NCBI GenBank assembly: GCA_002869265.1
Contig: PKTH01000011.1
Location: 10,843 to 74,842, forward strand
Reading direction: 5' to 3'
DNA from: Candidatus Parcubacteria bacterium
Lineage (GTDB): Bacteria; Patescibacteriota; Patescibacteriia; Patescibacteriales; BM507
Length of the DNA stretch: 64,000 nt
In this document: positions 1 to 64,000 of the stretch, in pieces
Numbering within the stretch: the first letter of the stretch is position 1
Layout: every line of letters starts with the position of its first letter
The notes under the pieces: model-generated
Seen by the model: only the letters and a program-made list of their open reading frames with translations
Databases searched by the model: none
What the model was told of the DNA's origin: nothing
Made by a program: the position numbers and the translations under genes

Positions 1-39
1 TTAATAAGTTTTTAAAATAAAATATCTTATAAACACCCC

Positions 40-687
40 ATGCAAGATATTAAAAAAGATGGGTCTTTTGCGCAAAAGAAAGACTCTAATCTAAATACTG
101 ATCAAAATAAGCATCACGAAATAAAAACAGCTTTTAGTGATTTGAGTACAAGTCGAAGAATATTAGTCGTTTCTTTGGCTTTTTTTAGTATAATTTTATT
201 TTTTTTCTGGGGTGGTAGTACAAAAAAAAGATTAAGTTCTCCTTTAAACCCTGACGTTGACACAGAACCTCTTGTCAGCTTAAATCAATCGGAAAATAAT
301 CTACTAAATGCTGACGAAGATGGAGATGGCTTAACTGACCTAGAAGAAGAGAATTTGTATCAAACTTCTCCTTATCTTGATGATACAGATAGCGATGGTG
401 TTTCAGACGGAGATGAAGTTAAAAATGGAAGTGACCCAAACTGCGCTGAAGGACAAAACTGTTATCAGGAAACAATAGTAAACATTGACAATCAAGACAG
501 TGCAGATCTCGATAATATTGGCTTAAGTGGTGATATCTCAGATGAGGAATTGTCTCAAGCTCTAAGCGGGAAGAGTAGTGTTGAAACGTTGAGAGAAATG
601 CTTTTAGAGGCCGGTATGCAAAAAGAGGTTTTAGATTCGATTTCCGATGAAGATTTATTAAAAAGCTATCAAGAGGTTTTACAATAA
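40..687 (+). CDS. Membrane-anchored acidic protein with thrombospondin type-3-like (Asp-rich, Ca-binding) repeats
   Basis: 215-aa ORF. One hydrophobic segment (ILVVSLAFFSIILFFFWGG). Asp-rich loops DEDGDGLTDLEE and DDTDSDGVSDGDE resemble TSP3 repeats. Ends 15 nt upstream of the giant ORF on the same strand. Confidence 0.6.
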   Translation: MQDIKKDGSFAQKKDSNLNTDQNKHHEIKTAFSDLSTSRRILVVSLAFFSIILFFFWGGSTKKRLSSPLNPDVDTEPLVSLNQSENNLLNADEDGDGLTDLEEENLYQTSPYLDDTDSDGVSDGDEVKNGSDPNCAEGQNCYQETIVNIDNQDSADLDNIGLSGDISDEELSQALSGKSSVETLREMLLEAGMQKEVLDSISDEDLLKSYQEVLQ

Positions 688-702
688 TTTTTATATAAGT
701 AT

Positions 703-3700
703 ATGAAAAATTTATTTTTTCAAAAAAGAATATTTGCCGGGGCGTTGATTGTTCTTACTCTATTCGGATTATTAGCTTTTCAAAAACCAGCCTTTTCTCT
801 CGAGATTTTAGTTAGAGACAACGAGACAATCGTTGGCCAGTACGAACAATCTGCTTATGATAAAGCAGTCCAAGCCATGAAAGAAGCTGCTGACAAACTT
901 GTTGCTGGTCTTAAAACCGCTGGGTCAAAAGCCCTTTCTTCAAGTCTTCGTGCAGCGCTTAATACAATAGCATATGATACAGCCACATACCTTGGATCAG
1001 GCAACAGGGGTCAAAAACCCCTTTTTATTACAGAGGGTTGGGGGGAATATATGAACAATATAGCTGATAATGCAGCGGGATCATTTATTGAAGACTTGGG
1101 ACGTAATCCAGACTTTTTTGGTCAGTTTAATCTATGTGAACCAGACCTCGCTGTTAAATTTAACATAGGTTTGGGGCTAAGGCAGCAATATAGACCTTCA
1201 GAACCGGTTTGTACATTTAGCGAAATGAAAGAAAACTGGGATGAGGAATTATCTAGAGGAGATTTTTTAGAGAGGTTCAGCACCTCCTTTAGCCCAACAA
1301 GTAATGAAGCTATGATTGCTGTTTCACTTCATACGAACATTGTCCAAGATATTAAAGGTAGTACAGAAGCAGCAGAGAAAGACAGGGAAGAAACAGGTGG
1401 GTGGTTAGATGTTAGAAATATTGCTGGAGACAGAGTATCTCCTCCTAGCGAAGCGGAAAGGGAACTGGAAATGGCTATTGAGATGCAGAATGCTCAGCTT
1501 GGTGCCTGGACAGGAGATGCACTTGTTGATGCGTCAAATGTTTTCTTAAATCAGTTGGCCATAACTGCTTTTCAGACAGCAATGCGTAGTTTAGCTGATG
1601 GTGAAAATACTAATTTCACATCTCCATATGATTGGGCAAGTTTAACCGACTTCGAGGCTGGCCCTGCTAGCCAGGGCGTTTCTGGAACTCAGGGTAAATT
1701 AAGTGGAGTTATTCAGCCTAATTTTTCAATTAGGGGTGATTATAATATTCTTTCAGAATTAACAATGTGTCCTGATCCAACAAAAGCTGGACCGACTGAG
1801 TGTGTAATAACCGATAAATTTAATCAGGCAATTTTGAATAAATTAACCCTGGCAGAGGCAGTAAGACAAGGTTACTTAAGCGGAGATCTTGTCTTTGGTT
1901 TCAGAGATGGGGGGGTTGAGCCTAGGTACAACGAAGGGCTTCCGTATAGATCTATGATTATTCTAAGAAAATTTAGGATCATACCCGTAACTTGGGAAAT
2001 AATAGCTCAACATATAACAAAAAATTTCAATAGAGCATATAGTCTTCAAGAACTTATTAATTGTTATGATTCGAATGATGAGTTTGGTGAACCGGCAGAT
2101 ACCCTAAATTGGTGTGAAGGGATGATTGATCCTAGTTGGGTTTTAAAGGCTCCCCTAAACTATTGTGGTCGAGAAGGTCCAGGGCCAAATATAAGGTTTG
2201 AAACTATCACGGGGGAAGGCGATGATAGCAAGGTAAATATTTCAAGGGACGATAAATATTGTGGAGATGAACAAACCTGTATAGATGAAAACAGTGATGG
2301 CTCTTGTAATGTTTATGGATATTGTACGGAAGAAAAAAGAAAGTGGGTTTTTGGTTCTGAGGCTTGTGAGCCAAAATTTAACACTTGTCAAACTTTTAAG
2401 AAAAGTGATGGTTCAACAATTAGCTTCCTAGAAAATACAGTTGATTCATTTAGTTGTTCTCTCGACAATGCTGGCTGTTCAGAATATTTTACACAAGCAG
2501 ATTCAGTTGATCCTTATGACGAAAATACAAATAATGTTTTTTGGAGCACTGCAGTGGGTGATCCACATATAAATCTAGATAGAGACGCTGAAGAATGTTC
2601 AGAGAAAAACGAGGGCTGTACTCAATTAATTAGAACAAAGGAAGGGACAGGTGTAAATATATTACCAAACGCTAGTTTCGAAGATACTGATGTTTCTGGG
2701 AATCTGGTTTACTGGAGTGGGCTTGGGACATTGAGCACAGAGGCTTTTGATGGCTATTCTTCACTAGAACTTTCGCCAGGGTATTCTTCTATCTTAATTC
2801 CAGTTGGGCCTTTTGGGTATTTGGCTGCTGGAGAGGAATTTTCTCTTTCTTTTTACGCAAAAGATTGTACCGATGGGACAATCGTTGGTTTTGATGAGAG
2901 TATTATCCCTGGAGCAGAAATAGCTACAAGCTCAGTCAGTGAGGGTGCTCAGTGGAGAAGATTTGGAGTGTCTCGCTACTATAAACCAGACTATTTTACA
3001 AACGATGTAGAAATATTTTTTGATGTTCCAGCAGGCGGCACCTGTCTCATAGATGCTATAAAACTAGAAAGAGGAGGAGCTTCTACTCAGTATTCAGGTT
3101 ATATGGATGAAGGGATCATTTATGAAAAATTAATTCCAGAATACTTATATGAAGATTGCTATCAGGATGCTTTTGCCACTGTCCCAAACTACGAACTTGA
3201 AGCAAGTCGACCTGCTGAGTGTGATACCTATGCTCGTCTATGTATGCAAGAAGAGGTAGGCTGTAATATGTTTACTTCTCTTAGTGACAATATGCAAGTT
3301 CCTGCGAAAGTGACAGCGCAAGATTATTGTCCTGATGTTTGTGTTGGCTATGATTCATACATTCAAACGAAGACTTCTTTTGATTCAGAGCAAGAACAAT
3401 TATTTATTCCCAATACAGCCGAGTCTTGTAGTGCTAAAAACGCAGGTTGTGACGAATTTACAAACCTTGATAAAACAGAAGAGGGGGGAGAGGCTAGGGA
3501 GTATTATAAAAGTTTAAAACAGTGTATCAAGCCTGGTGATCCTGCAGCAGATTGTGGTGATTACTATACTTGGGAAGGGGCCGAGGCTACTGGTTTTCAA
3601 TTAAAAACCTTTAGCTTGCAAAGAGGAGTTGGGACCACAAGTCCAGCTACAGCTTCCGGTGTCTATAACCCCTTTACCTGCAATGCCCTTATTTATGCGG

Positions 3701-6700
3701 CCAGTTCGACAAGTCCCCTATATAATCCTGATTGTCGAGAATATTATGCAAAAACCGGAGATGTTTATTATCTCCTTAACTCAGAAACCATAACCTGCTC
3801 CGACAATTGTCATCCTTATAGAAGAACAGAAGATAATGTAGTGAAAAATAATGGTGTGAATGTTAACAGCGCTACTTGTTCTTCTTTACCCGGATATTCA
3901 GCAAGCCCCACTACTGTTGGTTGGGATGGGGATAATAACTATTGTGTAGAATGTATAAACGGAGGAGTCTGGAATCCTCAACATAATGCTTGTATTTATA
4001 TGGCAATTCCTAACGAGGGAGAGTCCTGTACGGCTTCTGATGCTGGATGTCGTGAATATGGAGGTAATTACGGAAATAATGTGAGAATTATTCTAAATAA
4101 TGATTTTGAAGGGTCAGTACAAGGCTGGGACTCTGAAGGGTCGACCAACGCAAGTGTTAGTAATGAGTCTTTAAGAATTGGAGAAAACTCTCTTTTTGTC
4201 CAGTCAGCGCCAAACACAATTTCTTACAATGTGGGATACAGGGTGGTAGAGGGGAGTGCTTATGTAATTCGTTTTCTTGCCAAATCAACCACCGATTTGG
4301 TTGACCTAGATATATATTTTGAGAATTCATTGGCTTCGACGACTCATTTTTCTGAAATTTTGCAAGTAAGTCCGGGTGAGTGGGGTATTTATGAAGTTAA
4401 TTTATTATCACTAAACCACAGGGTTGATTTTGCAGAAAAACTTGTTATAGCAGGAAGTGGTGCTGGGGCAACAGATTTTTATATCGATGATATCAAACTG
4501 ACAAATATAAGAGATAAATACTATATCATTAAAAATTCTTGGGCGATGCCAGAGATTAATGGTCGTGATATTTGTAATTGGGATATTTTGGCCGATAGTT
4601 TATATCCACAATATTCCTTGGGTTGTGAACAATACAGCGACAACGATAATAAGGTTTACAGCCTGAGAGATTTCACCAAACTTTGTCAGGAGTCTGCTGT
4701 TGGCTGTGAAATAATGATAGATACTCAGAATTCAGATTCTTATGAAGCTCAGCTCCTACCAGAAGGGGCCATTACCCCAAAGGTCAACGTTCCAGCAGAT
4801 GAATACGTCTATGCTGTTTACAGTGAAGACAAGCTTTGTGAGTCAGCGGATGAGGGTTGTCAGAGAATGGGAAAAGCCTATACATATGAGGGGCAAAAGT
4901 TAACTCAAGATTTCTATATTAAGAATAACCCAGACAAATACGATACAAGTGTTTGTTCAGAATTTGCAGTTGGTTGCGAGGAATGGACAACAAATAACGG
5001 ATCAGCTACATTTAAAGACCCCTATAATCAGGTTTGTGAGTGGAGACAGGAGAGTGGTGGAAGTGCTTGGGCTTGGTTAAAAAAGAAAATAAAGAGATGT
5101 GATATGGAGGCCTTGCCGACGGATCCGGGCTACGGGATAATTGACACGGTAAGTGCAGGAGAAACAACAATATGTTTTGACGACAGTGATTGTTCTGGTG
5201 GAAGGTGTATCGTAGATGAAACAGACTATGATTGTGCGGTTTCTCAATACAAAACGATAGGCTTTGGTGGTGCTGGCAATGCCGTAAAACAGCCAATGTC
5301 AGATGCAGACGGTAATTGGGTAGGAGTTTGTTCAGTTAGTAACTCTGGTTGCTCTGAATACATAGATCCTGTCTCTGATTTTCAATCGAACAAATTGTTT
5401 AATGCCAATTTCTACCAAGATATAGACTCAGATGGTTACGCAGATGGTTGGGATCCAGTGGGGCCAAGCGGTGGTTCGCAAGAGATACTCCTAGAATCCA
5501 ACACTTTGTATGTTATTTCAGTTGAAGGGGATAATACTCTTACCGTGACAGCCCCAATCGTAGCTCCAGCAGCTGTTCCTCCTTCAGCCTTTAGGATTCT
5601 AAATAATTCAAATGAATTTGAACCAAACACTTCTGTGGTCACAGTCACTTCCGCTGACGATGACATAAATAGCGTACGTTTTTATATTGACGGAAGTTAT
5701 ACAGTCAAAGTCGAAATAGCAGATGCTTCTTCTCATCTTTATGGAAATAATAGTGTGGTTTCTGTAAAAAAGGTCTCCATAGATTATCAAAAAGAAGATC
5801 TAGTAGACAGAGAGTCATGTAATGGAACAGTTGATTTCGAGAAGGGTTGCGTTTTATTTAATGAGAGGGTTGTCGATGGTCAAGGCTATGAAGATTTGAG
5901 CTGGGAAGCAGACGAAACAATCCATGATGGTTCGGGAATGTCTCCTTTACCTGGTGGGGCAGGTCTCCAAAATGCAAATGTTCTATTGAAAGTATCTCCG
6001 GATAGAACTTGTGGTTCATGGCTTGCTTGCAGCGACTACGTAACAGATGATGATAATAATGTGGTTTGTCAAGATATAGGTTTGTGTGATGGTCTGGATG
6101 ATAACGGTAATTGTAGTAATTTCCTAGTTGAGGAAGCCGTTCAAAATAGTTATACCCTGCCAGCAAGCATAGATTTCTCTAATATTTCTGGCTACGCCAA
6201 ATATGGCCTTCAAACTCCTCCAGAAGAGGGGATGGAAGGTATATATCCTTTTGGTAAGATGGAGCAAGCCACAGAACTTGCCTTTATGCCAAATGGAGAT
6301 TTTGAAATGAATGCTGACGGCACCATGCCCTTTGGTTGGAACTCTGGACCAGAACTGTGGAGTGAAAATATTTTCAAAGTAGTTGATAACCCAGTAGAAG
6401 CTGAAGGAGAGGGTGTGGATAGGGCTCCAAGTGGACAGAGCTTTTTGCAGGTTGGTGGAAGCACAGCCTATAAAGTTTATTCAGAGTATATTGATGTCAT
6501 AGGCGGTATGGAATATTCCTTAACAGCCTATATGAATACTATAAATCTACCAGATGGTGCAGCTGCTATTTGGTGGGATGAGATTGATTCAAACGGTGCG
6601 TTAACTTTTTTCGATAGACTTTTGGTTTCTTCAGAGTATGGTAATGACTGGGAGAAGTTGACTGGGACTGTGCAGGTAGAAGATGCAACAACTCAAATAA

Positions 6701-8232
6701 AATTGAAAATAGGTGTTACGACTGCTGGAAGTGGAAGTTTCTATGTTGATGATGTAAAAATAAGACCTACTCTAAACTCAAAGCCAGGCACATATGTAGA
6801 TCAAACCTGTAGGCTTTATCCTCAAGATGATTCACTCTCTTGTGAATATATAGAAGACTCAGGAGCCAAGCAAAAAGGTTGGTGGGGTTACTGTTTGGAG
6901 TATGATAGAGCTCCTGGTGACCCGGGCGCTTGTCTGCAGTGGTGGCCAGTGGCGAATATAAAGGGCGATGGCGTTAGCGAGGGCGGCTCAAATTATGAAG
7001 GAAGATATCCGCTATATTACTGTACACAAACTATGGTTGAACCGCTTTATGAATACAGGCATACTTATACATTATACAGGTCTGGTTGTCATACTAATTT
7101 TTTGTGGTGGTCTAGTGGGAATGCTTGTAATGGCCTCGAATGTCCTGATGGTTATATTGAATATAGCCACAAGGGTGACGATTGTAGCGATACTTTTGAT
7201 ATAGAGGAAAGAGTATATTGTTCTTGCCGACCAGATGGCGTGGGATTGGTTGCAGGACTAGAAGACGGTAGTCCTAATAGTTATAGTAACTATCAAGTTT
7301 ATCCATCAAGTGCTAATGATGGCTGGTATATAGCAACCGCAGATCAAACAAACTATAATACCCCAGCAGAAATTACTGCAGCAAATCCAAATTATGAACT
7401 TTTCTGTGGCACGGGTTCAGATCCTTGCTACCTTGAAGGAGAGGTTCGAAAATTAAGATATGGAGACTATATTGATTATTATGCTGGAGATGAAATAATC
7501 CCTGAACCAATGTGTATTAAATTTGCTAAAACCGTTACTGAAACTGGTAAAAATAAATATTGGAGTGGACGTGTTTTTGAAGGATCTGATTTTCAAATAC
7601 CTTGCTATGATGGCTTGATGTCAGCCCCTACTCCGATTTGTACTCAAGACAGCGACTATGCGCCTTTCGGTTCGGCAGTATATCCTGAACCTGTTGAGAA
7701 TCCAGCTCTATGGGATAGTGATGATTATATGACAGGAGTTCAGCCAATGCATTATCAAGACCCAAATACCAATTTAGCAGAACCATATCAAAACAGGATG
7801 GGTAAACTGTATACAGAGGACGACATTAGAAGACTTTTTGCTCAGTCATATGGTGTTTGGGATTGGTCAAGCCCAACAACATTTACTCCGACCAGTACCA
7901 CACCAGGGGAATACATTGTTTCTTATACAGGGCATTGGGAGGCTCCGAAAAATGAATGTACAGGACCTCTAGGACAAAGACCACCAACGCCAACTGACCC
8001 AACTGCTCCACCAATAGATCTGTGTGGGGTGATCCCTCGTGTAGACAGTGATCTTAATGATGCTAACGGAAATGATATTCGAGTTTCGGGAAATACTGGC
8101 GATATTTATGTATCACGAAATGGTTTTGTTGAATTAACCTTTAACACTCTTATGGATAGTGAACAATGGCCATTGGTTTTCTATGCTATAGACTGGGGGG
8201 ATGGTAAATCTACTGTGAAGTCAGGAACGTAA
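703..8232 (+). CDS. Giant exported Cys-rich surface protein (2,509 aa), adhesin-like, function unknown
   Basis: Uninterrupted 7.5-kb ORF with an N-terminal hydrophobic signal/anchor (IFAGALIVLTLFGLLAF). Nine copies of C-x5-G-C-x-x-[YFWIM] (e.g. CSLDNAGCSEYF, CSAKNAGCDEFT, CTASDAGCREYG). Three to four jelly-roll/CBM4_9-like modules open with N-x-x-FE...W. No catalytic motif recognised. Confidence 0.85.
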   Translation: MKNLFFQKRIFAGALIVLTLFGLLAFQKPAFSLEILVRDNETIVGQYEQSAYDKAVQAMKEAADKLVAGLKTAGSKALSSSLRAALNTIAYDTATYLGSGNRGQKPLFITEGWGEYMNNIADNAAGSFIEDLGRNPDFFGQFNLCEPDLAVKFNIGLGLRQQYRPSEPVCTFSEMKENWDEELSRGDFLERFSTSFSPTSNEAMIAVSLHTNIVQDIKGSTEAAEKDREETGGWLDVRNIAGDRVSPPSEAERELEMAIEMQNAQLGAWTGDALVDASNVFLNQLAITAFQTAMRSLADGENTNFTSPYDWASLTDFEAGPASQGVSGTQGKLSGVIQPNFSIRGDYNILSELTMCPDPTKAGPTECVITDKFNQAILNKLTLAEAVRQGYLSGDLVFGFRDGGVEPRYNEGLPYRSMIILRKFRIIPVTWEIIAQHITKNFNRAYSLQELINCYDSNDEFGEPADTLNWCEGMIDPSWVLKAPLNYCGREGPGPNIRFETITGEGDDSKVNISRDDKYCGDEQTCIDENSDGSCNVYGYCTEEKRKWVFGSEACEPKFNTCQTFKKSDGSTISFLENTVDSFSCSLDNAGCSEYFTQADSVDPYDENTNNVFWSTAVGDPHINLDRDAEECSEKNEGCTQLIRTKEGTGVNILPNASFEDTDVSGNLVYWSGLGTLSTEAFDGYSSLELSPGYSSILIPVGPFGYLAAGEEFSLSFYAKDCTDGTIVGFDESIIPGAEIATSSVSEGAQWRRFGVSRYYKPDYFTNDVEIFFDVPAGGTCLIDAIKLERGGASTQYSGYMDEGIIYEKLIPEYLYEDCYQDAFATVPNYELEASRPAECDTYARLCMQEEVGCNMFTSLSDNMQVPAKVTAQDYCPDVCVGYDSYIQTKTSFDSEQEQLFIPNTAESCSAKNAGCDEFTNLDKTEEGGEAREYYKSLKQCIKPGDPAADCGDYYTWEGAEATGFQLKTFSLQRGVGTTSPATASGVYNPFTCNALIYAASSTSPLYNPDCREYYAKTGDVYYLLNSETITCSDNCHPYRRTEDNVVKNNGVNVNSATCSSLPGYSASPTTVGWDGDNNYCVECINGGVWNPQHNACIYMAIPNEGESCTASDAGCREYGGNYGNNVRIILNNDFEGSVQGWDSEGSTNASVSNESLRIGENSLFVQSAPNTISYNVGYRVVEGSAYVIRFLAKSTTDLVDLDIYFENSLASTTHFSEILQVSPGEWGIYEVNLLSLNHRVDFAEKLVIAGSGAGATDFYIDDIKLTNIRDKYYIIKNSWAMPEINGRDICNWDILADSLYPQYSLGCEQYSDNDNKVYSLRDFTKLCQESAVGCEIMIDTQNSDSYEAQLLPEGAITPKVNVPADEYVYAVYSEDKLCESADEGCQRMGKAYTYEGQKLTQDFYIKNNPDKYDTSVCSEFAVGCEEWTTNNGSATFKDPYNQVCEWRQESGGSAWAWLKKKIKRCDMEALPTDPGYGIIDTVSAGETTICFDDSDCSGGRCIVDETDYDCAVSQYKTIGFGGAGNAVKQPMSDADGNWVGVCSVSNSGCSEYIDPVSDFQSNKLFNANFYQDIDSDGYADGWDPVGPSGGSQEILLESNTLYVISVEGDNTLTVTAPIVAPAAVPPSAFRILNNSNEFEPNTSVVTVTSADDDINSVRFYIDGSYTVKVEIADASSHLYGNNSVVSVKKVSIDYQKEDLVDRESCNGTVDFEKGCVLFNERVVDGQGYEDLSWEADETIHDGSGMSPLPGGAGLQNANVLLKVSPDRTCGSWLACSDYVTDDDNNVVCQDIGLCDGLDDNGNCSNFLVEEAVQNSYTLPASIDFSNISGYAKYGLQTPPEEGMEGIYPFGKMEQATELAFMPNGDFEMNADGTMPFGWNSGPELWSENIFKVVDNPVEAEGEGVDRAPSGQSFLQVGGSTAYKVYSEYIDVIGGMEYSLTAYMNTINLPDGAAAIWWDEIDSNGALTFFDRLLVSSEYGNDWEKLTGTVQVEDATTQIKLKIGVTTAGSGSFYVDDVKIRPTLNSKPGTYVDQTCRLYPQDDSLSCEYIEDSGAKQKGWWGYCLEYDRAPGDPGACLQWWPVANIKGDGVSEGGSNYEGRYPLYYCTQTMVEPLYEYRHTYTLYRSGCHTNFLWWSSGNACNGLECPDGYIEYSHKGDDCSDTFDIEERVYCSCRPDGVGLVAGLEDGSPNSYSNYQVYPSSANDGWYIATADQTNYNTPAEITAANPNYELFCGTGSDPCYLEGEVRKLRYGDYIDYYAGDEIIPEPMCIKFAKTVTETGKNKYWSGRVFEGSDFQIPCYDGLMSAPTPICTQDSDYAPFGSAVYPEPVENPALWDSDDYMTGVQPMHYQDPNTNLAEPYQNRMGKLYTEDDIRRLFAQSYGVWDWSSPTTFTPTSTTPGEYIVSYTGHWEAPKNECTGPLGQRPPTPTDPTAPPIDLCGVIPRVDSDLNDANGNDIRVSGNTGDIYVSRNGFVELTFNTLMDSEQWPLVFYAIDWGDGKSTVKSGT

Positions 8233-8502
8233 CTTCGTGATAGACATGATGTAGATAACCCATTTTCAGTCTTTCATTTATTTGATTATTATAATTTATT
8301 ACATGATAGTTATGACAATCCAAACATTGATTGTAACCTAGCTGGTATTCCAAACGCATGTGCAGTTAGGCCCGGTGTAAAGATTAAGGACAATTGGGGT
8401 TGGTGTAGTGATGCTCTTTTGGACACAAGCGATCCAACTAATATCTGTCCTGGTTTTGCTTATGAGATGTTTGATGGCAGGATAATTGTAAAAGAAAAGT
8501 AG
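8233..8502 (+). other. In-frame continuation of the giant ORF after its TAA stop (89 sense codons, then TAG)
   Basis: Same frame as 703..8232. Reads LRDRHDVDNPFSVFHLFDYYNLL...CNLAGIPNACAVRPGVKIKDNWGWCSD...ICPGFAYEMFDGRIIVKEK. Protein-like and Cys-containing, with no usable start codon near its 5' end. Confidence 0.6.
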
Positions 8503-8541
8503 TGATAGTAATAAATAATATTTGTAATTTAAATAAGCAGA

Positions 8542-9126
8542 ATGGCTAACGAACCTGGAAATCAAAATAGATCAGTTGATACAGACGTTTTGAGAAACGA
8601 GAGGATGGCTAATGAAATGAGAGAAAGTAAACAGCAGAAAAAAATAGAAAATCAGCAAGCCCTGAAAGAGGAGCAAGTAGAACAAGGGGAAGTCCAAGCG
8701 GAACCAGTAAATAAAGAGACCGGGCTAGCAACTAAAGGGAAAAAGAAAAAAAGTGTAAGTAAGAGAAAGTTATTGTTAGCAAGGAAACTTGAAAAAAAAA
8801 TTAAAAAAGAAAGATTTGATGGTTTACCTTTTTTTTCAGCAATAATTCTTGCACAAATAAAGGATATTATTGATATTTTGAGCTTGGGCACAGTTGGCAC
8901 GGTTCTTGGTTTCGTTATTGGACCAATGTTAGGGATAATAATGTGGTCGGTTGGAGAATCTAGTATTACGCTCAAGTTAAAAAGAGTGATAATCGTCAAC
9001 GTACTTGAGGATATACCTTTTTTGAATATATTGCCTATATGGACACTGGTGATTATATATATGAAGGTACAACATGACAACAAAGTGAGGCTTTATCAGC
9101 ATCAATTAAAGAGGTTGAGCAAATAG
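8542..9126 (+). CDS. Small membrane protein with Lys/Glu-rich N-terminus (T4SS-like cluster)
   Basis: 194-aa ORF. Charged N-terminal half and hydrophobic C-terminal half with 2-3 predicted TM segments. Ends 5 nt before the VirB6-like gene. Confidence 0.6.
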   Translation: MANEPGNQNRSVDTDVLRNERMANEMRESKQQKKIENQQALKEEQVEQGEVQAEPVNKETGLATKGKKKKSVSKRKLLLARKLEKKIKKERFDGLPFFSAIILAQIKDIIDILSLGTVGTVLGFVIGPMLGIIMWSVGESSITLKLKRVIIVNVLEDIPFLNILPIWTLVIIYMKVQHDNKVRLYQHQLKRLSK

Positions 9127-9131
9127 AATTT

Positions 9132-11621
9132 ATGAATTTGAATAAAATAAAAGAAAAAAATAAGAAAAAAATAGCATTTGCCTTTAGTGTTTTGTTTTTG
9201 TCTTTCTTTTTATTCTTTTCTGGTGCGCAGGGTGTTGATGCGGCCTGGTGGGACGCGGCTGTCGTGACAGTAGAAAAAATGGTTTTAATGCTCGTTGGGG
9301 GGTTCTTACAGATAATTGTCGGGGTAGTAGGGCTACTGGCGATGGTTGTTGTCCAAGCATTGATTTATATAGCTTCTTATAATAATTATGCCCATGAGGC
9401 AAGCGTGATAATGGCCTGGGGAGTGGTGAGGGATTTTTGTAATATGTTTTTTATACTAATTCTTTTAGTGATTGCCTTTGCTACTATTCTACGGATCGAA
9501 AGTTACAATATGAAACGCTGGCTTCCTAAGCTTTTAATGATGGCAGTGTTGATAAACTTTTCTAAAACCATTGCATCCCTTATTATTGATGTTTCACAAA
9601 TTTTTATGCTCACTTTTGTTTCTGCCATAGGGACAACTGGTGGAGCGATAATTTCTGCATTAGGTGTTCAAGGTTATTTTGACATAGTCAGAACCCAAAT
9701 AACGGAAAACAGCAAGTCTCCAAATCTCTTATCTACAATAATTGGCCTTATAATGGGTACTATTTTCTTGATAATAGCAACAATAGTTTTGATAGTGTTT
9801 TTAGGAGCCTTAGTTATTAGGATGGTTATGCTGTGGGTTTACACTGTTTTATCACCTTTAGCTTTTCTTTTAGCTGCCTTTCCAGGTGGCCAGAGTTATT
9901 CATCAAGATGGTGGAGTGAGTTTACAAAAAATGTGATCTCAGGACCTGTTTTGATGTTTTTCTTCTGGTTGGGCCTTATTGCAGCAAACGGTTATACCCC
10001 CTCTACCGAGGTCACAAGCCAATGTTTTGGTCCTGTTTCATCTCTTTGCCCAGATAATTTTCTTCATTTCATTATCGCGATTGGGATGCTTGTTGGTGGG
10101 TTGATAGTGACCTCTCAGATTGGTGGCGCAGCTGGCGGCCTAGCCGGCAAAGGAATGGGAGCTATAAACAAAGGTAAAGCACTAGCCTTGAGGCCAGGTC
10201 AAAAGGCAGGCGCTTGGGCAGGAAGGAAGGCAAAAAGTGGAGCATTGGCTACTGGTAGAGCAGGCCTTGGTCTTGCTAGTGGGTTTGACAGAGTGGCAGG
10301 AGCTAAGCTGGGTCTTGAAGGAGGAGCTCTTAGTACAGCTAGTAGGTCAGCATTGAACACAATAACGTTCCAAGGAAGGAGAGAGAAGTGGAGAAAGAAT
10401 AGAGAGGATAAAATGGATGTATATAATAATCAAAGAGACATAAACAGGGTTGAGGCTATGTCTGAAAACAATGACGAAGAAAGAAAAGCCAAAGAAGAGG
10501 CGGCTAGAAACATAACAACAAAGGAAGGCGGTAAAGAATTCACCTATGACCTAGCTAGTAAGAAATTTGTCAGAAAAGATAAAGACGGAAATATAATTGA
10601 GGATAAAGAAGTTCAGAAAATGTCTGAAAGAAAGATGAGAATGCTTGAAGGTTATTCTTCTGCTCATAGTGTTGCAAATGCTACAAAGAAAGCAGCCGAA
10701 GAAGAATCGGTTGAGAAGAAGTCTAATGAGTATGCTCAATCTGGGAAATCATCACAAGAACTCTATAGAATGCTTAGCGATGGATCTCTTTCTTCTAGAG
10801 ACAAGAAGGCTGTTGCTCTTGCTCTAGGAAAAGATGCAGACCACATAGGCAGTATGTCTAGACAACAAGTGAAAGAAGTTAGGGATATCTTGGGTCAAAA
10901 TAAAGGTCTTCAAGATAAATTTGATGAACCAATGCTCAAAAAATATGCCCACAAGATATATAACATTAAAGAGGATGTTGGCAAACAAAAATATATAAAA
11001 GCACTTAAGAGCGGTAAAATTGATGATCATCTTCATGAAAGTGCTTTAGAGGATGCAAATGTCCATAAAATAATAAGGAGCGCTTCTCAGGCTAAGTATG
11101 AGAGAATGATGAAAAATGCTAAAGAGGATACAAGCACCAGGGATGCTGCTAAAAAAGGTCTCAAGGAAGCTTTTAATACTAGTGACAACTCGCTAATTAA
11201 TGGAGTGATAGATCCATTTAGACAGCATTTTTCCAATATGTCAGACAGCATAGGAGAAGCACTTGAGGGTGTTGTAGATCCTAATATTATTCGAAGTAGT
11301 GTAGAGCAAATTGTCCAGAATGCAAGCACAAGTGATATTGCTTCGTTGAATCACAGTAATTTTAATACACAAGCAGCGTCAAGATTGTTTAATGGAGATA
11401 GTGTGTTGATAGATGAGTTTAGAGACAGTTTCGATCAAAATATGATGTCGAGATTAGATCAAAGAGAGATGTCAAGACTTCGGTCAGCCGAAGGCTTGAG
11501 AGATTACAGAGACTTTGAAAGATTGCATAACGCAAGAAATGCTTCAACAAGTGGAGGTCAAAATCAATCAAACAATCCGCCAACTATTCCTGGTTATCAG
11601 AGTAACCAACACCAACCGTAA
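9132..11621 (+). CDS. Polytopic membrane protein, VirB6/TrbL-like, with a long hydrophilic C-terminal tail
   Basis: 829 aa. Signal-like N-terminus (FFSGAQGVDA|AWW), then about 6-7 TM segments over roughly 330 aa, a Gly/Ala-rich linker and a charged tail of about 450 aa. Topology and position upstream of PrgI-like/VirB4 fit VirB6/TrbL. No HMM search run. Confidence 0.55.
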   Translation: MNLNKIKEKNKKKIAFAFSVLFLSFFLFFSGAQGVDAAWWDAAVVTVEKMVLMLVGGFLQIIVGVVGLLAMVVVQALIYIASYNNYAHEASVIMAWGVVRDFCNMFFILILLVIAFATILRIESYNMKRWLPKLLMMAVLINFSKTIASLIIDVSQIFMLTFVSAIGTTGGAIISALGVQGYFDIVRTQITENSKSPNLLSTIIGLIMGTIFLIIATIVLIVFLGALVIRMVMLWVYTVLSPLAFLLAAFPGGQSYSSRWWSEFTKNVISGPVLMFFFWLGLIAANGYTPSTEVTSQCFGPVSSLCPDNFLHFIIAIGMLVGGLIVTSQIGGAAGGLAGKGMGAINKGKALALRPGQKAGAWAGRKAKSGALATGRAGLGLASGFDRVAGAKLGLEGGALSTASRSALNTITFQGRREKWRKNREDKMDVYNNQRDINRVEAMSENNDEERKAKEEAARNITTKEGGKEFTYDLASKKFVRKDKDGNIIEDKEVQKMSERKMRMLEGYSSAHSVANATKKAAEEESVEKKSNEYAQSGKSSQELYRMLSDGSLSSRDKKAVALALGKDADHIGSMSRQQVKEVRDILGQNKGLQDKFDEPMLKKYAHKIYNIKEDVGKQKYIKALKSGKIDDHLHESALEDANVHKIIRSASQAKYERMMKNAKEDTSTRDAAKKGLKEAFNTSDNSLINGVIDPFRQHFSNMSDSIGEALEGVVDPNIIRSSVEQIVQNASTSDIASLNHSNFNTQAASRLFNGDSVLIDEFRDSFDQNMMSRLDQREMSRLRSAEGLRDYRDFERLHNARNASTSGGQNQSNNPPTIPGYQSNQHQP

Positions 11622-11625
11622 AATT

Positions 11626-12813
11626 ATGATAAAAAACTTTGACGAAAAATTAAATAAACTACCAAAAGATGTACGAGAGTATCTTCTCTTTGAGACGGGC
11701 TCTAGACTAGAAAGGTATTTAATTCAGAACTACCAGATATCTTCTAAAGAGTATACAATTGGTGATCTTCTTTGTATGGTCTACTTTGGTGATCTTTCAC
11801 TTGAAAAAGTCCTAGATTTCTTTAGGGAAAATTTTGAGCCGTCCGACGAAAGAGCAAAGAAGTTTATTTTAGATTTAATTGGAATCAGGATTTTACCCAT
11901 TAAAGATTACCTGAAAAACGAAGACTTTGAGTATGTTATTTATAATTTAGGCGGCAATATAGATGATTATAATAAGTTTATTGAATTCAGCAGAATGGCT
12001 GCCGAAAAAGAATCAAGAGGGGAAATGGTGGAAATCGATGATATTTTAGGAATAAAAAAGGGCGAAGAGCAATTCGAAGAGACCCTTAATAGGCTTAGCC
12101 CAGATTTGGATGAGAAAAGCGAGAAAAGGGATAGCTTAAAAGTGTTTGAAACATCAATTAAGCAGATGTTGGTTAGTGCGGATAAAGATATATTGGAGGA
12201 TTATAATTTAGCCTTGATGGAGCTGATAACAGATGATGTTAAATTTAAAAGAGATCTTGAAAATAGTCTTTATCATAATAACGAACTATTAACAACTTCT
12301 AAATTTAAGTTGGGAGAAAAAGAGGAAAAACCCACAATTGGAAATTGGCTAAAAGATTTTATAAAAAGAGTAGGAACTAAGAACTTTTCAAATGTTACTT
12401 TAATGGATTACCTGACCAAAAATGCAAACACCAAAAATCTTTATACTAATGAAAGAGTTCTCTTAAGTAAGCTTTTGCAACTTTATAGGAACCTTAAATT
12501 TTTCCCAGAAAGCCAAAAGGGTCTTCGAGAAGAAAACTGGGAAATAATTCCAGCCGAAGAAATAAAAGAGACAAAGATTGGGCACAGGTCTATTGGGGTG
12601 CCAAAAACAGAGGCTGAAAAGAATATTGAAAAATTAGAAGAAGAGTCGAAAGATTTTGAAGAGAATAGTCTTGAAAAACTTGCCATAGAAGAGGCAATTG
12701 ATAAAGAAAAGAAAATTGAAGAATTGCGATTTATGGCGACTAAGTTTGCCGAAGATAGTTTGGAAAAGAAAGCGATTGAAGAAGAAATAAAAAAAATGGA
12801 ACACGAAAAATAA
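11626..12813 (+). CDS. Hypothetical K/E-rich protein (T4SS-like cluster), paralogous N-domain with the next gene
   Basis: ATG at 11626 lies just after the stop of the previous gene; the ORF-track start at 11515 overlaps that gene. N-terminus is MIKNFDEKLNKLPKDVREYL. C-terminus repeats SLEK(L/K)AIEE. Confidence 0.7.
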   Translation: MIKNFDEKLNKLPKDVREYLLFETGSRLERYLIQNYQISSKEYTIGDLLCMVYFGDLSLEKVLDFFRENFEPSDERAKKFILDLIGIRILPIKDYLKNEDFEYVIYNLGGNIDDYNKFIEFSRMAAEKESRGEMVEIDDILGIKKGEEQFEETLNRLSPDLDEKSEKRDSLKVFETSIKQMLVSADKDILEDYNLALMELITDDVKFKRDLENSLYHNNELLTTSKFKLGEKEEKPTIGNWLKDFIKRVGTKNFSNVTLMDYLTKNANTKNLYTNERVLLSKLLQLYRNLKFFPESQKGLREENWEIIPAEEIKETKIGHRSIGVPKTEAEKNIEKLEEESKDFEENSLEKLAIEEAIDKEKKIEELRFMATKFAEDSLEKKAIEEEIKKMEHEK

Positions 12814-14352
12814 ATGCTTGATTATTTAACAAAATTTAATGCTTTGCCAAAGTACTTGAAGGATAAAATGTCAGATCCTTCTATTTTGAGTGCAGTGAAG
12901 GCTATAGAGGAAAAGTATGATCTAAGTCTAGCAGCAACAATAATGAAAGTGATGGTAAAAGATATTTCTATTTTGGATTTATCTAAGTATTTTGTTTTCG
13001 AACATGATCTTTCAGGAGACAAGGCAGAAGAATTGGTTACTGAGTTAAAAAACAAGGTTTTGTATGTTGCCGCTGAACACCTGGGCTTAAAAGATGTTAA
13101 ACAAAAAGATTTGATTGGAATAGAGGATCAAGAAAAAGACAATGATGAAAACAGGGTAAAAAGCTCAAACTTTTTTTTCTCATCTGAGGATGAGGAGGAG
13201 GTTTCTAGCTTAACTCAGAAACTAGGCACTGTTGGGAAAGAGAAAAAAATAGATGAAAAAAAGATAGATAGTGTTATTAATGACGTTATTTTTGACACAG
13301 GAGTTAGTTTTAGCTCTTCAGATCTCTCTGAGCGTTTTATAAAGGTTTTGAAAACCTACACAAAAGGGGTAAGAAAAAGAATTGATACCAAATTAACTCT
13401 GGCAAAAGATGTAGACAAAGGTGGTCTCGGTATGAGTGGTGGACGAGTAGAGGAGGTTTTGAAACTGTTAGATAAAAAAAATAAAGAAAGCGGTTCGGAT
13501 ATCTTTGAAATAAAGCTTAAAGAAGATTCTCTGGATACAAAGCCAAAAATTGATCAATTAATAGAGAAGACCGAAAAGAACAACCATGACAAAGAAAAAA
13601 AATCTGGCCTAGAGAATTTTAGAAAAAAAGTTGATGCAGGGGCGCTAAACGAATCAAGAGATGTGGCTTATGACCTGTCGTCTATGCCTAAAAAGACTGA
13701 CACAAAAGATAAACAGTCATCAGCAAAAGAAAAGAACGTTACTGAAATCCCCAAAAAAGAGGCAAGTAGTAGTCCTAAGTTAGATGAAAAAGGTTTCCCA
13801 GTCGTAGGGACCCCAGTTATCAATAGCCTGCCAAATGTTAAAGAAAATATTCCCGAAAAAAAAGATTCTCCAGAAATAAAAAAACCACTCAAAGCACCGA
13901 TCAAGTCCGTTCAAAAAGAAAAAAATCTTGATGATCATATAGCGGGGAAAGATGGTAAATTCAAGCCAAGAATTGTGGCCCCCGAAACAGGGAAGAAAAG
14001 AGTAGAGGATGTGAAAGCGGTTCCGAGATTAATGGGCCCTATTGATGAGCTTTTAAATATGACAATTATTGATTTTCGAAGACTTGATTCTGACCCGATG
14101 AGAGCGGCAGCAAAAATAAAAGAAAAAATTGACCTACTTGGAGAAGACGGGATTAAGAAAAAATTGGAAGGTAAGGCCGCTTGGAGAAAAAGTAAAGTTT
14201 TTAAAGAGTATATAGATATTGGAAGGAAGGCAATTGGTCAGAAAAAACCAATTTACGAAGTTATTAATGATAAAACATTTAGCAATCAAGAGACATTGAA
14301 AGAAGCCGAATTTGAGGCCGTCTTAAATCTAAATAGAGAAATTAGATTTTAA
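12814..14352 (+). CDS. Hypothetical K/E-rich protein (T4SS-like cluster)
   Basis: 512-aa ORF. Its ATG directly follows the preceding TAA. N-terminus MLDYLTKFNALPKYLKD parallels that of the preceding gene. Long low-complexity Lys-rich middle region. Confidence 0.7.
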   Translation: MLDYLTKFNALPKYLKDKMSDPSILSAVKAIEEKYDLSLAATIMKVMVKDISILDLSKYFVFEHDLSGDKAEELVTELKNKVLYVAAEHLGLKDVKQKDLIGIEDQEKDNDENRVKSSNFFFSSEDEEEVSSLTQKLGTVGKEKKIDEKKIDSVINDVIFDTGVSFSSSDLSERFIKVLKTYTKGVRKRIDTKLTLAKDVDKGGLGMSGGRVEEVLKLLDKKNKESGSDIFEIKLKEDSLDTKPKIDQLIEKTEKNNHDKEKKSGLENFRKKVDAGALNESRDVAYDLSSMPKKTDTKDKQSSAKEKNVTEIPKKEASSSPKLDEKGFPVVGTPVINSLPNVKENIPEKKDSPEIKKPLKAPIKSVQKEKNLDDHIAGKDGKFKPRIVAPETGKKRVEDVKAVPRLMGPIDELLNMTIIDFRRLDSDPMRAAAKIKEKIDLLGEDGIKKKLEGKAAWRKSKVFKEYIDIGRKAIGQKKPIYEVINDKTFSNQETLKEAEFEAVLNLNREIRF

Positions 14353-14354
14353 AT

Positions 14355-14831
14355 ATGCAACAGTTTACAGTACCACAATTTATTGATGTAGAGGATAAAA
14401 TAATCGGACCAGTAACTACAAGACAATTTGTTATTATCTTGTCTGGCTCCTTGATTCTTTTTATTATTTTTAAATTTTTCAATCTACTTTACCTTTTAAC
14501 TGTTGGTAGCTTTGTGTTTATCAATATGGTGCTCTTTGCTTTTTTTAAAGTAGCAGGTAGACCGTTTCATTTTTTTGTTTTAAATTTTATTCAAACGCTT
14601 TTAAAAGCGGGGACTAGGGTTTGGCAAAATCTACCAGCAAGTGAAGAGAAGGAAGAAATAATGGTCCACAAGGTCGAGACGAAAAGAATAAAACAAAGAG
14701 AATATACTTCTTCTAGGCTAGCTGAGCTATCTTTGATTGTCGACACTCAGGGGAAATTTAAACATGAAAATGGAAGTGCTGATATAGAGAGCGGCCTAGG
14801 GATAAAAAATAAAATTAACGAGATTTTATAA
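14355..14831 (+). CDS. PrgI-family / VirB3-like small membrane protein
   Basis: N-terminus FTVPQFIDVEDKIIGPVTTRQFVIIL is followed by two TM segments. This is the signature of Gram-positive PrgI-family proteins. It sits upstream of VirB4. Confidence 0.65.
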   Translation: MQQFTVPQFIDVEDKIIGPVTTRQFVIILSGSLILFIIFKFFNLLYLLTVGSFVFINMVLFAFFKVAGRPFHFFVLNFIQTLLKAGTRVWQNLPASEEKEEIMVHKVETKRIKQREYTSSRLAELSLIVDTQGKFKHENGSADIESGLGIKNKINEIL

Positions 14832-14832
14832 T

Positions 14833-15522
14833 ATGACCAATAAAGGAAAATTAGCAAGGAATAAAGTACAAGCCTCAACACAGAAATATGTTGATATTGG
14901 TGAAATAAAAGAGGACACTGTAGTGATGCGTGATGGAACCATGAGGGCGGTTTTACTTGTCTCAAGTATTAATTTTGCTCTAAAGAGTGAAGAGGAGCAG
15001 AACGCAACTATCTCTTCTTATGTGAGCTTTTTGAATAATATAAGTTTCCCATTACAGATTATAATCCAGTCAAGAGAATTAAACATTGAAGAATATATTA
15101 TAAGGTTGAGGGAGAAGGAAAATGAACAAACCAACGAGCTTTTGAAAATGCAGACAGCTGACTATATTGCCTATATCCAAGAATTAGTTGATATGAGTAG
15201 AATTATGAACAAGAGGTTTTATGTGGTGGTTCCATATAACCCCTTATCAGACAAACAGAAAGGATTTTTTGCCAGGCTTTTCGATCTTTTTAGACCAGAC
15301 TCAGCCGTTAAAATGAGAGACAAAGCATTTAATAATAGACGCAAAGAACTAAACAGAAGAGTTGATAATGTTTTGGGTGGCCTAACCTCTATGGGTCTTA
15401 GCGCAGTTCAGCTAGACACTCAAAGTTTGATTGAATTGTATTATAATACATATAACCCTATTACATCGGCCAACGAAAAATTGGTTAAAACAGAAAAATT
15501 AAGGGTAAATAAACAAAACTAA
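14833..15522 (+). CDS. Hypothetical protein between PrgI-like and VirB4 genes
   Basis: 229-aa soluble ORF, 1 nt after the PrgI-like stop and 2 nt before the VirB4 start. No motif recognised. Confidence 0.6.
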   Translation: MTNKGKLARNKVQASTQKYVDIGEIKEDTVVMRDGTMRAVLLVSSINFALKSEEEQNATISSYVSFLNNISFPLQIIIQSRELNIEEYIIRLREKENEQTNELLKMQTADYIAYIQELVDMSRIMNKRFYVVVPYNPLSDKQKGFFARLFDLFRPDSAVKMRDKAFNNRRKELNRRVDNVLGGLTSMGLSAVQLDTQSLIELYYNTYNPITSANEKLVKTEKLRVNKQN

Positions 15523-15524
15523 TT

Positions 15525-17420
15525 ATGGTTAATTTTAAAAAATTAAACAATTTAGATAGTAGCAAAGAAGAAGATAAATACTCCCAGGGACAGCAAAAGA
15601 CAAATATTGATGTAACTAAAGATCTTATCGAAGAAGAGAAGGAATATAGAAGAGGTTCCTTGTCTATTAGGGACTTGATTGCTCCTGCAAGCTTTCAGGT
15701 TAACCCAAGTTATTTAATGCTCGGGGACAAGTTTGTCAGAACAATATTTGTAATCACGTATCCTCGTTATATTAGTGTTGGGTGGTTCGCTCCGGTTATC
15801 AATCTTAACTCTACTTTTGATGTTTCAATGTTTTTCTATCCGGTTAACAATACCATGGTTTTGAAACAGCTGAAAAACAAGGTTGGTGCCCTTGAAGCTC
15901 AAATCATTTCTGATGCTGAGAAAGGAGCAGCTCGTGACCCATTAAGAGAAACAGCCTTGAGAGATATTGAAGCACTAAGAGATGCCCTAACCCAGGGAAT
16001 AGAAAAGTTTTTCCAATTTGCACTATATGTAACTCTTTACGCTGACTCAAAGAAAGAGCTTGATAGAATGTCGGATGAGGTTGAAGATATATTTGGTTCA
16101 CGCTTAGTTTATTCTAGAAGAGTTTTTTATCAAGCTGAGCAAGGATTCAATTCGACTATGCCTCTGGGTAATGACGAATTATATATTGCTTTCAATATGA
16201 ATTCATCACCGATTGCTTCTTCTTTTCCTTTTATTTCTAGTGAGCTTACAAGTGATAATGGTATTTTGTATGGAATTAACAGACATAATAATAGTTTGAT
16301 ACTCTTTGATAGATTTAGTTTGCAAAATGCTAATACGGTTGTATTTGCTACTTCCGGTGCTGGTAAAAGTTATGCTATTAAATTAGAGGTGTTAAGGAGT
16401 TTGATGCTAGGAACGGATGTTATGATTATCGACCCGGAGTTTGAGTATAAATATCTATCGGATGCAGTTGGAGGGACTTATATTAATGTTTCTTTATCAT
16501 CTGAGAACAAGATTAACCCCTTTGACTTGCCAAGATCAATTGGAGGAGACTCTAAAGCAGGGGATATAATTAGAAGTGCTGTTATAACTGTAAAGGGGCT
16601 TATTAGACTTATGCTTGGTGATCTAACCCATGAAGAAGATTCGATAATTGACAGAGCACTCTTGGAAACTTATGCTAAAAAAGACATAACCCCAGAAAGT
16701 GATCTCAATAATATAGAGCCCCCAGTTATGCAGGACTTTCAAGACGTTTTGGAAGGAATGGAGGGTGGAAACAGTCTTGCGCTTCGTTTGAAAAAATATA
16801 CCGAAGGAACTTTCTCAGGACTTTTTAATAGCCCCACCAACGTTGAGATGGACAACAACTTGGTTTGTTTCAGTGTTCGTGATTTAGAAGATGAGCTGAG
16901 ACCTATTTCAATTTATACTGTCGTAAATTATATTTGGAATGTGGTTAGGTCAGAGATGAAGAAGAGAATATTGGTAATAGATGAGGCTTGGTGGTTGATG
17001 CAACACGAGGATTCAGCAAAGTTTATATTCGCCCTGGTTAAGAGATGCAGAAAATACTATCTGGGTGTAACCACGATCACACAAGATGTAAATGACTTTT
17101 TAACTTCTCCTTATGGACAAGCTATTGTTACCAACTCATCTTTGCAACTACTTCTGAAGCAATCTACAGCCGGGGTCGATCTTATTCAGAAAACCTTTGC
17201 CCTAACGGAAGGAGAAAAATATTTACTTTTAGAGTCTGGTCTTGGTGAAGGGATTTTCTTTGCGGGTTCAAAGCATGCGGCAATAAAAATAGTCGCTTCA
17301 TATACAGAAGACCAACTAATCACATCTTACCCAAGACAATTAATGCAGATAGAAGACTCTAAAAAAGAATTTGACGAGAGTTTGGCCGATGAATATGATA
17401 CTAATCGGAGTGAAGAATAA
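15525..17420 (+). CDS. virB4: VirB4/TrbE/PrgJ-family type IV secretion ATPase
   Basis: 631 aa. Walker A VVFATSGAGKSYAIK, Walker B RILVIDEAWWLM, then VTTITQD. The N-terminal domain pattern (YPRYISVGWFAPVIN) is typical of VirB4. Confidence 0.85.
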   Translation: MVNFKKLNNLDSSKEEDKYSQGQQKTNIDVTKDLIEEEKEYRRGSLSIRDLIAPASFQVNPSYLMLGDKFVRTIFVITYPRYISVGWFAPVINLNSTFDVSMFFYPVNNTMVLKQLKNKVGALEAQIISDAEKGAARDPLRETALRDIEALRDALTQGIEKFFQFALYVTLYADSKKELDRMSDEVEDIFGSRLVYSRRVFYQAEQGFNSTMPLGNDELYIAFNMNSSPIASSFPFISSELTSDNGILYGINRHNNSLILFDRFSLQNANTVVFATSGAGKSYAIKLEVLRSLMLGTDVMIIDPEFEYKYLSDAVGGTYINVSLSSENKINPFDLPRSIGGDSKAGDIIRSAVITVKGLIRLMLGDLTHEEDSIIDRALLETYAKKDITPESDLNNIEPPVMQDFQDVLEGMEGGNSLALRLKKYTEGTFSGLFNSPTNVEMDNNLVCFSVRDLEDELRPISIYTVVNYIWNVVRSEMKKRILVIDEAWWLMQHEDSAKFIFALVKRCRKYYLGVTTITQDVNDFLTSPYGQAIVTNSSLQLLLKQSTAGVDLIQKTFALTEGEKYLLLESGLGEGIFFAGSKHAAIKIVASYTEDQLITSYPRQLMQIEDSKKEFDESLADEYDTNRSEE

Positions 17421-17431
17421 GTTTTAAATTT

Positions 17432-18109
17432 ATGAGTACAAAAATAATAGGAATTCTAATAATCATAATAGGGCTTGGAGGTCTTTTTGGCGCAGCCTAT
17501 TATGTTTATAGAGAAATGTACTATGTTCCAGATGAACCGGTTGTTCTTATTGATCAAACAGAGGAAGAAGAGATAGAGGTAGAGAAAGAAGAGACAATAA
17601 TTCCTAAAAACAATCTATTAAATATCCCTGTAAAGACAGAGGAGGGTAGTACTGAAAAAATATTAGAAAGACAAAAGGAGAGTGTTGTTATTAGTGCTAA
17701 AGACTCTAATCAAGAAGAGTCTACACCATTGGTGGAGAGTCAATTGAAGAGGACGGCAGCTCTTTTTATTGAGAGATTTGGTTCTTATTCAAATCAGTCT
17801 AATTTTTCAAATATTAGTGATTTGAAAATATACATGAGTGAGGGAATGAAGGTTTGGGCAGATGACTTTGTCCAAAAAAACAACGTTGACAGAGATGTCT
17901 CTACTTATTATGGTATAACAACAAAGGCTATTTCGCAGGATGTTGAATTTATAGATGAGAGTGCTGGAAACGTTTCTATTTTAGTGACATCCTTGCGTAG
18001 AGAAACAGGCGGAGACTTGAGCGAAGACAATTCTTTTTATCAAGAAGCTTTGGTCAGATTTGTTTTAGAAAAAGGGTTTTGGAAAGTAAGTAGTGCTAAT
18101 TGGCAATAA
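17432..18109 (+). CDS. Bitopic membrane protein, possible VirB8-like (NTF2-like C-domain)
   Basis: N-terminal TM (IIGILIIIIGLGGLFGAAYYV), acidic linker, and a C-terminal domain of about 130 aa ending FWKVSSANWQ. The VirB8-like assignment rests on size, topology and position only. Confidence 0.45.
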   Translation: MSTKIIGILIIIIGLGGLFGAAYYVYREMYYVPDEPVVLIDQTEEEEIEVEKEETIIPKNNLLNIPVKTEEGSTEKILERQKESVVISAKDSNQEESTPLVESQLKRTAALFIERFGSYSNQSNFSNISDLKIYMSEGMKVWADDFVQKNNVDRDVSTYYGITTKAISQDVEFIDESAGNVSILVTSLRRETGGDLSEDNSFYQEALVRFVLEKGFWKVSSANWQ

Positions 18110-18110
18110 T

Positions 18111-18860
18111 ATGAAAAAAGACAGTATAAAAATTTCAACTTTTGTTTTCGTTACGTTCTCACTATCAGCTTTTGTGGTGGTAAGTTTTTTATTTATTTTT
18201 CTTAGTTCTAAGATTAAATACGCAGTTGTAAATAGCGATTCTTATTCTGAGGAAACACGAAATATAAGATATGAAGAAAATGCAGGGCACGATGATCCTT
18301 TTTTAACTAAGGCAAGCACGTATAGAAGGACCATAGCAGGGCCAATAATTTCAAATTTTGATCCCTATATTGGTAATCTAGAATCACCAATCAAGATAAT
18401 TGTTTATTCAGATTTTACTTGTCCTTATTGTTATGAGCAGGAGAGGGTTATAAAAAAAGTTATTGATAAGTATGGTGAGTCTGTTCGATTTATTTGGAAA
18501 GATTATCCGGAGCTAGATATTGAATCAATGTCTTTTCGAGGGGCTGTTGCAGCCCGTTGTGCTCAAGAACAAGACGCTTTCTGGCTTTTTCATGACAGAC
18601 TCTTTGCCAAGAAAGGTGTATTTGATGAAGAAGATTTTATTGAAATTGGAAAAAATATAGGTTTAAATATTGGGAAGTTTAATGTTTGCATTGAAAATTA
18701 CGACACCCAAAAACTAATATTAGACAACGTGGAGGAAGCCAATGCCCTCGGGATAATAGGGGTTCCTAATGTTTATGTTAATGACAGGGAATTTATTGGT
18801 AATGTTAGCGAAAAAGATTTTTCTTTAATTATAGATAATGAGCTCAAGGCAAATGAGTAA
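18111..18860 (+). CDS. DsbA-family thiol:disulfide oxidoreductase, membrane-anchored
   Basis: CxxC active site (FTCPYC) in a thioredoxin-like context, with an N-terminal TM. ATG 18111 is preferred over the GTG at 18093, which overlaps the previous gene. Confidence 0.8.
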   Translation: MKKDSIKISTFVFVTFSLSAFVVVSFLFIFLSSKIKYAVVNSDSYSEETRNIRYEENAGHDDPFLTKASTYRRTIAGPIISNFDPYIGNLESPIKIIVYSDFTCPYCYEQERVIKKVIDKYGESVRFIWKDYPELDIESMSFRGAVAARCAQEQDAFWLFHDRLFAKKGVFDEEDFIEIGKNIGLNIGKFNVCIENYDTQKLILDNVEEANALGIIGVPNVYVNDREFIGNVSEKDFSLIIDNELKANE

Positions 18861-20202
18861 AATCCAAGAAATATATACATGTCAAAAATGTGGCGCCCAA
18901 CATCCAAAATGGAGTGGGCGTTGTTTGGAGTGTGGGGCTTGGAGTAGTCTAGAAAAGGACATCGTAGACTCAAAGAAAAAGTTAAAAATAGAAAGTCAAA
19001 ATGTTCCAGAGGCAAGTATTATTAATTTTAAACAAATACAGAAAGACAAAATTGAAAGAGATAAAATAAACATCTCAGAAGTTGATAGGGTTTTTGGAGG
19101 AGGATTGGTACCAGGATCTCTCGTTCTCTTAGCGGGAGAACCGGGTATTGGCAAGTCTACTATTTTAGCCCAAATCTCCGATTCTTTTTCTAAAAATACT
19201 CAGAAGAAAACTCTCTATATAAGTGGAGAGGAGTCAGCTGGCCAAGTTAAAGACCGATTTGATAGACTGTCCTGCAATCTAGATAACATAAGCTTTATTG
19301 GTGATACTAATCTAGAAAAGATTGTTTCAGCAATCAATAAATCCAAACCTTCTCTAGTAATAATTTACTCTGTCCAGACAATTTATTCTTCGCTAGTTCC
19401 TTCTGAGGCGGGGAGTGTTACTCAGATTAGGGCCTGTACCTCTGGTTTTATGGAACTATCAAAGGAGTCTGGTATTCCCATTATTTTAGTGGGGCACATA
19501 ACGAAAGATGGTAATGTGGCGGGGCCTAAAACGCTAGAACACATGGTTGACGTTGTGGTTTATCTGGAAACAGATAATACTCAGATGTATCGGATAATGA
19601 GGACAACAAAAAATAGATTTGGATCTACTCATGAGATTGGGATTTTTGAAATGAAAGAGAGTGGTTTTTCAGAGATAAAAAACGCTTCAGCAATATTTAT
19701 TGATAATAATATAAATTCTTTCCCTGGTTCGGTTGTCAGCTCCTTGATTGAGGGGTCAAGATCTTTTTTGGTTGAAATACAGGCTCTAGTCTCAAAAACA
19801 ATGTTTGGTTATCCTCAGAGAAAGGCGTCTGGTTTTGATTTGAACCGACTCCAAGTTTTGTCAGCGGTAATATCAAAAAGAACTACTGTAAACCTTTTAA
19901 ACCAAGATATAATTTTAAACTCAGTCGGGGGTATTAAAATTAGTGACCCAGCTCTTGATTTAGCGGCCTGTCTTGCTATTGCCTCTTCATATTTTGATAA
20001 AGAAATAAAGCAAAAGACCATAATCCTTGGAGAGGTCGGTCTTGGGGGAGAGGTGAGAAATATCCCCAATATAGATGCTAGATTAAGAGAGGCGGAAAAA
20101 CTTGGTTTCGAACGAGCTATAATCCCTGAGATGAAAATAAGCAAAACAAAACTTTCTGTTACTAAGGTGAAAGACCTTAACTCTGCTGTGAAATTAATTT
20201 AG
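18853..20202 (+). CDS. radA: DNA repair/recombination protein RadA (Sms)
   Basis: N-terminal zinc finger CQKCGAQHPKWSGRCLECGAW, Walker A GEPGIGKST, KNRFG motif and a Lon-like C-terminal domain. An alternative start lies at 18838. The Walker B position reads IIYSVQ rather than the usual IDSIQ. Confidence 0.9.
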   Translation: MSKIQEIYTCQKCGAQHPKWSGRCLECGAWSSLEKDIVDSKKKLKIESQNVPEASIINFKQIQKDKIERDKINISEVDRVFGGGLVPGSLVLLAGEPGIGKSTILAQISDSFSKNTQKKTLYISGEESAGQVKDRFDRLSCNLDNISFIGDTNLEKIVSAINKSKPSLVIIYSVQTIYSSLVPSEAGSVTQIRACTSGFMELSKESGIPIILVGHITKDGNVAGPKTLEHMVDVVVYLETDNTQMYRIMRTTKNRFGSTHEIGIFEMKESGFSEIKNASAIFIDNNINSFPGSVVSSLIEGSRSFLVEIQALVSKTMFGYPQRKASGFDLNRLQVLSAVISKRTTVNLLNQDIILNSVGGIKISDPALDLAACLAIASSYFDKEIKQKTIILGEVGLGGEVRNIPNIDARLREAEKLGFERAIIPEMKISKTKLSVTKVKDLNSAVKLI

Positions 20203-22272
20203 CTATTCTAAGTGAATATCATCTTCAAAGCTGTCCAAACTTTTTTTAAGGTTTGGATTTTTTGTTAGCCCAGGATCATCTTTCATGACCTCTTCAGCTG
20301 ATTTTCTAGCTAAAAGAATTTGTTCATAGTCGAAGAGTGTTGCTACCTTTAGTTCTGGGAATCCTTTCTGCGAGCTGCCAAAAAATTCTCCAGGCCCTCT
20401 TAGTTTAAGGTCTATTTTAGATAATTCAAAGCCATTGTTTGTCTTAAGCATAGCCTCTAGTCTTTTTAACGTATTCTCTGCTTTGCTTTCAGTTGCCAGA
20501 AAGCAGTAAGACTGGTGTTCCCCTCTACCTACTCTTCCTCTGAATTGGTGAAGTTGGGACAAACCGAAACGGTCGGCGCCTTCGATTATTATAATATTTG
20601 CGTTTGGGATGTCGATTCCCACCTCGATTACCGAAGTTGAGATAAGAATATTGGTTTTATTGGAAGAAAAGTTCTCCATAATATGCTCTTTTTCATCATT
20701 TTTCATTTTTCCGTGTAGCATCTCAATTTTTAGATCGGGGAAGATATTTTGAGAAAATCTTTCATATACTTCTTTTACTGATTTCAGCCCCAGTTTATCT
20801 GAAGGATCTATTAGGGGGCACACAACAAAAGATTGTCTTCCTTGATTAATTTGCTCTCTGACAAACGAATGAAGACTGTTTTCTTTTGTCGGGGGGACTA
20901 GCTTGGTGATAATTGGCAGTCTCCCTTTTGGCAGTTCGTTAATAATTGAAATATCTAAATCACCATAAATAGAAAGAGCTAGCGATCTTGGGATGGGGGT
21001 AGCTGTCATGGACAAGAAGTGAGGGCTTTGCTTATCTGGAAGGCCACATTTATCAAGGAGAGCTTTTCTTTGCTCTACTCCAAATCTGTGTTGTTCATCA
21101 ATAACAACCAGGGCTAAGTTCTTAAAAGAAACTGAGTCTTGGAATAGAGAGTGTGTTCCTATTATTAGATCAATCTTGTTTTCAGCAATTTCTTTAAGAA
21201 TTTTTTTCTTCGTATGCTTTTCTCCATTAATAATAAAAAAGTTTCTACTCAGAAGAGCAATGTTTACTTTCTCATTTTTAAATAATTCTAAAAGTGTTTT
21301 ATAGTGTTGTTCAGCAAGTATCTCTGTTGGTGCCATTATTGCAGATTGTTTAGCACCAAGAATAGTGTTGAGAATTGCAATCGAGGCAACAACTGTTTTT
21401 CCGCTACCAACATCTCCTTCTAAGAGTCTAGACATTGGTGAATTCTTTTGGATGTCACCCAATATTTCCCAGGCAGATTTTCTTTGAGAGTCAGTTAGTT
21501 TAAAGGGGAGAGAATTTACAAAGTTCTTTGTTTCTTTTTCTAAAAAATTAATTTTTGGGCTTTTCTTATTCTGAAGAGTCTTTCTTATGGAAATGTATTT
21601 TATTTGCAATAGAAATAATTCATTAAAGGCAAGTTTTTTTTGAGCAGTACTTATATCGTTCTCAGATTTAGGAAAATGGATTTTCTCGATTGCTTTATTT
21701 ATTTGATCCAGTTTAAGCCTCTCGTTTACTTCTTTAGGCAGAGGGTCTTCTAGAAAATCTAGGAATTTTAGAGCAGATTTAATGAGAAATCTTATTTGTT
21801 TTTGGCTAATATTAGAAGTAGAATGGTAGACAGGAACAATACCCTGAGTGTTGATGTTGTCTCCATTTTCGGCCTTATCGTATACAGGAGACTTTATTAC
21901 TAAAGATCCATTATCGTTTTCAACTTTGCCAGTAATTGATACCTTGTCCCCGGGTTTAATATTTTTAGAAATAAATGCTTGATTGAACCATATTACTCTA
22001 ATGGAGTCTTCCTCGTCTCTTAAAATTGCCTCAGTGATGCTAATTTTTTTTCTAAAGCTTTTTTTGGTGTTTATTAGTTCGATGTGTCCGACTACGTTTG
22101 CGCTTTCTCCAGACAATAGGTCCTTAATCTTTTTACTTTTACTGAAGTTTTCGTACCTAAAAGGGAAGAAGCTAATCAAGTCGCTAATAGTTTCAATCCC
22201 CAGTCGTTTTAAACGCTTGGCGGTTGTTTCACCAACCCTATTTAGATGTTTTATATTTGTATCTAGATTCAT
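20203..22272 (-). CDS. recG: ATP-dependent DNA helicase RecG
   Basis: Wedge-domain N-terminus (MNLDTNIKHLNRVGETTAKRLKRLGI), helicase motifs GDVGSGKT and DEQHRFG, and QLHQFRGRVGRG. The start is set at the Met at 22272. The ORF-track extension to 22539 runs through a tandem repeat. Confidence 0.9.
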   Translation of the reverse strand: MNLDTNIKHLNRVGETTAKRLKRLGIETISDLISFFPFRYENFSKSKKIKDLLSGESANVVGHIELINTKKSFRKKISITEAILRDEEDSIRVIWFNQAFISKNIKPGDKVSITGKVENDNGSLVIKSPVYDKAENGDNINTQGIVPVYHSTSNISQKQIRFLIKSALKFLDFLEDPLPKEVNERLKLDQINKAIEKIHFPKSENDISTAQKKLAFNELFLLQIKYISIRKTLQNKKSPKINFLEKETKNFVNSLPFKLTDSQRKSAWEILGDIQKNSPMSRLLEGDVGSGKTVVASIAILNTILGAKQSAIMAPTEILAEQHYKTLLELFKNEKVNIALLSRNFFIINGEKHTKKKILKEIAENKIDLIIGTHSLFQDSVSFKNLALVVIDEQHRFGVEQRKALLDKCGLPDKQSPHFLSMTATPIPRSLALSIYGDLDISIINELPKGRLPIITKLVPPTKENSLHSFVREQINQGRQSFVVCPLIDPSDKLGLKSVKEVYERFSQNIFPDLKIEMLHGKMKNDEKEHIMENFSSNKTNILISTSVIEVGIDIPNANIIIIEGADRFGLSQLHQFRGRVGRGEHQSYCFLATESKAENTLKRLEAMLKTNNGFELSKIDLKLRGPGEFFGSSQKGFPELKVATLFDYEQILLARKSAEEVMKDDPGLTKNPNLKKSLDSFEDDIHLE

Positions 22273-22352
22273 AATAATATTGTAACATGCGTTTCGCAAC
22301 AATTGAAATCCTTCAAAATTAAAAAACAACCCCCGAGGGGCCATTTTTTCAT

Positions 22353-22636
22353 TGTGCTCTCGCCAGGGCCGATGCACCTCTTCGAGGTTTTCGGCATGTC
22401 GCACTAACACGTGCTCCAAATCGTGTTGTTCTGTCCAGGTTCTCAACCCAGCAAGAACCCAATAAAAAACAACCCTAGTCGGGATGTCTTTTCTTGTGCT
22501 CTCGCCAGGGCCGATGCACCTCATCGAGGTTTTCGGCATGTCGCACTAACACGTGCTCCAAATCGTGTTGTTCTGTCCAGGTTCTCAACCCAGCAAGAAC
22601 CCAATAAAAAACAAACCTAGTCGGGATGTCTTTTCT
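22353..22636. repeat. Two tandem 142-bp units (2 mismatches) abutting the 3' end of tRNA-Arg
   Basis: Units at 22353-22494 and 22495-22636 differ at two positions. Each starts (plus strand) with tgtgctctcgccagg, which copies the last 13 nt of the tRNA plus 2 nt of flank. A degenerate partial copy lies at about 22315-22352. Confidence 0.85.
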
Positions 22637-22638
22637 TG

Positions 22639-22710
22639 TGCTCTCGCCAGGAATCGAACCTGGACTTTGGGATCCGCAATCCCACGTTCTATCCGTTGAA
22701 CTACGAGAGC
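22639..22710 (-). tRNA. tRNA-Arg (anticodon GCG)
   Basis: Manual cloverleaf: acceptor GCTCTCG/CGAGAGC, D stem GTTC/GAAC, anticodon stem TGGGA/TCCCA with loop TTGCGGA, T arm CCAGG-TTCGATT-CCTGG, discriminator A. CCA is not encoded. Confidence 0.85.
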
Positions 22711-22751
22711 AATAAAAAAACTAAATTCTAAATATTTAGTTTTAAAGTATA

Positions 22752-23255
22752 TTAAATTTTTAGCAATTTTGACAAGCCTTCCGATAAAGGAATATTCGTT
22801 CTGTCTAAATCTTCATCTAGATATTTTAATAGAAAGTTTCTGATTTGGAGTGGGTTGTTATCAAGAAGGGGGATCGAGAGTCTTTGTTTTGCAGGGTTTT
22901 TAAATTCGAAATAAAGATTTTTTAGTTCCTCATTTGGCTTAAATAACACCGAAAAGTTCTTTAAGTCATCATAATCAAAAACCTTACTACCAATAGCAAC
23001 ACCATCACTAGAAAGAGTCACATTCACGTTATCAGGAGAGTTGCCGTCATGAACAATAGTTATAATAGAAGTGGCAATTATGATAATAGCAAATAGGTAA
23101 TTGCTTGTAAAAATAGCGAAAATTAAAAGAAAAGAAGCAGTAAGCCCAGCAACAATATACCAGGTATTTGATCTGTTGTGCTTTTCAAACTCTGGCACGT
23201 TCCAGGAAATTTGTAATATTTCTTTTTCTTCGTTGTTATCCATTATTGTTGACAT
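22752..23255 (-). CDS. Hypothetical membrane protein (two TM segments plus a soluble C-domain)
   Basis: 167-aa ORF. TM hairpin WYIVAGLTASFLLIFAIF / LFAIIIIATSIITIV. No recognisable motif. Confidence 0.6.
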   Translation of the reverse strand: MSTIMDNNEEKEILQISWNVPEFEKHNRSNTWYIVAGLTASFLLIFAIFTSNYLFAIIIIATSIITIVHDGNSPDNVNVTLSSDGVAIGSKVFDYDDLKNFSVLFKPNEELKNLYFEFKNPAKQRLSIPLLDNNPLQIRNFLLKYLDEDLDRTNIPLSEGLSKLLKI

Positions 23256-23352
23256 TTAGATATTATTCATATAATATTATTATAGCAGATAGATAATTAT
23301 TTTAAAATAAGCAAATGCAAAGAATCTTGCATTTTTATTTTTGAATAAGGAA

Positions 23353-23442
23353 GGAGAGGTGCCTGAGTGGTTGAAAGGGGCACCCTGCTAAGGTGTTAGG
23401 TCTTCACGGGCCTCGAGGGTTCGAATCCCTCTCTCTCCGCCA
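23353..23442 (+). tRNA. tRNA-Ser (anticodon GCU), CCA encoded
   Basis: Acceptor GGAGAGG/TCTCTCC, anticodon loop CTGCTAA, long variable arm, T arm GAGGG-TTCGAAT-CCCTC, 3' GCCA. Confidence 0.9.
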
Positions 23443-23473
23443 TTATCTTTTTGATAAGGAGAAAAATATCCCC

Positions 23474-23560
23474 GGAGGGATGACGGAGCGGTTGAACGTG
23501 ACGGTCTTGAAAACCGTTGAGCCTTAACGGGTTCCCAGGGTTCGAATCCCTGTCCCTCCG
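23474..23560 (+). tRNA. tRNA-Ser (anticodon UGA)
   Basis: Acceptor GGAGGGA/TCCCTCC, anticodon stem ACGGT/ACCGT with loop CTTGAAA, long variable arm, T arm CAGGG-TTCGAAT-CCCTG. A hairpin plus T-run follows at about 23572-23600. Confidence 0.9.
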
Positions 23561-23603
23561 CACAAAACAAGAAGCTGGTATAATGCCAGTTTTTTGTTTT
23601 GAT

Positions 23604-23731
23604 CGAGGGATGCTGTATTAGAACCCCATGGCAAGAATGTAGTCATATAACACGTCAGCGGCTTGGAAGTAGGAATAAATGGATATATTAAAAACATATT
23701 CGATTGAAGCACGTATCCCTGTCCCTCCGCA
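23604..23731 (+). pseudogene. Decayed tandem copy of tRNA-Ser(UGA) (pseudo-tRNA)
   Basis: A perfect 17-nt copy of the tRNA 3' end (atccctgtccctccgca) occurs at 23546-23562 and again at 23715-23731. Weaker matches: 5' acceptor gagggatg (23605-23612), D-loop-like agcggcttggaa (23657-23668), T-loop ttcga (23699-23703). No intact cloverleaf. Confidence 0.4.
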
Positions 23732-23820
23732 ATATAAAAACTGGCAAATAGCAAGTTTTTTATTTGACTAGAGTAAATAAAAAAGGCTATTATTAAATAA
23801 GTTATTAAAAAGAGAAATTT

Positions 23821-25074
23821 ATGTCAAAAATCAGTTTAGCTAGTGAATTAAAAGAAAGGGGTTATATATACCAATACTCCACAGATAATCTTGAGGATAT
23901 TTTTGAAGATAAAAGAGTAATATACTTAGGAGTGGATCCAAACGCTGACTCAATTCATGTCGGCCATTTAGTTACCTATATGCTTGCTTATCACTTGGTT
24001 CAAGCGGGGCACAAGATGATTCTTTTGGTTGGTGGAGCGACAGCCTTGATTGGCGACCCATCTGGGAAAGACGCTGAAAGACCATTTCAAGATGAAAGCG
24101 AGGTGGCGAAGAATGCTTTAGCTCTCACTAAACAAATTGAAAGTCTTCTAAAGATTGATAATATTGAAATGGTTAATAATTTGGACTGGTTTTCAGAAAT
24201 TAACGTGATGGAATTTTTAAGAGAAGTGGGTAAGCACTTTACGGTTAACAATATGATCAGGAAAGAGTCGGTTTCAAAAAGGATTCAGAGTGAAAATGGC
24301 ATTTCATTTACAGAGTTTGCCTATACTCTTTTGCAGGGCTATGATTATTTTCACCTCAATCAAGAAAAAAACTGCGATCTCCAGATTGGAGGTTCGGATC
24401 AGTGGGGGAATATAGTGTCAGGGATAGAGTTAATCAGAAGAAAAAAATCACAAGAGGTTTATGGAATAACGGTTCCTTTGTTACTGGATAAGAACACAGG
24501 AAAGAAGTTTGGTAAAAGTGAAGGTAATGCTATCTGGCTAGACCCAGAGAAGACAAGCCCATATGTTTTTTATCAATTTTGGTTAAATATCGATGATGCC
24601 AATGTTGTTGATTATTTAAAATTGTTTTCCATTTTATCACTTGAGGACATTGGTGCTCTTGAGACGGAAATTAAAAATTATCCTGAGCAAAGAAAAGCAC
24701 AAAAAACCCTAGCTTATGAAGTGACAAAATTTGTCCATGGTGAAAATTTGGCTGAGTCAGTAAAAAAGATTTCTGAAATAATGTTCAGCGGGGAAGGTCT
24801 AGCAGCTCTTAGTGACGAAGAAAAAGAACTTCTCTTGAAAGAAGCTCCTAGTTATAATGTTTCTGAAGATATGTCTCTGGTCGATGTTTTAGTTGAATCT
24901 GGGCTTGCTTCGAGTAAAAGGGAGTCAAGGGAATTTATTGAAAACGGAGCAGTTAGCTTAAATAACGACAAAATTGTTGACACTATGTTTAGATTAAATC
25001 CGGAATTGACCAGAAACTCTTTAGCTATATTAAAGAGAGGCAAGAAAAATAAAATAATCTTAAGTTTCAAATAA
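23821..25074 (+). CDS. tyrS: Tyrosine--tRNA ligase
   Basis: HIGH motif (DSIHVGHL), KMSKS-type motif (KFGKS), GGSDQWGN, and a C-terminal S4-like domain. Confidence 0.95.
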   Translation: MSKISLASELKERGYIYQYSTDNLEDIFEDKRVIYLGVDPNADSIHVGHLVTYMLAYHLVQAGHKMILLVGGATALIGDPSGKDAERPFQDESEVAKNALALTKQIESLLKIDNIEMVNNLDWFSEINVMEFLREVGKHFTVNNMIRKESVSKRIQSENGISFTEFAYTLLQGYDYFHLNQEKNCDLQIGGSDQWGNIVSGIELIRRKKSQEVYGITVPLLLDKNTGKKFGKSEGNAIWLDPEKTSPYVFYQFWLNIDDANVVDYLKLFSILSLEDIGALETEIKNYPEQRKAQKTLAYEVTKFVHGENLAESVKKISEIMFSGEGLAALSDEEKELLLKEAPSYNVSEDMSLVDVLVESGLASSKRESREFIENGAVSLNNDKIVDTMFRLNPELTRNSLAILKRGKKNKIILSFK

Positions 25075-25089
25075 TACCTTAGTCCAAGA

Positions 25090-25866
25090 TTATCCGTGCG
25101 CTAAAACGAGGCCCAGTATTTGCTTCGCACCATTCGCTTTAAGAACTTTGGAGCACTCACATAAAGTAGCAGTGCTAGTACTAACATCATCTATCAAGAT
25201 GATGTTTTTATTTTCCAGGGGTTTTCCATCCCAGGTGAATGAATTCTTGATATTTTTAAATCTTTCTTCTCTTCCCAGGCTGGTTTGTGGTTTTTTAAAT
25301 TTATGTCTTTTTAGCTGGTTTGTGTTTATTTCAAGCTTGAGTTTAGAAGAAAAAATATTGGCCAGGTCTTCTGATTGATTGAAGCCTCTCCATCTTAATC
25401 TTTTTTTGTGTAGGGGGACGGGGATAATGAGGACATTTTGGAAATCATTTATTAGCCTTTTTTCTGAACTGTGCCAGAAATAATTATTTTTCCGAGTTTC
25501 TATTAGATTCCGAGAAAAGTCAATTAGTAGGGATCCTAAGGGATCTTTTAATTCTCTGACAAATTTATATTTATAGCTTTTTATTACCTTGGATAGCAGT
25601 TTGTTCTTATAATCAGAGGCCACTAGTATCCCACTGAGCGAGGCCTCGGTAGAACAATTTTTACAAAATGAACCTAAGAAATTGTTTTTATTACAAACAG
25701 GACATGATTGCACGGTATTTAATTGAATATCATTATAACAGACATCACATAAATATGTTCCTTCCTTCAAACATCCAAGACACTCTTTAGGGAATAGAAG
25801 ATCTAATAAAAAAATACGCAATTTTTTTGCGTATCTAATTAAACCCTTCAAAGAATAGCTATGCAT
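25090..25866 (-). CDS. comFC: ComF-family protein (ComFC-type, phosphoribosyltransferase fold)
   Basis: N-terminal Cys clusters (FPKECLGCL...CDVC...CPVC...CKNC) and a PRTase motif (IILIDDVSTSTATL). Confidence 0.8.
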   Translation of the reverse strand: MHSYSLKGLIRYAKKLRIFLLDLLFPKECLGCLKEGTYLCDVCYNDIQLNTVQSCPVCNKNNFLGSFCKNCSTEASLSGILVASDYKNKLLSKVIKSYKYKFVRELKDPLGSLLIDFSRNLIETRKNNYFWHSSEKRLINDFQNVLIIPVPLHKKRLRWRGFNQSEDLANIFSSKLKLEINTNQLKRHKFKKPQTSLGREERFKNIKNSFTWDGKPLENKNIILIDDVSTSTATLCECSKVLKANGAKQILGLVLAHG

Positions 25867-27113
25867 TATTGAAGATTTATTTTGTGGATTCTGTCTGTTT
25901 TTTCATCAGTGAAATAAAGGATTTTGCCGTCTTCGCTTATGATGATGTTTGAGATATTATAATCTTGATCAGGGATAGCAATTATTTTTTTGGCGCCAGT
26001 ATTGATGTCTATTTTGTAGAGAGTGTCAACCGTATTTTTAGCTATTTCAGGAAAAAGACCAGCCCCTTCTTCTAGCTCGTTCGGGACAGCACAATATAGT
26101 TCGCTAGAACTGTAGTAATTGCATTTACTTGCCCAGGTTTCTATTTTAAGACTTTTTCTGTTTGAACCAATTTGTTCACCAGATGAGTTAACAAGCCAAA
26201 GCGAAGGTTTCATGTCGTTGTCGCTTGAGTATACGCTGTACAGCAGTTTTTCTCCTTCAGGAGACCACTCAAACTGGAATCCGCGACCTTCAATTACTGT
26301 TGATTTAAAATTTTCGTTATTTTGGCCAATAAAGAAAACTTCTTGTCGATTAAAATCAATACCTTCAGTATATAAAGCAAGTACTTGATCATTTGGTGAC
26401 CAACTTGGATAGACATCATCTCCATTCTTCCCAATGTTTTCTATGGCTTTTGCTTTGGAGCCATTTGTGTTTGCAATTGCAAAGTATCTATTGTCTGGAT
26501 CAAGCCCTATGCTCTTCAGAGAAAGCTTATCCCCAGAAGACGAGAACTGAAAATCTTCCCAATGTTTCGGTAAGCTAATTTGTTCTCCAGTATTAAAATC
26601 ATATACTATGTTCGACCCATCTGGATATTCTAAAACAGCCTTTTCTCTGTTAGGGGACCAAGTAGTCTTTTCAACCTGATGAAAAACCTTGTCTGTCATG
26701 GGAAATATTTCACCATTCGAATTTATATAATAGAACTTACCATCGTCATTATTATAGTACTGAACGGTGTTGCCATTAGGACCGAGAGTGAGCCCTGAGC
26801 TTTGGTTTTGATTTAATTCAGTAGTTTTTGTTAAACCTCCTCTGGCAACATTACTTGGAATAAGTTTGTTTTCAGAACCTAAAAGGTCAGACACCTTTGT
26901 GTCGTCTGTCACAGTATTTACTATATTTGGGCCGTCTCCAACCCCCGCTATTGGAAGCCCGGTGGTTCCCGAGGTGCTTGTAGAGACTGGGGTAGGAGTG
27001 GGGCTAGATATCATTGGTTTAAAAAAAGCTAGATATAAAAGCACCCCAAGAAGAATTATCAGAGAGATAAAACCAATTAATATTAATATTTTTTTTTGAG
27101 ACGGACTTAGCAT
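25866..27113 (-). CDS. Membrane-anchored PD40/TolB-like beta-propeller protein
   Basis: N-terminal TM, Pro/Thr/Ser linker, and repeated WSP-type blades (WSPNREKAVLEY, PSWSPNDQVLALY, FEWSPEGEKLLYS). Confidence 0.65.
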   Translation of the reverse strand: MLSPSQKKILILIGFISLIILLGVLLYLAFFKPMISSPTPTPVSTSTSGTTGLPIAGVGDGPNIVNTVTDDTKVSDLLGSENKLIPSNVARGGLTKTTELNQNQSSGLTLGPNGNTVQYYNNDDGKFYYINSNGEIFPMTDKVFHQVEKTTWSPNREKAVLEYPDGSNIVYDFNTGEQISLPKHWEDFQFSSSGDKLSLKSIGLDPDNRYFAIANTNGSKAKAIENIGKNGDDVYPSWSPNDQVLALYTEGIDFNRQEVFFIGQNNENFKSTVIEGRGFQFEWSPEGEKLLYSVYSSDNDMKPSLWLVNSSGEQIGSNRKSLKIETWASKCNYYSSSELYCAVPNELEEGAGLFPEIAKNTVDTLYKIDINTGAKKIIAIPDQDYNISNIIISEDGKILYFTDEKTDRIHKINLQ

Positions 27114-27133
27114 TTATTATGGGGAATAATTTT

Positions 27134-27163
27134 TTGCCTGCAATATGTAAAATGTGTTATAAT
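27134..27163 (+). promoter_or_regulatory. Putative sigma-70 promoter of the pilM operon (extended -10)
   Basis: -35 TTGCCT (27134-27139), 18-nt spacer, TGT-TATAAT (27155-27163). The same TGTGTTATAAT string recurs at 45365-45375. Confidence 0.4.
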
Positions 27164-27246
27164 ATCTACAAGTTTACTTTGTGTATTATATTATATAATT
27201 TTATAGAAATACTGTAAAGTAAGAAAATTAATTATCAAAGATATCT

Positions 27247-28290
27247 ATGGGATTTTTTTCTTCAGTTGATTCTTATCTGGGCGTTGATATTGGTGGCTCC
27301 GGTATAAAAGTGGTGGAACTTAAAAAAGAAGGCAGGGGAGCGAAGCTGGTTTCTTATGGTTTTTCAGAAAACTCAAAAATCAAACCAGGGTTAATGGAAA
27401 ATACTTCGTATGCCGCTCAACTTCTAAAGAAGGTTTGTAAGGATGCTGGCATAAAAAACAAGGCGGCCGTTGCAGCTCTGCCTACTTATGCTGTGTTTTC
27501 TTCTATCCTAAATTTATCAAATGTTACAGAAAAGGACATGGCGTCAGCTGTCCACTGGGAGGCAAAGAAGGTTATCCCCTTGCCGTTAGAGGACATGATT
27601 CTTGATTGGAAGACAATTGATGAAAAAGATGAGAAAGATAAAGACAAGGGTAATATGAAAGTTCTTCTTACCGGGGCTCCTAAGGCTTTAGTAAAAAGAT
27701 ATGTCGATATTTTTAAAGAAGCACAAATGAACTTGATTAGTCTTGAGACAGAGACTTTTTCCCTTGTGCGCTCACTTATGGGAAACGATAAATCAACTGT
27801 CATGATTGTAGAAATGGGGGATGGCACAACAGACATAACGATAGCAGATAACGGTATCCCTTCTTTTAGTAGAAGTGTTGATGTTGGAGGAGGTAAAATA
27901 ACACAAGACATTAGTGAAAAAGGCTCAATGGAATCTGAGATAGCAGAACAATTCAAATACGACCTTGGAATTAGTGCTTTAGGTTCAGGAGAAGTTTCTA
28001 TACCGAAGTTGATTGAAGATAATATTGGACCAATTGTAAATGAAATTAAATACGCTATAAATCTTTATCAAACCAAAGACAATAAGAAAGTAGAAAAAAT
28101 TATTTTGTCAGGTGGGGCCGCTCTCTTGGTTAACTTTTCTGGTTATCTATCAAAAGTATTAGATATAAAAGTTATTCTGGGTGATCCCTGGGATAAAATA
28201 TCATATCCTGACGAGCTTAGACCATTGATGGATGAAATAGGTCCAAAATTGGCTGTTTCAGCTGGCCTAGCCTTAAGAGGAATTTATTAA
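27247..28290 (+). CDS. pilM: Type IV pilus assembly protein PilM (actin-like ATPase fold)
   Basis: N-terminus LGVDIGGSGIKVVELK, the later motifs DMGDGTTDI-like (EMGDGTTDITI) and ILSGGAALL, and its position at the head of the T4P operon. Confidence 0.85.
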   Translation: MGFFSSVDSYLGVDIGGSGIKVVELKKEGRGAKLVSYGFSENSKIKPGLMENTSYAAQLLKKVCKDAGIKNKAAVAALPTYAVFSSILNLSNVTEKDMASAVHWEAKKVIPLPLEDMILDWKTIDEKDEKDKDKGNMKVLLTGAPKALVKRYVDIFKEAQMNLISLETETFSLVRSLMGNDKSTVMIVEMGDGTTDITIADNGIPSFSRSVDVGGGKITQDISEKGSMESEIAEQFKYDLGISALGSGEVSIPKLIEDNIGPIVNEIKYAINLYQTKDNKKVEKIILSGGAALLVNFSGYLSKVLDIKVILGDPWDKISYPDELRPLMDEIGPKLAVSAGLALRGIY

Positions 28291-28295
28291 TTTAT

Positions 28296-29060
28296 ATGTT
28301 TGGAATACAAGGAGAAAAAAATAAAAATAACGATTCACCCAACAAGGAGGGGAAAGTCGATAATAAAAAAATCATCTCAGAATATGATGAAACTTTGAGC
28401 ACAGAACAGAATGAAAGAAATGGCGGAGTTAGTAATAAACTAGATGCTCTTAAGGAAAAACTTGGTCTTCATTCCTCAGCCACGGGGGAGTCAGGGATAA
28501 AAACAAATCTTATAGATACTGATGATGTTGCAACCTTTATAGACTGGAAATCAAGCTCTAGTATTTTTATAAGTTATTTTTTAGTTCTTTTAATAATTAT
28601 TAGTGGGGGGATGGCATATCTAACGTTCTTAGAGGGAGAAAAAGAAAAAAAGGCTACAAGCTACGAAGAAAGAATCTTGGCCATCAAAGCTAATATCTCG
28701 AGCGAAGAGCAAAAGGCTGAAGAGGTCGACAGGCTTCAAAAAAAGATGATTGCCTTTGAGACTATTCTAGATAACCACATTTATTGGACAAACTTTTTTG
28801 ACTATATTGAGGATAACACCTTAGCTCAGGTTTCTTATCAACAATTTTCTGGAGAGACAGACGGAGAGTATAGCCTTCTTGCCAAGGCAGAGAATTCTTT
28901 TTTTACGGCAGGGGAGCAACTCAAGAAATTCAAAGAAGATGAACTGACCGTTGCGGCAGATGCAAGTCAACTGAGTTTATCTTCTAGAGAAGGAAATACT
29001 TTTGTTAATTTTATTTTTAGCTTAAAGGTAGACCCAAAGATTTTTTACAATAAAGAGTAA
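28296..29060 (+). CDS. PilN-like bitopic pilus assembly protein
   Basis: 254 aa with a single central TM (IFISYFLVLLIIISGGMAYLTF) and a coiled-coil. Lies directly after pilM. Assigned by position and topology. Confidence 0.5.
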   Translation: MFGIQGEKNKNNDSPNKEGKVDNKKIISEYDETLSTEQNERNGGVSNKLDALKEKLGLHSSATGESGIKTNLIDTDDVATFIDWKSSSSIFISYFLVLLIIISGGMAYLTFLEGEKEKKATSYEERILAIKANISSEEQKAEEVDRLQKKMIAFETILDNHIYWTNFFDYIEDNTLAQVSYQQFSGETDGEYSLLAKAENSFFTAGEQLKKFKEDELTVAADASQLSLSSREGNTFVNFIFSLKVDPKIFYNKE

Positions 29061-29062
29061 AT

Positions 29063-29698
29063 ATGTCTGACGCTTTTAAAAATTTAAATATCAGTAAGGG
29101 GAAGAGGGCCTTATCATTAATAATTTACAAGTACTCGAATTTGTTAGCAATTTTTTTATTGTTAATTATTTTATTAATTAGTTTTCAGCTAATTATTAAG
29201 CCAAAATACGACAAGATGAAAAACACCTCAGTTGAAATTGAAAAAAGAAAAACCGAGGAAATAGATAAACTGGAAACATATCTAGCTCAACTAAAATCTT
29301 TTAATAAATCTTATAATGAAGTTAGTGACAATGATAAAGAAAGAATGAGCAGGATTATTCCAGGAAACGGTGATTATGAGGACTTAATGGCCGAATTTGA
29401 AAACATTGTTAATAAAAGAAATCTTATTTTAAGGTCTGTGGAGATAAAAAAGACAGGGGCTGCCGCTAGCAATAAAAGAGTGAAGGTGGCCTCGAATGAA
29501 GAAGGCGCTACCTCACTCCCTGAAGGAATAAAAGAGATTATTTTGTCTTTAAGTATTGAAGGGGCCGATTATGATACATTTAAAAGGCTTATGGAAGATT
29601 TTGAAAAGAATCTTCGCATTACAGATGTTAAAAAAATAGATTTTATTGACAAGGGGAGAGTGAGTTTAGATGTTTCGGTTTATTATTATGATTTATAG
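29063..29698 (+). CDS. PilO-like bitopic pilus assembly protein
   Basis: 211 aa with an N-terminal TM, a coiled-coil and a C-terminal alpha/beta domain. Third gene of the pilM operon. Confidence 0.5.
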   Translation: MSDAFKNLNISKGKRALSLIIYKYSNLLAIFLLLIILLISFQLIIKPKYDKMKNTSVEIEKRKTEEIDKLETYLAQLKSFNKSYNEVSDNDKERMSRIIPGNGDYEDLMAEFENIVNKRNLILRSVEIKKTGAAASNKRVKVASNEEGATSLPEGIKEIILSLSIEGADYDTFKRLMEDFEKNLRITDVKKIDFIDKGRVSLDVSVYYYDL

Positions 29699-29701
29699 CT
29701 T

Positions 29702-30019
29702 ATGATAATACAGAAAATAAACAAGAAAAAACTATACATGAATATTGGGGCCCTGGTTCTGATTTTTGGGTTGATTGCTTATTTGCTTTTAAGCACTTTT
29801 TCGTCCCCTAAAAAGAAGTCTAGTGGAAGCGGTCAGACAGTTGATTTTACTAAAGAAGTTGTTATTGAAAAGAAATATAAAAGTTTAAAAAAGATCAATT
29901 CAGGAATTTTTGAAGATCCAAGATATAAAGAACTAAAAGATATGAGCAGAAGTTTTGATCCTGACATAGATACTGGGAATAAAAATCCATTTGAAGTTAA
30001 AGAAAAAAATGAAGAATAA
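29702..30019 (+). CDS. Small membrane-anchored protein, possibly PilP-like
   Basis: 105 aa with an N-terminal TM. The C-terminal FEDPRYKEL...GNKNPF recalls the G-x-x-NPF ends of PilP-like proteins. Weak assignment. Confidence 0.4.
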   Translation: MIIQKINKKKLYMNIGALVLIFGLIAYLLLSTFSSPKKKSSGSGQTVDFTKEVVIEKKYKSLKKINSGIFEDPRYKELKDMSRSFDPDIDTGNKNPFEVKEKNEE

Positions 30020-31745
30020 AGATATATTAGACATATTGGCTGAGAAAGAGATCTTGGGGGTAAACGAAGTTGTAGCGCTAAGAGAAGAGGCTGAAAAGGA
30101 TAAGATCTTAATAGAAGATTTATTAGAACGAAAAAAAATAATAGATGCTGAGGGTATAAGCAAACTTCAGGCTGAGGTTTTTGGCTTTCCTTATGCAAAT
30201 CTTATGGATAAGGATTTGCCGGAAGAAGCTTTGCAGATTATTCCGAGTGAAGTTGCCCAGAATTATCAAATTATTTGTTTTTCAAAAGAAGACAAGAAGA
30301 TAAAAGTCGGTATAGTTGACCCCAATAATTTCAAGGCAATAGAGGCAGTAGATTTTTTGTCAAAAAGAGGAGGATTACTGGCCGAGTATTTTTTAATTTC
30401 TAGGAAAAGTTTTAACTTTGCTTTTAAAAAATACCAAATTTTGTCCAAAGAGTTAGCCTCTGCGCTTGAAACAAAAGAAGAAGACGAAAAAGTACAAGAT
30501 AAAAAGAAAGAAGACGAGGGAGATCTGGAAGAAGTTACTAAAAGCGCTCCAGTGGCCAAAATAGTTTCAGTCATTATTAGACATGCTGTTGAAGGGAAAG
30601 CTTCTGATATACACATTGAGCCCCTGGAAAAGGAGACCAGGATTAGATATAGGATTGATGGTATTTTGCACACCTCGCTGGTTCTACCAAAAAACATTCA
30701 TTCAGCTATTGTTGCCAGAATAAAAGTTATGGCAAATCTAAAACTAGATGAAACAAGAACACCCCAGGATGGAAGAATTAGAATGCCAATAGATGATAAA
30801 GAATATGATTTTCGTGTTTCTATACTGCCTTTAACGGGCTCAGAAAAGGTTGTGATGAGAATTTTGGACACTAATAAGGGCGCTCCTGCTTTAGCCGACC
30901 TTGGGTTTCAGGGACATGCTCTAAAAGTTATTGAGAGAGGAATAAAATTAACAGAAGGGCTCTTGCTTGTAACTGGACCCACTGGTTCTGGTAAATCGAC
31001 AACCCTTTTCTCTGTTCTTAGTAAACTAAATAAAGAAGGTATAAACATATCCACTCTCGAAGATCCTGTAGAGTATCATTTAACCGGGGCTAATCAATCT
31101 CAGATTAGGCCGGAAGTGGGGTATACCTTCTCAGCTGGGCTTAGATCTTTTTTAAGACAAGACCCAGATATTATTATGGTTGGTGAGATTCGTGACAAGG
31201 AAACTGCTGAGCTTTCTATTCATGCTGCGATGACTGGTCATTTTGTTTTATCGACTGTTCACACTATCAGTGCTGTTGGGGCGCTTACTAGATTGATAGA
31301 TATTGGAGTGGAGCCATTTCTGGTCGGGACAACTATGCGCGTAATAATATCTCAGAGATTGGCCAGAAAGATCTGTGAAAATTGTAAGGAGGTTGATAAA
31401 GTGGGAAGTGAAGTGATAGGGAAAATAATAGAAGAACTAAAAGGAGTTCCTAAAAATTATATAGAAGAAATAATTCCTGATTTTGATTTAGATAAGGTTT
31501 CTATGTATAAGGGGATGGGTTGTGTAAAATGTGGCAATACTGGGTATAAAGGCAGGGTTGCGATATCAGAGGTTATCGAAGTAAACAAAAAAATGCAAAA
31601 ACAAATACTAGATGGTAAAAAACATTTTTCAACAGATGAGATCAGGGAACTTCAAAAGTATATTACAATAAACGAAGATGGTTTAATTAAAATAATACAG
31701 GGCAAAACTACTCTCGAAGAGGTGTTGAGAGTGACCCAAAATTAA
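30009..31745 (+). CDS. pilB: Type IV pilus extension ATPase PilB (GspE family)
   Basis: GspE N-domain, Walker A GPTGSGKSTT, Asp box LEDPVE, Walker B DPDIIMVGEIRD, His box GHFVLSTVHT and a tetra-Cys cluster (CENC...CVKC). ATG 30009 is preferred over the TTG at 29991. Confidence 0.9.
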   Translation: MKNKDILDILAEKEILGVNEVVALREEAEKDKILIEDLLERKKIIDAEGISKLQAEVFGFPYANLMDKDLPEEALQIIPSEVAQNYQIICFSKEDKKIKVGIVDPNNFKAIEAVDFLSKRGGLLAEYFLISRKSFNFAFKKYQILSKELASALETKEEDEKVQDKKKEDEGDLEEVTKSAPVAKIVSVIIRHAVEGKASDIHIEPLEKETRIRYRIDGILHTSLVLPKNIHSAIVARIKVMANLKLDETRTPQDGRIRMPIDDKEYDFRVSILPLTGSEKVVMRILDTNKGAPALADLGFQGHALKVIERGIKLTEGLLLVTGPTGSGKSTTLFSVLSKLNKEGINISTLEDPVEYHLTGANQSQIRPEVGYTFSAGLRSFLRQDPDIIMVGEIRDKETAELSIHAAMTGHFVLSTVHTISAVGALTRLIDIGVEPFLVGTTMRVIISQRLARKICENCKEVDKVGSEVIGKIIEELKGVPKNYIEEIIPDFDLDKVSMYKGMGCVKCGNTGYKGRVAISEVIEVNKKMQKQILDGKKHFSTDEIRELQKYITINEDGLIKIIQGKTTLEEVLRVTQN

Positions 31746-31752
31746 TAATCAT

Positions 31753-32127
31753 ATGTCAACAAAAAAGAAAATTTTAATTGTGGAGGATGACGAGTTTTTA
31801 TTGAGTATGTATTCAACCAAATTTGAAATAGAAGGCTATGAGGTGGTTATAGCCGCTAATGGTGAAGAGGGGGTTGAAAAATCTAGAAATTCAAATCCGG
31901 ATATAATTCTCCTAGACATAATGCTTCCGCAAATGGATGGTTTTGATGTTTTGAAAAAAATAAAAGCAAGCAGAGAAACAAACTCAATCCCCGTAATATT
32001 ATTAACCAATCTTAGTCAAAAACAAGATGTTGAACAGGGCTTATCTCTAGGGGCTGATGATTATTTAGTTAAAGCACATTTTATGCCGTCAGAGGTTGTT
32101 GATAAAATTAAAAGACTTATAAAATAA
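31753..32127 (+). CDS. Single-domain response regulator (CheY/PilH-like receiver)
   Basis: 124 aa with acidic pocket VEDDE, phospho-acceptor context IILLDIMLPQMDG, conserved T (LLTNLS) and K (DYLVKAHF). Confidence 0.85.
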   Translation: MSTKKKILIVEDDEFLLSMYSTKFEIEGYEVVIAANGEEGVEKSRNSNPDIILLDIMLPQMDGFDVLKKIKASRETNSIPVILLTNLSQKQDVEQGLSLGADDYLVKAHFMPSEVVDKIKRLIK

Positions 32128-32131
32128 TAAA

Positions 32132-33163
32132 ATGGAAGTAGTTTCAATATTTTTAAATAGAATATTATTAGCGGGACAAAAGAAAAGGGCTACATCTCTT
32201 CATCTGAGTTCTGATAGCCTGCCTATCGTTCGTGTAAATAACCAGCTTTTGGAGGTGGCAGGTGAGCCAGTTGTTGAACATGATTTATTGATGGGGATTA
32301 TTAAATCTATTTTGATGGAAGATGAATTAAATGTCTTGGGAGAAAAGAAAGAAATAACAATTGCCAAAGACCTAGCAGGAGATCTTCGCTTTAGAATAAA
32401 TATTTTTAAACAGAACAACTCATACTCTATTTCTTTTTATTATGTTTCTAAAAAAATAAAAACAATTAAAGAATTAGAACTTCCAGAAGTTTTGTCGGGG
32501 ATAGTCAAACAAAAGACAGGTCTTTTAGTGGTTGCCGGACCGCAGGGTTCAGGAAGAACAGCAACCAGTAGCGCTTTGGTTGAAGAGGTAAACAGTGTAG
32601 GTGGCCACATAGTAACAATCGAAGAGCCCATAGATAATATTTTTGTCAGAAACAAAGCATTAATAGATCAAAGACAAGTAGGTCGTGATGTAAAGACGGC
32701 AGATGATGCAATAAAATATTGTTTAATGGATGACGTTGATTTTGTCTATATTGGGGAAATTAGAAAGCATTTTGAGCTGGCTTTTCCCTTGGCGGCTGAA
32801 CTGGCTTCTGGGAACGCTTTTGTTTTGTTGGAACTTAATGCTACAAGCTCGGTGCAAGTTATTGAAAAACTCACAACTGCTCTAGAGTCAAAGTATAACG
32901 AAGAAGCTGCTCGATTTATGTTAGCTGATGTTTTATCAGCAATCATTACTCAAAAGTCATTTTTCAAAAAACCCACAGGGAAAGTGATTGCTAGGGAGCT
33001 GATGATTAATAATGCTGCCATTCAATCACTGATAAGAGAGGGTAAGCATTTTCAAATAGAAAGTGTTATCCAAACTTCTCGCAATGAAGGTATGATAAGC
33101 ATGGCCAAATCGATTGAAGACCTTGTATCAAGGGGAGTAATAAACGAAAATGATGTTTACTAA
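32132..33163 (+). CDS. PilT-like hexameric ATPase homologue with degenerate catalytic motifs
   Basis: PilT-length (343 aa) and colinear with PilT. Walker A reads GPQGSGRTAT (Arg where Lys is expected). The His box reads GNAFVLLELNAT instead of GHLV..TLHT. Asp box is EEPID and Walker B is DVDFVYIGEIRK. Confidence 0.8.
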   Translation: MEVVSIFLNRILLAGQKKRATSLHLSSDSLPIVRVNNQLLEVAGEPVVEHDLLMGIIKSILMEDELNVLGEKKEITIAKDLAGDLRFRINIFKQNNSYSISFYYVSKKIKTIKELELPEVLSGIVKQKTGLLVVAGPQGSGRTATSSALVEEVNSVGGHIVTIEEPIDNIFVRNKALIDQRQVGRDVKTADDAIKYCLMDDVDFVYIGEIRKHFELAFPLAAELASGNAFVLLELNATSSVQVIEKLTTALESKYNEEAARFMLADVLSAIITQKSFFKKPTGKVIARELMINNAAIQSLIREGKHFQIESVIQTSRNEGMISMAKSIEDLVSRGVINENDVY

Positions 33164-33165
33164 AT

Positions 33166-34368
33166 ATGTCATTATATAAATACAAAGTATTAGATCCGTC
33201 AGGTAAGGCCCTTTCTGGCCTAGTTGAAGCGAATTCAGAGGATTCAGCTGCCGCCACTTTACGTGAAAAAGGCTATTCTATAATTTCTCTATATTTAGAG
33301 TCCGCCGGGGATAAAGCTAAGGGCTCTTTTGTTATCGACAGAGTTACTCCGAAAGATATGGTTATATTTTCTCGGCAGTTATCTGTTTTGATTTCGGCCA
33401 ATGTTGCTATAGTGCAGGCCCTCCGAATACTTGTAGACCAAACAGAAAATTTGAAGTTAAAAATGGTTCTCTCTGAGGTTGTTGACGAAATAGACGGAGG
33501 TTCAACTCTCTCAATTTCTTTTAGTAAAAGACCCAAGATTTTTGATAGCTTTTTTGTGAATATTGTAAAATCAGGTGAAAGTTCGGGTAAGCTAGATGAG
33601 GTTCTAGATTATCTAGCAGATGAAATGGAAAAAGAGTATGACATGCTTAGTAAGATAAAGGGGGCAATGATATACCCAGCTTTTGTCTTAGTGGGGTTAG
33701 TTGGTGTGGGGATAGTGATGATGGTATTTGTGGTCCCGAAACTTACAGCAGTTTTAGAAGAGAGTGGAATGGAGCTTCCTTTTGCCACTAAAGTTCTAAT
33801 TTTAGTGTCCGGTTTGCTACAATCTTATTGGTTGTTAGTGATTATTGGTCTTGTCGGTTTCTACTTTGGTTTTAAATATATTATAAACACAAAAGTTGGG
33901 AAGGTGGTTTTTGATAACGTAGTTCTACGTTTACCAATATTTGGTAAACTTTTTCAATTAATTTATCTCACCAGGTTTACAAGATCCTTCAGTACACTTT
34001 TGGTTGGGGGAGTGACAATTACTCACGGTCTAAAAATTGTCGAAGATGTAGTTACAAATTCAGTCTACAAGGATCTTATTCATAAAACGGTTATTAGTAT
34101 TGAAGATGGGCACTCTATTTCAGAAGAATTTACTAAAAGTAAAAGTATTCCTAAAATGGTTAGTCAAATGATGAATATTGGAGAAAAAACAGGTAGGCTT
34201 GATATGATTTTGAAAAAAATTACAGAGTTTTATTCGAGAGAAATAGATAATATTGTAGCTAATCTAATGACCCTGATGGAACCAATTATTATGGTTATTA
34301 TGGGAGTAGCTGTGGGATTGATGGTGGCTGCTATTATTCTCCCGATGTATCAAATGGCTGGGGTATAG
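33166..34368 (+). CDS. pilC: Type IV pilus platform protein PilC (GspF family)
   Basis: 400 aa with two GspF repeats and three TM segments. Typical N-terminus (YKYKVLDPSGKALSGLVEANSEDSAAATLREKGY). Confidence 0.9.
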   Translation: MSLYKYKVLDPSGKALSGLVEANSEDSAAATLREKGYSIISLYLESAGDKAKGSFVIDRVTPKDMVIFSRQLSVLISANVAIVQALRILVDQTENLKLKMVLSEVVDEIDGGSTLSISFSKRPKIFDSFFVNIVKSGESSGKLDEVLDYLADEMEKEYDMLSKIKGAMIYPAFVLVGLVGVGIVMMVFVVPKLTAVLEESGMELPFATKVLILVSGLLQSYWLLVIIGLVGFYFGFKYIINTKVGKVVFDNVVLRLPIFGKLFQLIYLTRFTRSFSTLLVGGVTITHGLKIVEDVVTNSVYKDLIHKTVISIEDGHSISEEFTKSKSIPKMVSQMMNIGEKTGRLDMILKKITEFYSREIDNIVANLMTLMEPIIMVIMGVAVGLMVAAIILPMYQMAGV

Positions 34369-34512
34369 GCAAAAATATTTTCAGAAATATTAAAAATATG
34401 TTATAATGTGGATAAGTATTTTTATATACTTTTATTAATTAATCCTCATGCTTGTTTATTTAAATTCTAGGATTAAATAAATATGTGTGTAAATTGGAAA
34501 GAGAGGTGAATT

Positions 34513-35016
34513 ATGAAAAAGAATAATCAAAAAGGTTTTACTCTTATTGAGTTGTTGGTAGTAATCGCCATTATTGGTCTTCTATCAACTCTAGCGGTTG
34601 TTTCTCTAAACAATGCTAGAACAAAGTCTAGAGATGCTAGACGTATTGCTGATGTTAAGCAGATACAAACAGCCTTAGAGCTTTATTTCACTGATAACGG
34701 TGAATACCCTGATCAGCCAGCAAGTGGTGTTTGCCCAGACTCTAGTACTGGTCACGTAGCAGCCGCTGGAAAGATTGCTGGTTGTTGTTTAGCTGAAACA
34801 GGTGGTTTCGCTGCAACATGTGGTGGTGGCACTACTTTCATGGGTGTTGTCCCTGATAATCCAGATCCAAATGGACAAGATTATGTATACACAGCCGATG
34901 TCTCTGGTTCATCAAATGATTCATATCACTTGGTTTACTTGCTTGAGGAAGACACCGCTGGTGTTGCTGGTGGAACTCCTCATAACGCTACTCCATCAGG
35001 TATTGTTGAAGACTAG
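34513..35016 (+). CDS. Type IV pilin (probable major pilin)
   Basis: Prepilin leader and cleavage/methylation motif (QKG|FTLIELLVVIAIIGLL) with Glu at +5. C-terminal domain has paired Cys. Own extended -10 (atgttataat, 34398-34407) and a strong terminator. Confidence 0.85.
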   Translation: MKKNNQKGFTLIELLVVIAIIGLLSTLAVVSLNNARTKSRDARRIADVKQIQTALELYFTDNGEYPDQPASGVCPDSSTGHVAAAGKIAGCCLAETGGFAATCGGGTTFMGVVPDNPDPNGQDYVYTADVSGSSNDSYHLVYLLEEDTAGVAGGTPHNATPSGIVED

Positions 35017-35037
35017 TACTTAACAATATTTCAAAAC

Positions 35038-35070
35038 AAAAAAACCTCTTTTAAGAGGTTTTTTTGTTGT
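35038..35070 (+). terminator. Rho-independent terminator after the pilin gene
   Basis: Stem AACCTCT / AGAGGTT with loop TTTA (35043-35060), followed by a T-run. Confidence 0.7.
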
Positions 35071-35105
35071 TTTGCTTATTTTTATGAGAATAGTATAATA
35101 AATGT

Positions 35106-37418
35106 ATGAAAAAAACTTTTAACTTTAGAAAAATACTAGAAATTTTTGAAAGTATTTTAGTTTATGCTATCCCGTTTTTTGTACCCTTGTTTTTTGCATT
35201 ATTTTTCAAAACAAACAATGTCTTTTCTCTGAATAAAATAGTTTTATTTAAAGTTCTGGTAATTTTTTTGTTTTTAGTAAATATCATAAATTTTGTTTTT
35301 TATAAAGACCATAGAATAAGGAGTCTTATTAGTAGATTAAAGGAGAGGAGGATTATATTTCTATCTTTCTTTTTCTATATATTAATATTATTTATTTCAA
35401 CTTTATTTTCCATTTCCCCGTCTTTTAGTTTTTATGGTTCATATGAAAGACAGCTAGGGCTAGAAAGCTATCTATATTTATTATTGTATTTTTTTCTTTT
35501 ACTTATTTTTTTGGATAATAGAAAAAAAATTATTATAACACTTAAGTCTTTGGCTTTCTCTTCTTTTTTTATTTCAGTCTATGCACTCTTACAATCAATA
35601 GGGATAGATGTTTTTACTTGGATTGAGTCTACAGAATTGCGAGTAACTTCCAGTTTTGGACAGCCAAATTTGCTTGGGATATTTCTTGTTATGGCTATGC
35701 CCATAAATATTTTTCTCTATAAAGAGAGTAAGTCAAAATTCCGTTATTTTTTTGTTATTAATTCTGTGTTCTTGTTTGTCTCTCTTATCTACACAGCTAG
35801 CATTAGTTCTTTTTTATCACTTATTTTGACAAGTGGTTTTTTTATTTTACTGATAGCCAGGAAGCGAGGCCTGGTCTCTGTTCTAAAAGACAAGAAAGTT
35901 ATTTTAATATTTTTTATTTTCTTTATTTTTATTCTTAGCTCAAACAAAATTTTTGAAAAAAAGTTTTTTTCAACTATAAATCTTCAATCAGGAAGCACTG
36001 CCGCTAGAATCAATTATTGGCAGGCTGGGCTAAAGGCAATAAAAGTTTCTCCCATATTTGGTTATGGCCTAGAAACCCAGGATTCGGTTTTAGCTAGATT
36101 TTATGATACCGACTGGGCTATTCATTCCAATATTGGCGTTCGGCCAGACAGAGCACATAACATTTTAATAGATAGCTTTTTAACTTCAGGTTTTTTAGGG
36201 CCGCTTGCTTTTATTTTTTTCTACTTTGTAATATTTACTTTGATATATCAAAACATTAAAAGCAAGAAAGAAGCTCGTCTTAATTATGCTATCTCTTTCT
36301 CGTTATTATCTTATCTTATTTATTTATTCTTTAACTTTTCATCGGTTAGTTTAGAAATAATTACCTGGGTATTTTTTTCTATTTTAATTATCATTTCTAT
36401 TAATAGCCCAAGGGATAAAGAAAACACTCCAGATGAGCAAAAGATTTTTTCTAAAAACAGTTTTGTTGATGTTGCTAGCAAGGTTTTTTTGCTAGTAATT
36501 TTTATTTTGCCTCTTTTCTTTTTGCTACGCCAAGAATTAAATAAGCTAATAGCCGACAAGTATTTCTTAGATATCCGTCAGGCTAGAATTAATAATGAAT
36601 TTTTTAAAGCGCTGACACTATATGATTATATAGGAGTGTTAAATTTAAAAACAAACACCTATGATATAAAATTCGCTCAAATGCTTTCTTCTTGGACCCC
36701 AGAAATGGAGCAATACGGCAAGCTTTTTAAGGTAACTGGAGCTAATTATATGAAAAGTGCAGTAAGCAGGATAGGTGGCCGTACATATGAAGAGAGACTT
36801 GCCAGAGCAAGCGTTCTTTCCACTCTGTCAGCTAATGATTCCGAATATTTAGACGATGCCGAAGAAGAGCTTAGCAGTGTTATTTTAGATTTCCCAAATA
36901 TTCCTAGAAATTACTATAATTTAGCAAGATTTTATTTTAATAATAACAAACTTGAATTAGCTGAAGAAAATATATACAAAGCTCTAGAAAGGATACCTAG
37001 CGTTGATAACCAAAATTTAAATAGGGAGCATAAAGAAAAGATTTTGGAGGAACTTTATATCAACAACATCTTGCTTGGAGATATTTACTTGAAGATAAGT
37101 AATTTGCTAAAGGCTTTGGATTATTACAAAGAAGCGAATTCGATATTAGAAAATCCACACAGTAATTATAAAATTGCTAATATATATATTCTGCAGGGGG
37201 AAGTGGACAAAGCTATTTGGCACAACAAGAAATCAATTGAGTTAGACCAAGGTAATTATATTTGGTATTATTATTTAGCAGAGACCTATAATAAAACAAA
37301 AGATTTTGAGAATGCTCTTGTCTTTCTGGAAAAGGCTCTCGAGAGATTTCCAGAACATTCCGAGTCTTTAAAACTAAAAGAATCAATTCAGGCAAATGGA
37401 AAAAATAACAATAATTAA
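35106..37418 (+). CDS. O-antigen-ligase-like (Wzy_C-type) polytopic membrane protein with C-terminal TPR domain
   Basis: About 12 TM segments. Wzy_C-like loop ...RPDRAHNILIDSFLTSGFLGPL. The C-terminal ~300 aa carry TPR-like repeats (YYNLARFYFNNNKLELAEENIYKALE, etc.). Confidence 0.8.
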   Translation: MKKTFNFRKILEIFESILVYAIPFFVPLFFALFFKTNNVFSLNKIVLFKVLVIFLFLVNIINFVFYKDHRIRSLISRLKERRIIFLSFFFYILILFISTLFSISPSFSFYGSYERQLGLESYLYLLLYFFLLLIFLDNRKKIIITLKSLAFSSFFISVYALLQSIGIDVFTWIESTELRVTSSFGQPNLLGIFLVMAMPINIFLYKESKSKFRYFFVINSVFLFVSLIYTASISSFLSLILTSGFFILLIARKRGLVSVLKDKKVILIFFIFFIFILSSNKIFEKKFFSTINLQSGSTAARINYWQAGLKAIKVSPIFGYGLETQDSVLARFYDTDWAIHSNIGVRPDRAHNILIDSFLTSGFLGPLAFIFFYFVIFTLIYQNIKSKKEARLNYAISFSLLSYLIYLFFNFSSVSLEIITWVFFSILIIISINSPRDKENTPDEQKIFSKNSFVDVASKVFLLVIFILPLFFLLRQELNKLIADKYFLDIRQARINNEFFKALTLYDYIGVLNLKTNTYDIKFAQMLSSWTPEMEQYGKLFKVTGANYMKSAVSRIGGRTYEERLARASVLSTLSANDSEYLDDAEEELSSVILDFPNIPRNYYNLARFYFNNNKLELAEENIYKALERIPSVDNQNLNREHKEKILEELYINNILLGDIYLKISNLLKALDYYKEANSILENPHSNYKIANIYILQGEVDKAIWHNKKSIELDQGNYIWYYYLAETYNKTKDFENALVFLEKALERFPEHSESLKLKESIQANGKNNNN

Positions 37419-37500
37419 ACCAAGAAAAACATTTGATTTTTCCGACCTAAGAGAGATTTGGGATTATCGAGAGCTTTTATATTTTTTTACCCATTGTTGA
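37396..37500 (+). pseudogene. Truncated N-terminal fragment of an ABC-2 type (Wzm/TagG-like) polysaccharide exporter permease
   Basis: 34-codon ORF MEKITIIKPRKTFDFSDLREIWDYRELLYFFTHC*. The string L-x-E-I/L-W-x-Y-R-E-L-L is the characteristic N-terminus of ABC-2 permeases. The membrane domain is absent. Confidence 0.45.
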
Positions 37501-37595
37501 TATTTAACATTCTTAAAGGACCGAAAGATAGTTTGCCTATATTGTTTAGAATTGACTTTTTGTGATATAATGGTTGTATATTAAATTTTATAATT

Positions 37596-38219
37596 ATGTT
37601 TAAAAAACACTTTTTAGCACCATTAACTATAGTATTCTTTTCTTTTTTTGTAAGTCTTTTTCTTTTTGCTCCTGTGTCTTTTAAAAATGTTGCTCTAGCA
37701 CTTAACTTAGCAGATTATAATAAAAGCCCTGGGGATCAATTAACCAATAATGATTGGAATAGATTGTCCGATGACTTTGTGGCCAAGAGTGGTGACACTA
37801 TGACAGGGCCTTTATTGTTACCTTCAAGCACTCCATCTTCATCAAACGAGGCGGTGTCTAAAGACTATGTTGACAACATGGCTCTTGTTCTTGGTCCTTC
37901 TGGAGATCAATATAAAATGTACTGTGATCATGGACCAGTTGGTGGCTGGACCAGTTATGGTACCGCAGGGTCTGCGACCGTCGCAACAGTCGTCGACTCA
38001 AGTGCTTCCGGGTTCTCTTCTGTTATTAGATATTTTGTTTCTTTGACTGGGTCAAATGTGGCTCCAACCCTAGGTCAGAATACAATATATAATATGACCA
38101 GTAACTCATTCGAACTTCATATAGTATATGCAGATTGGCATGGAGAATTTAATCCATTTACTGGCGATCAGGCGAATACTTGGGGCTGGCAAGTCCATTG
38201 GTGTGCTGTAGGTTATTAG
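37596..38219 (+). CDS. Secreted protein with a phage tail-fibre-like N-terminal motif
   Basis: Signal peptide (FLAPLTIVFFSFFVSLFLFAPVSF). The motif KSGDTMTGPLLLP...NEAVSKDYVDN resembles the G-x-M-T-G-x-L / K-x-YVD motif of tail-fibre and collar proteins. Confidence 0.6.
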   Translation: MFKKHFLAPLTIVFFSFFVSLFLFAPVSFKNVALALNLADYNKSPGDQLTNNDWNRLSDDFVAKSGDTMTGPLLLPSSTPSSSNEAVSKDYVDNMALVLGPSGDQYKMYCDHGPVGGWTSYGTAGSATVATVVDSSASGFSSVIRYFVSLTGSNVAPTLGQNTIYNMTSNSFELHIVYADWHGEFNPFTGDQANTWGWQVHWCAVGY

Positions 38220-38223
38220 TATT

Positions 38224-38745
38224 ATGAAATATATAACAAAAACATTATTTTTTTCTTTATTTTTTCTCTTAGGTTTTCTGTCATCTTATCTTATTAATCA
38301 AGGAATTAAAGAACAATCCTATGAGGCCTGCAGGGAAGAAGTTAAAGAAAGGTTCAGTCTACTTGACCCTGCAACAGCAGAAAGGATCGACCTCAAGGCC
38401 CCTGTAAAGGCTGTCTTTGGAAAAATTGAGACAATCGGAGGAAATGAAATCACAGTTAAGATAAGACCAATAAATGCAGTTGCTGACCCAGAGCTGGATT
38501 TTAGAGATGTATTGATAGGTGACAAAACACAAATAGTTAAATATGTTCCAAAGAATAATTCTGCCGCTCAGGTGAGTGAGGTTGGTGATGAGCAGGCTTA
38601 CGAAGAGGATGGTTATACTTATGAAAAGGCGATATTAGACATTAATAGTCTCAGCGCTGGCCAAAATGTGGTTGTTCACTCTGATATTGATATCGAAAAC
38701 GAGAGAGAATTTATTGCCAGAGAGATTGTTATATACGAAAATTAA
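38224..38745 (+). CDS. Hypothetical membrane-anchored protein
   Basis: 173 aa with an N-terminal TM. Starts 4 nt after the previous gene. No motif recognised. Confidence 0.6.
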   Translation: MKYITKTLFFSLFFLLGFLSSYLINQGIKEQSYEACREEVKERFSLLDPATAERIDLKAPVKAVFGKIETIGGNEITVKIRPINAVADPELDFRDVLIGDKTQIVKYVPKNNSAAQVSEVGDEQAYEEDGYTYEKAILDINSLSAGQNVVVHSDIDIENEREFIAREIVIYEN

Positions 38746-38823
38746 AAGAACCAATCAAATAAGGGAGGCAGGTAAAGTTACTATTTGTTAACCCTTTTTT
38801 TATTTCAAGAAATAGAGATGTAA

Positions 38824-39717
38824 ATGAAAACACAACCTAAATTTTCAATAGTTATAGCAAATTATAATTATGGCCGATATATTGAAGAGGCCATAAAAAG
38901 TGTTTTCTCTCAGACATATTCAAACTGGGAAATTATTGTTGTTGATGATGGGTCAACTGACAACTCGGTAGTTAATATAAAAAAGTTTTTACCAAGCAAA
39001 AGAATTAAATTGTTTGAATTAAATAAAAACATGGGATGTGGTTATGCTAAAGACTATGCAATTAAAAAGAGCAATGGCGATATAGTTGGAATTTTAGATT
39101 CAGACGACTGTCTAAGCATTAATTGTTTAGAGGAAGTCGTGCTAGCTTATAACAAGGAGAGTGAAGCTGGTATGATTTATACGACTAGTTTTCAGTGTGA
39201 CAGTAACCTTGAAAAGAAAAAAATAACTGACTGGGTTGGAGCTCTAGGTGACAATAAAACTAATTTACACGAATCAAGGATAGATCATTTCTTAACCTTT
39301 AGAAAAGAGCTTTACAGCAAGACAGTTGGAATTAACAATAAGCTAAGAAGCGCAGTTGATAAGGACCTTATTTACAAGCTAGAGGAGGTTACGCAACCGG
39401 TTTTTTTGGATAAGCCACTTTATTATAGACGTGATAATGATAAGGGGATTTCCCAAAAAAAACAGGAAGCAGATGCCTATCTTAATTGTGTTGATGTCAT
39501 GTTCGATGCTTTTAAAAGAAGAAAAGGTTTGAATTTTAATAATTTATCGAACAGAAAAATGTCAGAGGTATTAATGAAAGCATCTCTACTGGCCACTAGA
39601 AGAAAGAAGTATATATTGTTTGTTATTTTTATTCTTAGAGGTATTGTCCTGTGTCCTAGAAATATTTTACTCTTTTATAATTTTGCAATAAGAAAATTGT
39701 TTATAAAAAAACGATGA
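38824..39717 (+). CDS. Family 2 glycosyltransferase (paralogue 1)
   Basis: N-terminus FSIVIANYNYGRYIEEAIKSVFSQTYSNWEIIVVDDGSTDNS and a DSDD motif (LDSDD). Confidence 0.85.
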   Translation: MKTQPKFSIVIANYNYGRYIEEAIKSVFSQTYSNWEIIVVDDGSTDNSVVNIKKFLPSKRIKLFELNKNMGCGYAKDYAIKKSNGDIVGILDSDDCLSINCLEEVVLAYNKESEAGMIYTTSFQCDSNLEKKKITDWVGALGDNKTNLHESRIDHFLTFRKELYSKTVGINNKLRSAVDKDLIYKLEEVTQPVFLDKPLYYRRDNDKGISQKKQEADAYLNCVDVMFDAFKRRKGLNFNNLSNRKMSEVLMKASLLATRRKKYILFVIFILRGIVLCPRNILLFYNFAIRKLFIKKR

Positions 39718-40637
39718 AATTATTATCAATTGTCGTTTGCACAATAGGGAAAACCGAAACGCTTCAAGACTCATTAGAAGAGATTCTGCTTCAAATCAGA
39801 AACTCAGATGTAGAATTGGTTTTGGTTGCTAATAATCAAAAAAGTTTTGATTTGCTAAAAAGCTTTAACTTTAGGGATGACAATAAATTAAGTATTCATT
39901 TTGAGGAAAAGATTGGTTTAAGTTTTGCAAGGAATAGGGGGGTTAAAGAGGCTTCCGGAGAATATGTATTATTTACTGATGATGATGCATTCTTGAGTGA
40001 AGGTTTTATTGATGAACTTTTTAAGACTCTCAAATCAAACAAACACGATATTGTCGGAGGCCCCATAAAACCTTTTTTTCTGACAGGCAAAGCTAAATGG
40101 TTTAAAGAAGATTATGAGACCCTGTATTTTGGTGAACAAGGAAGGAATCTTAAAGAAAACGAATTTCTGTATGGACCTAATATTATAATAAAAAAAGAAA
40201 TTATAAATCACATTGGTGGTTTTGATCCATCCTTCGGTCTTAGAGGGGAGAAAATATATTTAGGCGAGGAGATAGATATACAGATTAGAGCAAGAAAGAA
40301 GGGGTATAAGGTCTTCTACAATCCAGATCTTTTGGTAAAGCATTATATCGAGAAGAGAAAGACAAGTCTTTCATATGTTGTTTTAAGGAGATTTCAATCA
40401 GCACAGTCAAATTTTTTTCTTTTTTCAAAGGATAACTGTATTGTGGACACTTGTTTCTATCTGCTAAGGCAAGGAGTTATTATTGTTTTTAGATTATTAA
40501 CCTTTTTTTTTCGAGACAGAAATAAATGGCCACATTGGCAACAGTATTTTATAGAAGAATTTTTAAGAAGGACAGAAGCATTTGTTTGGTTATTTTTGTG
40601 TATAAAAAAATCATTTCGTTTGGATAAAATTTTATGA
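39714..40637 (+). CDS. Family 2 glycosyltransferase (divergent)
   Basis: LSIVVCTIGKTE... with DDDA motif (LFTDDDAFL). Start overlaps the upstream stop as ATGA. Confidence 0.8.
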   Translation: MKLLSIVVCTIGKTETLQDSLEEILLQIRNSDVELVLVANNQKSFDLLKSFNFRDDNKLSIHFEEKIGLSFARNRGVKEASGEYVLFTDDDAFLSEGFIDELFKTLKSNKHDIVGGPIKPFFLTGKAKWFKEDYETLYFGEQGRNLKENEFLYGPNIIIKKEIINHIGGFDPSFGLRGEKIYLGEEIDIQIRARKKGYKVFYNPDLLVKHYIEKRKTSLSYVVLRRFQSAQSNFFLFSKDNCIVDTCFYLLRQGVIIVFRLLTFFFRDRNKWPHWQQYFIEEFLRRTEAFVWLFLCIKKSFRLDKIL

Positions 40638-41527
40638 AAAATATCTTGATTTCAGTTTTAATGGCTAATCGGAATAACCAGAAATATATTAGCCAATCTA
40701 TAGAAAGCTTAATTAGCCAGACTTATCATAACTGGGAGCTGATTATCGTTGACGATTGTTCAAGTGACAACTCTCCATCTATCGCCTATGCTTATTTAAA
40801 GGATCAAAGGATTAAATATTATAGAAACAAGGAGCGGTTATATTGTGGGGGGGCAAAAAAATATGCGGCTAGTAAAGCGTCAGGAAGCATTTTTGTTGTT
40901 CTGGATTCGGATGACATATTATTATCAAGTGCTTTGCATTGTCTTGTTCAAAGCCATATTGAAAGTATTGATTCGGGTTTAATTTATAGTAACCATTCTT
41001 ACATAGATGAAAAGGGTCGGGTTATAGGTAAGAATCTCTGGACTGGAGAGGTGGAGAGCGGTAGTACTCATCTGCATGAGATCAAAGCCCACCATGTCCT
41101 GTCCTTTAAAGAAAAATATTATAATATGTGTGGTGGTTTTTCAGATGAATTCAGGGTTGCTGAAGACAAAGATCTGATATATAAAATTGAAGAAGTTTCT
41201 AAGACTAGGCATATTGATGGGGAATTATATTGTTACAGAATTCATAATAACAGCATTTCCCAGAAAGGAGCAAAGGCAAATTTATCGAAAACTTACGATA
41301 TAAAGGCAAAATATAGTGCATTTCTCAGAAGAAAAAACAATGGTTTCCACTCTCTTTCTGAAGAGAGAATGGCAGAGCTTCTTTACGAGGGGGCGGCCAG
41401 ATCTGTACTTGGCTTCAATATAATTAATTTTCTTTGGTTTTTTCAAAAAGCATTTAAGCTTAATAGAAACATGTTCAGAGGCGTGGTGGTTATTTTAAAT
41501 AAAATAGTTAATAAAAAAAATGCCTAA
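40634..41527 (+). CDS. Family 2 glycosyltransferase (paralogue 2)
   Basis: ISVLMANRNNQKYISQSIESLISQTYHNWELIIVDDCSSDNS and LDSDD. Colinear with the 38824 product. Confidence 0.85.
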   Translation: MKNILISVLMANRNNQKYISQSIESLISQTYHNWELIIVDDCSSDNSPSIAYAYLKDQRIKYYRNKERLYCGGAKKYAASKASGSIFVVLDSDDILLSSALHCLVQSHIESIDSGLIYSNHSYIDEKGRVIGKNLWTGEVESGSTHLHEIKAHHVLSFKEKYYNMCGGFSDEFRVAEDKDLIYKIEEVSKTRHIDGELYCYRIHNNSISQKGAKANLSKTYDIKAKYSAFLRRKNNGFHSLSEERMAELLYEGAARSVLGFNIINFLWFFQKAFKLNRNMFRGVVVILNKIVNKKNA

Positions 41528-42413
41528 AATATCTATCTTGATGGCAAATTACAACAATGCCCTGTATATTGAAGAATCAATCAAGTCTATTCTAGAACAG
41601 GAGTACAAGGACTGGGAGCTTATTATCGTTGATGATTGCTCAATAGACAATTCTGTGGAAAAGATTTCTAAAAACTTGGGAGAGGATAGAATTCGTTTTT
41701 ATAAAAATGAATTAAACCAAGGATACATAGCTACACTGAAAAAAATGATTTCATTAAGTTCCACAAATATTTTAACTATAGTGGACAGTGATGACGCGAT
41801 TAATAAAAACGCTTTGAAGACATTAATGAAAGTATTTTTGGATAATCCCAGTGTTGGACTTGTCTACTCACAGAATTGGCACTGTGATGAGAATTTAAAA
41901 ATACTTAAAAAGGGGTACTAACAGGCCTTGCCAGAGGGGGAGAGTAATCTGAGAAATAATTACATACATCATTTACGCGCATTTAAAAAGAGTGAGTATC
42001 TAAAAACCTCTGGGTACGATGAGGACATCCTTTACGCAGAAGACATAGATATAATCCTTAAATTAGAGGAGGTGACGGAAATATATTTTATTGATAAGCC
42101 TTTGTATTACTATAGAGTGTTAAAAAATTCCCAAACCCACGGGTTTAGAAATGAAATGATTAATAGATCCTCTGCGGCACTTGCAAAGTATAATGCGTAC
42201 AAGAGAAGAGAGATGAAAGGACTAGACAACTTAGATAAAAACGAAATAACTTTTGTCTTATTTCTTGGACTTATTACCTCTGTTTTATCATTTAGAGTGT
42301 CTTTGTTTTTTGTATTTTTACGAGGGCTATTTAAAATTTCTCCTTTTTTTATATTTAATATAAATTTCTATAAACAGATTTTTCTAAAAATAAAAAAAAT
42401 AAAAAACTTTTAG
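41520..42413 (+). pseudogene. Family 2 glycosyltransferase (paralogue 3) interrupted by one in-frame TAA at 41919-41921
   Basis: ORFs 41520..41921 and 41928..42413 share a frame and are separated only by TAA-CAG-GCC. Together they are colinear with the paralogues at 38824 and 40634: ISILMANYNNALYIEESIKSILEQEYKDWELIIVDDCSIDNS ... KGY*QALPEGESNL...HHLRAFKK. Confidence 0.7.
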
Positions 42414-43702
42414 GCCTCATAGACCTTCTTCTTCGAAAATATTTTTTGCCAGAATTTGTCTCTATAGATAATTATTAGAACAGCTATGTGGAAAATATCT
42501 GTTAAAATAAAAGACAATATTGTCCCCATTAAACCAAAAAAGGTTGTTAAAAAAAATAGCGCAGATATCCTGAATACAGGAACAAGGGTTTGTAAAAAAT
42601 ATAATTTTTTTGTCTCGGCATGCGCAATTAGTGCTTGGCCAAAAAGAACTTTTGGGAAAAAAATAAGAGATATTGCAAATAGTTGAGAATAGATAACAGC
42701 ATCTTCATATTGATGAAATAATATTCTAAAGATTAGGGGAGATGATAGGTAGTAAAGTACAATTATCGGTATAAGCACAATTGAAAATTTAAGACTTTTG
42801 ACGAGTAGAGTTTTTTTCAGATCATCCATTTTTCTCTGGCTTAGTTTTGGTAAGAAAATATTTGAAAAATTCCCTAGAAAGCTGGTTATTTCAGAAATAG
42901 GTCTTGTGGCAAAAGAGTATATTGCAAGTTGCACCGGCCCCAAAAGATTAAAGATGAGAATCTTGTCTATATTAAAAGAGATAGTTGAAAGAACACCCAT
43001 CAAACTTAAGTGCTTTCCATATTTAATAAAAGACTCATCTTTATTTTTATTGGGTGGAAAATTTTTAAGAGTTAGTCGAATTAAAATTATTTTAGACAAA
43101 ACACCAAAGACAAGAAAAGTGCTTAGTATAATATAGATATTCTTTGTAAAAACAGTAGCAATAAGGAGTGGGAAAAAATTTAAAAAATTTCCAAATATTT
43201 TATATTTTGCAATTGTTTGGAAATTCTTTTTCCCAAATAAATATGCTGCCCATAAATCAAGGTTGTTTAAAAATGGCACAAAGACTACTGAAATGAGGAA
43301 TATAACAGACAGGGTTATGTCGTTCTGGGTGAAATAATAAAATGACAGGAAAAGAGATATAATCGATCCGAGGACACCCCATTTCGCCTTTTCTGTTATA
43401 GCTTTCTTGACCACCATTTCATTTCCTTGAGCAACGGTTCGTGTTACAGAGGTATCTATCCCACTTAAGGTAGATATCATTAGTATTGTAATCACTGATA
43501 AAGAATATCTGTATGTTCCGTAGATTTCGGGGGAGAGATAGTTAGCAAATACTATAGCAATAAGAAAGCTAGAAGAAACAGAAAAAAACTTCTCAATTGT
43601 TAGCCAAAATCCTCCGTTTGCTAAATAAACCATATCAGTGTTTGTCCATTTCTCAGTCCATTTAAGAAATACTATTATATATTTTTTGAAATAATCTATC
43701 AT
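42410..43702 (-). CDS. Wzx-type oligosaccharide flippase (polysaccharide biosynthesis/MOP family)
   Basis: 430 aa with about 12 TM segments. N-terminal pattern and length are typical of Wzx. Convergent with the GT2 array. Confidence 0.75.
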   Translation of the reverse strand: MIDYFKKYIIVFLKWTEKWTNTDMVYLANGGFWLTIEKFFSVSSSFLIAIVFANYLSPEIYGTYRYSLSVITILMISTLSGIDTSVTRTVAQGNEMVVKKAITEKAKWGVLGSIISLFLSFYYFTQNDITLSVIFLISVVFVPFLNNLDLWAAYLFGKKNFQTIAKYKIFGNFLNFFPLLIATVFTKNIYIILSTFLVFGVLSKIILIRLTLKNFPPNKNKDESFIKYGKHLSLMGVLSTISFNIDKILIFNLLGPVQLAIYSFATRPISEITSFLGNFSNIFLPKLSQRKMDDLKKTLLVKSLKFSIVLIPIIVLYYLSSPLIFRILFHQYEDAVIYSQLFAISLIFFPKVLFGQALIAHAETKKLYFLQTLVPVFRISALFFLTTFFGLMGTILSFILTDIFHIAVLIIIYRDKFWQKIFSKKKVYEA

Positions 43703-44379
43703 TTTTTTAAAAAGTATTTTGGTATCTCATGTTCTTGTTGTTTGCTTTTTTGAGCAACAACTATCATCCAGGGTCCAACTATTTTTATTTCTAAAATGCT
43801 TATTCTTTTTTTTAGGAAATTATAAATCCTTGACAGGTCAAAGTATACGACGTGCTCATTTATCTGAATTGAATCTTCAAATGGAGTAGATATGAGCAGG
43901 AGACCATTTTCTTCTAGATGGGAAATGGCCTGATCAATAGTTTGCTTCCACCTTTTTACATGTTCCAGGGTTTCAAAACAGCTTATAATATCAAATTTTG
44001 ACCATAGATTAATTTTGGGAAGAGTTCGCACATGGCCTTCTATGTTTTTTTTGATAAGATTGTCTATCGCTTTTTTGGAAAAATCTATGCCCACTCTTTT
44101 TTTAGCTTCTGGTATATTTGTAAGAAAATATCCCTGTCCACAACCAATATCTAAAACACTCTTGTTATTAAAGTCTACTCTATTAATAATATCTTTAATT
44201 AAATTATCAAAACGGAATGTTGGATTTTTTATTTCTTGACTATGAATATTGTCCCAGTACTCAGAAGAATTGACATTAAGTTTTGAGTATTTAATAAAGA
44301 GATACAAAAAGGGAAAATGTTTGTATGTAAAATTACTAAACAGGACTTTTTTTATAAATTTTTTTATTATTTTTATCAT
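43699..44379 (-). CDS. Class I SAM-dependent methyltransferase
   Basis: Motif I VLDIGCGQGYF. The post-I acidic residue and motif II context (IISCFETLEHV) are present. Confidence 0.8.
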   Translation of the reverse strand: MIKIIKKFIKKVLFSNFTYKHFPFLYLFIKYSKLNVNSSEYWDNIHSQEIKNPTFRFDNLIKDIINRVDFNNKSVLDIGCGQGYFLTNIPEAKKRVGIDFSKKAIDNLIKKNIEGHVRTLPKINLWSKFDIISCFETLEHVKRWKQTIDQAISHLEENGLLLISTPFEDSIQINEHVVYFDLSRIYNFLKKRISILEIKIVGPWMIVVAQKSKQQEHEIPKYFLKK

Positions 44380-44494
44380 CTATATTTATATTTTAGCTCT
44401 TTTAGGCTATAATTAAATAATACCAGTACTGATCTTTATCGGCAAATGTTATGCAGATAAAATATTTCCTTATTTTCTAAAAGTCAAGCAATAA

Positions 44495-45301
44495 ATGATT
44501 TGTTATTTTTACTCAACAATTTTTATTCTCGGAACATTGATTGGCAGTTTTATTAACTGTCTTGTTTGGCGTCTCCATAAAAACGAAAGTATTTTGGGGA
44601 GGTCTTATTGTCCTAAGTGTCGAAAGCAAATCTACTGGTATGAAAATATTCCAATTCTTTCATATATATTCTTGAAAGCAAAATGTAGTGGTTGTGGGAA
44701 GAAGATTAGTATTCAATATCCTTTAGTAGAACTTATTACAGGCATCTTATTTGCTCTGTCTTTTTATTTAAATTTAGTTAACTTGGGCGCGATTGATCTT
44801 TATGGCATTGTTTTTTCGTTTGATTTTGAGTTTTTAATTAGAGTTATTAGAGATTTGTTTTTAATTTCTGTAATGATAATTATCTTTTTATACGACCTCC
44901 GTTGGTATTTAATTTTGGACAGAATAACTCTACCTGCGATTTTTCTTATTTTTGCATTAAACATTTTTCTAGGCTTTGACCTAAAAAGTCTTTTACTCGG
45001 CGTTCTAGTTGGGGGAGGCTTCTTCTTGTTCCAATTCTTAGTTTCTAGAGGGAAATGGATTGGAGGAGGGGATATTAGGCTGGGGGCGCTTATGGGAGCT
45101 ATGTTTTCTTGGCCAATGATTTTATTGGCCTTATTCCTTTCATACATAATTGGTTCACTTGTCTCAGTTCCTTTGGTCATTTTTGGAAAAAAAGAATGGG
45201 GCTCTCAAATACCCTTCGGAGTCTTTCTGACCAGCGCCTCTGTGGTCGTCGTTTTTTGGGGCACAGAAATTCTTAGGTGGTATCTATCTCTAATCTATTA
45301 A
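44495..45301 (+). CDS. pilD: Prepilin peptidase / N-methyltransferase PilD (A24 family)
   Basis: N-terminal Cys pairs (CPKC...CSGCG), polytopic membrane core, and catalytic Asp contexts (LYDLRWYLILD; GGGDIRLGALMG). Confidence 0.9.
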   Translation: MICYFYSTIFILGTLIGSFINCLVWRLHKNESILGRSYCPKCRKQIYWYENIPILSYIFLKAKCSGCGKKISIQYPLVELITGILFALSFYLNLVNLGAIDLYGIVFSFDFEFLIRVIRDLFLISVMIIIFLYDLRWYLILDRITLPAIFLIFALNIFLGFDLKSLLLGVLVGGGFFLFQFLVSRGKWIGGGDIRLGALMGAMFSWPMILLALFLSYIIGSLVSVPLVIFGKKEWGSQIPFGVFLTSASVVVVFWGTEILRWYLSLIY

Positions 45302-45346
45302 TATATTTATAATCTAATATTAGACAAAAAAATTGTCTTTATTTTT

Positions 45347-45375
45347 TTGTTTTAATGCTCTTTTTGTGTTATAAT
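45347..45375 (+). promoter_or_regulatory. Putative promoter of the minor-pilin operon (extended -10)
   Basis: -35 TTGTTT (45347-45352), 17-nt spacer, TGT-TATAAT (45367-45375). The string tgtgttataat is identical to the pilM promoter. Confidence 0.4.
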
Positions 45376-45397
45376 TTGCATATATTAGATAAAATTA

Positions 45398-45994
45398 ATG
45401 AATATTTTAAAGAAAAAATCAGGCTTTAGTCTTATTGAGCTTGTAGTCTCCATATCTATAATTGCTATAATTTCCGCTATAATGATAGCTAACTATAGGT
45501 CTGGGGGGAATTCCAATGAGTTAAGTGTTGCTGCCCAGAACTTGGTTAGTGAAATAAGAAAAGCTCAGGCATATTCATTGAGCCACAGAGAACATAATGG
45601 GACTATTTATCCAACAGGCGGCTGGGGAGTTCGCCTGACAGATGATACTTCAGGTGATCTGAATAAGAATTTTATATTTTATTATGATATCCCTGACATT
45701 GGGCCACCACTTAGAACTCAAAAGTTTGATCAAGCTATTGAGAAAAGCTATTCATCGCAAATAGGTCATAATGTCTTTGTTTCCAATATAATTTGTGATG
45801 GGGTAGACACCAATGCCTATTTTTGGGTTGTTTTTGAGCCACCGGAACCGAAGATTAATTTTCTTCGTTCTAGTGATCCAAGTAACACTACCCTAACAGA
45901 AGGCATAAATACTGTTGAGATAGTTTTGGAACACAGTTCTGGTAAAACAAAGAGTATAATTCTAAATAAATTTGGTCTTATTGATATAAACTAA
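45398..45994 (+). CDS. Minor pilin (prepilin-type N-terminal cleavage/methylation domain)
   Basis: KKSG|FSLIELVVSISIIAIISAI leader and hydrophobic helix with Glu at +5. Confidence 0.8.
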   Translation: MNILKKKSGFSLIELVVSISIIAIISAIMIANYRSGGNSNELSVAAQNLVSEIRKAQAYSLSHREHNGTIYPTGGWGVRLTDDTSGDLNKNFIFYYDIPDIGPPLRTQKFDQAIEKSYSSQIGHNVFVSNIICDGVDTNAYFWVVFEPPEPKINFLRSSDPSNTTLTEGINTVEIVLEHSSGKTKSIILNKFGLIDIN

Positions 45995-46525
45995 ATGAGA
46001 TTCAAGATAAAAAAAAATAAATTTCTGAACAATAAGCAAGGCTTCTCTGTTATGGAAGTAATCGTTGCGCTTTCAATTTTTTCAATCGGCCTTATTGGCA
46101 TGGCCAGCCTGATGCTTCAGTCAATGCAGGCTGAAGCCTTAAATGAAGGTTATCTAAAGGCTTCGTTATTTGCTCAAGAGGGAGTAGAACTGGTCAGAGG
46201 GATAAGGGATGAGAATTGGTTAAACCCTTCTTTGGTCGCCTGGGATCTAAATATCTATGACCCAGCTGATACAACCTTTACTATAGATTATAATAATAAC
46301 ATTGATCGATCTGTAGATTTTATAACAGACGCAGGGGCCGTTTTGCGTTTAAATGGTGGTGATTTTTATGAGCATGCTGCGGGCCAGGCGACCACTTACA
46401 GCAGATTAATGGATGTGACTTCTTGTGGTCCGGACTGCAGAGAAGTGAAGGCGACAGTTTCTTGGAAACATTCCGGGAAAGTCAGTACTTATGAAGCAAC
46501 AACTATTTTATATGACTGGAGATAA
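45995..46525 (+). CDS. Minor pilin (PilV-like)
   Basis: NKQG|FSVMEVIVALSIFSIGL prepilin motif. The ATG directly follows the upstream TAA. Confidence 0.8.
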   Translation: MRFKIKKNKFLNNKQGFSVMEVIVALSIFSIGLIGMASLMLQSMQAEALNEGYLKASLFAQEGVELVRGIRDENWLNPSLVAWDLNIYDPADTTFTIDYNNNIDRSVDFITDAGAVLRLNGGDFYEHAAGQATTYSRLMDVTSCGPDCREVKATVSWKHSGKVSTYEATTILYDWR

Positions 46526-46526
46526 T

Positions 46527-47103
46527 ATGCATAAAATAAATAATCAAAAAGGACACACCCTGTTAGAGATGGTTGTTGCTGTTGCGATTTTTTCTGTACT
46601 TTTTTTAATGATTACAAATATCTATTTAATGATGACCCAAAACCAAAACAGGGTTATAGCTACTCAAAACATCCAAGAAAGTATGAAATTTGTTTTTGAA
46701 ATGATAAGTAAAGAAATGAGAACCGCTAGAAAAAGTGATAATACTTGCTCAACCTTTTTACCTGCCGCCTCTGTCCCGGATACAAACAATAAGGTTTATA
46801 ACACCGCTGACTCTGGAGCCGTATTTTATTTTGAGAACAAGGATGGGCAATGTGTGGTATATCTTCTTGAAGCCTATGGCCCCGTGGGTGGTTTTAAGAT
46901 TATCCGTGATACTGAAGAATATTTTGTTACCCCCGATGAGCTAAATTTAGAAAACATGCATTTTTTTATCTGGGATGATGCTGTTGGAGACTTTCACTCT
47001 GATCAACCGTTTGTAACCATGAGGGTTGATGTCGAGGATAGCACCCCTAGAGAAATGAATAAATTAAGAACTAGGTATCAAACAACTATTTCATCAAGAT
47101 ATT

Positions 47104-47111
<8 letters not shown>
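46527..47111 (+). CDS. Minor pilin (PilW-like)
   Basis: QKG|HTLLEMVVAVAIFSVLFL prepilin-like motif. Start set at ATG 46527, just after the upstream stop. Confidence 0.7.
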
Positions 47112-49672
<2,561 letters not shown>

Positions 49673-49676
49673 TATT

Positions 49677-49967
49677 ATGAAATTAGAAAAAAAAGATATT
49701 GAACATATTGCTCGTCTTGCCAGACTTGATTTAAGTGAGCAAGAATTAAAAGAGTACGGAGATCAGCTTTCAGACGTTTTGGGTTATATAAATCAATTGC
49801 AGGAGGTAAATACTGACAGTGTTGAGCCGACTGCTCAGGTAACTGGTCTAGAAAATAGTTTACGAGAAGATACTGTCGACAATTGGCCAGAGGCCGAAAG
49901 AGAAGAAGCTCTAGCTGAAGCTCCAGAAACAGAAGATCATCAAGTAAAAGTAAAAAGAGTCCTGTAG
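49677..49967 (+). CDS. gatC: Asp/Glu-tRNA amidotransferase subunit C
   Basis: 96 aa. IEHIARLARLDLSEQELKEYGDQLSDVLGYINQLQEVNT is a typical GatC sequence. Confidence 0.85.
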   Translation: MKLEKKDIEHIARLARLDLSEQELKEYGDQLSDVLGYINQLQEVNTDSVEPTAQVTGLENSLREDTVDNWPEAEREEALAEAPETEDHQVKVKRVL

Positions 49968-50000
49968 TCACAAAACATTAAACCTAAAACACGCAGCAAA

Positions 50001-50342
50001 ATGAGATACCATGAAAAACTAAAAATCAAAATGGATCAATATGCACATATGGTTTATGGGCTTACAAAAAGTTTTCCAAAAGAAGAGCTTTATGGAGTCA
50101 CTTCTCAGTTGAGAAGATCGTCATTATCAGTTATCTTAAATTATGTTGAAGGGTTTGCTAGAAGAAAAGGAGATAACTGTAAGGTGTATAAAAATTTTTT
50201 GGAAATTTCTTATGGATCACTTAAAGAGTCAAAATATCTTTTACATTTTTCATTAGTGGAAAAATATTTAAGTGAAGACGATTATAAAAAAATTGCACCA
50301 CTCTCTGATGAGATAGGGGCAATGTTGTATAAAGCACTATAA
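50001..50342 (+). CDS. Four-helix-bundle protein (23S rRNA intervening-sequence protein family)
   Basis: 113 aa. FPKEELYGVTSQLRRSSLSVILNYVEGFAR ... ISYGSLKESKYLL matches the family pattern. Confidence 0.75.
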   Translation: MRYHEKLKIKMDQYAHMVYGLTKSFPKEELYGVTSQLRRSSLSVILNYVEGFARRKGDNCKVYKNFLEISYGSLKESKYLLHFSLVEKYLSEDDYKKIAPLSDEIGAMLYKAL

Positions 50343-50387
50343 TTAAAAACGTTGCATGTTACATGCTGACTGTTATTATAAATATAT

Positions 50388-51833
50388 ATGTTAAACGAGT
50401 TAACCATAAAAGAAGCGCAAGAAAAACTAAAAAACAAAGAAATAAGTTCTGTTGATTTAGTGAAAGCTTGCCTTGAGAGAATTAAAAAAACAGACGAAAA
50501 AGTCAAAGCCTGCGTAAGCGTTTTGGAGGAGGGTGCTTTAGTAGAAGCGAAAAAGGCTGACGAGAGAATTGCCAAGGGAGAATGGGAGGAATTACTTGGT
50601 ATTCCTTATATTGCCAAGGACAATATAATGACCAGAGGAGTAAGAACAACAGCTTCTTCAAAAATATTAGAAAACTATATTGCTCCATACGACGCAACTA
50701 TTATTAAAAAGATAAAAGCTGCCGGTGGCATATTGATTGCCAAGGCCAATCTTGATGAATTCGCCCATGGAGCTTCTACTGAAAATTCTGCTTTCGGTAC
50801 TACTCACAACCCTTGGGACTTGTCACGGGTTCCTGGCGGCTCTTCTGGGGGTTCAGCCGCAGCGGTTGCAGCAAATATGTGTATCTTTGCTCTCGGTACA
50901 GATACTGGTGGTTCTATTAGGTGTCCAGCTTCTTTTTGTGGTGTTGTGGGCATGAAACCAACATATGGTAGAGCCTCTCGTTTTGGTCTTATTGCGATGA
51001 CTAGCTCTACTGATGTTCCAGGTCCAATAACCAAAACCATCGAAGACACAGCGATTATTCAAAAAATTATTTCTGGTACCGACAAAAATGATCTAACAAC
51101 AGTTGATGAAAAAATAGATGATTACCAAGAAGAAATTCAAAAAGACATAAAAGGACTAAAGATTGGTCTGCCTAAAGAATTCTTTGAAGAGGGGATAGAT
51201 GCGGGAGTTGCTGATTCACTAAATTCAGCGATTGAGAAGCTAAAAGAATTAGGGGCTGAGTTTGTGGATATTAGTCTTCCCAATACAAAATATGCAGTTC
51301 CTGTTTATTATATAGTTACACCATCGGAGGTTAGCTCTAATTTAGCTCGCTTTGATGGTATTCGCTATGGACTCTCCGATCAAGGAGGAAGCGACTTGTT
51401 TGATATTTATGCTCATAGTCGAGGGAAAGGCCTTGGCCCAGAAGCCAAAAGAAGAATAATGCTTGGAACATATGCACTTTCAGCTGGTTATTATGACGCT
51501 TATTACTTGAAAGCTCAAAAAGTGCGAACATTAATAAAACAAGAAATGGATGAAGCCCTTAAAAAGGTTGATCTTATTTTAACCCCAACATCTCCTCATA
51601 CAGCCTTTAAGATTGGCGAGCAGTCAAACGATCCATTAAAAATGTATTTAGAAGATATATTTGTTACGAGCGCATCTTTGGCCGGGTTGCCTGCCGTCTC
51701 TGTTCCTTGTGGTTTTTCGGACGGTTTGCCAGTCGGAATGCAATTGATCGGATCTCGTTTTGATGAGAAGACTATTTTGCGCGTAGCAAAAAAATACGAA
51801 GAGAATTCAGAAAAAGCCGAGTTGAAAACTTAA
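50388..51833 (+). CDS. gatA: Asp/Glu-tRNA amidotransferase subunit A
   Basis: Amidase signature GGSSGGSAAAVA...GTDTGGSIRCPASFCG. The length (481 aa) fits. Confidence 0.95.
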   Translation: MLNELTIKEAQEKLKNKEISSVDLVKACLERIKKTDEKVKACVSVLEEGALVEAKKADERIAKGEWEELLGIPYIAKDNIMTRGVRTTASSKILENYIAPYDATIIKKIKAAGGILIAKANLDEFAHGASTENSAFGTTHNPWDLSRVPGGSSGGSAAAVAANMCIFALGTDTGGSIRCPASFCGVVGMKPTYGRASRFGLIAMTSSTDVPGPITKTIEDTAIIQKIISGTDKNDLTTVDEKIDDYQEEIQKDIKGLKIGLPKEFFEEGIDAGVADSLNSAIEKLKELGAEFVDISLPNTKYAVPVYYIVTPSEVSSNLARFDGIRYGLSDQGGSDLFDIYAHSRGKGLGPEAKRRIMLGTYALSAGYYDAYYLKAQKVRTLIKQEMDEALKKVDLILTPTSPHTAFKIGEQSNDPLKMYLEDIFVTSASLAGLPAVSVPCGFSDGLPVGMQLIGSRFDEKTILRVAKKYEENSEKAELKT

Positions 51834-51863
51834 ATATAATTTTCAAATAATAAATTTAATCTC

Positions 51864-52631
51864 ATGCTAAAAAACAAAAAAGGCAATGCTATTATTATTC
51901 TTTTGGTTGTTTTTTCTTTAATAGGTCTTGCCTATCTTTTTTCTTTTAAAAACAACGACAAGGCAGTTGAAAACATATTGGGTGATACAGGATTAATAGA
52001 GAAGGACAGCACAAAAAATTCGTATAGCCAAGCATTAGACGCCGCTAAAAAACTGAAGTATCTTCAGATGCGACCGATAGATGAGAGTGATTATCATATT
52101 GGCAATCTTGATGCGCCAGTCAAAATAATATATTATTCTGACTTCGAATGTCCGTTTTGCCCCGATTATGTAGAGACTCTTAACACGGTGCTGGAGGAAT
52201 ATAGTAGCGAAGAAGTTGTTTTTGCTTTTAGGCATTTTATCTTAAGTAATCATAGTTTTGCTCTCGATGCCGCCCTGGCTTTTGAGTGTGGAGTAGAGCA
52301 AACTGATTTTATGGATATGTATTTGGCGCTTTATGAGGACAGCAAGAATCAAACATTAACAGAAGAAGAATATTTATCAGATGCCGAAGATTTGGGTCTG
52401 GATACAGAACAGTTTAGCGATTGTCTAAAAACAGAAAAGTATAAACAAAAAATTGATAAGTTGGTTCAAGAAGCAAGAAACTTTGGTGTGACCGGAACCC
52501 CTTCAACTTTTTTGAACGGGAAACCCCTAGCAGGAGCTTACCCTTATGAAGACTTTGTTGATCAATTAGGACAAGAAAAAGAAGGATTAAAAACAATTAT
52601 TGATAAAGAATTAGCAAAACCACAATTTTAA
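51864..52631 (+). CDS. DsbA-family thiol:disulfide oxidoreductase, membrane-anchored (second copy)
   Basis: CxxC site FECPFC, N-terminal TM, and the same length (255 aa) and architecture as the 18111 product. Confidence 0.8.
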   Translation: MLKNKKGNAIIILLVVFSLIGLAYLFSFKNNDKAVENILGDTGLIEKDSTKNSYSQALDAAKKLKYLQMRPIDESDYHIGNLDAPVKIIYYSDFECPFCPDYVETLNTVLEEYSSEEVVFAFRHFILSNHSFALDAALAFECGVEQTDFMDMYLALYEDSKNQTLTEEEYLSDAEDLGLDTEQFSDCLKTEKYKQKIDKLVQEARNFGVTGTPSTFLNGKPLAGAYPYEDFVDQLGQEKEGLKTIIDKELAKPQF

Positions 52632-52632
52632 T

Positions 52633-52983
52633 ATGGCAGATTACGCAACAAAATTAATAGGGCAGAAGGTTACTGTGATGATGGATAGAAAGATGGGTTC
52701 GGTTCATCCTAGATTTAAAGAAATATATTATTGTCAGAACTATGGTTATGTTCCAGAAACTAAAGCGCCAGATGGTGATGAAATAGATGCTTATGTCTTG
52801 GGAGTTTTCAAGCCTTTCCATAAATATATTGGCAAGGCGATCGCGGTTGTGAGAAGAGAAGATGACGATGATGATAAATTGATTGTTGTTCCAGATGGAG
52901 TAGATTATAGTGATGAGCAGATATTGGCTTTAGTAGAATTTCAAGAAAGATTTTTTAAAGCAAGTGTTATAAGAAAAGATTGA
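52633..52983 (+). CDS. Short inorganic pyrophosphatase-like protein
   Basis: 116 aa. ...MDRKMGSVHP...YCQNYGYVPETKAPDGDEIDAYVLG...VVRREDDDDDKLIV matches the short PPase-like family pattern (DR-x-GS-x-HP, NYGY, DG-x-E-x-DAY). Confidence 0.55.
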   Translation: MADYATKLIGQKVTVMMDRKMGSVHPRFKEIYYCQNYGYVPETKAPDGDEIDAYVLGVFKPFHKYIGKAIAVVRREDDDDDKLIVVPDGVDYSDEQILALVEFQERFFKASVIRKD

Positions 52984-52995
52984 AATAAAATATAA

Positions 52996-53079
52996 GGAGA
53001 GTTCGCCTAGAGGCCTATGGCGCCCGCTTGGAAAGCGGGTGGGTTCACGCCCACGCGGGTTCGAATCCCGCACTCTCCG
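52996..53079 (+). tRNA. tRNA-Ser (anticodon GGA)
   Basis: Acceptor GGAGAGT/ACTCTCC, anticodon stem CCCGC/GCGGG with loop TTGGAAA, long variable arm, T arm GCGGG-TTCGAAT-CCCGC. Confidence 0.9.
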
Positions 53080-53095
53080 CAATTAAGTTGTTTAA

Positions 53096-53716
53096 ATGAA
53101 AAAAATTAATCCCCAGGTTAAAGCAGCAAAAATTGAAAAGAAGCATTTAGCTAAACATGAGACAAAAAGAGAAATTTTGTTCCGTTTTTTGATTCTTATT
53201 GCCATCCTTGGTGCGTATTTTGTCTACCTTACATTGGAGCATGGACTAGGAAGGGGTTTTTCAGTTTTATTGATAACCTGGAGCTTTTTTGTTCTCTGTA
53301 CGCCAATAGCCGATGCAGGATTTATTCTAGATTTTCCAATACGGCTTTTCCTGCGAATAAAAATGTTTGTTAGCGAAGTTGTAGTATGGGTCATTGCAAT
53401 CTTGATAAATATTTCTTTTTTGCTTTTTAGGCCGGAGATATACAATTCAGATCTTCTGACAAAAATATTTAAAGAAATACTAACCAATCCTTTTCCTTAT
53501 TGGTCTATTATTATTTTGTCAGGAATAGGGACATTCTTATCAGTTTCCTTTGGGGATGAACTCTTAGATGTAATCCGCTACAAAGACAGAAAGCTTTTCA
53601 ATAAAAGAAGTTTTATTGCAAAGAGTGTTTTTCTGTTTTCAGTATTTATTATTATATTTATTCTTTACGATATTTTAATATACAAGCTAGGTTTAAATAC
53701 TGTTTTTGCAAGATAG
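53096..53716 (+). CDS. Hypothetical polytopic membrane protein
   Basis: 206 aa with a basic N-terminus and 5-6 hydrophobic segments. No motif recognised. Confidence 0.6.
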   Translation: MKKINPQVKAAKIEKKHLAKHETKREILFRFLILIAILGAYFVYLTLEHGLGRGFSVLLITWSFFVLCTPIADAGFILDFPIRLFLRIKMFVSEVVVWVIAILINISFLLFRPEIYNSDLLTKIFKEILTNPFPYWSIIILSGIGTFLSVSFGDELLDVIRYKDRKLFNKRSFIAKSVFLFSVFIIIFILYDILIYKLGLNTVFAR

Positions 53717-53761
53717 TATTTTTTTGTGAGAAAATTCTTTAAATTTAGTAAAAAAATAGTT

Positions 53762-54919
53762 ATGTCAGATCAATACAAGGAGGTAGTAAGTAGAGGCTTA
53801 GGCTCTAGACTAATGAATTCAATCAAAGGAATATTGATTGGTCTTCTTTTGTTTGTGGTTTCATTTATTGTTTTGTATGTAAACGAAGGGAGAGTGGATC
53901 TTTCAAAGGTCGCCGAAGAGGCGATTCAAATAGATTTAAGTGAAGAGGTACAACTTGGTTTAGATGGACTGCTTATTTCTTCAACGGGTGAATTGAAATC
54001 AGACGAAAAAATAGGAGATACTTATCTAGTAGAAGGAGATTATCTTCTCATAAAAAGAGTTGTGGAGATGTATGCTTGGGAGGAGGAATCTCATTCAGAA
54101 ACAGAGAAAAATATTGGTGGCTCTGAAACAACAGAGACGACTTATACCTACACCACTAAATGGACAAGTTCTCCAAAAAGTTCTTCAAGGTTCAAAATAG
54201 AGGAGGGGCACACAAATCCTAAACTAAAGATTGATTCAAAGACTATTACAACAAAAAAAGCTATGCTGGGTTTATACGAGCTTGATACGGCGAGTGTTAG
54301 CTTGCCTCAACCTTTTAGTCTTGATCTTACAGAAGACAAGGTGATTGAAAAAGATTCTTTCAGACTTGTTGGAGATTATTTATACCAGGGGAACGGAACT
54401 CTCGGCAACCCGGCAGTTGGTGACTTGCGGATTAGTTATCTTGGCTTAGAGAATCCTATGGAGCGAGCAACTATTTTTGGTTCAATCAATGTTTCTCAAA
54501 AAAGTATCGAAGCCCATAGAGACAAAAAAGCAAAACTCTTCAGAGTTTTTGATGGTAGTAGAGAAGAGGCTATCACAAAGATGGCCACTGAACATTCGAC
54601 CATGACCTGGATTTTACGACTAGTTGGATTTTTTATGATGTGGTTTGGGCTTATGGCCCTATTTGGACCAATTTCCGTTGTCTTGGATATTCTCCCTACC
54701 TTTGGTTCAATCAGTCGTTTTAGTATTGGTCTAGTTTCATTTTTCGCTTCACTTGTTTTATCGGGGGTTACTATTATAGTTTCTAAAATAGCTCATAACC
54801 CAGTAGCTCTTTTTATGGTGGTTTTAATTTTTGTTGTGATAATGTTAAGCTATTTGAAAACCAAAAGAAAAAAGGGCTATGTCGACAAGGATGGAGGTAG
54901 TATCTTAAATAATATTTAA
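53762..54919 (+). CDS. TMEM43/DUF1625-like membrane protein
   Basis: N-terminal TM followed by VNEGR, a long extracytoplasmic beta-rich region and three C-terminal TM segments. An alternative GTG start lies at 53726. Confidence 0.5.
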   Translation: MSDQYKEVVSRGLGSRLMNSIKGILIGLLLFVVSFIVLYVNEGRVDLSKVAEEAIQIDLSEEVQLGLDGLLISSTGELKSDEKIGDTYLVEGDYLLIKRVVEMYAWEEESHSETEKNIGGSETTETTYTYTTKWTSSPKSSSRFKIEEGHTNPKLKIDSKTITTKKAMLGLYELDTASVSLPQPFSLDLTEDKVIEKDSFRLVGDYLYQGNGTLGNPAVGDLRISYLGLENPMERATIFGSINVSQKSIEAHRDKKAKLFRVFDGSREEAITKMATEHSTMTWILRLVGFFMMWFGLMALFGPISVVLDILPTFGSISRFSIGLVSFFASLVLSGVTIIVSKIAHNPVALFMVVLIFVVIMLSYLKTKRKKGYVDKDGGSILNNI

Positions 54920-54942
54920 TTTTATAAATAAATAATAAAACT

Positions 54943-55419
54943 ATGAATTATTATTTAGCAGTTTTGAAAAAGTACGCAGTTTTTAATGGGCGTGCTCGTA
55001 GGGCAGAGTATTGGTACTTTGTTTTATTCAATATGATATTCGCCATGGTTCTGGGGATTATCCAAAATACACTAGGTCTATCAACAGAGGATGGTGGTCC
55101 ACTGACAGATATTTACCAATTAGCTGTTTTTATTCCAAGTATTGCCGCAGCGGTTAGAAGAATGCACGATGTAAACAAAAGCGGTTGGTTTGTTCTGATC
55201 CCACTGTATAACTTATTTCTAGCTGTGACCGCTGGGGACAAGGGAGAAAATAGATTTGGCCCAGACCCAATAGAAGAGGAAGAGAAACAAACGGGCACAA
55301 AGACAGAGCCAAAGAGTGAAGAAAAAGTAGTTGAAGCTAGTGTTGAACCTGTAAATGAAGAAAAAGGTGAGTCTGCTGAAGAATCAATAGAAAAGGAAAG
55401 AGAAGAATTGGGCAAGTAA
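54943..55419 (+). CDS. DUF805-family inner membrane protein with acidic C-terminal tail
   Basis: YAVFNGRARRAEYWYFVLFNMI ... RRMHDVNKSGWFVLIPLYNLFL ... GENRFGPDP are the DUF805 hallmarks. Confidence 0.8.
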   Translation: MNYYLAVLKKYAVFNGRARRAEYWYFVLFNMIFAMVLGIIQNTLGLSTEDGGPLTDIYQLAVFIPSIAAAVRRMHDVNKSGWFVLIPLYNLFLAVTAGDKGENRFGPDPIEEEEKQTGTKTEPKSEEKVVEASVEPVNEEKGESAEESIEKEREELGK

Positions 55420-55433
55420 TTTTTACCAAATAG

Positions 55434-55470
55434 AAAAGCTCAGCTATTTAGCTGAGCTTTTTGTTTTTTT
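55434..55470. terminator. Bidirectional rho-independent terminator
   Basis: Stem AAAAGCTCAGC / GCTGAGCTTTT with loop TATTTA, an A-run upstream and a T-run downstream. Lies between convergent genes. Confidence 0.7.
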
Positions 55471-55705
55471 ACAATGAGCTTATTGCTTTTTGAGCAATCT
55501 TTAAGTGTTCTGGGGAGCCAACAACCATGATATGGAAAGCTTCTGCCAGTAGGCGACAACCCATAATCTGAACAAGCGAGCTACCGGATATTACTCCTTC
55601 TTCTGAAAGTTCTTCAGCGCGTTCAATGATCTTGATTCCTTCTTGATTTTTGATCATATCAGGATTGTCTTTAACAAACTTTTTAACGTTCTCGACAGCA
55701 TACAT
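55469..55705 (-). CDS. Hypothetical small helical protein (78 aa)
   Basis: Strong SD (AAGGAGGAGAC) 7 nt upstream of the ATG. No homology recognised. Confidence 0.55.
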   Translation of the reverse strand: MYAVENVKKFVKDNPDMIKNQEGIKIIERAEELSEEGVISGSSLVQIMGCRLLAEAFHIMVVGSPEHLKIAQKAISSL

Positions 55706-55778
55706 ATATGTCTCCTCCTTAGAAAATGTTCAATATAAGAGCATTTAATCATAAAATAATATATCTGTCCATTTAGTA

Positions 55779-55826
55779 TTGACAAAGTAGACTAAAAGAT
55801 GGATAATGGTGAGGTTGTTTAACAAC
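55779..55826 (+). promoter_or_regulatory. Near-consensus sigma-70 promoter plus downstream inverted repeat (candidate operator)
   Basis: TTGACA (55779-55784), 17-nt spacer, GATAAT (55802-55807). The inverted repeat GTTGTT-T-AACAAC (55814-55826) lies between the -10 and the SD of the 55853 gene. Confidence 0.45.
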
Positions 55827-55852
55827 ATTGCTCATTTTAAAGAGGAGGCGAT

Positions 55853-56227
55853 ATGGAAAACCATATAGGAGAGAATTTCTATATTCGGGTAGAATGCCCG
55901 GTTTTCATAAAGCCTGGCTCTGCCACAATCATTAGTTTCAGAACTTCTGAACCCGCAAGAATCATAAAAATAGGTCAAGCATATAGCGAAATATCAAAAG
56001 AAGAAGAACTTTGTTTTATTGTCCAATTTGATGATGGTGAATTATTATCCATTCCGAGAAGATTAGAAAAATTAGGTCTACTAACAGTTATTGGAGGGGA
56101 GGATTTTTTAACAAAAAAAGAATTGCAAGAATATTCCAGTCGGAATAATAATCAAACATTCAAAGTGAAAAAAGGAGAGAGAAGTGGGAGAAATTCAACT
56201 GAAAACAATCGACGGCGAAGAGATTGA
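55853..56227 (+). CDS. Hypothetical protein with Arg-rich C-terminus (124 aa)
   Basis: SD AAAGAGGAGG upstream. The C-terminal tail reads KKGERSGRNSTENNRRRRD. No homology recognised. Confidence 0.6.
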   Translation: MENHIGENFYIRVECPVFIKPGSATIISFRTSEPARIIKIGQAYSEISKEEELCFIVQFDDGELLSIPRRLEKLGLLTVIGGEDFLTKKELQEYSSRNNNQTFKVKKGERSGRNSTENNRRRRD

Positions 56228-56342
56228 CGGCAAAATAATTTCGATAGAAATGTCTTTGGCAGGCAAAATATTGGTAGTTTCGTGCTCCGGCACAGAAAAA
56301 CATTTTATGCAAACACCAGCTGGCTTGAAACTCCTCAAATAA
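56184..56342 (+). CDS. Possible 52-aa ORF (GTG start) overlapping the 3' end of the previous gene
   Basis: GTG at 56184 is preceded by AAAGGAGAGAGAA. Reads VGEIQLKTIDGEEIDGKIISIEMSLAGKILVVSCSGTEKHFMQTPAGLKLLK*. A terminator follows directly. Below the ORF-track size cutoff. Confidence 0.3.
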   Translation: MGEIQLKTIDGEEIDGKIISIEMSLAGKILVVSCSGTEKHFMQTPAGLKLLK

Positions 56343-56350
56343 AATTTCAA

Positions 56351-56380
56351 AGCAGGATGAATAAATCCTGCTTTTCTTTT
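56351..56380 (+). terminator. Rho-independent terminator
   Basis: Stem AGCAGGAT / ATCCTGCT with loop GAATAA, then TTTCTTTT. Confidence 0.65.
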
Positions 56381-56440
56381 TACCGAAAATATGTCAAAGT
56401 ATAGTTATAACCCAAACCGTTCTTTGAAAGGAGGTGACAT

Positions 56441-56749
56441 ATGTCTGTTCCGAATATAAGTAAAAAAATGAAGAAAGAAGCCCTAGCCTTCCTTGAGCAA
56501 TGTGAATTGTTCGGAGAAAAAAACCTGGAAGGTAACCCCATTATTTTGGCGCATCAGTCAGAAAGCGATTTTGTACATCCCGACAATGGGAGCCCAGTAA
56601 ACCGTCGGCAGGGAAGACCAGCAATATCTTATTTTTACTTAAGCATAAATGTCGGCAGACAAGTATTTTCTGTCAGTGCAGTTGATAATCGAAATGTTGC
56701 TCGTTTTATGAAAAAGGGAGAAAAGAAAGATGATGATAAACGTATTTAA
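56441..56749 (+). CDS. Hypothetical protein (102 aa)
   Basis: SD AAAGGAGGTG 5 nt upstream of the ATG. No homology recognised. Confidence 0.6.
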   Translation: MSVPNISKKMKKEALAFLEQCELFGEKNLEGNPIILAHQSESDFVHPDNGSPVNRRQGRPAISYFYLSINVGRQVFSVSAVDNRNVARFMKKGEKKDDDKRI

Positions 56750-56786
56750 GAAACAGAAAAAAACAAAAACCTCCACTCAAACCAAC

Positions 56787-56817
56787 TAAAAGACCCAAAT
56801 TGAAAATGGGTCTTTTT
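56787..56817 (+). terminator. Rho-independent terminator
   Basis: Stem AAAAGACCCA / TGGGTCTTTT flanking a 9-nt loop, with a T-run. Confidence 0.6.
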
Positions 56818-56856
56818 ATTTGACAATATTAACAAAAAATGTTAAACATTAGATAT

Positions 56857-56985
56857 ATGGATAAAATAAATTTTAACAATCTAAACAAAGCTTACAGAAA
56901 CGCTCCAATTGGTGCGGGTCTTATGGTTTCTGGAACCAGAAAATCCAGCAAGCTTTTGTTTAGACGTGGTAAGTTTATTATGTAA
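56857..56985 (+). other. Self-contained promoter-to-terminator unit: leaderless 42-aa ORF or small RNA
   Basis: TTGACA (56820-56825), 17-nt spacer, TG-n-TAAACA (56841-56848). An ATG sits 9 nt after the -10 with no SD. The ORF reads MDKINFNNLNKAYRNAPIGAGLMVSGTRKSSKLLFRRGKFIM*. A strong terminator lies at 57005-57040. Confidence 0.25.
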
Positions 56986-57004
56986 TATTTGATTATTTTA
57001 GATA

Positions 57005-57040
57005 AAAAGACCTCGACTGAACAAAAGTCGAGGTCTTTTG
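57005..57040 (+). terminator. Rho-independent terminator
   Basis: 14-bp stem AAAAGACCTCGACT / AGTCGAGGTCTTTT with loop GAACAAA. Confidence 0.65.
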
Positions 57041-57078
57041 TATTCAGTGAATTTTGGTTCTTTTCAAAGGAGAAAAAA

Positions 57079-57648
57079 ATGAGAGAAGCAAAGTTTATCC
57101 AAGGCAAGCGTCTTTATCTACGTCCGGTTATGAAAGATGATGCAAATATCTTTCAAGTTTGGATCAATGATCGGGAAGTTACAAAATTTCTCGTGGTCAA
57201 CACTCCAGTAACCATGCAAATGCAAGAGAAGTGGGTAGAAGATAGGGCAGTAAATGATACATCTATGGTTCTTTCGATTGTTTTAAACAATGGCACTCTT
57301 ATTGGCAACATAGCCGTGAGGGACATTAATCGTGTGGATAGAACTGCTAACACCGGTTGTGTAATTGGCGAAAAGGATGAATGGGGTAAGGGCTATGGAA
57401 GGGAAGCAAAGATGCTTTTCCTGGATTATCTTTTTAACACGCTCAATCTTAGAAAGATTAATTCCACTGCCATAGCATTTAACGGCAGAAGCATTTCATA
57501 TCAAATGAAATGTGGGGCAGTTCAGGAAGGTTTGAAGAAAAAGCAAATCTTCCAAGATGGACAATATCACGACGAAGTTGTTTTAGCAGTATTTAAAGAG
57601 GATTTTGAAAAGCTATGGAAGAAAGAAAGTGGCAAATTTCTTTCTTAG
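57079..57648 (+). CDS. GNAT-family N-acetyltransferase (RimJ/RimL-like)
   Basis: Start at ATG 57079 (SD AAAGGAGAAAAAA), downstream of the 57005 terminator. GKRLYLRPVMKDDANIF..., ...IGNIAVRDIN..., and a Q/R-x-x-G-x-G/A-like GKGYGREA acetyl-CoA site. Confidence 0.85.
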   Translation: MREAKFIQGKRLYLRPVMKDDANIFQVWINDREVTKFLVVNTPVTMQMQEKWVEDRAVNDTSMVLSIVLNNGTLIGNIAVRDINRVDRTANTGCVIGEKDEWGKGYGREAKMLFLDYLFNTLNLRKINSTAIAFNGRSISYQMKCGAVQEGLKKKQIFQDGQYHDEVVLAVFKEDFEKLWKKESGKFLS

Positions 57649-57650
57649 TA

Positions 57651-57681
57651 AAAAAGCGCACAATTAATTTGTGCGCTTTTA
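57651..57681. terminator. Bidirectional terminator
   Basis: Stem GCGCACA / TGTGCGC with loop ATTAATT, flanked by an A-run and a T-run. Lies between convergent genes. Confidence 0.65.
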
Positions 57682-57807
57682 ATCTTTGAACTTTTCTTTT
57701 CTTTTTTTGCGGTGGTATTTTACTCGGTAGACGATCATTGGCATGGCAATGATAACTGTGATAAAGATCATGAAATAGTAAAGAGCGTCATCGTGACTTG
57801 CTTGCAT
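57679..57807 (-). CDS. Possible 42-aa hydrophobic/basic membrane peptide
   Basis: SD GAAAGGAGAGG 4 nt upstream of the ATG. Reads MQASHDDALYYFMIFITVIIAMPMIVYRVKYHRKKRKEKFKD*: one TM helix plus a Lys/Arg tail. Below the ORF-track size cutoff. Confidence 0.4.
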   Translation of the reverse strand: MQASHDDALYYFMIFITVIIAMPMIVYRVKYHRKKRKEKFKD

Positions 57808-57937
57808 AGCCTCTCCTTTCGCAAATGGTTTATGACAACATATCAAGCATAAAAACTATTGTCAATTAGAAAAATTAGTTAATAAATGCTATAATATAGA
57901 TAGTTCTTTACATTTCTCTTTTGAAAAAGGAGGAGTT

Positions 57938-58276
57938 ATGGATAAAATAACAATAGAAGAATTAGCAGATACTTTGGGACTCGAGGAGGAGCAAACAGAA
58001 ATTATTGATTTAAACCAAGAAATAGATGCAGAAGGAGTTGATTGGGTCCAAGAAGAAGGTGGAATTGTATATATTAGAGTAGGGGCAAGGCTAACAGAAG
58101 TGACCGCAGAACATGCGGGACATCCAAAGGATCGAGCAATAGTGGTGGTTCAGAATGGTTTGGAAATGCAATTTCCGGTCAAAGAAAGTCTGGGTTTTAG
58201 ATTTAGAGATGAAGACACTAAGAAGCCGTTCGAAACCCCGTACTACATGAGTGATATGATTTTTAATGATGAGTAA
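57938..58276 (+). CDS. Hypothetical acidic protein (112 aa)
   Basis: SD AAAAAGGAGGAG and an extended -10 (tgctataat, about 57885-57893) upstream, with a terminator downstream. No homology recognised. Confidence 0.6.
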   Translation: MDKITIEELADTLGLEEEQTEIIDLNQEIDAEGVDWVQEEGGIVYIRVGARLTEVTAEHAGHPKDRAIVVVQNGLEMQFPVKESLGFRFRDEDTKKPFETPYYMSDMIFNDE

Positions 58277-58278
58277 AA

Positions 58279-58306
58279 ATAAGCCCATTTTAAAATGGGC
58301 TTTTTC
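58279..58306 (+). terminator. Rho-independent terminator
   Basis: AAGCCCATTTT / AAAATGGGCTT palindrome followed by a T-run. Confidence 0.6.
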
Positions 58307-58316
58307 ATTTCTATAT

Positions 58317-58421
58317 AAACCAAGTCTAGGCACTAGGTGACTTGCCAAAGGACTTGGTTTTTTGCTAAAATATGCTAAAATATAGTGGTGAAAATAATTA
58401 AGTATAGAATTAATTCTATAC
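58317..58421 (+). promoter_or_regulatory. Control region of the AbrB-like gene: 10-bp inverted repeat, duplicated extended -10, perfect 20-bp palindrome
   Basis: AAACCAAGTC (58317-58326) pairs with GACTTGGTTT (58351-58360). -35 TTGCCA lies at 58342-58347. Tandem tgctaaaata x2 lies at 58363-58382. The palindrome GTATAGAATT|AATTCTATAC (58402-58421) ends 9 nt before the ATG. Confidence 0.45.
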
Positions 58422-58430
58422 ATAAATTTT

Positions 58431-58616
58431 ATGGCTAGAACAAACTTAGATGATCGTAATATTAGGAAATTATCGAGAGTGGGGAGTGGAAAAACATATA
58501 CAATCACTCTGCCAATAGAGGCTATTCGAAAGTTTGGTTGGCAGAAAAAGCAAAAACTGGAAGTGGAGGTAGATGAGGAGGGTAAACGTTTAATAGTTAA
58601 GGACTGGGAAAAATAG
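58431..58616 (+). CDS. AbrB/MazE/SpoVT-family DNA-binding protein (61 aa)
   Basis: The pattern KLSRVGSGKTYTITLPIEAIRKFGWQKKQKLEVEVDEEGKRLIVK fits the swapped-hairpin AbrB-like fold. Its stop lies 2 nt before the sugar transferase start. Confidence 0.65.
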   Translation: MARTNLDDRNIRKLSRVGSGKTYTITLPIEAIRKFGWQKKQKLEVEVDEEGKRLIVKDWEK

Positions 58617-58618
58617 CT

Positions 58619-59260
58619 ATGCAAGAAACAGACTTTGTTAAAATACCAGCCCTGAAGAGACTTTTTGATATGGTTTTTTCCCTATCAGTCATTCTCTTAT
58701 TTTCTCCTTTGGTACTATTGACCCTTCTGAGTATATTTATAGAGCACATAGTTCTTCACCGGACATTTTCTCCCCTTTTTTATAGCGAAAAAAGAATATC
58801 TCAAGGAGGACAATTCAATTTTAGAAAGTTTAATATTTTTAAGCCAAGAGTTATAGAAAGCTTGAAGAGTAGTGGAACTTTTATTCACACCAAGCCTCTC
58901 GAACACGATGGCTATAGCCTGACACATACCGGACGCTTTCTTCAAAAAATATACCTAGATGAATTCCCTCAGTTTTTTAATATTTTAAAAGGAGATATTA
59001 GCCTGATCGGGCCGAGACCAGTCAATCTAGAGGTTTATCAAGGCCTTCTCGATAGGGGAATTCACACAAAAACGGTTATTAGGGCCGGACTTACTGGCTA
59101 TTATCAATCCATGAAAGGCGTCACTAAAAAAACGGATATTGAACTAGATCAAGAATATATCGAATACTGCAGAAAACATGGCGCGATAAAAATTTTACTT
59201 TTTGATTTTAAAATAATTATAAATACCATAAAAGTGCTCTTTAGAGCACAAGGGATATGA
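58619..59260 (+). CDS. Bacterial sugar transferase (undecaprenyl-phosphate glycosyl-1-phosphate transferase, WbaP C-domain/EpsL-like)
   Basis: KRLFDMVFSLSVILLFSPLVLL ... LDEFPQFFNILKGDISLIGPRP is the hallmark of the Bac_transf family. Confidence 0.85.
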   Translation: MQETDFVKIPALKRLFDMVFSLSVILLFSPLVLLTLLSIFIEHIVLHRTFSPLFYSEKRISQGGQFNFRKFNIFKPRVIESLKSSGTFIHTKPLEHDGYSLTHTGRFLQKIYLDEFPQFFNILKGDISLIGPRPVNLEVYQGLLDRGIHTKTVIRAGLTGYYQSMKGVTKKTDIELDQEYIEYCRKHGAIKILLFDFKIIINTIKVLFRAQGI

Positions 59261-59278
59261 ATCTCCAAAAACAAATAT

Positions 59279-60136
59279 ATGAACAATAAAAAAATTGGAT
59301 TTATAGGCCAGGGATGGATTGGAGGATCTTACTCAGATGATTTTGAAAAAAGAGGATATAATGTGGTTCGTTACGCTCTATACCCTCCCTATAATTTAAA
59401 TAAAGGGAAAATAGCAGATTGCGATATTGTGTTTATTGCAGTGCCTACTCCGAGCACTCCTGATGGCTTTGATGATTCGATTATTCGTAGTGTCATTAAG
59501 CTTGTAGGAGAAGGCAATATTGCAGTTATAAAATCCACCATTGTTCCAGGTACAACAAAGTCTATCCAAAAAGAAAACCCCGGTATATTTGTGATGCACT
59601 CGCCAGAGTTTTTAACAGAGGCTACAGCATCTCACGATGCTTCAAATCCAGAGAGAAACATAGTTGGTCTTCCTGTTGATTCAGAAGAATACAGAGAACA
59701 GGCTAAAAAAGTCCTAGATGTGCTTCCTAGGGCAAAATATGCAAAAATAATGGATAGTGTAGAGGCAGAGCTTGTTAAATATGGAGGGAATGTATCTTTT
59801 TATTTTAAGGTAATGTTTATGAATATGCTTTATGATATTAGTCAGAAGTATGGAGTTGATTGGAAAAATATCAAAGAGGCCATGTCTATGGACTCTCGCA
59901 TTGGTCATGTTCACCTTGACCCAGTTCACAAAAGTGGCAGAGGGGCAGGAGGGCATTGCTTTATAAAAGACTTCGCAGCTTTTCGAGATATATATGAAAA
60001 GGAATTTGGAGAAGGCTACGAAATCGAAACATTAAAAGCGATGGAAAATATGAATATTAATCTACTAAAGTCATCCAGAAAAGACCTAGATCTATTAGAA
60101 GGGGTTTACGGGAAAGAGATCTTAAAAAATAATTAG
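59279..60136 (+). CDS. Short UDP-glucose/GDP-mannose dehydrogenase-family protein
   Basis: N-terminal Rossmann motif KIGFIGQGWIGG and a catalytic-Cys context GGHCFIKD (compare GGSCFPKD). At 285 aa it is shorter than canonical enzymes. Confidence 0.55.
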   Translation: MNNKKIGFIGQGWIGGSYSDDFEKRGYNVVRYALYPPYNLNKGKIADCDIVFIAVPTPSTPDGFDDSIIRSVIKLVGEGNIAVIKSTIVPGTTKSIQKENPGIFVMHSPEFLTEATASHDASNPERNIVGLPVDSEEYREQAKKVLDVLPRAKYAKIMDSVEAELVKYGGNVSFYFKVMFMNMLYDISQKYGVDWKNIKEAMSMDSRIGHVHLDPVHKSGRGAGGHCFIKDFAAFRDIYEKEFGEGYEIETLKAMENMNINLLKSSRKDLDLLEGVYGKEILKNN

Positions 60137-60142
60137 TCTAAG

Positions 60143-61213
60143 ATGAAAAAGATATTATACATAATAACAGGCCTAAATATCGGCGGGGCTGAAATGGTTC
60201 TAAAAAACATTTTATCAGGATTAGATAAAGAGAAATTTGATCCAATTGTTATTTCTCTTGCTCCCGAAGGGGAGATAGCTTCACAGATCAAAGATTTGGG
60301 GGTGAAGGTTGTCAGCTTGGATTGGAAGAATAAAATAAATTTTTTCCCATTTTTAAGATTGCATAAAATTGTAAAAAATGAAAAGCCAGATATTATTCAT
60401 GCACATTTATTTCATGCGAACCTTATCGCTAGATTATTAAAAATAATGAATAATGAACTGGTTGTTGTCTCAACAATTCATAATATAAATTTTGGTGGCA
60501 AACTAAGAGAGGTATTGTTGAAGTTTACTGATTTTTTAAGTGATAAGAATGTCGTGGTGTCAAAAAAAATATTAAATGAAATGGCACCTAAAGGGGTTAT
60601 CACGAAACAAAATACAGAGATTATATACAACGGGGTAGACTTTGATTTTTATAATGGCAAAATTGATAATAAAAATAATTTAAAATTAGTCGCAATAGGC
60701 AGATTAACAGAAGCTAAAGGATATATGTATTTACTTAAGGCCATGATTAAGCTAAAAGAAATATTTCCAGGAATTAAACTTAGCATACTTGGTCTAGGGG
60801 ACAAAAAGAATGAACTAGAATCTTTTGTTAGAAAAAATAATTTAGAAGAAAATGTTTTCTTTGCTGGAAACCAGAGTGACGTAAAATCGTTTTTAGATAA
60901 GAATAATTTTTTTGTTTTAGCTTCTCTTTGGGAGGGTTTACCAATGGCTATTTGTGAAGCCATGGCTAACGGCAAAATAGTGATTGCCACTAAAGTGGGT
61001 GGTGTTCCAGAGATTATTGAGAATGGAGTGGATGGGTATTTAATTAATCCGAAAGATGAAACTGAACTTGCAGACACAATTGAATCTGTTTTGAAAATGG
61101 CTGATGAGGACAAGAATTTATTATCAAAGAACGCAAAAGCAAAGATCAAAAGTAAATTTTCAGTTTCAATAATGATAAAAAAATATGAAAAACTGTATAA
61201 TGAGTTAAGTTAA
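60143..61213 (+). CDS. Family 4 (GT-B) glycosyltransferase
   Basis: N-terminus ITGLNIGGAEM and the E-x7-E region EGLPMAICEAMANGKIVIATKVGGVPEII. Confidence 0.85.
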   Translation: MKKILYIITGLNIGGAEMVLKNILSGLDKEKFDPIVISLAPEGEIASQIKDLGVKVVSLDWKNKINFFPFLRLHKIVKNEKPDIIHAHLFHANLIARLLKIMNNELVVVSTIHNINFGGKLREVLLKFTDFLSDKNVVVSKKILNEMAPKGVITKQNTEIIYNGVDFDFYNGKIDNKNNLKLVAIGRLTEAKGYMYLLKAMIKLKEIFPGIKLSILGLGDKKNELESFVRKNNLEENVFFAGNQSDVKSFLDKNNFFVLASLWEGLPMAICEAMANGKIVIATKVGGVPEIIENGVDGYLINPKDETELADTIESVLKMADEDKNLLSKNAKAKIKSKFSVSIMIKKYEKLYNELS

Positions 61214-61217
61214 GAAA

Positions 61218-62312
61218 ATGGATAAAAAAACCAAAGTATGTTTTGTATCAATATTTTCATATCCTCTCTTTAATCCAGACTGTGATTTAACTTTTGGAGG
61301 GGCTGAGGTTCAGATTAGTCTGATTGCAAAGGAACTTGCCAGGGATGAAAATTTGGATATAAATGTTATTGTTGCTGACACAGGACAGGGGGAGATGGAG
61401 ATACACGAAGGAGTGAAAGTTCACAAGGCATACAAAAGAGGCCTGGGGAAAATAAACGCGCTAGGGGCACCTTTTGTTTTATATAAAAAACTAAAAAGCA
61501 TAAATCCGGATGTGGTGGTGTGTAGAGCTGCTGGGGTTGAGGTGGGAATAGCAGGTTTTTATGCATATAAAAACAAGAAAAAATTTATATATAGTATAGC
61601 TCATTTTGACGATTTGACAGGTAAGCATTCTAGAGGTCTTAGAGGGCTGATATATCAATTGGGGTTTAACCTTGCTACTAACTATATTGCCCAGACAGAA
61701 GATCAAAAAAAATATTTGGAGAAAAAGACTCAAAAGAAGATTAGTATTATAAAAAATAGTTTTCCCGCACCTAAAGACTTGAAAGAAAAAATGAATACGA
61801 GTAAAGTATTATGGATAGGAAGGTCAGTAGATTTTAAAAGACCTGAAAAGTTCATTGAGTTAGCTGAGCTGATGCCGGAAAAAAAATTTGAGATGGTATT
61901 ACAAAAGACAGCTGTTCAGAGGTGGGAAGAATTAAGAAAACATGCCAGGGGAGTTCGAAATTTAAAATTTATAGAAAAGATTCCATTTGAAAAAATAAAT
62001 GCAGTTTTTCAATCTTCAAGTCTCTATGTGAATACATCAACAGAAGAGGGTTTCCCGAATACTTTTATTCAATCTACAATGTATGGTGTTCCTATAATTA
62101 GTCTTAATATTAATCCCGATAATTTTATAAATGAATATCGTTGTGGTGTCTGTTGTGATGATGATGTAGAAAGAATGGCAAGTATGATAAACAGTATATT
62201 GTCTGACAGGGGACGTTATCAAATGTTTTCAGATAGTGCAAAAAGATATTTTAGCCAAAACCATGATATAAAAGTGAACATTTTAAAGTGGAAAGAATTA
62301 TTAAAAAAATGA
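61218..62312 (+). CDS. GT-B fold glycosyltransferase (GT4-like)
   Basis: C-terminal domain TSTEEGFPNTFIQSTMYGVPIISL. Length and position fit a GT4 enzyme. Confidence 0.7.
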   Translation: MDKKTKVCFVSIFSYPLFNPDCDLTFGGAEVQISLIAKELARDENLDINVIVADTGQGEMEIHEGVKVHKAYKRGLGKINALGAPFVLYKKLKSINPDVVVCRAAGVEVGIAGFYAYKNKKKFIYSIAHFDDLTGKHSRGLRGLIYQLGFNLATNYIAQTEDQKKYLEKKTQKKISIIKNSFPAPKDLKEKMNTSKVLWIGRSVDFKRPEKFIELAELMPEKKFEMVLQKTAVQRWEELRKHARGVRNLKFIEKIPFEKINAVFQSSSLYVNTSTEEGFPNTFIQSTMYGVPIISLNINPDNFINEYRCGVCCDDDVERMASMINSILSDRGRYQMFSDSAKRYFSQNHDIKVNILKWKELLKK

Positions 62313-63421
62313 GAATTTTATTTATAGCACCAAGATATCATACTAATCTCCATTTTAGGATTAAAGCATTGCAAGAATCTGGGCATGAGGTGGTTTTTTT
62401 ATCTCAGTACAAAGGGCAGTCTGAGAGGTACGATGCAATAGAGCCAAAAATTATTGGATTTTCTCCTCTCTATTTGTTTCTGGATAATTTGCTAAGAATA
62501 TTTTTCAAAAAGGAAACCCCCAATTTATGGAAACTAAACCTTGCTTGGCCAAGAACAAGTAGTTTAAAAAAAGAAATTAAAGATTTTTCTCCCGATGTTA
62601 TTATTGTGAAGGGGATGAAAAGTGTCTTGTCTTTGATAGCTTTATGGTTAGCTAAGAGAAGTGCTGCACGTTCATTCTTCCTCTTGCAGATTAGGAACCA
62701 TTATGCAAATACACCTGCTAAGAAAATTGTTTTATGGTTTATAAAAAATATTTTAAAAGCTGAAGGGATAATTTCTGAAATTGATAATGAAAACAATAAG
62801 CATGATCCTTTTTATCACTATATTCCATTTGCTACAGAGGTTAAGGATTTCGAGAAAAAATATTTTAAAGATGATAAGATAAACATTATAGGTATTGGTA
62901 AATTTGTTGAAAGGAAGGCTCATCTAGATTTATTAAAGGCTATAAAAAAATTAAGGAGTAAATATGATTTTAATGTAACTATAGTAGGTGAGAGATCTGA
63001 TGAGAAAGTTTTAAATATGGTGAAACAACACATAGAGAGTGAGAGGTTGGGTGAAATTGTGGACCTAAGATTAAATCTTTCTAATCAGGAAGTCTTAAAT
63101 GAGTATAAAAAAAATGACTTATTTGTGCTCTCTAGTTATAATGAACCAGCATCATATTCTGTACTTGAAGCCATGGCAAATAAGTTGCCAGTAATTTGTA
63201 GCGACACAAATGGAACAAAGTGTTATATTAAAGAGGGTGAAAACGGATATATCTTTCGGTCAAAAAATTCTGATAGCCTAAAAAATATGATAGATATTCT
63301 TGTGAATAGGAGAGGAAATATCGTGCGTATGGGGAAATTGGCTTTTGATCATGTAACGGAAAATTTTTCAGAAGAAAAATTTATTGCAAATATTAATAAA
63401 CTACTAAATAAAGATGCTTAA
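62309..63421 (+). CDS. Family 4 (GT-B) glycosyltransferase
   Basis: ATG 62309 overlaps the upstream stop (ATGA). NEPASYSVLEAMANKLPVICSDTNGTKCYIKEGENGYIF is the E-x7-E region. Confidence 0.8.
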   Translation: MRILFIAPRYHTNLHFRIKALQESGHEVVFLSQYKGQSERYDAIEPKIIGFSPLYLFLDNLLRIFFKKETPNLWKLNLAWPRTSSLKKEIKDFSPDVIIVKGMKSVLSLIALWLAKRSAARSFFLLQIRNHYANTPAKKIVLWFIKNILKAEGIISEIDNENNKHDPFYHYIPFATEVKDFEKKYFKDDKINIIGIGKFVERKAHLDLLKAIKKLRSKYDFNVTIVGERSDEKVLNMVKQHIESERLGEIVDLRLNLSNQEVLNEYKKNDLFVLSSYNEPASYSVLEAMANKLPVICSDTNGTKCYIKEGENGYIFRSKNSDSLKNMIDILVNRRGNIVRMGKLAFDHVTENFSEEKFIANINKLLNKDA

Positions 63422-64000
63422 AGTATTTAAAGAAAAAGCCAACTCAGGGTATTGGGACGCTCATTGGAGTAAGTTGAGTACTAATGAATTATATAAAATT
63501 GACAAAGGATCTTTTCTGGAAAAAAAGTTTTTAAAGTTTCTACCAAAAGATGGGAAAATTCTTGAAGGAGGATGTGGCCTTGGACAATGGGTGAAAATAT
63601 TAGTTGAACATGGTTATGATATATTTGGTCTTGATTTTGCAGAGGAAACTGTTAAAACTTTAAATAAAACCAACCCAGAATTAAAAATTAGTAAAGGAGA
63701 CGTTTTTAACCTTCTCCTGAAAGATGGAGGCTTGAGCGGGTATATATCCCTGGGGGTTATTGAGCATTTTGAAGAAGGTCCAGAGAAAATTATTAAAGAA
63801 ATGAAGAGAGTTTTAAGAAGAGACGGTATATTAATTGTTACGGTTCCGTTCCAAAGTATGTTTTTACGATTTAAGTATTTTTTTAATAATAATCAGAAAG
63901 GAGAGGGGGCTTTTTATCAATATCATTATAATTTAAATGAAATGAAGAGTTTTTTTGAGGAGTTTAGTGTGATTGATGTAGATTATTTTGACCCCTTTAA
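63414..64000 (+). CDS. Class I SAM-dependent methyltransferase (3' end beyond the window)
   Basis: ATG 63414 overlaps the upstream stop (ATGCTTAA). Motif I ILEGGCGLGQW. The frame stays open to the window edge. Absent from the ORF track because no stop is present. Confidence 0.75.
   Translation, partial: MLKVFKEKANSGYWDAHWSKLSTNELYKIDKGSFLEKKFLKFLPKDGKILEGGCGLGQWVKILVEHGYDIFGLDFAEETVKTLNKTNPELKISKGDVFNLLLKDGGLSGYISLGVIEHFEEGPEKIIKEMKRVLRRDGILIVTVPFQSMFLRFKYFFNNNQKGEGAFYQYHYNLNEMKSFFEEFSVIDVDYFDPF

Follow-up and report, generated by a model that had tools for sequence, protein, structure and literature searches.

A conserved family of giant cysteine-rich proteins encoded beside VirB6 of a patescibacterial type IV secretion system

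What kind of system places the gene for a giant Cys-rich surface protein in one run with genes resembling those of a T4SS (type IV secretion system)? The original prediction, made from the 64,000 nucleotides analysed here (the window), proposed an undescribed apparatus in which a stripped-down Gram-positive-type T4SS core is joined to an adhesin-like giant. Consistent with the proposed layout, we found eleven ORFs, all on the + strand, in a tightly packed block at positions 40–18860. Intergenic distances run from -23 to +15 bp, except for 310 bp on the 3' side of the giant ORF. The eleven products and the evidence for each are as follows.

40–687, +: bitopic membrane protein with calcium-binding TSP3 repeats, first gene of the accessory module (PF18884)
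703–8502, +: giant exported Cys-rich protein with CBM-like modules (ORF, homologue alignment, CBM matches)
8542–9126, +: small Lys-rich membrane protein (hydrophilic N-terminus, two to three hydrophobic segments)
9132–11621, +: extended VirB6/TrbL-like polytopic protein, 829 aa (TrbL matches of orthologues)
11626–12813, +: KE1, K/E-rich soluble protein 1 (composition; adjoins VirB6)
12814–14352, +: KE2, K/E-rich soluble protein 2 (position 5' of PrgI)
14355–14831, +: PrgI/VirB3-like protein (PF12666)
14833–15522, +: TrsD / TraC-like protein, a detached VirB4 N-terminal domain (NF041427, NF045975)
15525–17420, +: VirB4 ATPase, the C-terminal three quarters of a canonical VirB4 (NF045971)
17432–18109, +: VirB8-like bitopic protein (AF2 model, Foldseek against PDB)
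18093–18860, +: membrane-anchored DsbA-type thiol-disulfide oxidoreductase (Thioredoxin_4, DSBA)

The VirB4 is 75–86% identical to that of 80 Falkowbacteria/Patescibacteria MAG loci with matching gene order, and the source of the window is therefore a Falkowbacteria-like patescibacterium of class ABY1. The locus has two parts: a core of TrsD, VirB4, PrgI/VirB3, the VirB8-like protein and KE2, and an accessory module of five genes in the order TSP3 protein, giant, small membrane protein, VirB6 and KE1.

The assignment of VirB4 was borne out by its GAGKS and VIDEAW motifs and by a score of 363.6 bits against NF045971 (cut-off 325); this places it above the equivalog threshold of the CD1110 (Gram-positive) family, and it also matches P-loop_TraG. 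The 229-aa product at 14833, previously listed as an unknown, proved to be TrsD (NF041427, E 2.1e-7), the VirB4 N-terminal domain on a separate polypeptide. It is 54–71% identical to the TrsD of relatives, and its orthologues match the TraC-like family PF26593. Since TrsD covers positions 94–233 (E 9e-11) and VirB4 positions 272–892 of the same 894-position VirB4 model (NF045975), their collinearity indicates that VirB4 is split into two polypeptides. The PrgI/VirB3-like protein, present in 74 relatives' loci, matches PF12666 as anticipated (29.9 bits; gathering cut-off 27) and has two TM-like segments (aa 26–44 and 48–66). The suggestion that the 17432 product is a bitopic, possibly VirB8-like protein also gained support. 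Sequence searches returned no VirB8 match, and the AF2 model consists of a TM helix, a disordered linker and a predicted NTF2-like domain (residues 99–225, pLDDT >90) whose top PDB matches by Foldseek are CagV/VirB8, TraE, TrwG, TcpC, TraH, VirB8 and PrgL (E 5e-5 to 1.6e-3, target TM-score up to 0.65).

The VirB6 assignment is drawn from orthologues rather than from the window protein, which matches no Pfam or T4SS model directly. PF04610 (TrbL) is matched by 4 of 26 orthologues (best E 7.2e-5) and PF19590 (TrbL_3) by the orthologue of locus L084. The predicted polytopic architecture, with about eight hydrophobic segments in aa 1–330 (spanning aa 14–328) and a hydrophilic tail of about 450 aa, is present, and among relatives the TM core is conserved while the C-terminal tail varies. 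In almost every relative, KE2 is either the immediate upstream neighbour of PrgI or separated from it by one small ORF. It occurs in 67 of the 80 VirB4-anchored loci and also in the distant locus L087; it has no Pfam or PDB match, and all 53 homologues are labelled ‘hypothetical’. KE1 (12.4% K, 14.9% E, no TM segment) matched nothing in Pfam, NCBIfam or PDB, and it still adjoins VirB6 at split loci where housekeeping genes part it from KE2. KE1 and KE2 had been described as paralogous K/E-rich proteins; the composition holds for both, but paralogy is not detectable (BLASTP E 0.25; hhalign probability 0.4%).

These core genes belong to a known kind of system. A T4SS is essential in Southlakia epibionticum (Wang et al. 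2023, PMC10633639), and a survey of 3,035 genomes (Quinonero-Coronel et al. 2025, PMC12102498) describes TrsD, PrgI and VirB6 beside virB4 with no relaxase, VirB8 as rare and mostly confined to ABY1, and comF, recG and radA at ABY1 T4SS loci. All of these ABY1 features are found in the window, where the last three are encoded downstream of the block and serve as context.

18838–20202, +: RadA, a conserved neighbour overlapping the end of dsbA (Pfam)
20203–22275, -: RecG, a conserved neighbour (Pfam, orthologue alignments); the ORF as listed extends to 22539, and orthologues align from aa 89 onward only
25090–25866, -: ComF-type protein (DZR_2, Pribosyltran)

Genes 9132–18109 are thus a chromosomal relaxase-less T4SS of Patescibacteria in its ABY1/Falkowbacteria form, derived from the MPF-FATA type. 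The prediction of a Gram-positive-type core stands, with VirB3, VirB4, VirB6 and a VirB8-like protein and neither relaxase nor coupling protein, but we reject the claim of an undescribed kind of system because chromosomal relaxase-less T4SSs of Patescibacteria are already published (PMC10633639, PMC12102498). ‘Stripped-down’ fits the pilin-free window; relatives, however, carry VirB2-like pilins and pilin-NlpC/P60 fusions 5–9 kb upstream of the giant gene, so the term may describe the window rather than the system.

Could the block nonetheless be an integrative conjugative element (ICE) or its decayed remnant? Its VirB4 belongs to a family named after conjugative transposons, and tRNA genes lie 2.5 kb downstream, where short repeats copy the 3' end of tRNA-Arg. 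However, these repeats number only three, fall within 300 bp and have no copy beyond the far side of the block. No match to a VirD4-type ATPase, a relaxase, a lytic transglycosylase or a VirB2-type pilin emerged among the block products and all other window ORFs of at least 160 aa, inspected by Pfam or by reading of translations (plus some smaller ORFs by Pfam). A tblastn search with relatives' pilins likewise returned nothing across the window, in agreement with the predicted absence of all four from it. Neither the window nor the 10 kb upstream – which encode PFOR, DsbA, LeuRS, an MFS transporter and KsgA – contain a relaxase, coupling protein or integrase, and no att-like repeats bracket the block. 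GC content is also unremarkable, and the locus is embedded among housekeeping genes in many genomes, at a chromosomal position that is constant across many species. Without relaxase or coupling protein the locus is not a conjugation machine and, with integrase and bracketing repeats missing as well, the ICE reading is effectively refuted, as the original prediction had anticipated.

The giant is the most distinctive product of the accessory module. Its predicted length of 2,509 aa reflects a TAA at 8230–8232; two independent assemblies, near-identical and of the same strain, have GAA at 8230 and read on to 8502, giving 2,599 aa. This nonsense codon is the sole non-synonymous difference from the two sister assemblies, and the 90 residues that it removes are conserved throughout the giant family. 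With the stop at 8502, the gap to the next gene shrinks to 40 bp. The remainder of the prediction – an exported, Cys-rich protein – is supported by an N-terminal signal-like hydrophobic segment, with no further TM segment, and by 80 Cys (3.2%) in the window ORF, most of them invariant across 33 homologues. CX6C occurs 12 times, as against 2.4 in shuffled sequences. Residues 1109–1241 match CBM_4_9 and CBM22, with weaker internal CBM-like copies at about 648–800 and 1858–2025. CX6C knots and three to four CBM-like modules are features of the giant family. The AF2 model computed for the first 720 aa was of low quality (pLDDT 56), and its fold search gave no match. Taken together, the signal-like segment, the lack of other TM segments, the invariant Cys and the CBM4/9/22 similarity suggest that the giant is most plausibly an extracellular, disulfide-rich, glycan-binding surface protein, from which the signal peptide would be cleaved.

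The flanking membrane proteins agreed with their initial descriptions. The TSP3 protein matches the TSP3_bac repeat PF18884 (34.6 bits; cut-off 25) and has a single TM-like segment (aa 41–59), and the small membrane protein is Lys-rich (12.4% K) with TM-like segments and no matching family in Pfam or NCBIfam profile searches. Seven of eight looked-up giant-homologue loci have a TM protein of 162–211 aa in its slot, and the eighth (L083) has ORF6N and a 126-aa ORF. The slot holds two unrelated-looking protein types among relatives, neither with a T4SS_pilin match.

A search for the giant family gave 388 matches, and the family comprises more than 900 clusters at 50% identity (1,273 representatives at 50% clustering). 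Consistent with the proposed linkage of giant and T4SS genes in relatives, VirB6 lies downstream of giant homologues (31–58% identity) in 40 of 43 metagenome loci and all 8 look-ups. Of 63 metagenome loci, 62 carry a TSP3-like gene in the same orientation upstream of the giant homologue, as do the looked-up loci L081–L091. The association is asymmetric, with exceptions both ways: VirB6 is absent downstream of the giant in 3 of the 43 loci, and of the 22 VirB4-anchored loci that extend far enough upstream, 5 lack a giant upstream of VirB6.

Such exceptions would suit a reading in which the giant and TSP3 proteins form an independent adhesin or S-layer-like component and are neighbours of the T4SS without functional coupling. 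Large Cys-rich extracellular proteins are known from Peribacteria, also members of the CPR, without reference to a T4SS (PMC4736985), and the essential glycan-binding adhesins of S. epibionticum are encoded away from its T4SS. Housekeeping genes are equally conserved as neighbours, some inside the locus. In this lineage gene order tends to be stable, with ksgA, radA and recG likewise conserved neighbours, and the adjacency of giant and VirB6 is therefore only suggestive. Against mere neighbourhood, the five-gene module stays unbroken while its upstream flank changes (leuS/ksgA or pheS/pheT) and its downstream neighbour changes (KE2-VirB4 or PfkB/AdoHcyase/MetK), the 93% linkage in metagenome loci extends to giant identities of about 31%, and module genes are only 5–40 bp apart. 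We therefore regard independence as rather unlikely.

DsbA was identified as predicted (Thioredoxin_4, 104.6 bits; DSBA, 66.2 bits) and has a TM-like segment at aa 17–35. Translation probably begins at the ATG at 18111; relatives' alignments begin at aa 7–18. In 33 relatives dsbA comes after the VirB8-like gene; of 35 DsbA matches, two lie at another place in the locus. The predicted extracytoplasmic portions of the other block products are nearly Cys-free, which makes the giant the obvious client of the adjoining DsbA.

The genes beyond dsbA bear on a different function, in which a T4SS lacking coupling protein and relaxase would import DNA or RNA from a host or the environment, like ComB of H. 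pylori and archaeal Ced. Processing of the nucleic acid would fall to a co-transcribed RadA, together with the nearby RecG and ComF, and the giant would provide contact only. ComB and Ced, both DNA-import T4SSs, are likewise not known to have a coupling protein or relaxase. The window VirB4 has a weak CedB match, but its 45.8 bits fall far below the cut-off of 700 and amount to generic VirB4 similarity. The T4SS of Saccharibacteria has been proposed to serve in uptake (PMC11665869), and the conserved neighbours here include recG and comF, as noted for ABY1 (PMC12102498). The position of RadA is shared with 36 relatives, and a ComF-type gene lies directly 3' of the VirB8-like gene in L081, L082 and L089. 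Yet radA and recG are housekeeping genes whose adjacency may be synteny, and a complete set of type IV pilus genes is present in the window as well. In Saccharibacteria such pili are the proven route to competence, and there loss of comEC ended transformation but not viability, whereas the T4SS remained essential. An import machine thus appears doubtful, and less probable than independent neighbours.

The best overall explanation, to which we assign a probability of about 0.72, is a patescibacterial ABY1 T4SS with the giant as its likely host-contact arm. What appears to be unreported is a conserved giant family almost always encoded beside the VirB6 of this T4SS; the literature searched contained no earlier description of that physical linkage or of the conserved module of five genes. 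Judged from sequence, the most plausible role of the giant is that of a contact arm that binds host glycans. Sec would export it through its N-terminal signal, and the co-encoded DsbA would introduce about 40 disulfides that stiffen it outside the cell. It would stay attached to the membrane close to VirB6, with the small membrane protein or the TSP3 protein as a possible anchor, and its three to four CBM-like beta-sandwich modules would bind glycans of the host cell envelope. This binding would dock the VirB4-powered VirB3/6/8 translocon onto the host, with PrgI/VirB3 as the putative membrane tether of VirB4 and VirB6 as the putative channel subunit, and by analogy would resemble the action of surface adhesins of Gram-positive conjugation systems. 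The docked T4SS might pass proteins to the outside or, in the inward direction, nucleic acid or nutrients taken from the host.

Window ORF analysis resolved 40-18860 into eleven co-directional genes separated by very short gaps – the single, tightly packed block of the original prediction – and family scans upheld its labels for the TSP3 protein, PrgI, the VirB4 ATPase and DsbA. Hydrophobicity profiles of the products were consistent with their described topologies.

40-18860, plus strand: the block, encoding in order a TSP3 protein, the giant, a small membrane protein, a VirB6-like protein, KE1, KE2, PrgI, TrsD, VirB4, a VirB8-like protein and DsbA
703-8502, plus strand: the giant, a Cys-rich exported protein
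11626-12813, plus strand: KE1, a K/E-rich soluble protein
12814-14352, plus strand: KE2, a second K/E-rich soluble protein
18093-18860, plus strand: DsbA

The 631-aa VirB4 ATPase, in which the GAGKS and VIDEAW Walker A/B motifs are seen, passed the equivalog threshold (325 bits) of NCBIfam NF045971, the Gram-positive CD1110 family of VirB4 proteins, with 363.6 bits, and matched P-loop_TraG (E 3.9e-27). It covers positions 272-892 of the full-length NCBIfam VirB4 model. The 229-aa product, previously listed as an unknown, aligns with positions 94-233 of the same model and is of TrsD/TraD type: NF041427 matched at E 2.1e-7, under its curated cut-off, and orthologues match PF26593. VirB4 is therefore split into two genes here. 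PrgI/VirB3 (158 aa, two TM-like segments) is encoded two genes upstream of virB4 and matched PF12666 at 29.9 bits (cut-off 27). VirB4 is 75-86% identical to the VirB4 of 80 Falkowbacteria/Patescibacteria loci retained from 506 relatives; where names among these loci are taxon-specific they read Candidatus Falkowbacteria, Parcubacteria or 'Patescibacteria group', the others being generic or evidently misassigned. NCBI 'Falkowbacteria' corresponds to the GTDB class ABY1.

The 225-aa bitopic protein gave no sequence-level identification, either from its alignment profile against PDB sequences or from a Pfam scan of all alignment members, which returned noise. An AF2 model based on 65 homologues placed a disordered linker between a TM helix and a C-terminal domain of pLDDT >90 that has three helices and four strands. 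Its best PDB matches by Foldseek were CagV, TraE of pKM101, TrwG of R388, Rickettsia and Agrobacterium VirB8, TcpC, TraH of pIP501 and PrgL (E 5e-5 to 1.6e-3; target-normalised TM-score up to 0.65), with other NTF2-like proteins also among the matches. These modelled VirB8-family similarities, together with a gene position directly after virB4, support the VirB8-like label that had been offered as a possibility; the NTF2-like fold is widespread, and gene context carries part of the weight. The 829-aa polytopic protein has VirB6/TrbL topology and itself matched no model in Pfam, NCBIfam or a PDB-sequence profile search. Four of its 26 orthologues match PF04610 TrbL (best E 7.2e-5) and one matches PF19590 TrbL_3; across the orthologue alignment the membrane core is conserved and the tail variable. 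Extended VirB6 proteins are a known class (2025 review). By homology, the block genes specify a predicted VirB4/TrsD-VirB3-VirB6-VirB8 cytoplasmic-membrane translocon of monoderm type, without DNA-processing partners. Promoter and terminator scans of 1-20000 gave counts at or under shuffle expectation and were uninformative on operon structure.

The original prediction offered this as the best candidate for an undescribed system. Instead, the window matches the published patescibacterial T4SS feature by feature (PMC12102498; Wang et al. 2023, PMC10633639). A survey of 3,035 patescibacterial genomes found VirB4 in most, as a clade nested in MPF-FATA (the monoderm T4SS class), with TrsD, PrgI/VirB3 and VirB6 beside virB4 and TrsD the commonest T4SS component; relaxases were almost absent, coupling proteins rarely near, and no adhesins were detected with these systems (Quinonero-Coronel et al. 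2025, PMC12102498). The same survey found VirB8 homologues to be rare and mostly in ABY1, where comF, recG and radA occur at the T4SS locus. Southlakia epibionticum requires a homologous cluster (SEML1_0006-0019), one without relaxase or coupling protein, in order to grow as an epibiont (Wang et al. 2023), and in a 2025 review the patescibacterial systems count as an established branch within the T4SS superfamily. The window shares with the published systems the MPF-FATA-type core of VirB4, TrsD, PrgI/VirB3 and a VirB6-like protein, the lack of a relaxase and coupling protein at the locus and the chromosomal setting among housekeeping genes. With the ABY1 form it also shares the radA/recG/comF neighbourhood and a VirB8-like protein. 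It differs in having no VirB2-like pilin array and no peptidoglycan hydrolase within the window, and in a giant Cys-rich multi-CBM protein, a TSP3 protein and two K/E-rich proteins that are integral to the locus. No new kind of system is revealed, and the core is already in the literature.

The block also resembles the Gram-positive MPF-FATA conjugative T4SSs (pCF10 Prg/Pcf, pGO1 Trs, C. difficile CTn2/CD1110), in that its VirB4 reaches the CD1110-family cut-off, its TrsD is of the pGO1 type, PrgI is present, its VirB8-like NTF2 protein resembles PrgL, TraM and TcpC, and there is no outer-membrane core. Unlike those systems, it has a split VirB4 and a VirB6-like protein with a 450-aa tail, lacks a relaxase, a T4CP (type IV coupling protein; PcfC/TcpA) and oriT context, and is not on a mobile element. 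Where they have a PrgB-type protein, the putative adhesin of the window is a 2,600-aa, predicted Sec-exported protein without an LPXTG anchor.

An integrative conjugative element whose mobility genes lie just outside the window would account for the same core. Two independent sister assemblies of essentially the same strain, with 3-4 differences from the window in 10 kb, reach 10 kb upstream of it, and there encode PFOR subunits, a DsbA, a phosphatase-family protein, LeuRS, an MFS transporter and KsgA. No MOB-family relaxase, coupling protein or integrase was found in the window or in these 10 kb. VirD4/TcpA coupling ATPases were likewise not found, the only other large ATPases in the window being RadA, RecG and those of PilB/PilT type (T2SSE). 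As for att sites, a 15-nt repeat of the tRNA-Arg 3' end occurs three times within 300 bp at 22353-22651 and not on the other side of the block. The locus holds the same chromosomal position across many species. With no relaxase, T4CP or integrase, no bracketing repeat and a conserved position, we reject an ICE with att sites, and the view of the block as a Gram-positive-type core outside any conjugation module holds for the window and the 10 kb upstream.

Just 3' of tRNA-Arg(gcg) (22638-22710), on the minus strand at 22320-22651, lie two tandem 142-nt units that are 97% identical, each ending with a 15-nt copy of the tRNA 3' end followed by a hairpin and a T-run; they match no Rfam family, and an Rfam scan returned nothing beyond four tRNAs. 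The repeat could encode a small RNA or have been left behind by recurrent integration and excision at the tRNA. The listed 778-aa RecG ORF is over-extended into it, since orthologues align only from aa 89.

Downstream of the VirB4 genes come DsbA, RadA and then, on the opposite strand, RecG (Pfam). The rest of the window, which fits a small CPR chromosome, encodes ComF, TyrRS, LigA, GatA, glycosyltransferases, a second DsbA and a type IV pilus gene set.

27247-47553: type IV pilus set, comprising PilM, PilB-type and PilT-type ATPases, PilC, a response regulator, a major pilin, a prepilin peptidase and three minor-pilin-like genes

An O-antigen-ligase/TPR protein gene and a cluster of glycosyltransferases break up this set. 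Genes for 23S_rRNA_IVP/bAvd-like four-helix-bundle proteins are scattered through the loci (window 50001-50342; L083 23692-24048; L084 5710-6081; and 646-1026 in L085, one of the sister assemblies), one of them inside the T4SS locus. The bAvd-like gene at 50001 raised the possibility of a diversity-generating retroelement acting on the giant, which we discarded on finding no reverse transcriptase and no template/variable repeat pair in the window.

Helicobacter pylori ComB and archaeal Ced are minimal VirB4-based DNA-uptake machines without a coupling protein or relaxase. The window machine is like them in both respects and adjoins recombination and competence genes, although the outer-membrane VirB7/9/10 parts of ComB are missing. 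Nucleic-acid import by the T4SS, suggested by these precedents and by the radA/recG/comF neighbourhood, is a less likely reading: VirB4 scored 45.8 bits against CedB (cut-off 700) and CedD gave 15.9 bits, so that no specific orthology is indicated. No patescibacterial T4SS is known to mediate uptake, and the role of these systems has been called 'completely unknown' (PMC11665869).

The giant had been described as a 2,509-aa exported Cys-rich protein; the ORF, its 80 cysteines and its signal-like segment stand, and the length does not. The window ORF stops at a TAA (8230-8232) where both sister assemblies, L085 (JGI 3300007102) and L086 (ENA ERZ794998), read GAA and continue to 8502, giving a 2,599-aa protein and a gap of 40 bp to the next gene in place of an apparent 310 bp. 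The 90 C-terminal residues lost through the TAA are conserved among homologues. The TAA reflects an error in sequencing or else a nonsense allele of recent origin; other differences between window and sisters number 2-3 in 10 kb and include positions 831 and 8592 (both in L085), which are synonymous. An exact look-up of the 2,509-aa product returned no record, as expected because other assemblies encode the 2,599-aa form.

The giant belongs to a large family of fixed architecture, with an N-terminal 570-aa module followed by CX6C knots and CBM-like modules. We found 388 word-index matches, the top 120 of which are 2,078-3,150 aa long and 36-54% identical, and more than 900 clusters at 50% identity; homologues that carry a name are all called hypothetical. 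The 570-aa module has 1,273 representatives at 50% clustering and lies at or near the N-terminus in all matches listed. The 80 cysteines (3.2% of residues) are mostly invariant among homologues, and the CX6C motif occurs 12 times versus 2.4 expected from shuffles. One module is a clear CBM4/9/22-type beta-sandwich (aa 1129-1233; PF02018, 35.9 bits versus a cut-off of 25.9), with two or three weaker copies seen as weak internal matches, and the family profile matches the xylanase CBM22 4xup (E 3.9e-6). The sole hydrophobic stretch is the N-terminal signal-like segment. An AF2 model of aa 41-760 from a 30-sequence alignment fell below useful confidence (mean pLDDT 56, pTM 0.28), and a Foldseek search of it against the PDB gave no match below E 1. 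A literature search, covering open-access text and thus not proof of absence, found no description of the family or of its link to VirB6. Proteins from another lineage invite comparison by description: Peribacteria encode very large, signal-peptide-bearing, Cys-rich and almost unannotated proteins, suggested to serve in attachment to other cells, and the genome also has a gene for a disulfide-forming enzyme (Anantharaman et al. 2016, PMC4736985). Those are 7% Cys and clustered together rather than with a T4SS, whereas the giant family, with 3.2% Cys, keeps a fixed place next to VirB6.

The linkage of the giant to the T4SS was recovered from both ends of the locus. The order VirB6-KE1-KE2-PrgI-TrsD-VirB4-VirB8-like-(DsbA)-RadA is widespread among VirB4-anchored loci, and where these extend far enough upstream the giant C-terminus precedes VirB6 in 14 of 22, a Cys-rich partial ORF does so in 3 and neither in 5. 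Giant-anchored protein look-ups showed the TSP3 protein, giant, small TM protein, VirB6-like protein and KE1-like protein in this order in the eight cases, save that L083 has ORF6N and a 126-aa ORF in place of the small TM protein. A metagenome scan with the giant yielded 346 relatives, 80 of which were kept at 31-58% identity; VirB6 lay downstream on the same strand in 40 of the 43 loci with at least 3.5 kb beyond the giant, and the TSP3 gene upstream in 62 of 63. The synteny proposed as a check is thus present in relatives. Two of the giants without VirB6 downstream, L117 and L135, were examined and hold as real exceptions. In L135 (17763-21413), the genes after a giant homologue encode a BNR-repeat protein that bears a T9SS C-terminal sorting domain, and a nitroreductase-YcaO fusion, an arrangement odd for a monoderm CPR genome; the contig may be chimeric.

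The five-gene unit from TSP3 to KE1 persists despite changes on both flanks – leuS/ksgA upstream in some genomes and pheS/pheT in others, KE2-VirB4 downstream in some and PfkB, AdoHcyase and MetK in others – and a more distant genome has the KE2-to-VirB8-like core without VirB6 upstream. The locus therefore consists of two modules. We place the giant in the VirB6 module, an assignment that is stronger than plain synteny, though still one of genomic association. In one sub-lineage (L014, L016, L022, L034-L036, L042, L046, L048, L084 and L091), housekeeping genes lie between KE1 and KE2 (among them PfkB kinase, AdoHcyase and SAM synthetase, with riboflavin genes as well in L084), an insertion that leaves VirB6 and VirB4 in separate modules of the T4SS locus.

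The remaining products resisted classification. KE1 and KE2 are both soluble and conserved in position; neither matched Pfam, NCBIfam or the PDB in family scans or in searches of orthologue-alignment profiles against PDB sequences, and a Pfam scan of all KE2 alignment members gave noise only. They had been called paralogues, a proposal we reject as there is no detectable relationship between them. The 194-aa small membrane protein matched no family, and Pfam scans and tblastn with relatives' pilins lent no support to its being a VirB2-type pilin. In relatives, the slot between giant and VirB6 holds either of two dissimilar small membrane proteins, neither resembling T4SS pilins. Across L001-L079 the two types are told apart by a window-like 'EFIPF..LP.YT..IIYMK' motif versus 'YINxHxF...FCKLGEEWxP' (e.g., L001 2775-3443 versus L004 2928-3425), and neither has a convincing Pfam match.

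VirB2-like pilins lie near virB4 in many, though not all, Patescibacteria. None of the window ORFs scanned matched PF18895 or PF04956, and pilins of relatives used as tblastn queries had no match in the window, the sister assemblies or the upstream 10 kb. In about 29 relatives, one or two VirB2-like pilins (PF18895) are encoded beside another DsbA, 5-9 kb upstream of the giant gene and on the other strand; C-terminal extensions rich in Cys occur on some of them, and NlpC/P60 hydrolase fusions occur too.

L081 1667-4145, strand opposite to the giant: pilin region
L089 991-3536, strand opposite to the giant: pilin region (with about 27 other loci)

Because relatives encode both pilins and hydrolases at this distance, and the search here covered the window plus 10 kb upstream, their absence from the window should not be read as absence from the system. 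The description of the core as 'stripped-down' may thus fit the window, which has no VirB2-type pilin, rather than the system.

We propose that the giant would be exported by Sec, oxidatively folded by the adjacent DsbA and kept near VirB6, where its CBM-like modules – as their sequence similarity suggests – may bind host surface glycans. Its role would then be analogous to that of the surface adhesins in Gram-positive conjugation. Cysteine is almost absent from the predicted extracytoplasmic regions of the other block products. Two further membrane-anchored DsbA paralogues are encoded at 51864-52631 in the window and at 1906-2628 in L085, within ~45 kb of the block DsbA, which fits a heavy investment in extracytoplasmic disulfide formation. 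A bolder reading, which we consider unlikely, makes the giant a structural T4SS part: with the TSP3 and small membrane proteins it would form an extracellular, disulfide-braced stalk or conduit that takes the VirB6 channel through the epibiont wall and up to the host envelope. In a monoderm, such a structure would replace the outer-membrane core and pilus that are missing, and it would be the long-sought physical path for exchange of material between ABY1-type CPR bacteria and their hosts.

Of interest here is a lineage-specific form of the T4SS of Patescibacteria, one in which a very large, conserved and unannotated protein family, predicted to bind glycans, is genetically tied to VirB6. ABY1/Falkowbacteria form one large class, and there the giant family is hard-wired to the VirB6 gene. 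Testable predictions follow from this tie, among them that the giant would form interfaces with VirB6, would sit at the contact site and would need DsbA. Few machines have been shown to be indispensable to Patescibacteria as epibionts, and the T4SS is one of them; the giant, the TSP3 protein, the small membrane protein and the two soluble proteins are specific candidates for the recognition of hosts and for the machine's extracellular part.

Follow-up and report, generated by a model that had tools for sequence, protein, structure and literature searches.

What kind of sequence restores the 3' end of a tRNA gene, twice in succession, immediately downstream of that gene? The question is raised by a locus in a metagenome-assembled genome of Candidatus Parcubacteria, from which one 64-kb stretch of DNA (hereafter the window) was analysed. 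A first-pass annotation of this DNA had described a 142-bp tandem repeat following tRNA-Arg(GCG) and had left three explanations standing: an att scar amplified in tandem, a tRNA-derived miniature repeat, or a small structured RNA co-transcribed with the tRNA. It had also proposed a search of related genomes for further copies, a check of folding and covariation, and a comparison of copy number. The results presented below favour a combination of the last two explanations.

The tRNA-Arg(GCG) gene, in which CCA is not encoded, lies on the minus strand at 22639-22710 (lower boundary at 22638/22639; ARAGORN and the Rfam tRNA model, 70.5 bits). Upstream of it, a consensus scan alone gave a promoter-like site on the same strand (TTGTCA, 18 nt, TATACT; 22746-22775), which, judged from sequence, is likely to be the start of a transcript carrying both the tRNA and the repeat units. 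The repeat itself is genuine. Tandem Repeats Finder reported an array at 22346-22651 with a period of 142, 2.1 copies, 98% matches and a score of 589, and self-BLAST resolved it, in tRNA orientation, into unit 1 (22497-22638) followed by unit 2 (22355-22496), both on the minus strand and differing at 2 of 142 positions, exactly the number originally claimed. The earlier unit coordinates describe the same repeat, but with a phase that was off by 1-2 nt. One of the two differences (T/G) lies in the terminator-like stem and the other (T/A) in a hairpin loop; they speak for two or more genuine copies at tRNA-Arg, and the actual number may exceed two. Unit 1 begins with CAAG and is matched by a profile of the short-type units (HMM, E=1e-42), as is unit 2. 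Both units terminate, as had been stated, with CCTGGCGAGAGCA, i.e. the final 13 nt of tRNA-Arg, and the identity between tRNA-Arg and unit extends 3 nt past the tRNA into the trailer (CAA). This 3' segment of 13 nt (16 with the trailer) occurs three times, as a direct repeat flanking the DNA of the units in the manner of att sites.

Each unit can be read as a succession of parts, all on the minus strand and given here for unit 1, with the positions in unit 2 in brackets. A weak terminator-like hairpin with a U-run (CCC-GACUA-GG, A-run/U-run; 22606-22635 [22464-22493]), recognised from sequence and fold, opens the unit and is homologous to a terminator, CCCGACTAGGG, found in the lineage designated G below. 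It is followed by a', an inverted copy of the last 29 nt of the tRNA (22575-22603 [22433-22461]), which was identified by local alignments and reads TGGGTTCTTGCTGGGTTGAGAACCTGGAC, against TGTGCTCTCGCCAGGAATCGAACCTGGAC for a perfect complement. Hairpin 1 (GCAC-GUGUUA-GUGC; 22543-22556 [22401-22414]) and hairpin 2 (GCCGA-AA-ACCUC-GAU-GAGGU-GCA-UCGGC; 22510-22537 [22368-22395]) come next, and the unit closes with the exact copy of the last 13 nt of the tRNA, comprising the T-stem 3' strand, the acceptor 3' strand and the discriminator (22497-22509 [22355-22367]). The hairpins named in the first-pass annotation do exist. The internal T-arm-like stretch that it reported also exists, yet in antisense: it is a piece of the reverse-complement copy a'.

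Downstream of unit 2 there is a strong terminator-type hairpin (GGCCCC-UCG-GGGG followed by UUGUUUUUU; 22321-22342, minus strand), evident from sequence and fold and absent from the output of a consensus terminator scan, and then promoter-like hexamers and the recG ATG at 22272. This hairpin is probably the native end of the tRNA-Arg transcript; the plain order tRNA-Arg, terminator, recG is present in three other loci (L014, L016 and L017). The likeness of this flank (GGCCCCTCGGGGGTTGTTTTTT at 22321-22342) to the terminator-like start of each unit, which had already been noticed, rests on the common core GGGTTGTTTTTTA, and it is part of a bigger palindrome, with the terminator at its centre, that had been overlooked. 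The array also affects the annotation of recG. The longest ORF at this position (20203-22539) encodes 778 amino acids, the length at which RecG is annotated in the public record, while the closest RecG proteins (P0003-P0009) have 689 amino acids and their alignment begins at the ATG at 22272. The true frame is thus 20203-22272 (minus strand), with the promoter-like hexamers just upstream, and the 89 extra codons up to 22539 are an artefact created by the repeat, as had been suspected. The nearest RecG relatives of the window are just 62-65% identical, and a database look-up with the 778-aa RecG found no record.

The window contains a second case, missed in the first-pass annotation. The gene for tRNA-Ser(TGA) (23474-23562, plus strand; ARAGORN and Rfam) is followed by a single 169-nt unit of a long type (23563-23731, plus strand; long-type HMM, E=4.5e-26), which closes with ATCCCTGTCCCTCCGCA (23715-23731), a 17-nt copy of the 3' end of tRNA-Ser(TGA). 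Another terminator-like hairpin lies between this unit and tyrS. BLAST and HMM searches of the window for further copies of the 142-bp unit returned this tRNA-Ser(TGA) relative alone. The neighbours of the units in the window are recG, a gene for a 167-aa membrane-like protein and tyrS; the downstream gene differs from species to species.

Far from being unique to this site and unconserved, the unit recurs. Loci were gathered by synteny, via RecG and the small neighbouring protein, with the addition of one metagenome pattern scan, and homologous units were found in eight Parcubacteria lineages, located after tRNA-Arg(GCG), tRNA-Ser(TGA) and tRNA-Ser(GCT) only. We designate these lineages W (the window), B (L001), C (L006 and L020), D (L008), E (L010), F (L022-L027), G (L028) and H (L029). 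Outside these positions the unit HMMs matched nothing in the 64-kb window, in the remainder of each locus or in a set of eight remoter relatives, and a scan of a genome collection with the neighbouring small protein yielded only distant relatives (40-54% identity) without family members. Analogous copies of a tRNA 3' end, 100-330 nt from a tRNA, occur in three distant relatives (L012, L014 and L015). The 142-bp unit is therefore a member of a previously unnoticed, lineage-specific family residing 3' of certain tRNA genes.

Members of this family share a common plan, which in tRNA orientation consists of a terminator-like hairpin, an inverted tRNA 3' copy, an interior and an exact tRNA 3' copy. 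The opening hairpin with its U-run is missing where a unit sits between two same-strand tRNAs (lineage F). What follows the terminator could be aligned, in all nine units compared, with the last 27-29 nt of the tRNA in reverse complement (p about 0.003-0.013), a match spanning the acceptor 3' strand and the entire T arm. Within it, the complement of the T-loop is invariably replaced by TGAGAA, common to all three tRNA types. The interior comprises two hairpins in the short type, represented by the array in the window, and an A-rich stretch plus a GGGG-tetraloop-CCCC hairpin in the long type. In the exact 3' copy, identity begins in or beside the T-loop and extends over 13, 17 or 19-22 nt, depending on the case.

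The junction between inverted copy and interior falls on D-loop-like sequence (GGACAGAAC vs GGATAGAAC) with the microhomology GGAC/GGAT, and it is followed by a stretch that resembles, weakly and in direct orientation, the D-loop and anticodon region of the tRNA. Together with the exact 3' copy and the nine inverted copies, this similarity marks the units as descendants of the adjoining tRNA, and the idea of a tRNA-derived miniature repeat is supported in this extended form: an inverted 27-29 nt, a degenerate tRNA body and an exact 3' end. No cloverleaf was detected in the units, the true tRNAs alone being called by ARAGORN and by the Rfam tRNA model even at E<=10. The arms follow the tRNA beside which they lie. 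Lineages C and E differ by C/T at one position of the tRNA-Ser acceptor, and their inverted copies differ correspondingly by G/A. Arg and Ser units from a single genome have nearly identical interiors combined with tRNA-specific arms, which suggests exchange between loci bounded by the T-loop-like sequences. These observations go part of the way towards showing that the two tRNA-derived arms have remained matched to the living tRNA.

An indication of constraint comes from lineage F, where an orthologue of the short-type unit of the window lies beyond a long-type unit, farther from the tRNA. Between W and F, identity at the four-fold degenerate sites of the adjacent gene has fallen to 31%, which amounts to saturation, and in the unit interior it is 69%, compared with 50 +/- 3% for shuffled sequences. 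In the alignment of these two lineages, the only ones on which the key covariation is based, 26 pairs were proposed, 97% of cells are paired and six pairs are altered on both sides with pairing retained, whereas a control with slid partners gave 30-47% pairing and at most one such pair. Three of the four base pairs of hairpin 1 have changed on both sides in the F orthologue without loss of pairing, and hairpin 2 shows two compensatory pairs and one A-U to G.U change. The long-type units contribute a small RNAalifold covariation term.

Folding is also strand-specific: for 10 of 11 units a better fold was obtained with the tRNA-sense strand than with its complement (median z about -3 vs -1.5). 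In minimum-energy folds of this strand GUUCUUGCUGGG pairs with CCUGGCGAGAGC to form a 12-bp helix resembling an acceptor/T-stem minihelix, and the same closing stem is present in the consensus fold of the long type. The four changes in the a' copy of the window that lie opposite the acceptor and T-stem 3' strands of the tRNA are all C-to-T or A-to-G and keep G.U pairs on the sense strand; a fifth difference faces the trailer, outside the tRNA. The Arg-type inverted copies of lineages C and F show the same G.U-keeping bias, which is less clean in the Ser type, where several units carry G-to-A changes in the inverted copy that break the pairing. The 3' copy, moreover, has decayed in the distal unit of lineage F and in lineage G. 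Decayed 3' copies and broken Ser pairings together indicate that not every part of the unit is always maintained, and the interior of the Ser unit of the window is barely more similar to its counterparts than expected (identity 0.54-0.55 vs 0.51-0.52 shuffled). Compensatory changes and G.T tolerance would also fit a hairpin of single-stranded DNA, and the C-to-T bias could alternatively arise from deamination of the non-template strand. On balance, comparison of the sequences demonstrates in part that the module has been kept far beyond the survival expected of neutral DNA.

Within a species, the number of units varies from assembly to assembly. L022 has one Ser(GCT) unit, L023 and L024 have two each, and the Arg unit is absent from L006 and present in at least 1.5 copies in L020, the loci being 99% identical elsewhere; the assemblies are built from short reads, so that copies may have been collapsed or their number misjudged. 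The difference between L006 and L020 amounts to whole units, a pattern that unequal recombination also yields, the contig of L020 stopping inside the array. Assemblies are in fact broken at the arrays in three cases, by an N-run gap in L006, at the start of L008 and at the end of L020. The polymorphism is thus an observation, and as its cause we infer unequal recombination or slippage. The two near-identical copies in the window are a recent expansion.

How might such a module have arisen, and what could maintain it? We propose, with about an even chance of being right, that the units are a conserved, tRNA-derived foldback module that is transcribed in the tRNA operon, whose arms form an acceptor/T-stem-like helix and whose copy number changes by unequal recombination. 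Its origin would lie in a replication template switch at the terminator hairpin of the tRNA, by which the last 27-29 nt would be copied in inverted orientation; synthesis would then return into the tRNA body and copy forward to the 3' end, giving the order tRNA, terminator, inverted copy, degenerate tRNA body and exact 3' end. The grounds for this fold-back origin are the junction on D-loop-like sequence and the weak similarity to the anticodon region. Transcription would start at the tRNA promoter and reach the units either by read-through of the weak terminator or where a unit serves as a spacer between tRNAs. The latter arrangement is represented by the Ser(GCT) units of lineage F, which are flanked on both sides by tRNA genes of the same strand, no terminator-like hairpin intervening. 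The terminator-like hairpin that opens each unit in the window counts against transcription of this kind, as it would limit read-through.

On the sense strand, the inverted copy is predicted to pair with the 3' end of the unit, the resulting 12-bp helix with its G.U pairs closing a domain of conserved hairpins. This helix may imitate the acceptor/T-stem stack, so that each unit would represent an RNA domain mimicking a tRNA end. Enzymes of tRNA processing might excise the domain as they would a tRNA, or the domain might help to define the 3' end of the tRNA transcript; a tRNA-end mimic excised in this manner, or a structure defining the 3' end, is the most likely mechanism under this model. 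Since all units share the end sequence of the tRNA, unequal recombination or slippage could add or remove whole units. A structured RNA co-transcribed with the tRNA, the third of the original explanations, thus has support in silico from compensatory changes, strand-specific folding, above-neutral conservation and the inter-tRNA context in lineage F. A bolder version, which we regard as decidedly speculative and improbable, is that the units encode small RNAs of a new, tRNA-end-mimicking class in candidate-phyla-radiation bacteria, cut by RNase P and RNase Z (as suggested by the imitation of the acceptor/T-stem stack by the closing helix), maybe CCA-tailed, and serving to decoy, buffer or regulate enzymes or toxins with recognition of acceptor ends, with dosage set via copy number.

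Several other explanations have to be weighed against this proposal. The units might be neutral by-products, i.e. pseudo-tRNA fragments without RNA function that were generated by fold-back or slippage at the palindromic tRNA terminator and that persist and vary in number only through recombination of the repeats. Not selection but hairpin-templated repair (quasi-palindrome correction) and gene conversion from the tRNA would then keep the arms alike. The inverted-plus-direct layout with microhomology at the junctions is indeed that of a template-switch product, both 3' copies and inverted copies have decayed in some lineages, the interior of the Ser unit in the window hardly exceeds shuffled identity, and the occurrence in distant Patescibacteria (L012, L014 and L015) of analogues that look unrelated and contain GC-rich inserts suggests a recurrent mutational process. 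However, the interior hairpins are not copies of the tRNA, so conversion from the tRNA cannot maintain them, and they have nevertheless remained 69% identical, with five compensatory pairs, despite saturated synonymous sites. The TGAGAA replacement in the loop, common to all three tRNA types, also counts against such by-products. Parcubacteria of this group have streamlined genomes of roughly the 1-Mb class, and such genomes are expected to shed 140-370 bp of useless DNA. We consider a neutral origin doubtful, though a serious contender. That the array is merely a mis-assembled loop through a repeat, with one unit or none in the genome, is highly improbable: the assembly is a short-read metagenome assembly, gaps or breaks occur at the arrays in L006, L008 and L020, and a second public contig with the same sequence (L021) probably derives from the same data, but the units differ at two positions, the same architecture is found in independent samples and species, and even a single unit would retain the copy of the tRNA 3' end, so that the finding stands.

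The remaining alternative is a mobile one. A cargo-less mini-element consisting of attP only and derived from a tRNA-targeting integrative element, or the fused ends of a deleted one, could be inserted at the tRNA T-loop by a tyrosine recombinase encoded elsewhere, and repeated insertion beside the tRNA, each event regenerating the tRNA 3' end, would build an array. Crossover in the T-loop region is a described sublocation of integrases in tRNA genes, and seven independent cases (13, 17 and 19-22 nt, and in L012 and L014) show a direct repeat of the 3' end whose first position lies in or next to the T-loop. Arrays exist and vary in copy number within species; in lineage F the tRNA-proximal unit has a perfect 3' copy and the distal one a decayed copy, as if new arrivals had entered at the tRNA; and the near-identical interiors of Arg and Ser units in one genome look as though several tRNAs had been used by a single element. 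Against this, Pfam searches of 30 mid-size ORFs in the window detected no integrase, transposase or other recombinase, none adjoins any of the loci, and no case came to light in which the same halves enclose a larger element. BLAST against phage and plasmid collections gave no match to the unit, and five pattern scans of IMG/VR gave a single irrelevant match, inside a high-GC coding region. A circle of 142 bp is, furthermore, too small for a normal attP complex, attP sites do not carry a tRNA-specific inverted copy, and entry at the T-loop of different tRNAs would generate chimeric tRNAs unless a matching 3' end were carried. The family, finally, appears to be vertically inherited across eight lineages. 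The amplified att scar of the first-pass annotation therefore retains in its favour an identity starting in or beside the T-loop, but neither integrase nor cargo accompanies it, no counterpart was found in phages or plasmids, and the inverted copy is left unexplained; we regard insertion of a mini-element as unlikely. Compared with a leftover of a phage or island, a structured RNA transcribed with the tRNA is, from the sequences available, the most likely identity of the unit.

Other identities were considered and rejected. A primer-binding site of the retroelement type does not fit, as the inverted copy is complementary, past the tRNA end, to the genomic trailer (CA...) and not to CCA. Tandem duplication of the whole tRNA gene is contradicted by the 5' part of the unit, which is the reverse complement of the T arm and not an acceptor 5' strand plus D arm. 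A T-box or other riboswitch upstream of tyrS or recG is indicated by none of the models, and different species have different downstream genes. A protein-coding repeat is excluded because 142 is not a multiple of 3 and the sole long ORF is the false extension of recG. A miniature inverted-repeat transposable element (MITE) is not supported, given that the HMM matches lie only beside three tRNAs and the inverted ends change with the tRNA. Rfam 15 covariance models, applied to the window and four related loci, detected only tRNAs at the gathering score, other matches at E<=10 or E<=1 being at chance level; those to microRNA-precursor models reflect the long hairpin that the tRNA 3' end makes together with terminator and inverted copy. 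No description of such repeats was found in the searchable literature, and they go unmentioned in an article (PMC13011429) on group I introns in tRNA genes of Patescibacteria.

If our interpretation is true, a dedicated structured module derived from tRNA is retained and recombined beside particular tRNA genes in bacteria whose genomes are among the smallest. Such a module would represent a new kind of tRNA-operon component, in which the two arms of an RNA helix both come from the 3' end of a tRNA. There are also practical consequences. The repeats break assemblies, as seen from the N-gap and contig ends in three relatives, and they create false gene starts, the public recG being 89 codons too long. 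Methods that locate genomic islands by means of tRNA fragments may, moreover, mistake the units for integration scars. The family thus provides a clean test case for distinguishing integrase footprints from template-switch duplications at tRNA genes.

Comparison with known systems shows that the units have the defining features of none of the families considered, whether integration scars, tRNA-like RNA domains, attP of CTX-phi or attC of integrons. With the att repeats of integrative elements (T-loop sublocation of tyrosine integrases) they share a direct repeat of the 3' end from the T-loop, an intact tRNA and tandem arrays, but they are only 142-186 bp long, without integrase or cargo, carry an additional inverted copy, and are conserved with compensatory changes in eight lineages; no phage or plasmid counterpart was found. 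The predicted 7+5 bp acceptor/T-stem stack, which includes the tRNA's own 3' strand, and the large insert replacing the rest of the tRNA recall tRNA-like domains (those of tmRNA, mascRNA and bacterial YrlA, and viral tRNA-like structures); the unit, however, matches no Rfam model, the mimic is without a T-loop and in several units the helix passes the discriminator. Like the 3' external transcribed spacers of tRNAs (e.g. the leuZ 3'ETS sRNA sponge of E. coli), the unit is a trailer-derived RNA segment that may have a role of its own, but there is no sequence relation, and the trailer in this case derives from the tRNA itself and is tandemly repeated. CTX-phi attP(+) and integron attC resemble the units in having inverted and direct copies of the target about 80-120 nt apart that can fold into a target-like duplex, as well as G.T-tolerant stems and tandem arrays, whereas the units bear no sign of a single-stranded DNA stage, of an Xer- or IntI-type partner or of a replication function. 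MITEs and repetitive extragenic palindromes are similarly small, non-coding, hairpin-rich and multi-copy, with inverted-repeat ends; in contrast, the units are not dispersed but confined to the 3' side of three tRNA genes, their ends copy the host tRNA, and no target-site duplication or transposase was found. Fold-back inverted duplications (quasi-palindrome extension; DUP-TRP/INV-DUP) share with the units an inverted copy beside a hairpin, direct re-copying and microhomology at the junctions, yet they represent a mutational mechanism, whereas the unit would be its conserved and diversified product.

The phenomenon seen after tRNA-Arg(GCG) recurs within the window: tRNA-Ser(TGA) (23474-23562, plus strand) is directly followed by a single 169-nt unit (23563-23731, plus strand), closed by a 17-nt copy of the tRNA 3' end. 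Beyond this unit, a second terminator-like hairpin precedes tyrS. The repeat following tRNA-Arg is crossed by the initial 89 codons of recG as given in the public protein record (P0001, 778 aa). The closest RecG homologues (P0003-P0009) are 689 aa long, with a start corresponding to window position 22272, and the N-terminal extension (22273-22539, minus strand) is false. The window also carries a 2509-aa ORF close to its start (703-8232, plus strand) and a type IV pilus/T2SS-like gene set (PilM, T2SSE, T2SSF and prepilin peptidase; 27247-34368, plus strand, with the prepilin peptidase at 44495-45301), both unrelated to the tRNA repeats.

Comparison with lineage C revealed an inversion: with recG and tyrS as reference, the segment comprising tRNA-Arg, the small gene, tRNA-Ser(GCT) and tRNA-Ser(TGA) runs in opposite directions in the two (window 22272-23821 versus 2370-4001 in L006, a locus of this lineage). 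The break regions of the inversion are the unit-bearing 3' flanks of the tRNA genes, which have inverted homologous modules in common. The public scaffold of L006 has an N-run (3611-3709) inside the tRNA-Ser(TGA) unit array; in the near-identical locus L020 this region is resolved as one full and one partial unit, and the unit copy number of L006 is thus uncertain.

Another arrangement was found in lineage B (locus L001, 5068-5180), where a 21-nt 5' piece of the native-type tRNA-Arg (GCTTTCGTAGTTCAACGGATA) retains the conserved upstream flank. A complete but different tRNA-Arg(GCG) begins 19 nt past this fragment; it has the acceptor GTCCTCG, as in lineage H, and is flanked by a short inverted repeat. 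Judged from sequence, this arrangement looks like the replacement of a tRNA gene.

Other small repeats reside near these tRNAs. In lineages F and G, a GC-rich element of ~34 nt (CCCCAAGAGCACTTTGTCGCTYYGCTCGGGCGYA; L022 3787-3820 and L028 about 3780-3813, respectively) lies directly 3' of the tRNA 3'-end copy, and its core (CACTTTGTCGCTTCGCTCGGGCG) occurs three times in the L001 spacer (about 5490-5770); this element is a small repeat separate from the units. Lineages B and H have another type of short repeat behind tRNA-Ser(GCT) (L001 4161-4335, present in two copies, and L029 720-794; minus strand); it carries a CGTGCTAGCACG hairpin together with a T-loop/3'-end-like tail that is degenerate (GTTCGAATCCCTTTGTGTTCGCCA).

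Downstream of tRNA-Arg or tRNA-Ser(GCT), at a distance of 90-200 nt, three loci of distant Patescibacteria (L012 4111-4215; L014 2890-3200, minus strand; L015 4120-4215) contain partial copies of the tRNA 3' end, with GC-rich hairpin inserts within T-loop-like sequence. L014 additionally has an inverted tRNA-end copy and a third, degenerate copy. In sequence, none of these copies shows a relationship to the window family.

Units of the long type (those with an A-rich stretch and a GGGG-tetraloop-CCCC hairpin) share a conserved GUGAUGA(A) motif 3' of the inverted copy (e.g. L022 3598-3612 and L020 2470-2482), which is predicted to pair with GUUGC downstream. The motif resembles a box C/kink-turn half-site, perhaps by coincidence.

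Follow-up and report, generated by a model that had tools for sequence, protein, structure and literature searches.

What is a cluster of tiny genes with strong Shine-Dalgarno (SD) sequences doing in a genome where nearly every other gene lacks an SD and belongs to a long operon? The cluster lies in a stretch of about 3 kb from an uncultured Parcubacteria (CPR) genome and holds six or seven tiny genes. We analyzed it within the whole stretch of DNA available, a window of 64 kb, whose numbering is used throughout. The initial annotation had described modular, self-contained units, a description that the mapped anatomy bears out. The array is, in our judgment, real and moron-like, with lineage-specific accessory genes as its content. 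Taken as a whole, we read the locus, with a probability of about one half, as an array of compact chromosomal cassettes, six or seven in number, that are expressed autonomously and carry fast-evolving accessory genes. Each cassette would combine a sigma-70-type promoter, a strong SD, an ORF of 42-189 aa and a bidirectional intrinsic terminator, and the array would comprise four lineage-specific ORFans (B124, C52, D102 and G112), A78, a SpeG-like GNAT, F42 and a unit termed E.

Terminators, promoters and the units between them

The island covers positions 55433-58302, where six clean bidirectional terminators separate six or seven mini transcription units. A strict scan of the entire window for perfect stems of 8 bp or more, with no fewer than 3 GC pairs and a T-rich tail, returned ten plus-strand matches, of which six fall in the island (55433-55462, 56349-56374, 56788-56816, 57005-57039, 57652-57680 and 58281-58302). 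The island makes up 4.7% of the window, and the binomial estimate from these counts is about 2e-6; a separate terminator scan likewise gave an excess over shuffled sequence (9 against 4.5). The six hairpin terminators of the initial annotation are thus confirmed, and the contrast with the surrounding long, terminator-poor operons is sharp. All of the ORFs named in the initial annotation are present, and those listed under 55853, 56184 (GTG), 56441 and 57938 on the plus strand and 55469 on the minus strand each have a strong SD.

At the left end, bidirectional terminator T1 (55433-55462, 13-bp stem) is common to a DUF805 gene on the plus strand and A78 on the minus strand (55469-55705, 78 aa; strong SD, AAGGAGGAG). 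Promoter-like sites that agree with the consensus at 10 or more of its 12 positions are correctly placed upstream of A, B, F and G and form two divergent pairs. In the first pair (55756-55807), overlapping sigma-70-type promoters serve A78 on the minus strand (TTGTCA-16/18-TATATT/TATTAT) and the B/C unit on the plus strand (TTGACA-17-GATAAT, 11 of 12 positions). B124 (55853-56227, plus strand, 124 aa; strong SD, AGAGGAGG) has a basic, low-complexity C-terminal tail. C52 (56184-56342, plus strand, 52 aa), which starts with GTG and has an SD of its own (AAAGGAGAG), overlaps B124 by 44 nt in the +1 frame just downstream of an A6 run (56168-56173); possible readings are a coupled gene and a B-C gene split in two, with C52 as its second half. 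T2 (56349-56374, 10-bp stem) closes this unit. A putative promoter for D on the plus strand (56377-56405) has a good -10 box, TATAGT, and a weak -35, and over its 29 nt it shares 79% identity with the AbrB promoter region (58358-58386; repeat family D5). The basic D102 (56441-56749, plus strand, 102 aa) has the strongest SD of the window (AAAGGAGGTGA, -12.9 kcal/mol) and is followed by T3 (56788-56816), whose T-run passes directly into the -35 box of unit E (TTTTTATTTGACA).

Unit E (56820-57000, plus strand) consists of a promoter at 56820-56846, TTGACA-N17-(TG)TTAAA, with an extended TGTTAAA as its -10-like element, and a long imperfect hairpin of about 145 nt; its terminator, T4 (57005-57039), is a hairpin with a 14-bp stem. 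The folding z-score is -4.1 without the terminator and -6.7 with it. By predicted structure the unit ranks near the top of all 156-nt windows in the 64 kb, and no Rfam family matches it. The pattern of junction and promoter is unique in the window and common to non-coding units of another genome, L026 (see below). Unit E is probably a structured small non-coding RNA or the leader of the GNAT gene. Alternatively, E48 (56839-56985, plus strand), an ORF inside the hairpin with a coding-like codon score, could be a real SD-less gene. The two sub-50-aa candidates reported earlier, E48 and F42, both exist as ORFs, but E48 lacks an SD and a structured RNA is the likelier identity of unit E.

The GNAT acetyltransferase is present as described (57079-57648, plus strand, 189 aa, with an SD at 57066) and matches Pfam Acetyltransf_3 end to end (3e-22). 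Its nearest solved relatives are SpeG spermidine N1-acetyltransferases (PDB 6vfm, 9e-13), and it scores 53.7 bits against the NCBIfam SpeG model, under the equivalog cut-off of 218 bits. Judged by sequence, the enzyme is SpeG-like; next to the glycan operon, a role as a PseH-like sugar N-acetyltransferase is just as possible. We identified no promoter of its own for this gene, there being no space between the T4 hairpin and the SD; therefore the proposal that each unit has its own promoter holds for most units, not for all. Transcripts from all candidate promoters would pass through T4 before reaching the GNAT SD, so the hairpin may serve to attenuate this gene.

T5 (57652-57680) is a bidirectional terminator common to the convergent GNAT and F42 genes. 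F42 (57679-57807, minus strand, 42 aa; SD-led, AAAGGAGAGG) is a predicted membrane peptide that combines a single hydrophobic helix with a polybasic tail (RVKYHRKKRKEKFKD); it is absent from public annotations and its codon score is ambiguous. The second divergent pair (57837-57895) places promoters back to back, both with an extended TG, for F42 on the minus strand (TTGACA-17-TATGTT) and G112 on the plus strand (TAGAAA-17-TATAAT). G112 (57938-58276, plus strand, 112 aa; strong SD) is very acidic (net charge about -17, pI 4.25), has the best coding score of the island and ends at T6 (58281-58302). The island terminators resemble those found at the ends of host operons. Beyond T6, the plus-strand boundary region 58318-58430, directly ahead of the glycan operon and its SD-less, AbrB/MazE-like first gene, contains a second long hairpin (58318-58359), tandem extended -10 boxes (TGCTAAAATA, twice, 58363-58383) and a perfect 20-bp palindrome, GTATAGAATTAATTCTATAC (58402-58421). 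No 156-nt window in the 64 kb is more structured than the one here, at 58267-58422.

Shine-Dalgarno sites, orphan genes and the A78 family

Strong SD sites precede seven of the eight island genes (A, B, C, D, GNAT, F and G; E48 has none); the energies of their duplexes with the anti-SD range from -8.7 to -12.9 kcal/mol. Across the 55 genes of the window that lie outside the island the mean is -1.5 kcal/mol, which is like random positions (-1.7 kcal/mol), only about 1.3% of which reach -9 kcal/mol. Outside the island, the sole true gene start of the window with a strong SD is that of the major pilin (34513-35016), and in 20 kb of extra flanking sequence an SD was seen in only 2 of 23 genes. The comparison of 7/8 island genes with 3/78 other genes of the same genome, the pilin included, is highly significant (Fisher test, p=1.7e-7). 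Because the rest of the genome is essentially SD-less, the strong SD sites are themselves the anomaly of the island, a point that the initial annotation had missed. Anti-SD usage varies within Parcubacteria, which include subgroups with or without the anti-SD motif (PMC9297842). The 3' end of the 16S rRNA lies outside the window; we infer that the host ribosome is able to use the island sites. If so, the island genes would be transcribed and translated independently and in a probably privileged way.

B, C, D and G matched only themselves among 1.84 billion representative proteins, as did G112 in a search of 5.8 billion; their 90% clusters have one or two members each and contain no other organism's sequence. 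They matched nothing in INPHARED phages or PLSDB plasmids, and B, D and G nothing in IMG/VR or the PDB. With no detectable relative in profile or protein searches, these four products are therefore not conserved core or housekeeping genes, although orphan status alone is weak evidence in a poorly sampled, fast-evolving lineage. Codon scores are host-like for A, B, C, D, G and GNAT and reach or exceed the 95th percentile of wrong-frame ORFs; antisense and alternative ORFs without exception score like the null.

The claim of no recognisable homology stands for B, C, D and G but not for A78, which belongs to a rare conserved family of small proteins marked by an N-terminal MYAxxNVxKF and a DPEH motif. 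Its codon score is above 99% of the null, and structure modeling predicts a confident five-helix bundle, for which no structural match was found. Homologs in six other genomes (L015, L017, L018, L022, L023 and L026) are all SD-led, and a terminator hairpin follows in five, none being evident in L023. Housekeeping genes adjoining these homologs (pyrF, miaA, uvrC, radC and those for S10, S7, S12 and EF-G) have no SD. In at least three of the six genomes the homolog sits amid small unannotated genes, and in L022, L023 and L026 these neighbors are SD-led too. The L026 locus is an overt tandem array of promoter-X-terminator units of about 400 bp.

Origin and function of the cassettes

The signals of the island differ from those of the host's other genes, as would be expected if they were those of an SD-using donor and the island a recently acquired foreign insert, such as a decayed prophage or a fragment of an integrative element or plasmid. 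A tRNA-Ser gene 2.3 kb upstream and the intervening TMEM43 gene, whose best relatives are only 50-53% identical and not syntenic, are in keeping with such an event; no closely related genome was found. The composition of the island, however, is that of the host: tri- and tetranucleotide ranks of 60-87 among 123 windows are typical, GC and GC3 differ little from those of the host, and codon usage is host-like. Around the island we found no integrase, transposase, att repeat or duplicated tRNA 3' end and, as first noted, no flanking direct repeat; no phage-like gene occurs within 10 kb on either side, and viral and plasmid databases gave no match. Four independent assemblies carry the same sequence, so the island is not a chimera. 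Given the host-like composition and the lack of integrase, transposase or att repeat, nothing demonstrates mobility, and we regard foreign origin as quite improbable. Still less probable is that most of the small ORFs are not genes and the region mainly small RNAs and decayed sequence. Homologs that would reveal purifying selection are lacking, E48 is SD-less inside a long hairpin, the F42 score is ambiguous and stretches between the genes rank with the most structured segments of the window; yet seven starts have near-consensus SDs at correct spacing, A, B, C, D and G beat 95-100% of wrong-frame ORFs in codon score, and A78 is demonstrably conserved with a confident fold prediction.

As to function, the proposal of defense, toxin/immunity or anti-host roles finds no support in profile searches. 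Promoter-gene-terminator cassettes are typical of toxin and defense genes, and one might see toxin-antitoxin, defense or anti-defense modules in the F42 peptide with its transmembrane helix, polybasic tail, own promoter and SD (a type I membrane toxin), in the charge of G112 (a DNA-mimic anti-restriction protein), and in the divergent pairs A/B-C and F/G (regulator-effector pairs). In L019, moreover, an A78 homolog adjoins RadC, Bro-N and a Phd/ParE pair. We think this unlikely: no orphan has a match in PADLOC, Pfam, PHROGs or NCBIfam, no toxin or antitoxin domain is recognisable, phage and plasmid relatives are lacking, the GNAT is SpeG-like rather than GNAT-toxin-like with no RHH antitoxin ahead of it, and charge and size are mere resemblances. 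Somewhat less doubtful is that the island encodes small regulatory or stress proteins that are native, highly expressed and part of the lineage's core physiology, with SD, promoter and terminator together marking genes that have to be expressed very strongly or quickly. In the window, the major type IV pilin alone shares with the island genes an SD, terminator boundaries and a monocistronic layout; composition, codon usage and terminators are native in appearance, and A78 is conserved in several genomes. Against this, of the classic high-expression genes in the related locus L026, those for S10, S7, S12 and EF-G have no SD and that for EF-Tu only a weak one, while the adjoining small orphans are SD-led. 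Core regulators, moreover, would not be expected to lack homologs, yet none turned up for B, C, D or G among 15 billion proteins. We therefore prefer the accessory-gene reading: the cassettes may be fast-evolving genes of moron-like design that pile up in a permissive gap, with membrane-protein genes on one side and the glycan operon on the other, and probably do not form one co-operating system.

Comparison with known systems

Prophage 'morons', reportedly described by Hendrix and colleagues as autonomous promoter-gene-terminator units between phage genes, are the closest in design: the island units are self-contained, with their own promoter and factor-independent terminator, and their small products are mostly without annotated function and apparently mutually unrelated. 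The island differs in lacking a prophage context, in sharing the composition of its neighbors and in having several units in tandem rather than single insertions. At the level of single products, F42 recalls the small membrane toxins of type I toxin-antitoxin systems (Fst/Ldr/TisB-like) in its size, single hydrophobic helix, basic tail and tightly bounded unit, but has no sequence relation to known toxin families, and no antisense RNA was identified. The GNAT resembles SpeG/RimJ-type enzymes, fitting Acetyltransf_3 over its full length and solved SpeG structures at about 1e-12, but falls far under the NCBIfam SpeG cut-off.

SD-poor genomes that keep SDs on few genes are found in Bacteroidota and cyanobacteria. 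As there, most genes here start without an SD and a small minority have a strong canonical one; to our knowledge, however, the SD-led minority of documented SD-poor genomes has not been described as clustered arrays of small orphan genes, which is what we observe here. Islets of ORFans and hypothetical proteins are widely reported in CPR/Patescibacteria genomes, and the island shares with them small, lineage-specific, homolog-less proteins located in the space that separates conserved operons in a reduced genome. It is set apart by its expression signals, with seven of eight genes SD-led and terminators very dense, and by a member, A78, that recurs in similar settings in other genomes.

Genes, terminators and promoters of the island

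All ORFs that the initial annotation had named are present at the locus (55433-58302). Designated by a letter and their length in residues, they are A78 (55469-55705, minus strand), B124 (55853-56227, plus), C52 (56184-56342, plus; GTG start, 44-nt overlap with B124), D102 (56441-56749, plus), E48 (56839-56985, plus), F42 (57679-57807, minus) and G112 (57938-58276, plus), together with a 189-aa GNAT acetyltransferase (57079-57648, plus). We scored codon usage as log-odds, with 39 long window genes as the training set and wrong-frame ORFs as the null. A78, B124, C52, D102, E48, G112 and GNAT reach or exceed the 95th percentile of this null, G112 and A78 surpass more than 99% of it, and the antisense and alternative ORFs of the region all score like the null. 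In view of these scores and their Shine-Dalgarno (SD) sites, A78, B124, C52, D102, G112 and GNAT are confident genes. F42 has an ambiguous score, as expected for a 42-aa hydrophobic peptide, and is a probable gene; E48 is a doubtful one. The frame of C52 is +1 relative to B124 and opens at 56169 within an A6 run (56168-56173; GTG AAA AAA GGA). A single gene, either broken by a frameshift or read by slippage, could account for the two ORFs, as could a pair of coupled genes. B124 and C52 share no similarity and were rejected as paralogs; B124 is likewise dissimilar to a small ORF adjoining TMEM43 at a locus outside the window (L003), a relationship also considered.

A strict search for terminators across the window (requiring a perfect stem of 8 bp or more, three or more GC pairs and a T-rich tail) retrieved ten plus-strand terminators, six of which fall in 55433-58302, that is, in 4.7% of the sequence. 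They lie at 55433-55462, 56349-56374, 56788-56816, 57005-57039, 57652-57680 and 58281-58302 and bear out the six mapped initially; the binomial estimate for such clustering, from the scan counts, is about 2e-6. All six are bidirectional (A-tract, stem, T-tract), lie directly 3' of stop codons and have the same style as the few terminators found at host operon ends, such as that following the pilin gene (35035-35068). A seventh hairpin (58318-58359) comes after the G112 terminator.

The accompanying claim that each unit has its own promoter holds for most of them. Promoters that fit the consensus at 10 or more of 12 positions precede A78 and B124, where they are overlapping and divergent (55756-55807), and F42 and G112, where they stand back to back and both have an extended TG (57837-57895). 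D102 has a good -10 box only. For GNAT the claim fails: there is no promoter space between the hairpin at 57005-57039 and the GNAT SD site, so that this gene must rely on read-through of the hairpin. An autonomous unit of promoter, ORF and intrinsic terminator is found for A78, B124/C52, F42 and G112, in weaker form for the units of D102 and E48, and not for GNAT.

Two further observations concern putative regulatory sequences. The putative promoters of D102 (56377-56405) and of the AbrB-led operon downstream (58358-58386) have in common a 29-nt motif of 79% identity (...AAAATATG..AAA.TATAGT), each copy directly following a terminator T-run; the two may be co-regulated, or AT-rich DNA may have produced the resemblance by chance. 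No other 156-nt segment of the window is as structured as 58276-58430. Besides the G112 terminator and the hairpin at 58318-58359, which is long, it contains two extended -10 boxes in tandem (TGCTAAAATA, twice) and, directly ahead of the AbrB/MazE-like first gene of the glycan operon, which lacks an SD site, a palindrome of 20 bp without mismatch (GTATAGAATTAATTCTATAC). This palindrome may serve as an operator through which that gene regulates itself.

The interval between the terminators at 56788-56816 and 57005-57039, which we call unit E (56820-57000, plus), holds E48 and has no SD site. Its TTGACA box is fused to the T-run of the preceding terminator. It folds as an imperfect hairpin of about 145 nt (z=-4.1 on either strand, -6.7 with the terminator) and is among the top four structured 156-nt windows of the 64 kb, with tRNAs and the G112-AbrB spacer. 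Unit E has no Rfam match: when it and the hairpin regions were searched at the gathering threshold, only tRNAs passed in the window, and sub-threshold matches in the island are terminator look-alikes. A repeated MITE-like element was considered and rejected, the core of unit E being unique in the window with no second copy. We infer that unit E is probably a small structured RNA, or a leader or attenuator of GNAT, rather than a 48-aa gene.

Shine-Dalgarno sites in an SD-poor genome

The SD sites themselves are the anomaly of the island and our main new result. We calculated anti-SD duplex energies upstream of each gene start. The 55 window genes outside the island average -1.5 kcal/mol, and random positions -1.7 kcal/mol, with only 1.3% of the latter reaching -9. 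Judged by the gene starts of the window, the genome is essentially SD-free, its upstream energies equalling those of random positions. A78, B124, C52, D102, GNAT, F42 and G112 have energies of -8.7 to -12.9 kcal/mol at normal spacing. When 20 kb of extra flank is included, where 2 of 23 genes have a strong SD site (a DsbA paralog and a 107-aa hypothetical), strong sites precede 7 of 8 island genes versus 3 of 78 others (Fisher p=1.7e-7). We know of no description of an SD-led gene cluster inside an SD-poor Parcubacteria genome.

A window-wide scan for SD-led starts found a single real gene start outside the island, that of the major type IV pilin (34513-35016). This gene, with its own TG-extended promoter and a terminator with a 15-bp stem (35035-35068), is also the only one besides those of the island to combine its own strong promoter with a very strong terminator. 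Position in an operon does not account for the contrast, since operon-first genes (pilM, tyrS, the AbrB-like gene and others) are SD-less as well. SD-poor translation in Parcubacteria as such was already known, given the published finding that no more than about half of them have a detectable anti-SD motif (PMC9297842).

Orphan products and recurrence of the A78 family

With the exception of GNAT, the island products have no match in Pfam, PADLOC, PHROGs or NCBIfam. The initial annotation had seen no recognisable homology in its orphans. This is borne out for B124, C52, D102 and G112: in a HMMER search with concatenated B124, D102, G112, A78 and C52 against 1.84 billion representative proteins, these four matched only themselves. 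G112 alone retrieved only itself among 5.8 billion clusters, and the 90% clusters hold copies from this same genome only, with one or two members each. B124, D102 and G112 have no match in IMG/VR or among PDB sequences, and the orphans none in INPHARED phages or PLSDB plasmids. No orphan or hairpin has an identity in Pfam, PDB or Rfam. G112 is strongly acidic, with a net charge of about -17, and the AlphaFold model of G112 alone is unusable (pLDDT 37); the D102 product is basic. F42, which has an SD site and a promoter, has a single hydrophobic helix (core YYFMIFITVIIAMPMIVY) followed by a polybasic tail. By eye, no island product has a signal peptide.

GNAT matches Pfam Acetyltransf_3 with 80 bits (cut-off 25). 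Its nearest solved relatives are SpeG spermidine acetyltransferases (PDB 6vfm, 9e-13), PseH gives the second-best model and matches span SpeG, RimJ and PseH types. It is not a SpeG equivalog (NCBIfam NF011709, 53.7 bits against a 218-bit cut-off), and we assign it to the GNAT superfamily only.

The statement on homology does not quite hold for A78, which has 29 homologs among the 1.84 billion representatives (1e-3 to 9e-11, 35-50% identity, mostly 72-90 aa). The family, which is unnamed and defined in this analysis, comprises proteins of about 75-90 aa with an N-terminal MYAxxN[VI]xKF, a central ILxRA, SGG.[IV].EIM and a C-terminal FH...DPEH; Y2, K9, F10, I26, R29, A30, L53, F57 and H67 are invariant or nearly so, and a search with the family profile recovers the window protein at 7e-25. 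Modelled with the family alignment, A78 is predicted to form a five-helix domain (pLDDT 96, pTM 0.86), for which the best Foldseek match in PDB and BFVD is no better than E=1.7. A78 thus belongs to a real, rare family whose predicted fold has no structural relative in PDB or BFVD. MazG-like C-terminal extensions were considered for the long homologs, and neither Pfam nor PDB supports them.

We examined the contexts of six A78 homologs, each from a different genome. An SD site (-7.7 to -13.3 kcal/mol) precedes every one of them, and a terminator hairpin lies 3' of five, none being evident in the sixth (L023). The recognisable neighbours at these loci, namely pyrF, miaA, uvrC, radC, bro-N and phd/parE, have no SD site, and several small unannotated neighbours at three loci (L022, L023, L026) have strong ones. 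The other orphans of the island are not encoded near A78 homologs. At one locus (L019, 1300-3970), an SD-led A78 homolog lies directly upstream of SD-less RadC, a Bro-N protein and a Phd/ParE pair, a neighbourhood that is mobile-element-like.

One of these loci, L026 (contig k141_281706, ERZ27315667; also JGI Ga0208904_1000211), contains at 7940-10400 a tandem array of at least seven units of about 400 bp, and every unit opens with terminator-TTTTTTTATTGACA (terminator-T7-8-ATTGACA) as its junction. Four of them are paralogs that apparently encode no protein. A TTGACA-N-TGATAAG promoter and a conserved long-range stem (CTTCAGC...GCTGAAG) are common to these four, their terminator stems show compensatory changes, and Rfam offers no match for them. 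Small SD-led proteins are the products of the remaining units, among them the A78 homolog and a pair of paralogous membrane peptides. This array adjoins the rpsL-rpsG-fusA-tuf-rpsJ operon, whose high-expression genes (S10, S7, S12, EF-G) are SD-less. In the window, the terminator-TTTTTTTATTGACA junction with a TTGACA-N-TGnTAA promoter pattern occurs exactly once, at unit E. Sequence comparison thus indicates that the design of the island recurs elsewhere.

Genomic setting, origin and relation to known systems

The locus corresponds to NCBI proteins PLX21792-PLX21798 (locus tags C0584_016xx) and JGI sample 3300007102, the window lying within a contig of 128-159 kb. Independent assemblies by JGI, ENA, NCBI and Logan yielded this sequence with only 5 differences in 20 kb; the island is therefore not an assembly chimera. 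The genes around it are those usual on a CPR chromosome: a type IV secretion-like operon, radA, recG, tyrS, a type IV pilus operon (pilM, pilB, pilT, pilC, pilin), glycan genes and ligA-gatC-gatA-dsbA-ppa. On its 5' side the island is preceded by tRNA-Ser and three membrane-protein genes (a 206-aa protein, a TMEM43-like protein and DUF805), and on its 3' side it is followed by the AbrB/MazE-like gene heading a long glycosyltransferase operon. TMEM43 relatives in GTDB genomes and JGI metagenomes are 38-53% identical (closest 50-53%), and their loci have no other gene in common with the window. The TMEM43-like gene itself (53726-54919) has no conserved neighbours in any relative, and its two closest metagenomic relatives (L008 and L014, 51-53% identity) lie at the very ends of their contigs.

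Several features elsewhere on the contig deserve mention. The 3' end of a tRNA-Arg (..CCTGGCGAGAGCACA) is repeated twice downstream within a tandem duplication of about 142 bp (22327-22710, minus strand), with copies near 22650, 22510 and 22368, each followed by a terminator-like hairpin. The pattern resembles scars left at att sites, or else duplication in tandem next to a tRNA gene. Because recG has been annotated with an N-terminal extension that takes in these repeats, the extension is probably spurious. Two genes for 23S-rRNA-IVP/bAvd-like four-helix bundles occur about 60 kb apart, one beside gatA and the other beside ferredoxin/POR genes (window 50001-50342; 646-1026 of L025, a locus outside the window). 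A giant protein of 2509 aa (2599 aa in the JGI call) with a weak CBM_4_9 match, and a type IV secretion-like cluster (PrgI-like, VirB4/TraG-like ATPase) among large Pfam-less proteins, span 703-8232 and 12814-17420.

The feature is real and better defined than at first. We give about even odds (roughly 0.5) to the island being an array of autonomous, moron-like cassettes with fast-evolving, lineage-specific accessory genes. The cassettes would be transcribed independently, and their genes would be translated preferentially, since they bear the cell's few strong SD sites. CPR/Patescibacteria genomes contain many unexplained small genes, and translation start is poorly understood in them; the locus presents two translation-initiation regimes in one genome, an SD-less majority and a tight cluster of small orphans with strong promoters, terminators and near-consensus SD sites. 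What is genuinely odd is that SD-led genes cluster in an SD-less genome and recur around a new small-protein family. Should the pattern prove general, a simple rule based on sequence would pick out a special class of CPR genes, those for small proteins and RNAs that evolve fast and are expressed autonomously, and A78, for whose confidently predicted fold no structural counterpart turned up, would mark the loci concerned. Should it prove merely local, the island would be no more than a common patch of hypothetical genes specific to the lineage. More speculatively, SD-led mini-cassette arrays might form a distinct recurrent compartment of SD-poor CPR genomes, consisting of tandem promoter-(SD-ORF/RNA)-terminator units, A78-marked and of fast turnover. 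Such a compartment would hold the only strong ribosome-binding sites of the cell, hence privileged translation, and could serve as a reservoir of factors for host interaction, anti-phage activity or regulation that are spread or generated by some mechanism.

Other explanations appear less probable. The strongest rival, at perhaps half the weight of the cassette reading, is that the genes are native small regulators expressed at high levels. GC, GC3 and codon scores are host-like, without the deviation that the initial annotation had thought worth looking for, and in tri- and tetranucleotide distances the island ranks a typical 60-87 of 123 windows; on the other side, SD sites are not simply marks of high expression, as the ribosomal-protein and EF-G genes of L026 are SD-less. 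A recent foreign insert is quite improbable given that host-like composition: nothing shows recent acquisition or mobility. As noted initially, no integrase or flanking repeat is seen; Pfam tables reveal no integrase, transposase or recombinase among genes within about +/-10 kb, and repeats do not exceed chance. Least credible of all is that the region is mostly non-coding, an idea that suits unit E and conflicts with the codon scores and SD sites of the confident genes.

Toxin-antitoxin, defence or anti-defence modules, a function guessed at in the initial annotation, are unlikely and have resemblance alone in their favour: that guess receives no support in any profile library. In PADLOC-DB no island protein has a match at E<=0.01, the sole line being B124 against Csn2 (E=0.026, 12 bits), which is noise. 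None of the seven small ORFs contains a type II toxin or antitoxin domain, and the sole MazE/AbrB-fold protein (58431-58616) heads the glycan operon, the next gene encoding a sugar transferase, not a toxin. In TacAT, AtaRT and KacAT, the acetyltransferase gene is preceded by an RHH (DUF1778) antitoxin gene, whereas unit E and a terminator occupy this place upstream of the island GNAT, and E48 has no RHH or DUF1778 match. F42 is the kind of small hydrophobic peptide found as a type I toxin; its 3' end is overlapped only by the convergent GNAT transcript and the common terminator (57652-57680). Among mobile elements, a tRNA-targeted integrative island would come with an integrase and a repeated tRNA end, and the 3' end of tRNA-Ser is not duplicated. 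Morons lie within prophages and deviate in composition; the flanks of the island contain no phage genes, PHROGs searches were negative, and its composition is typical. An integron would show an IntI integrase, or attC sites between cassettes. The Pfam tables for the genes around the island list no integrase, and the hairpins between its cassettes are plain A-tract/stem/T-tract terminators whose stems are unrelated. In contrast to the promoterless cassettes of integrons, those of the island have their own promoters and stand in mixed orientations.
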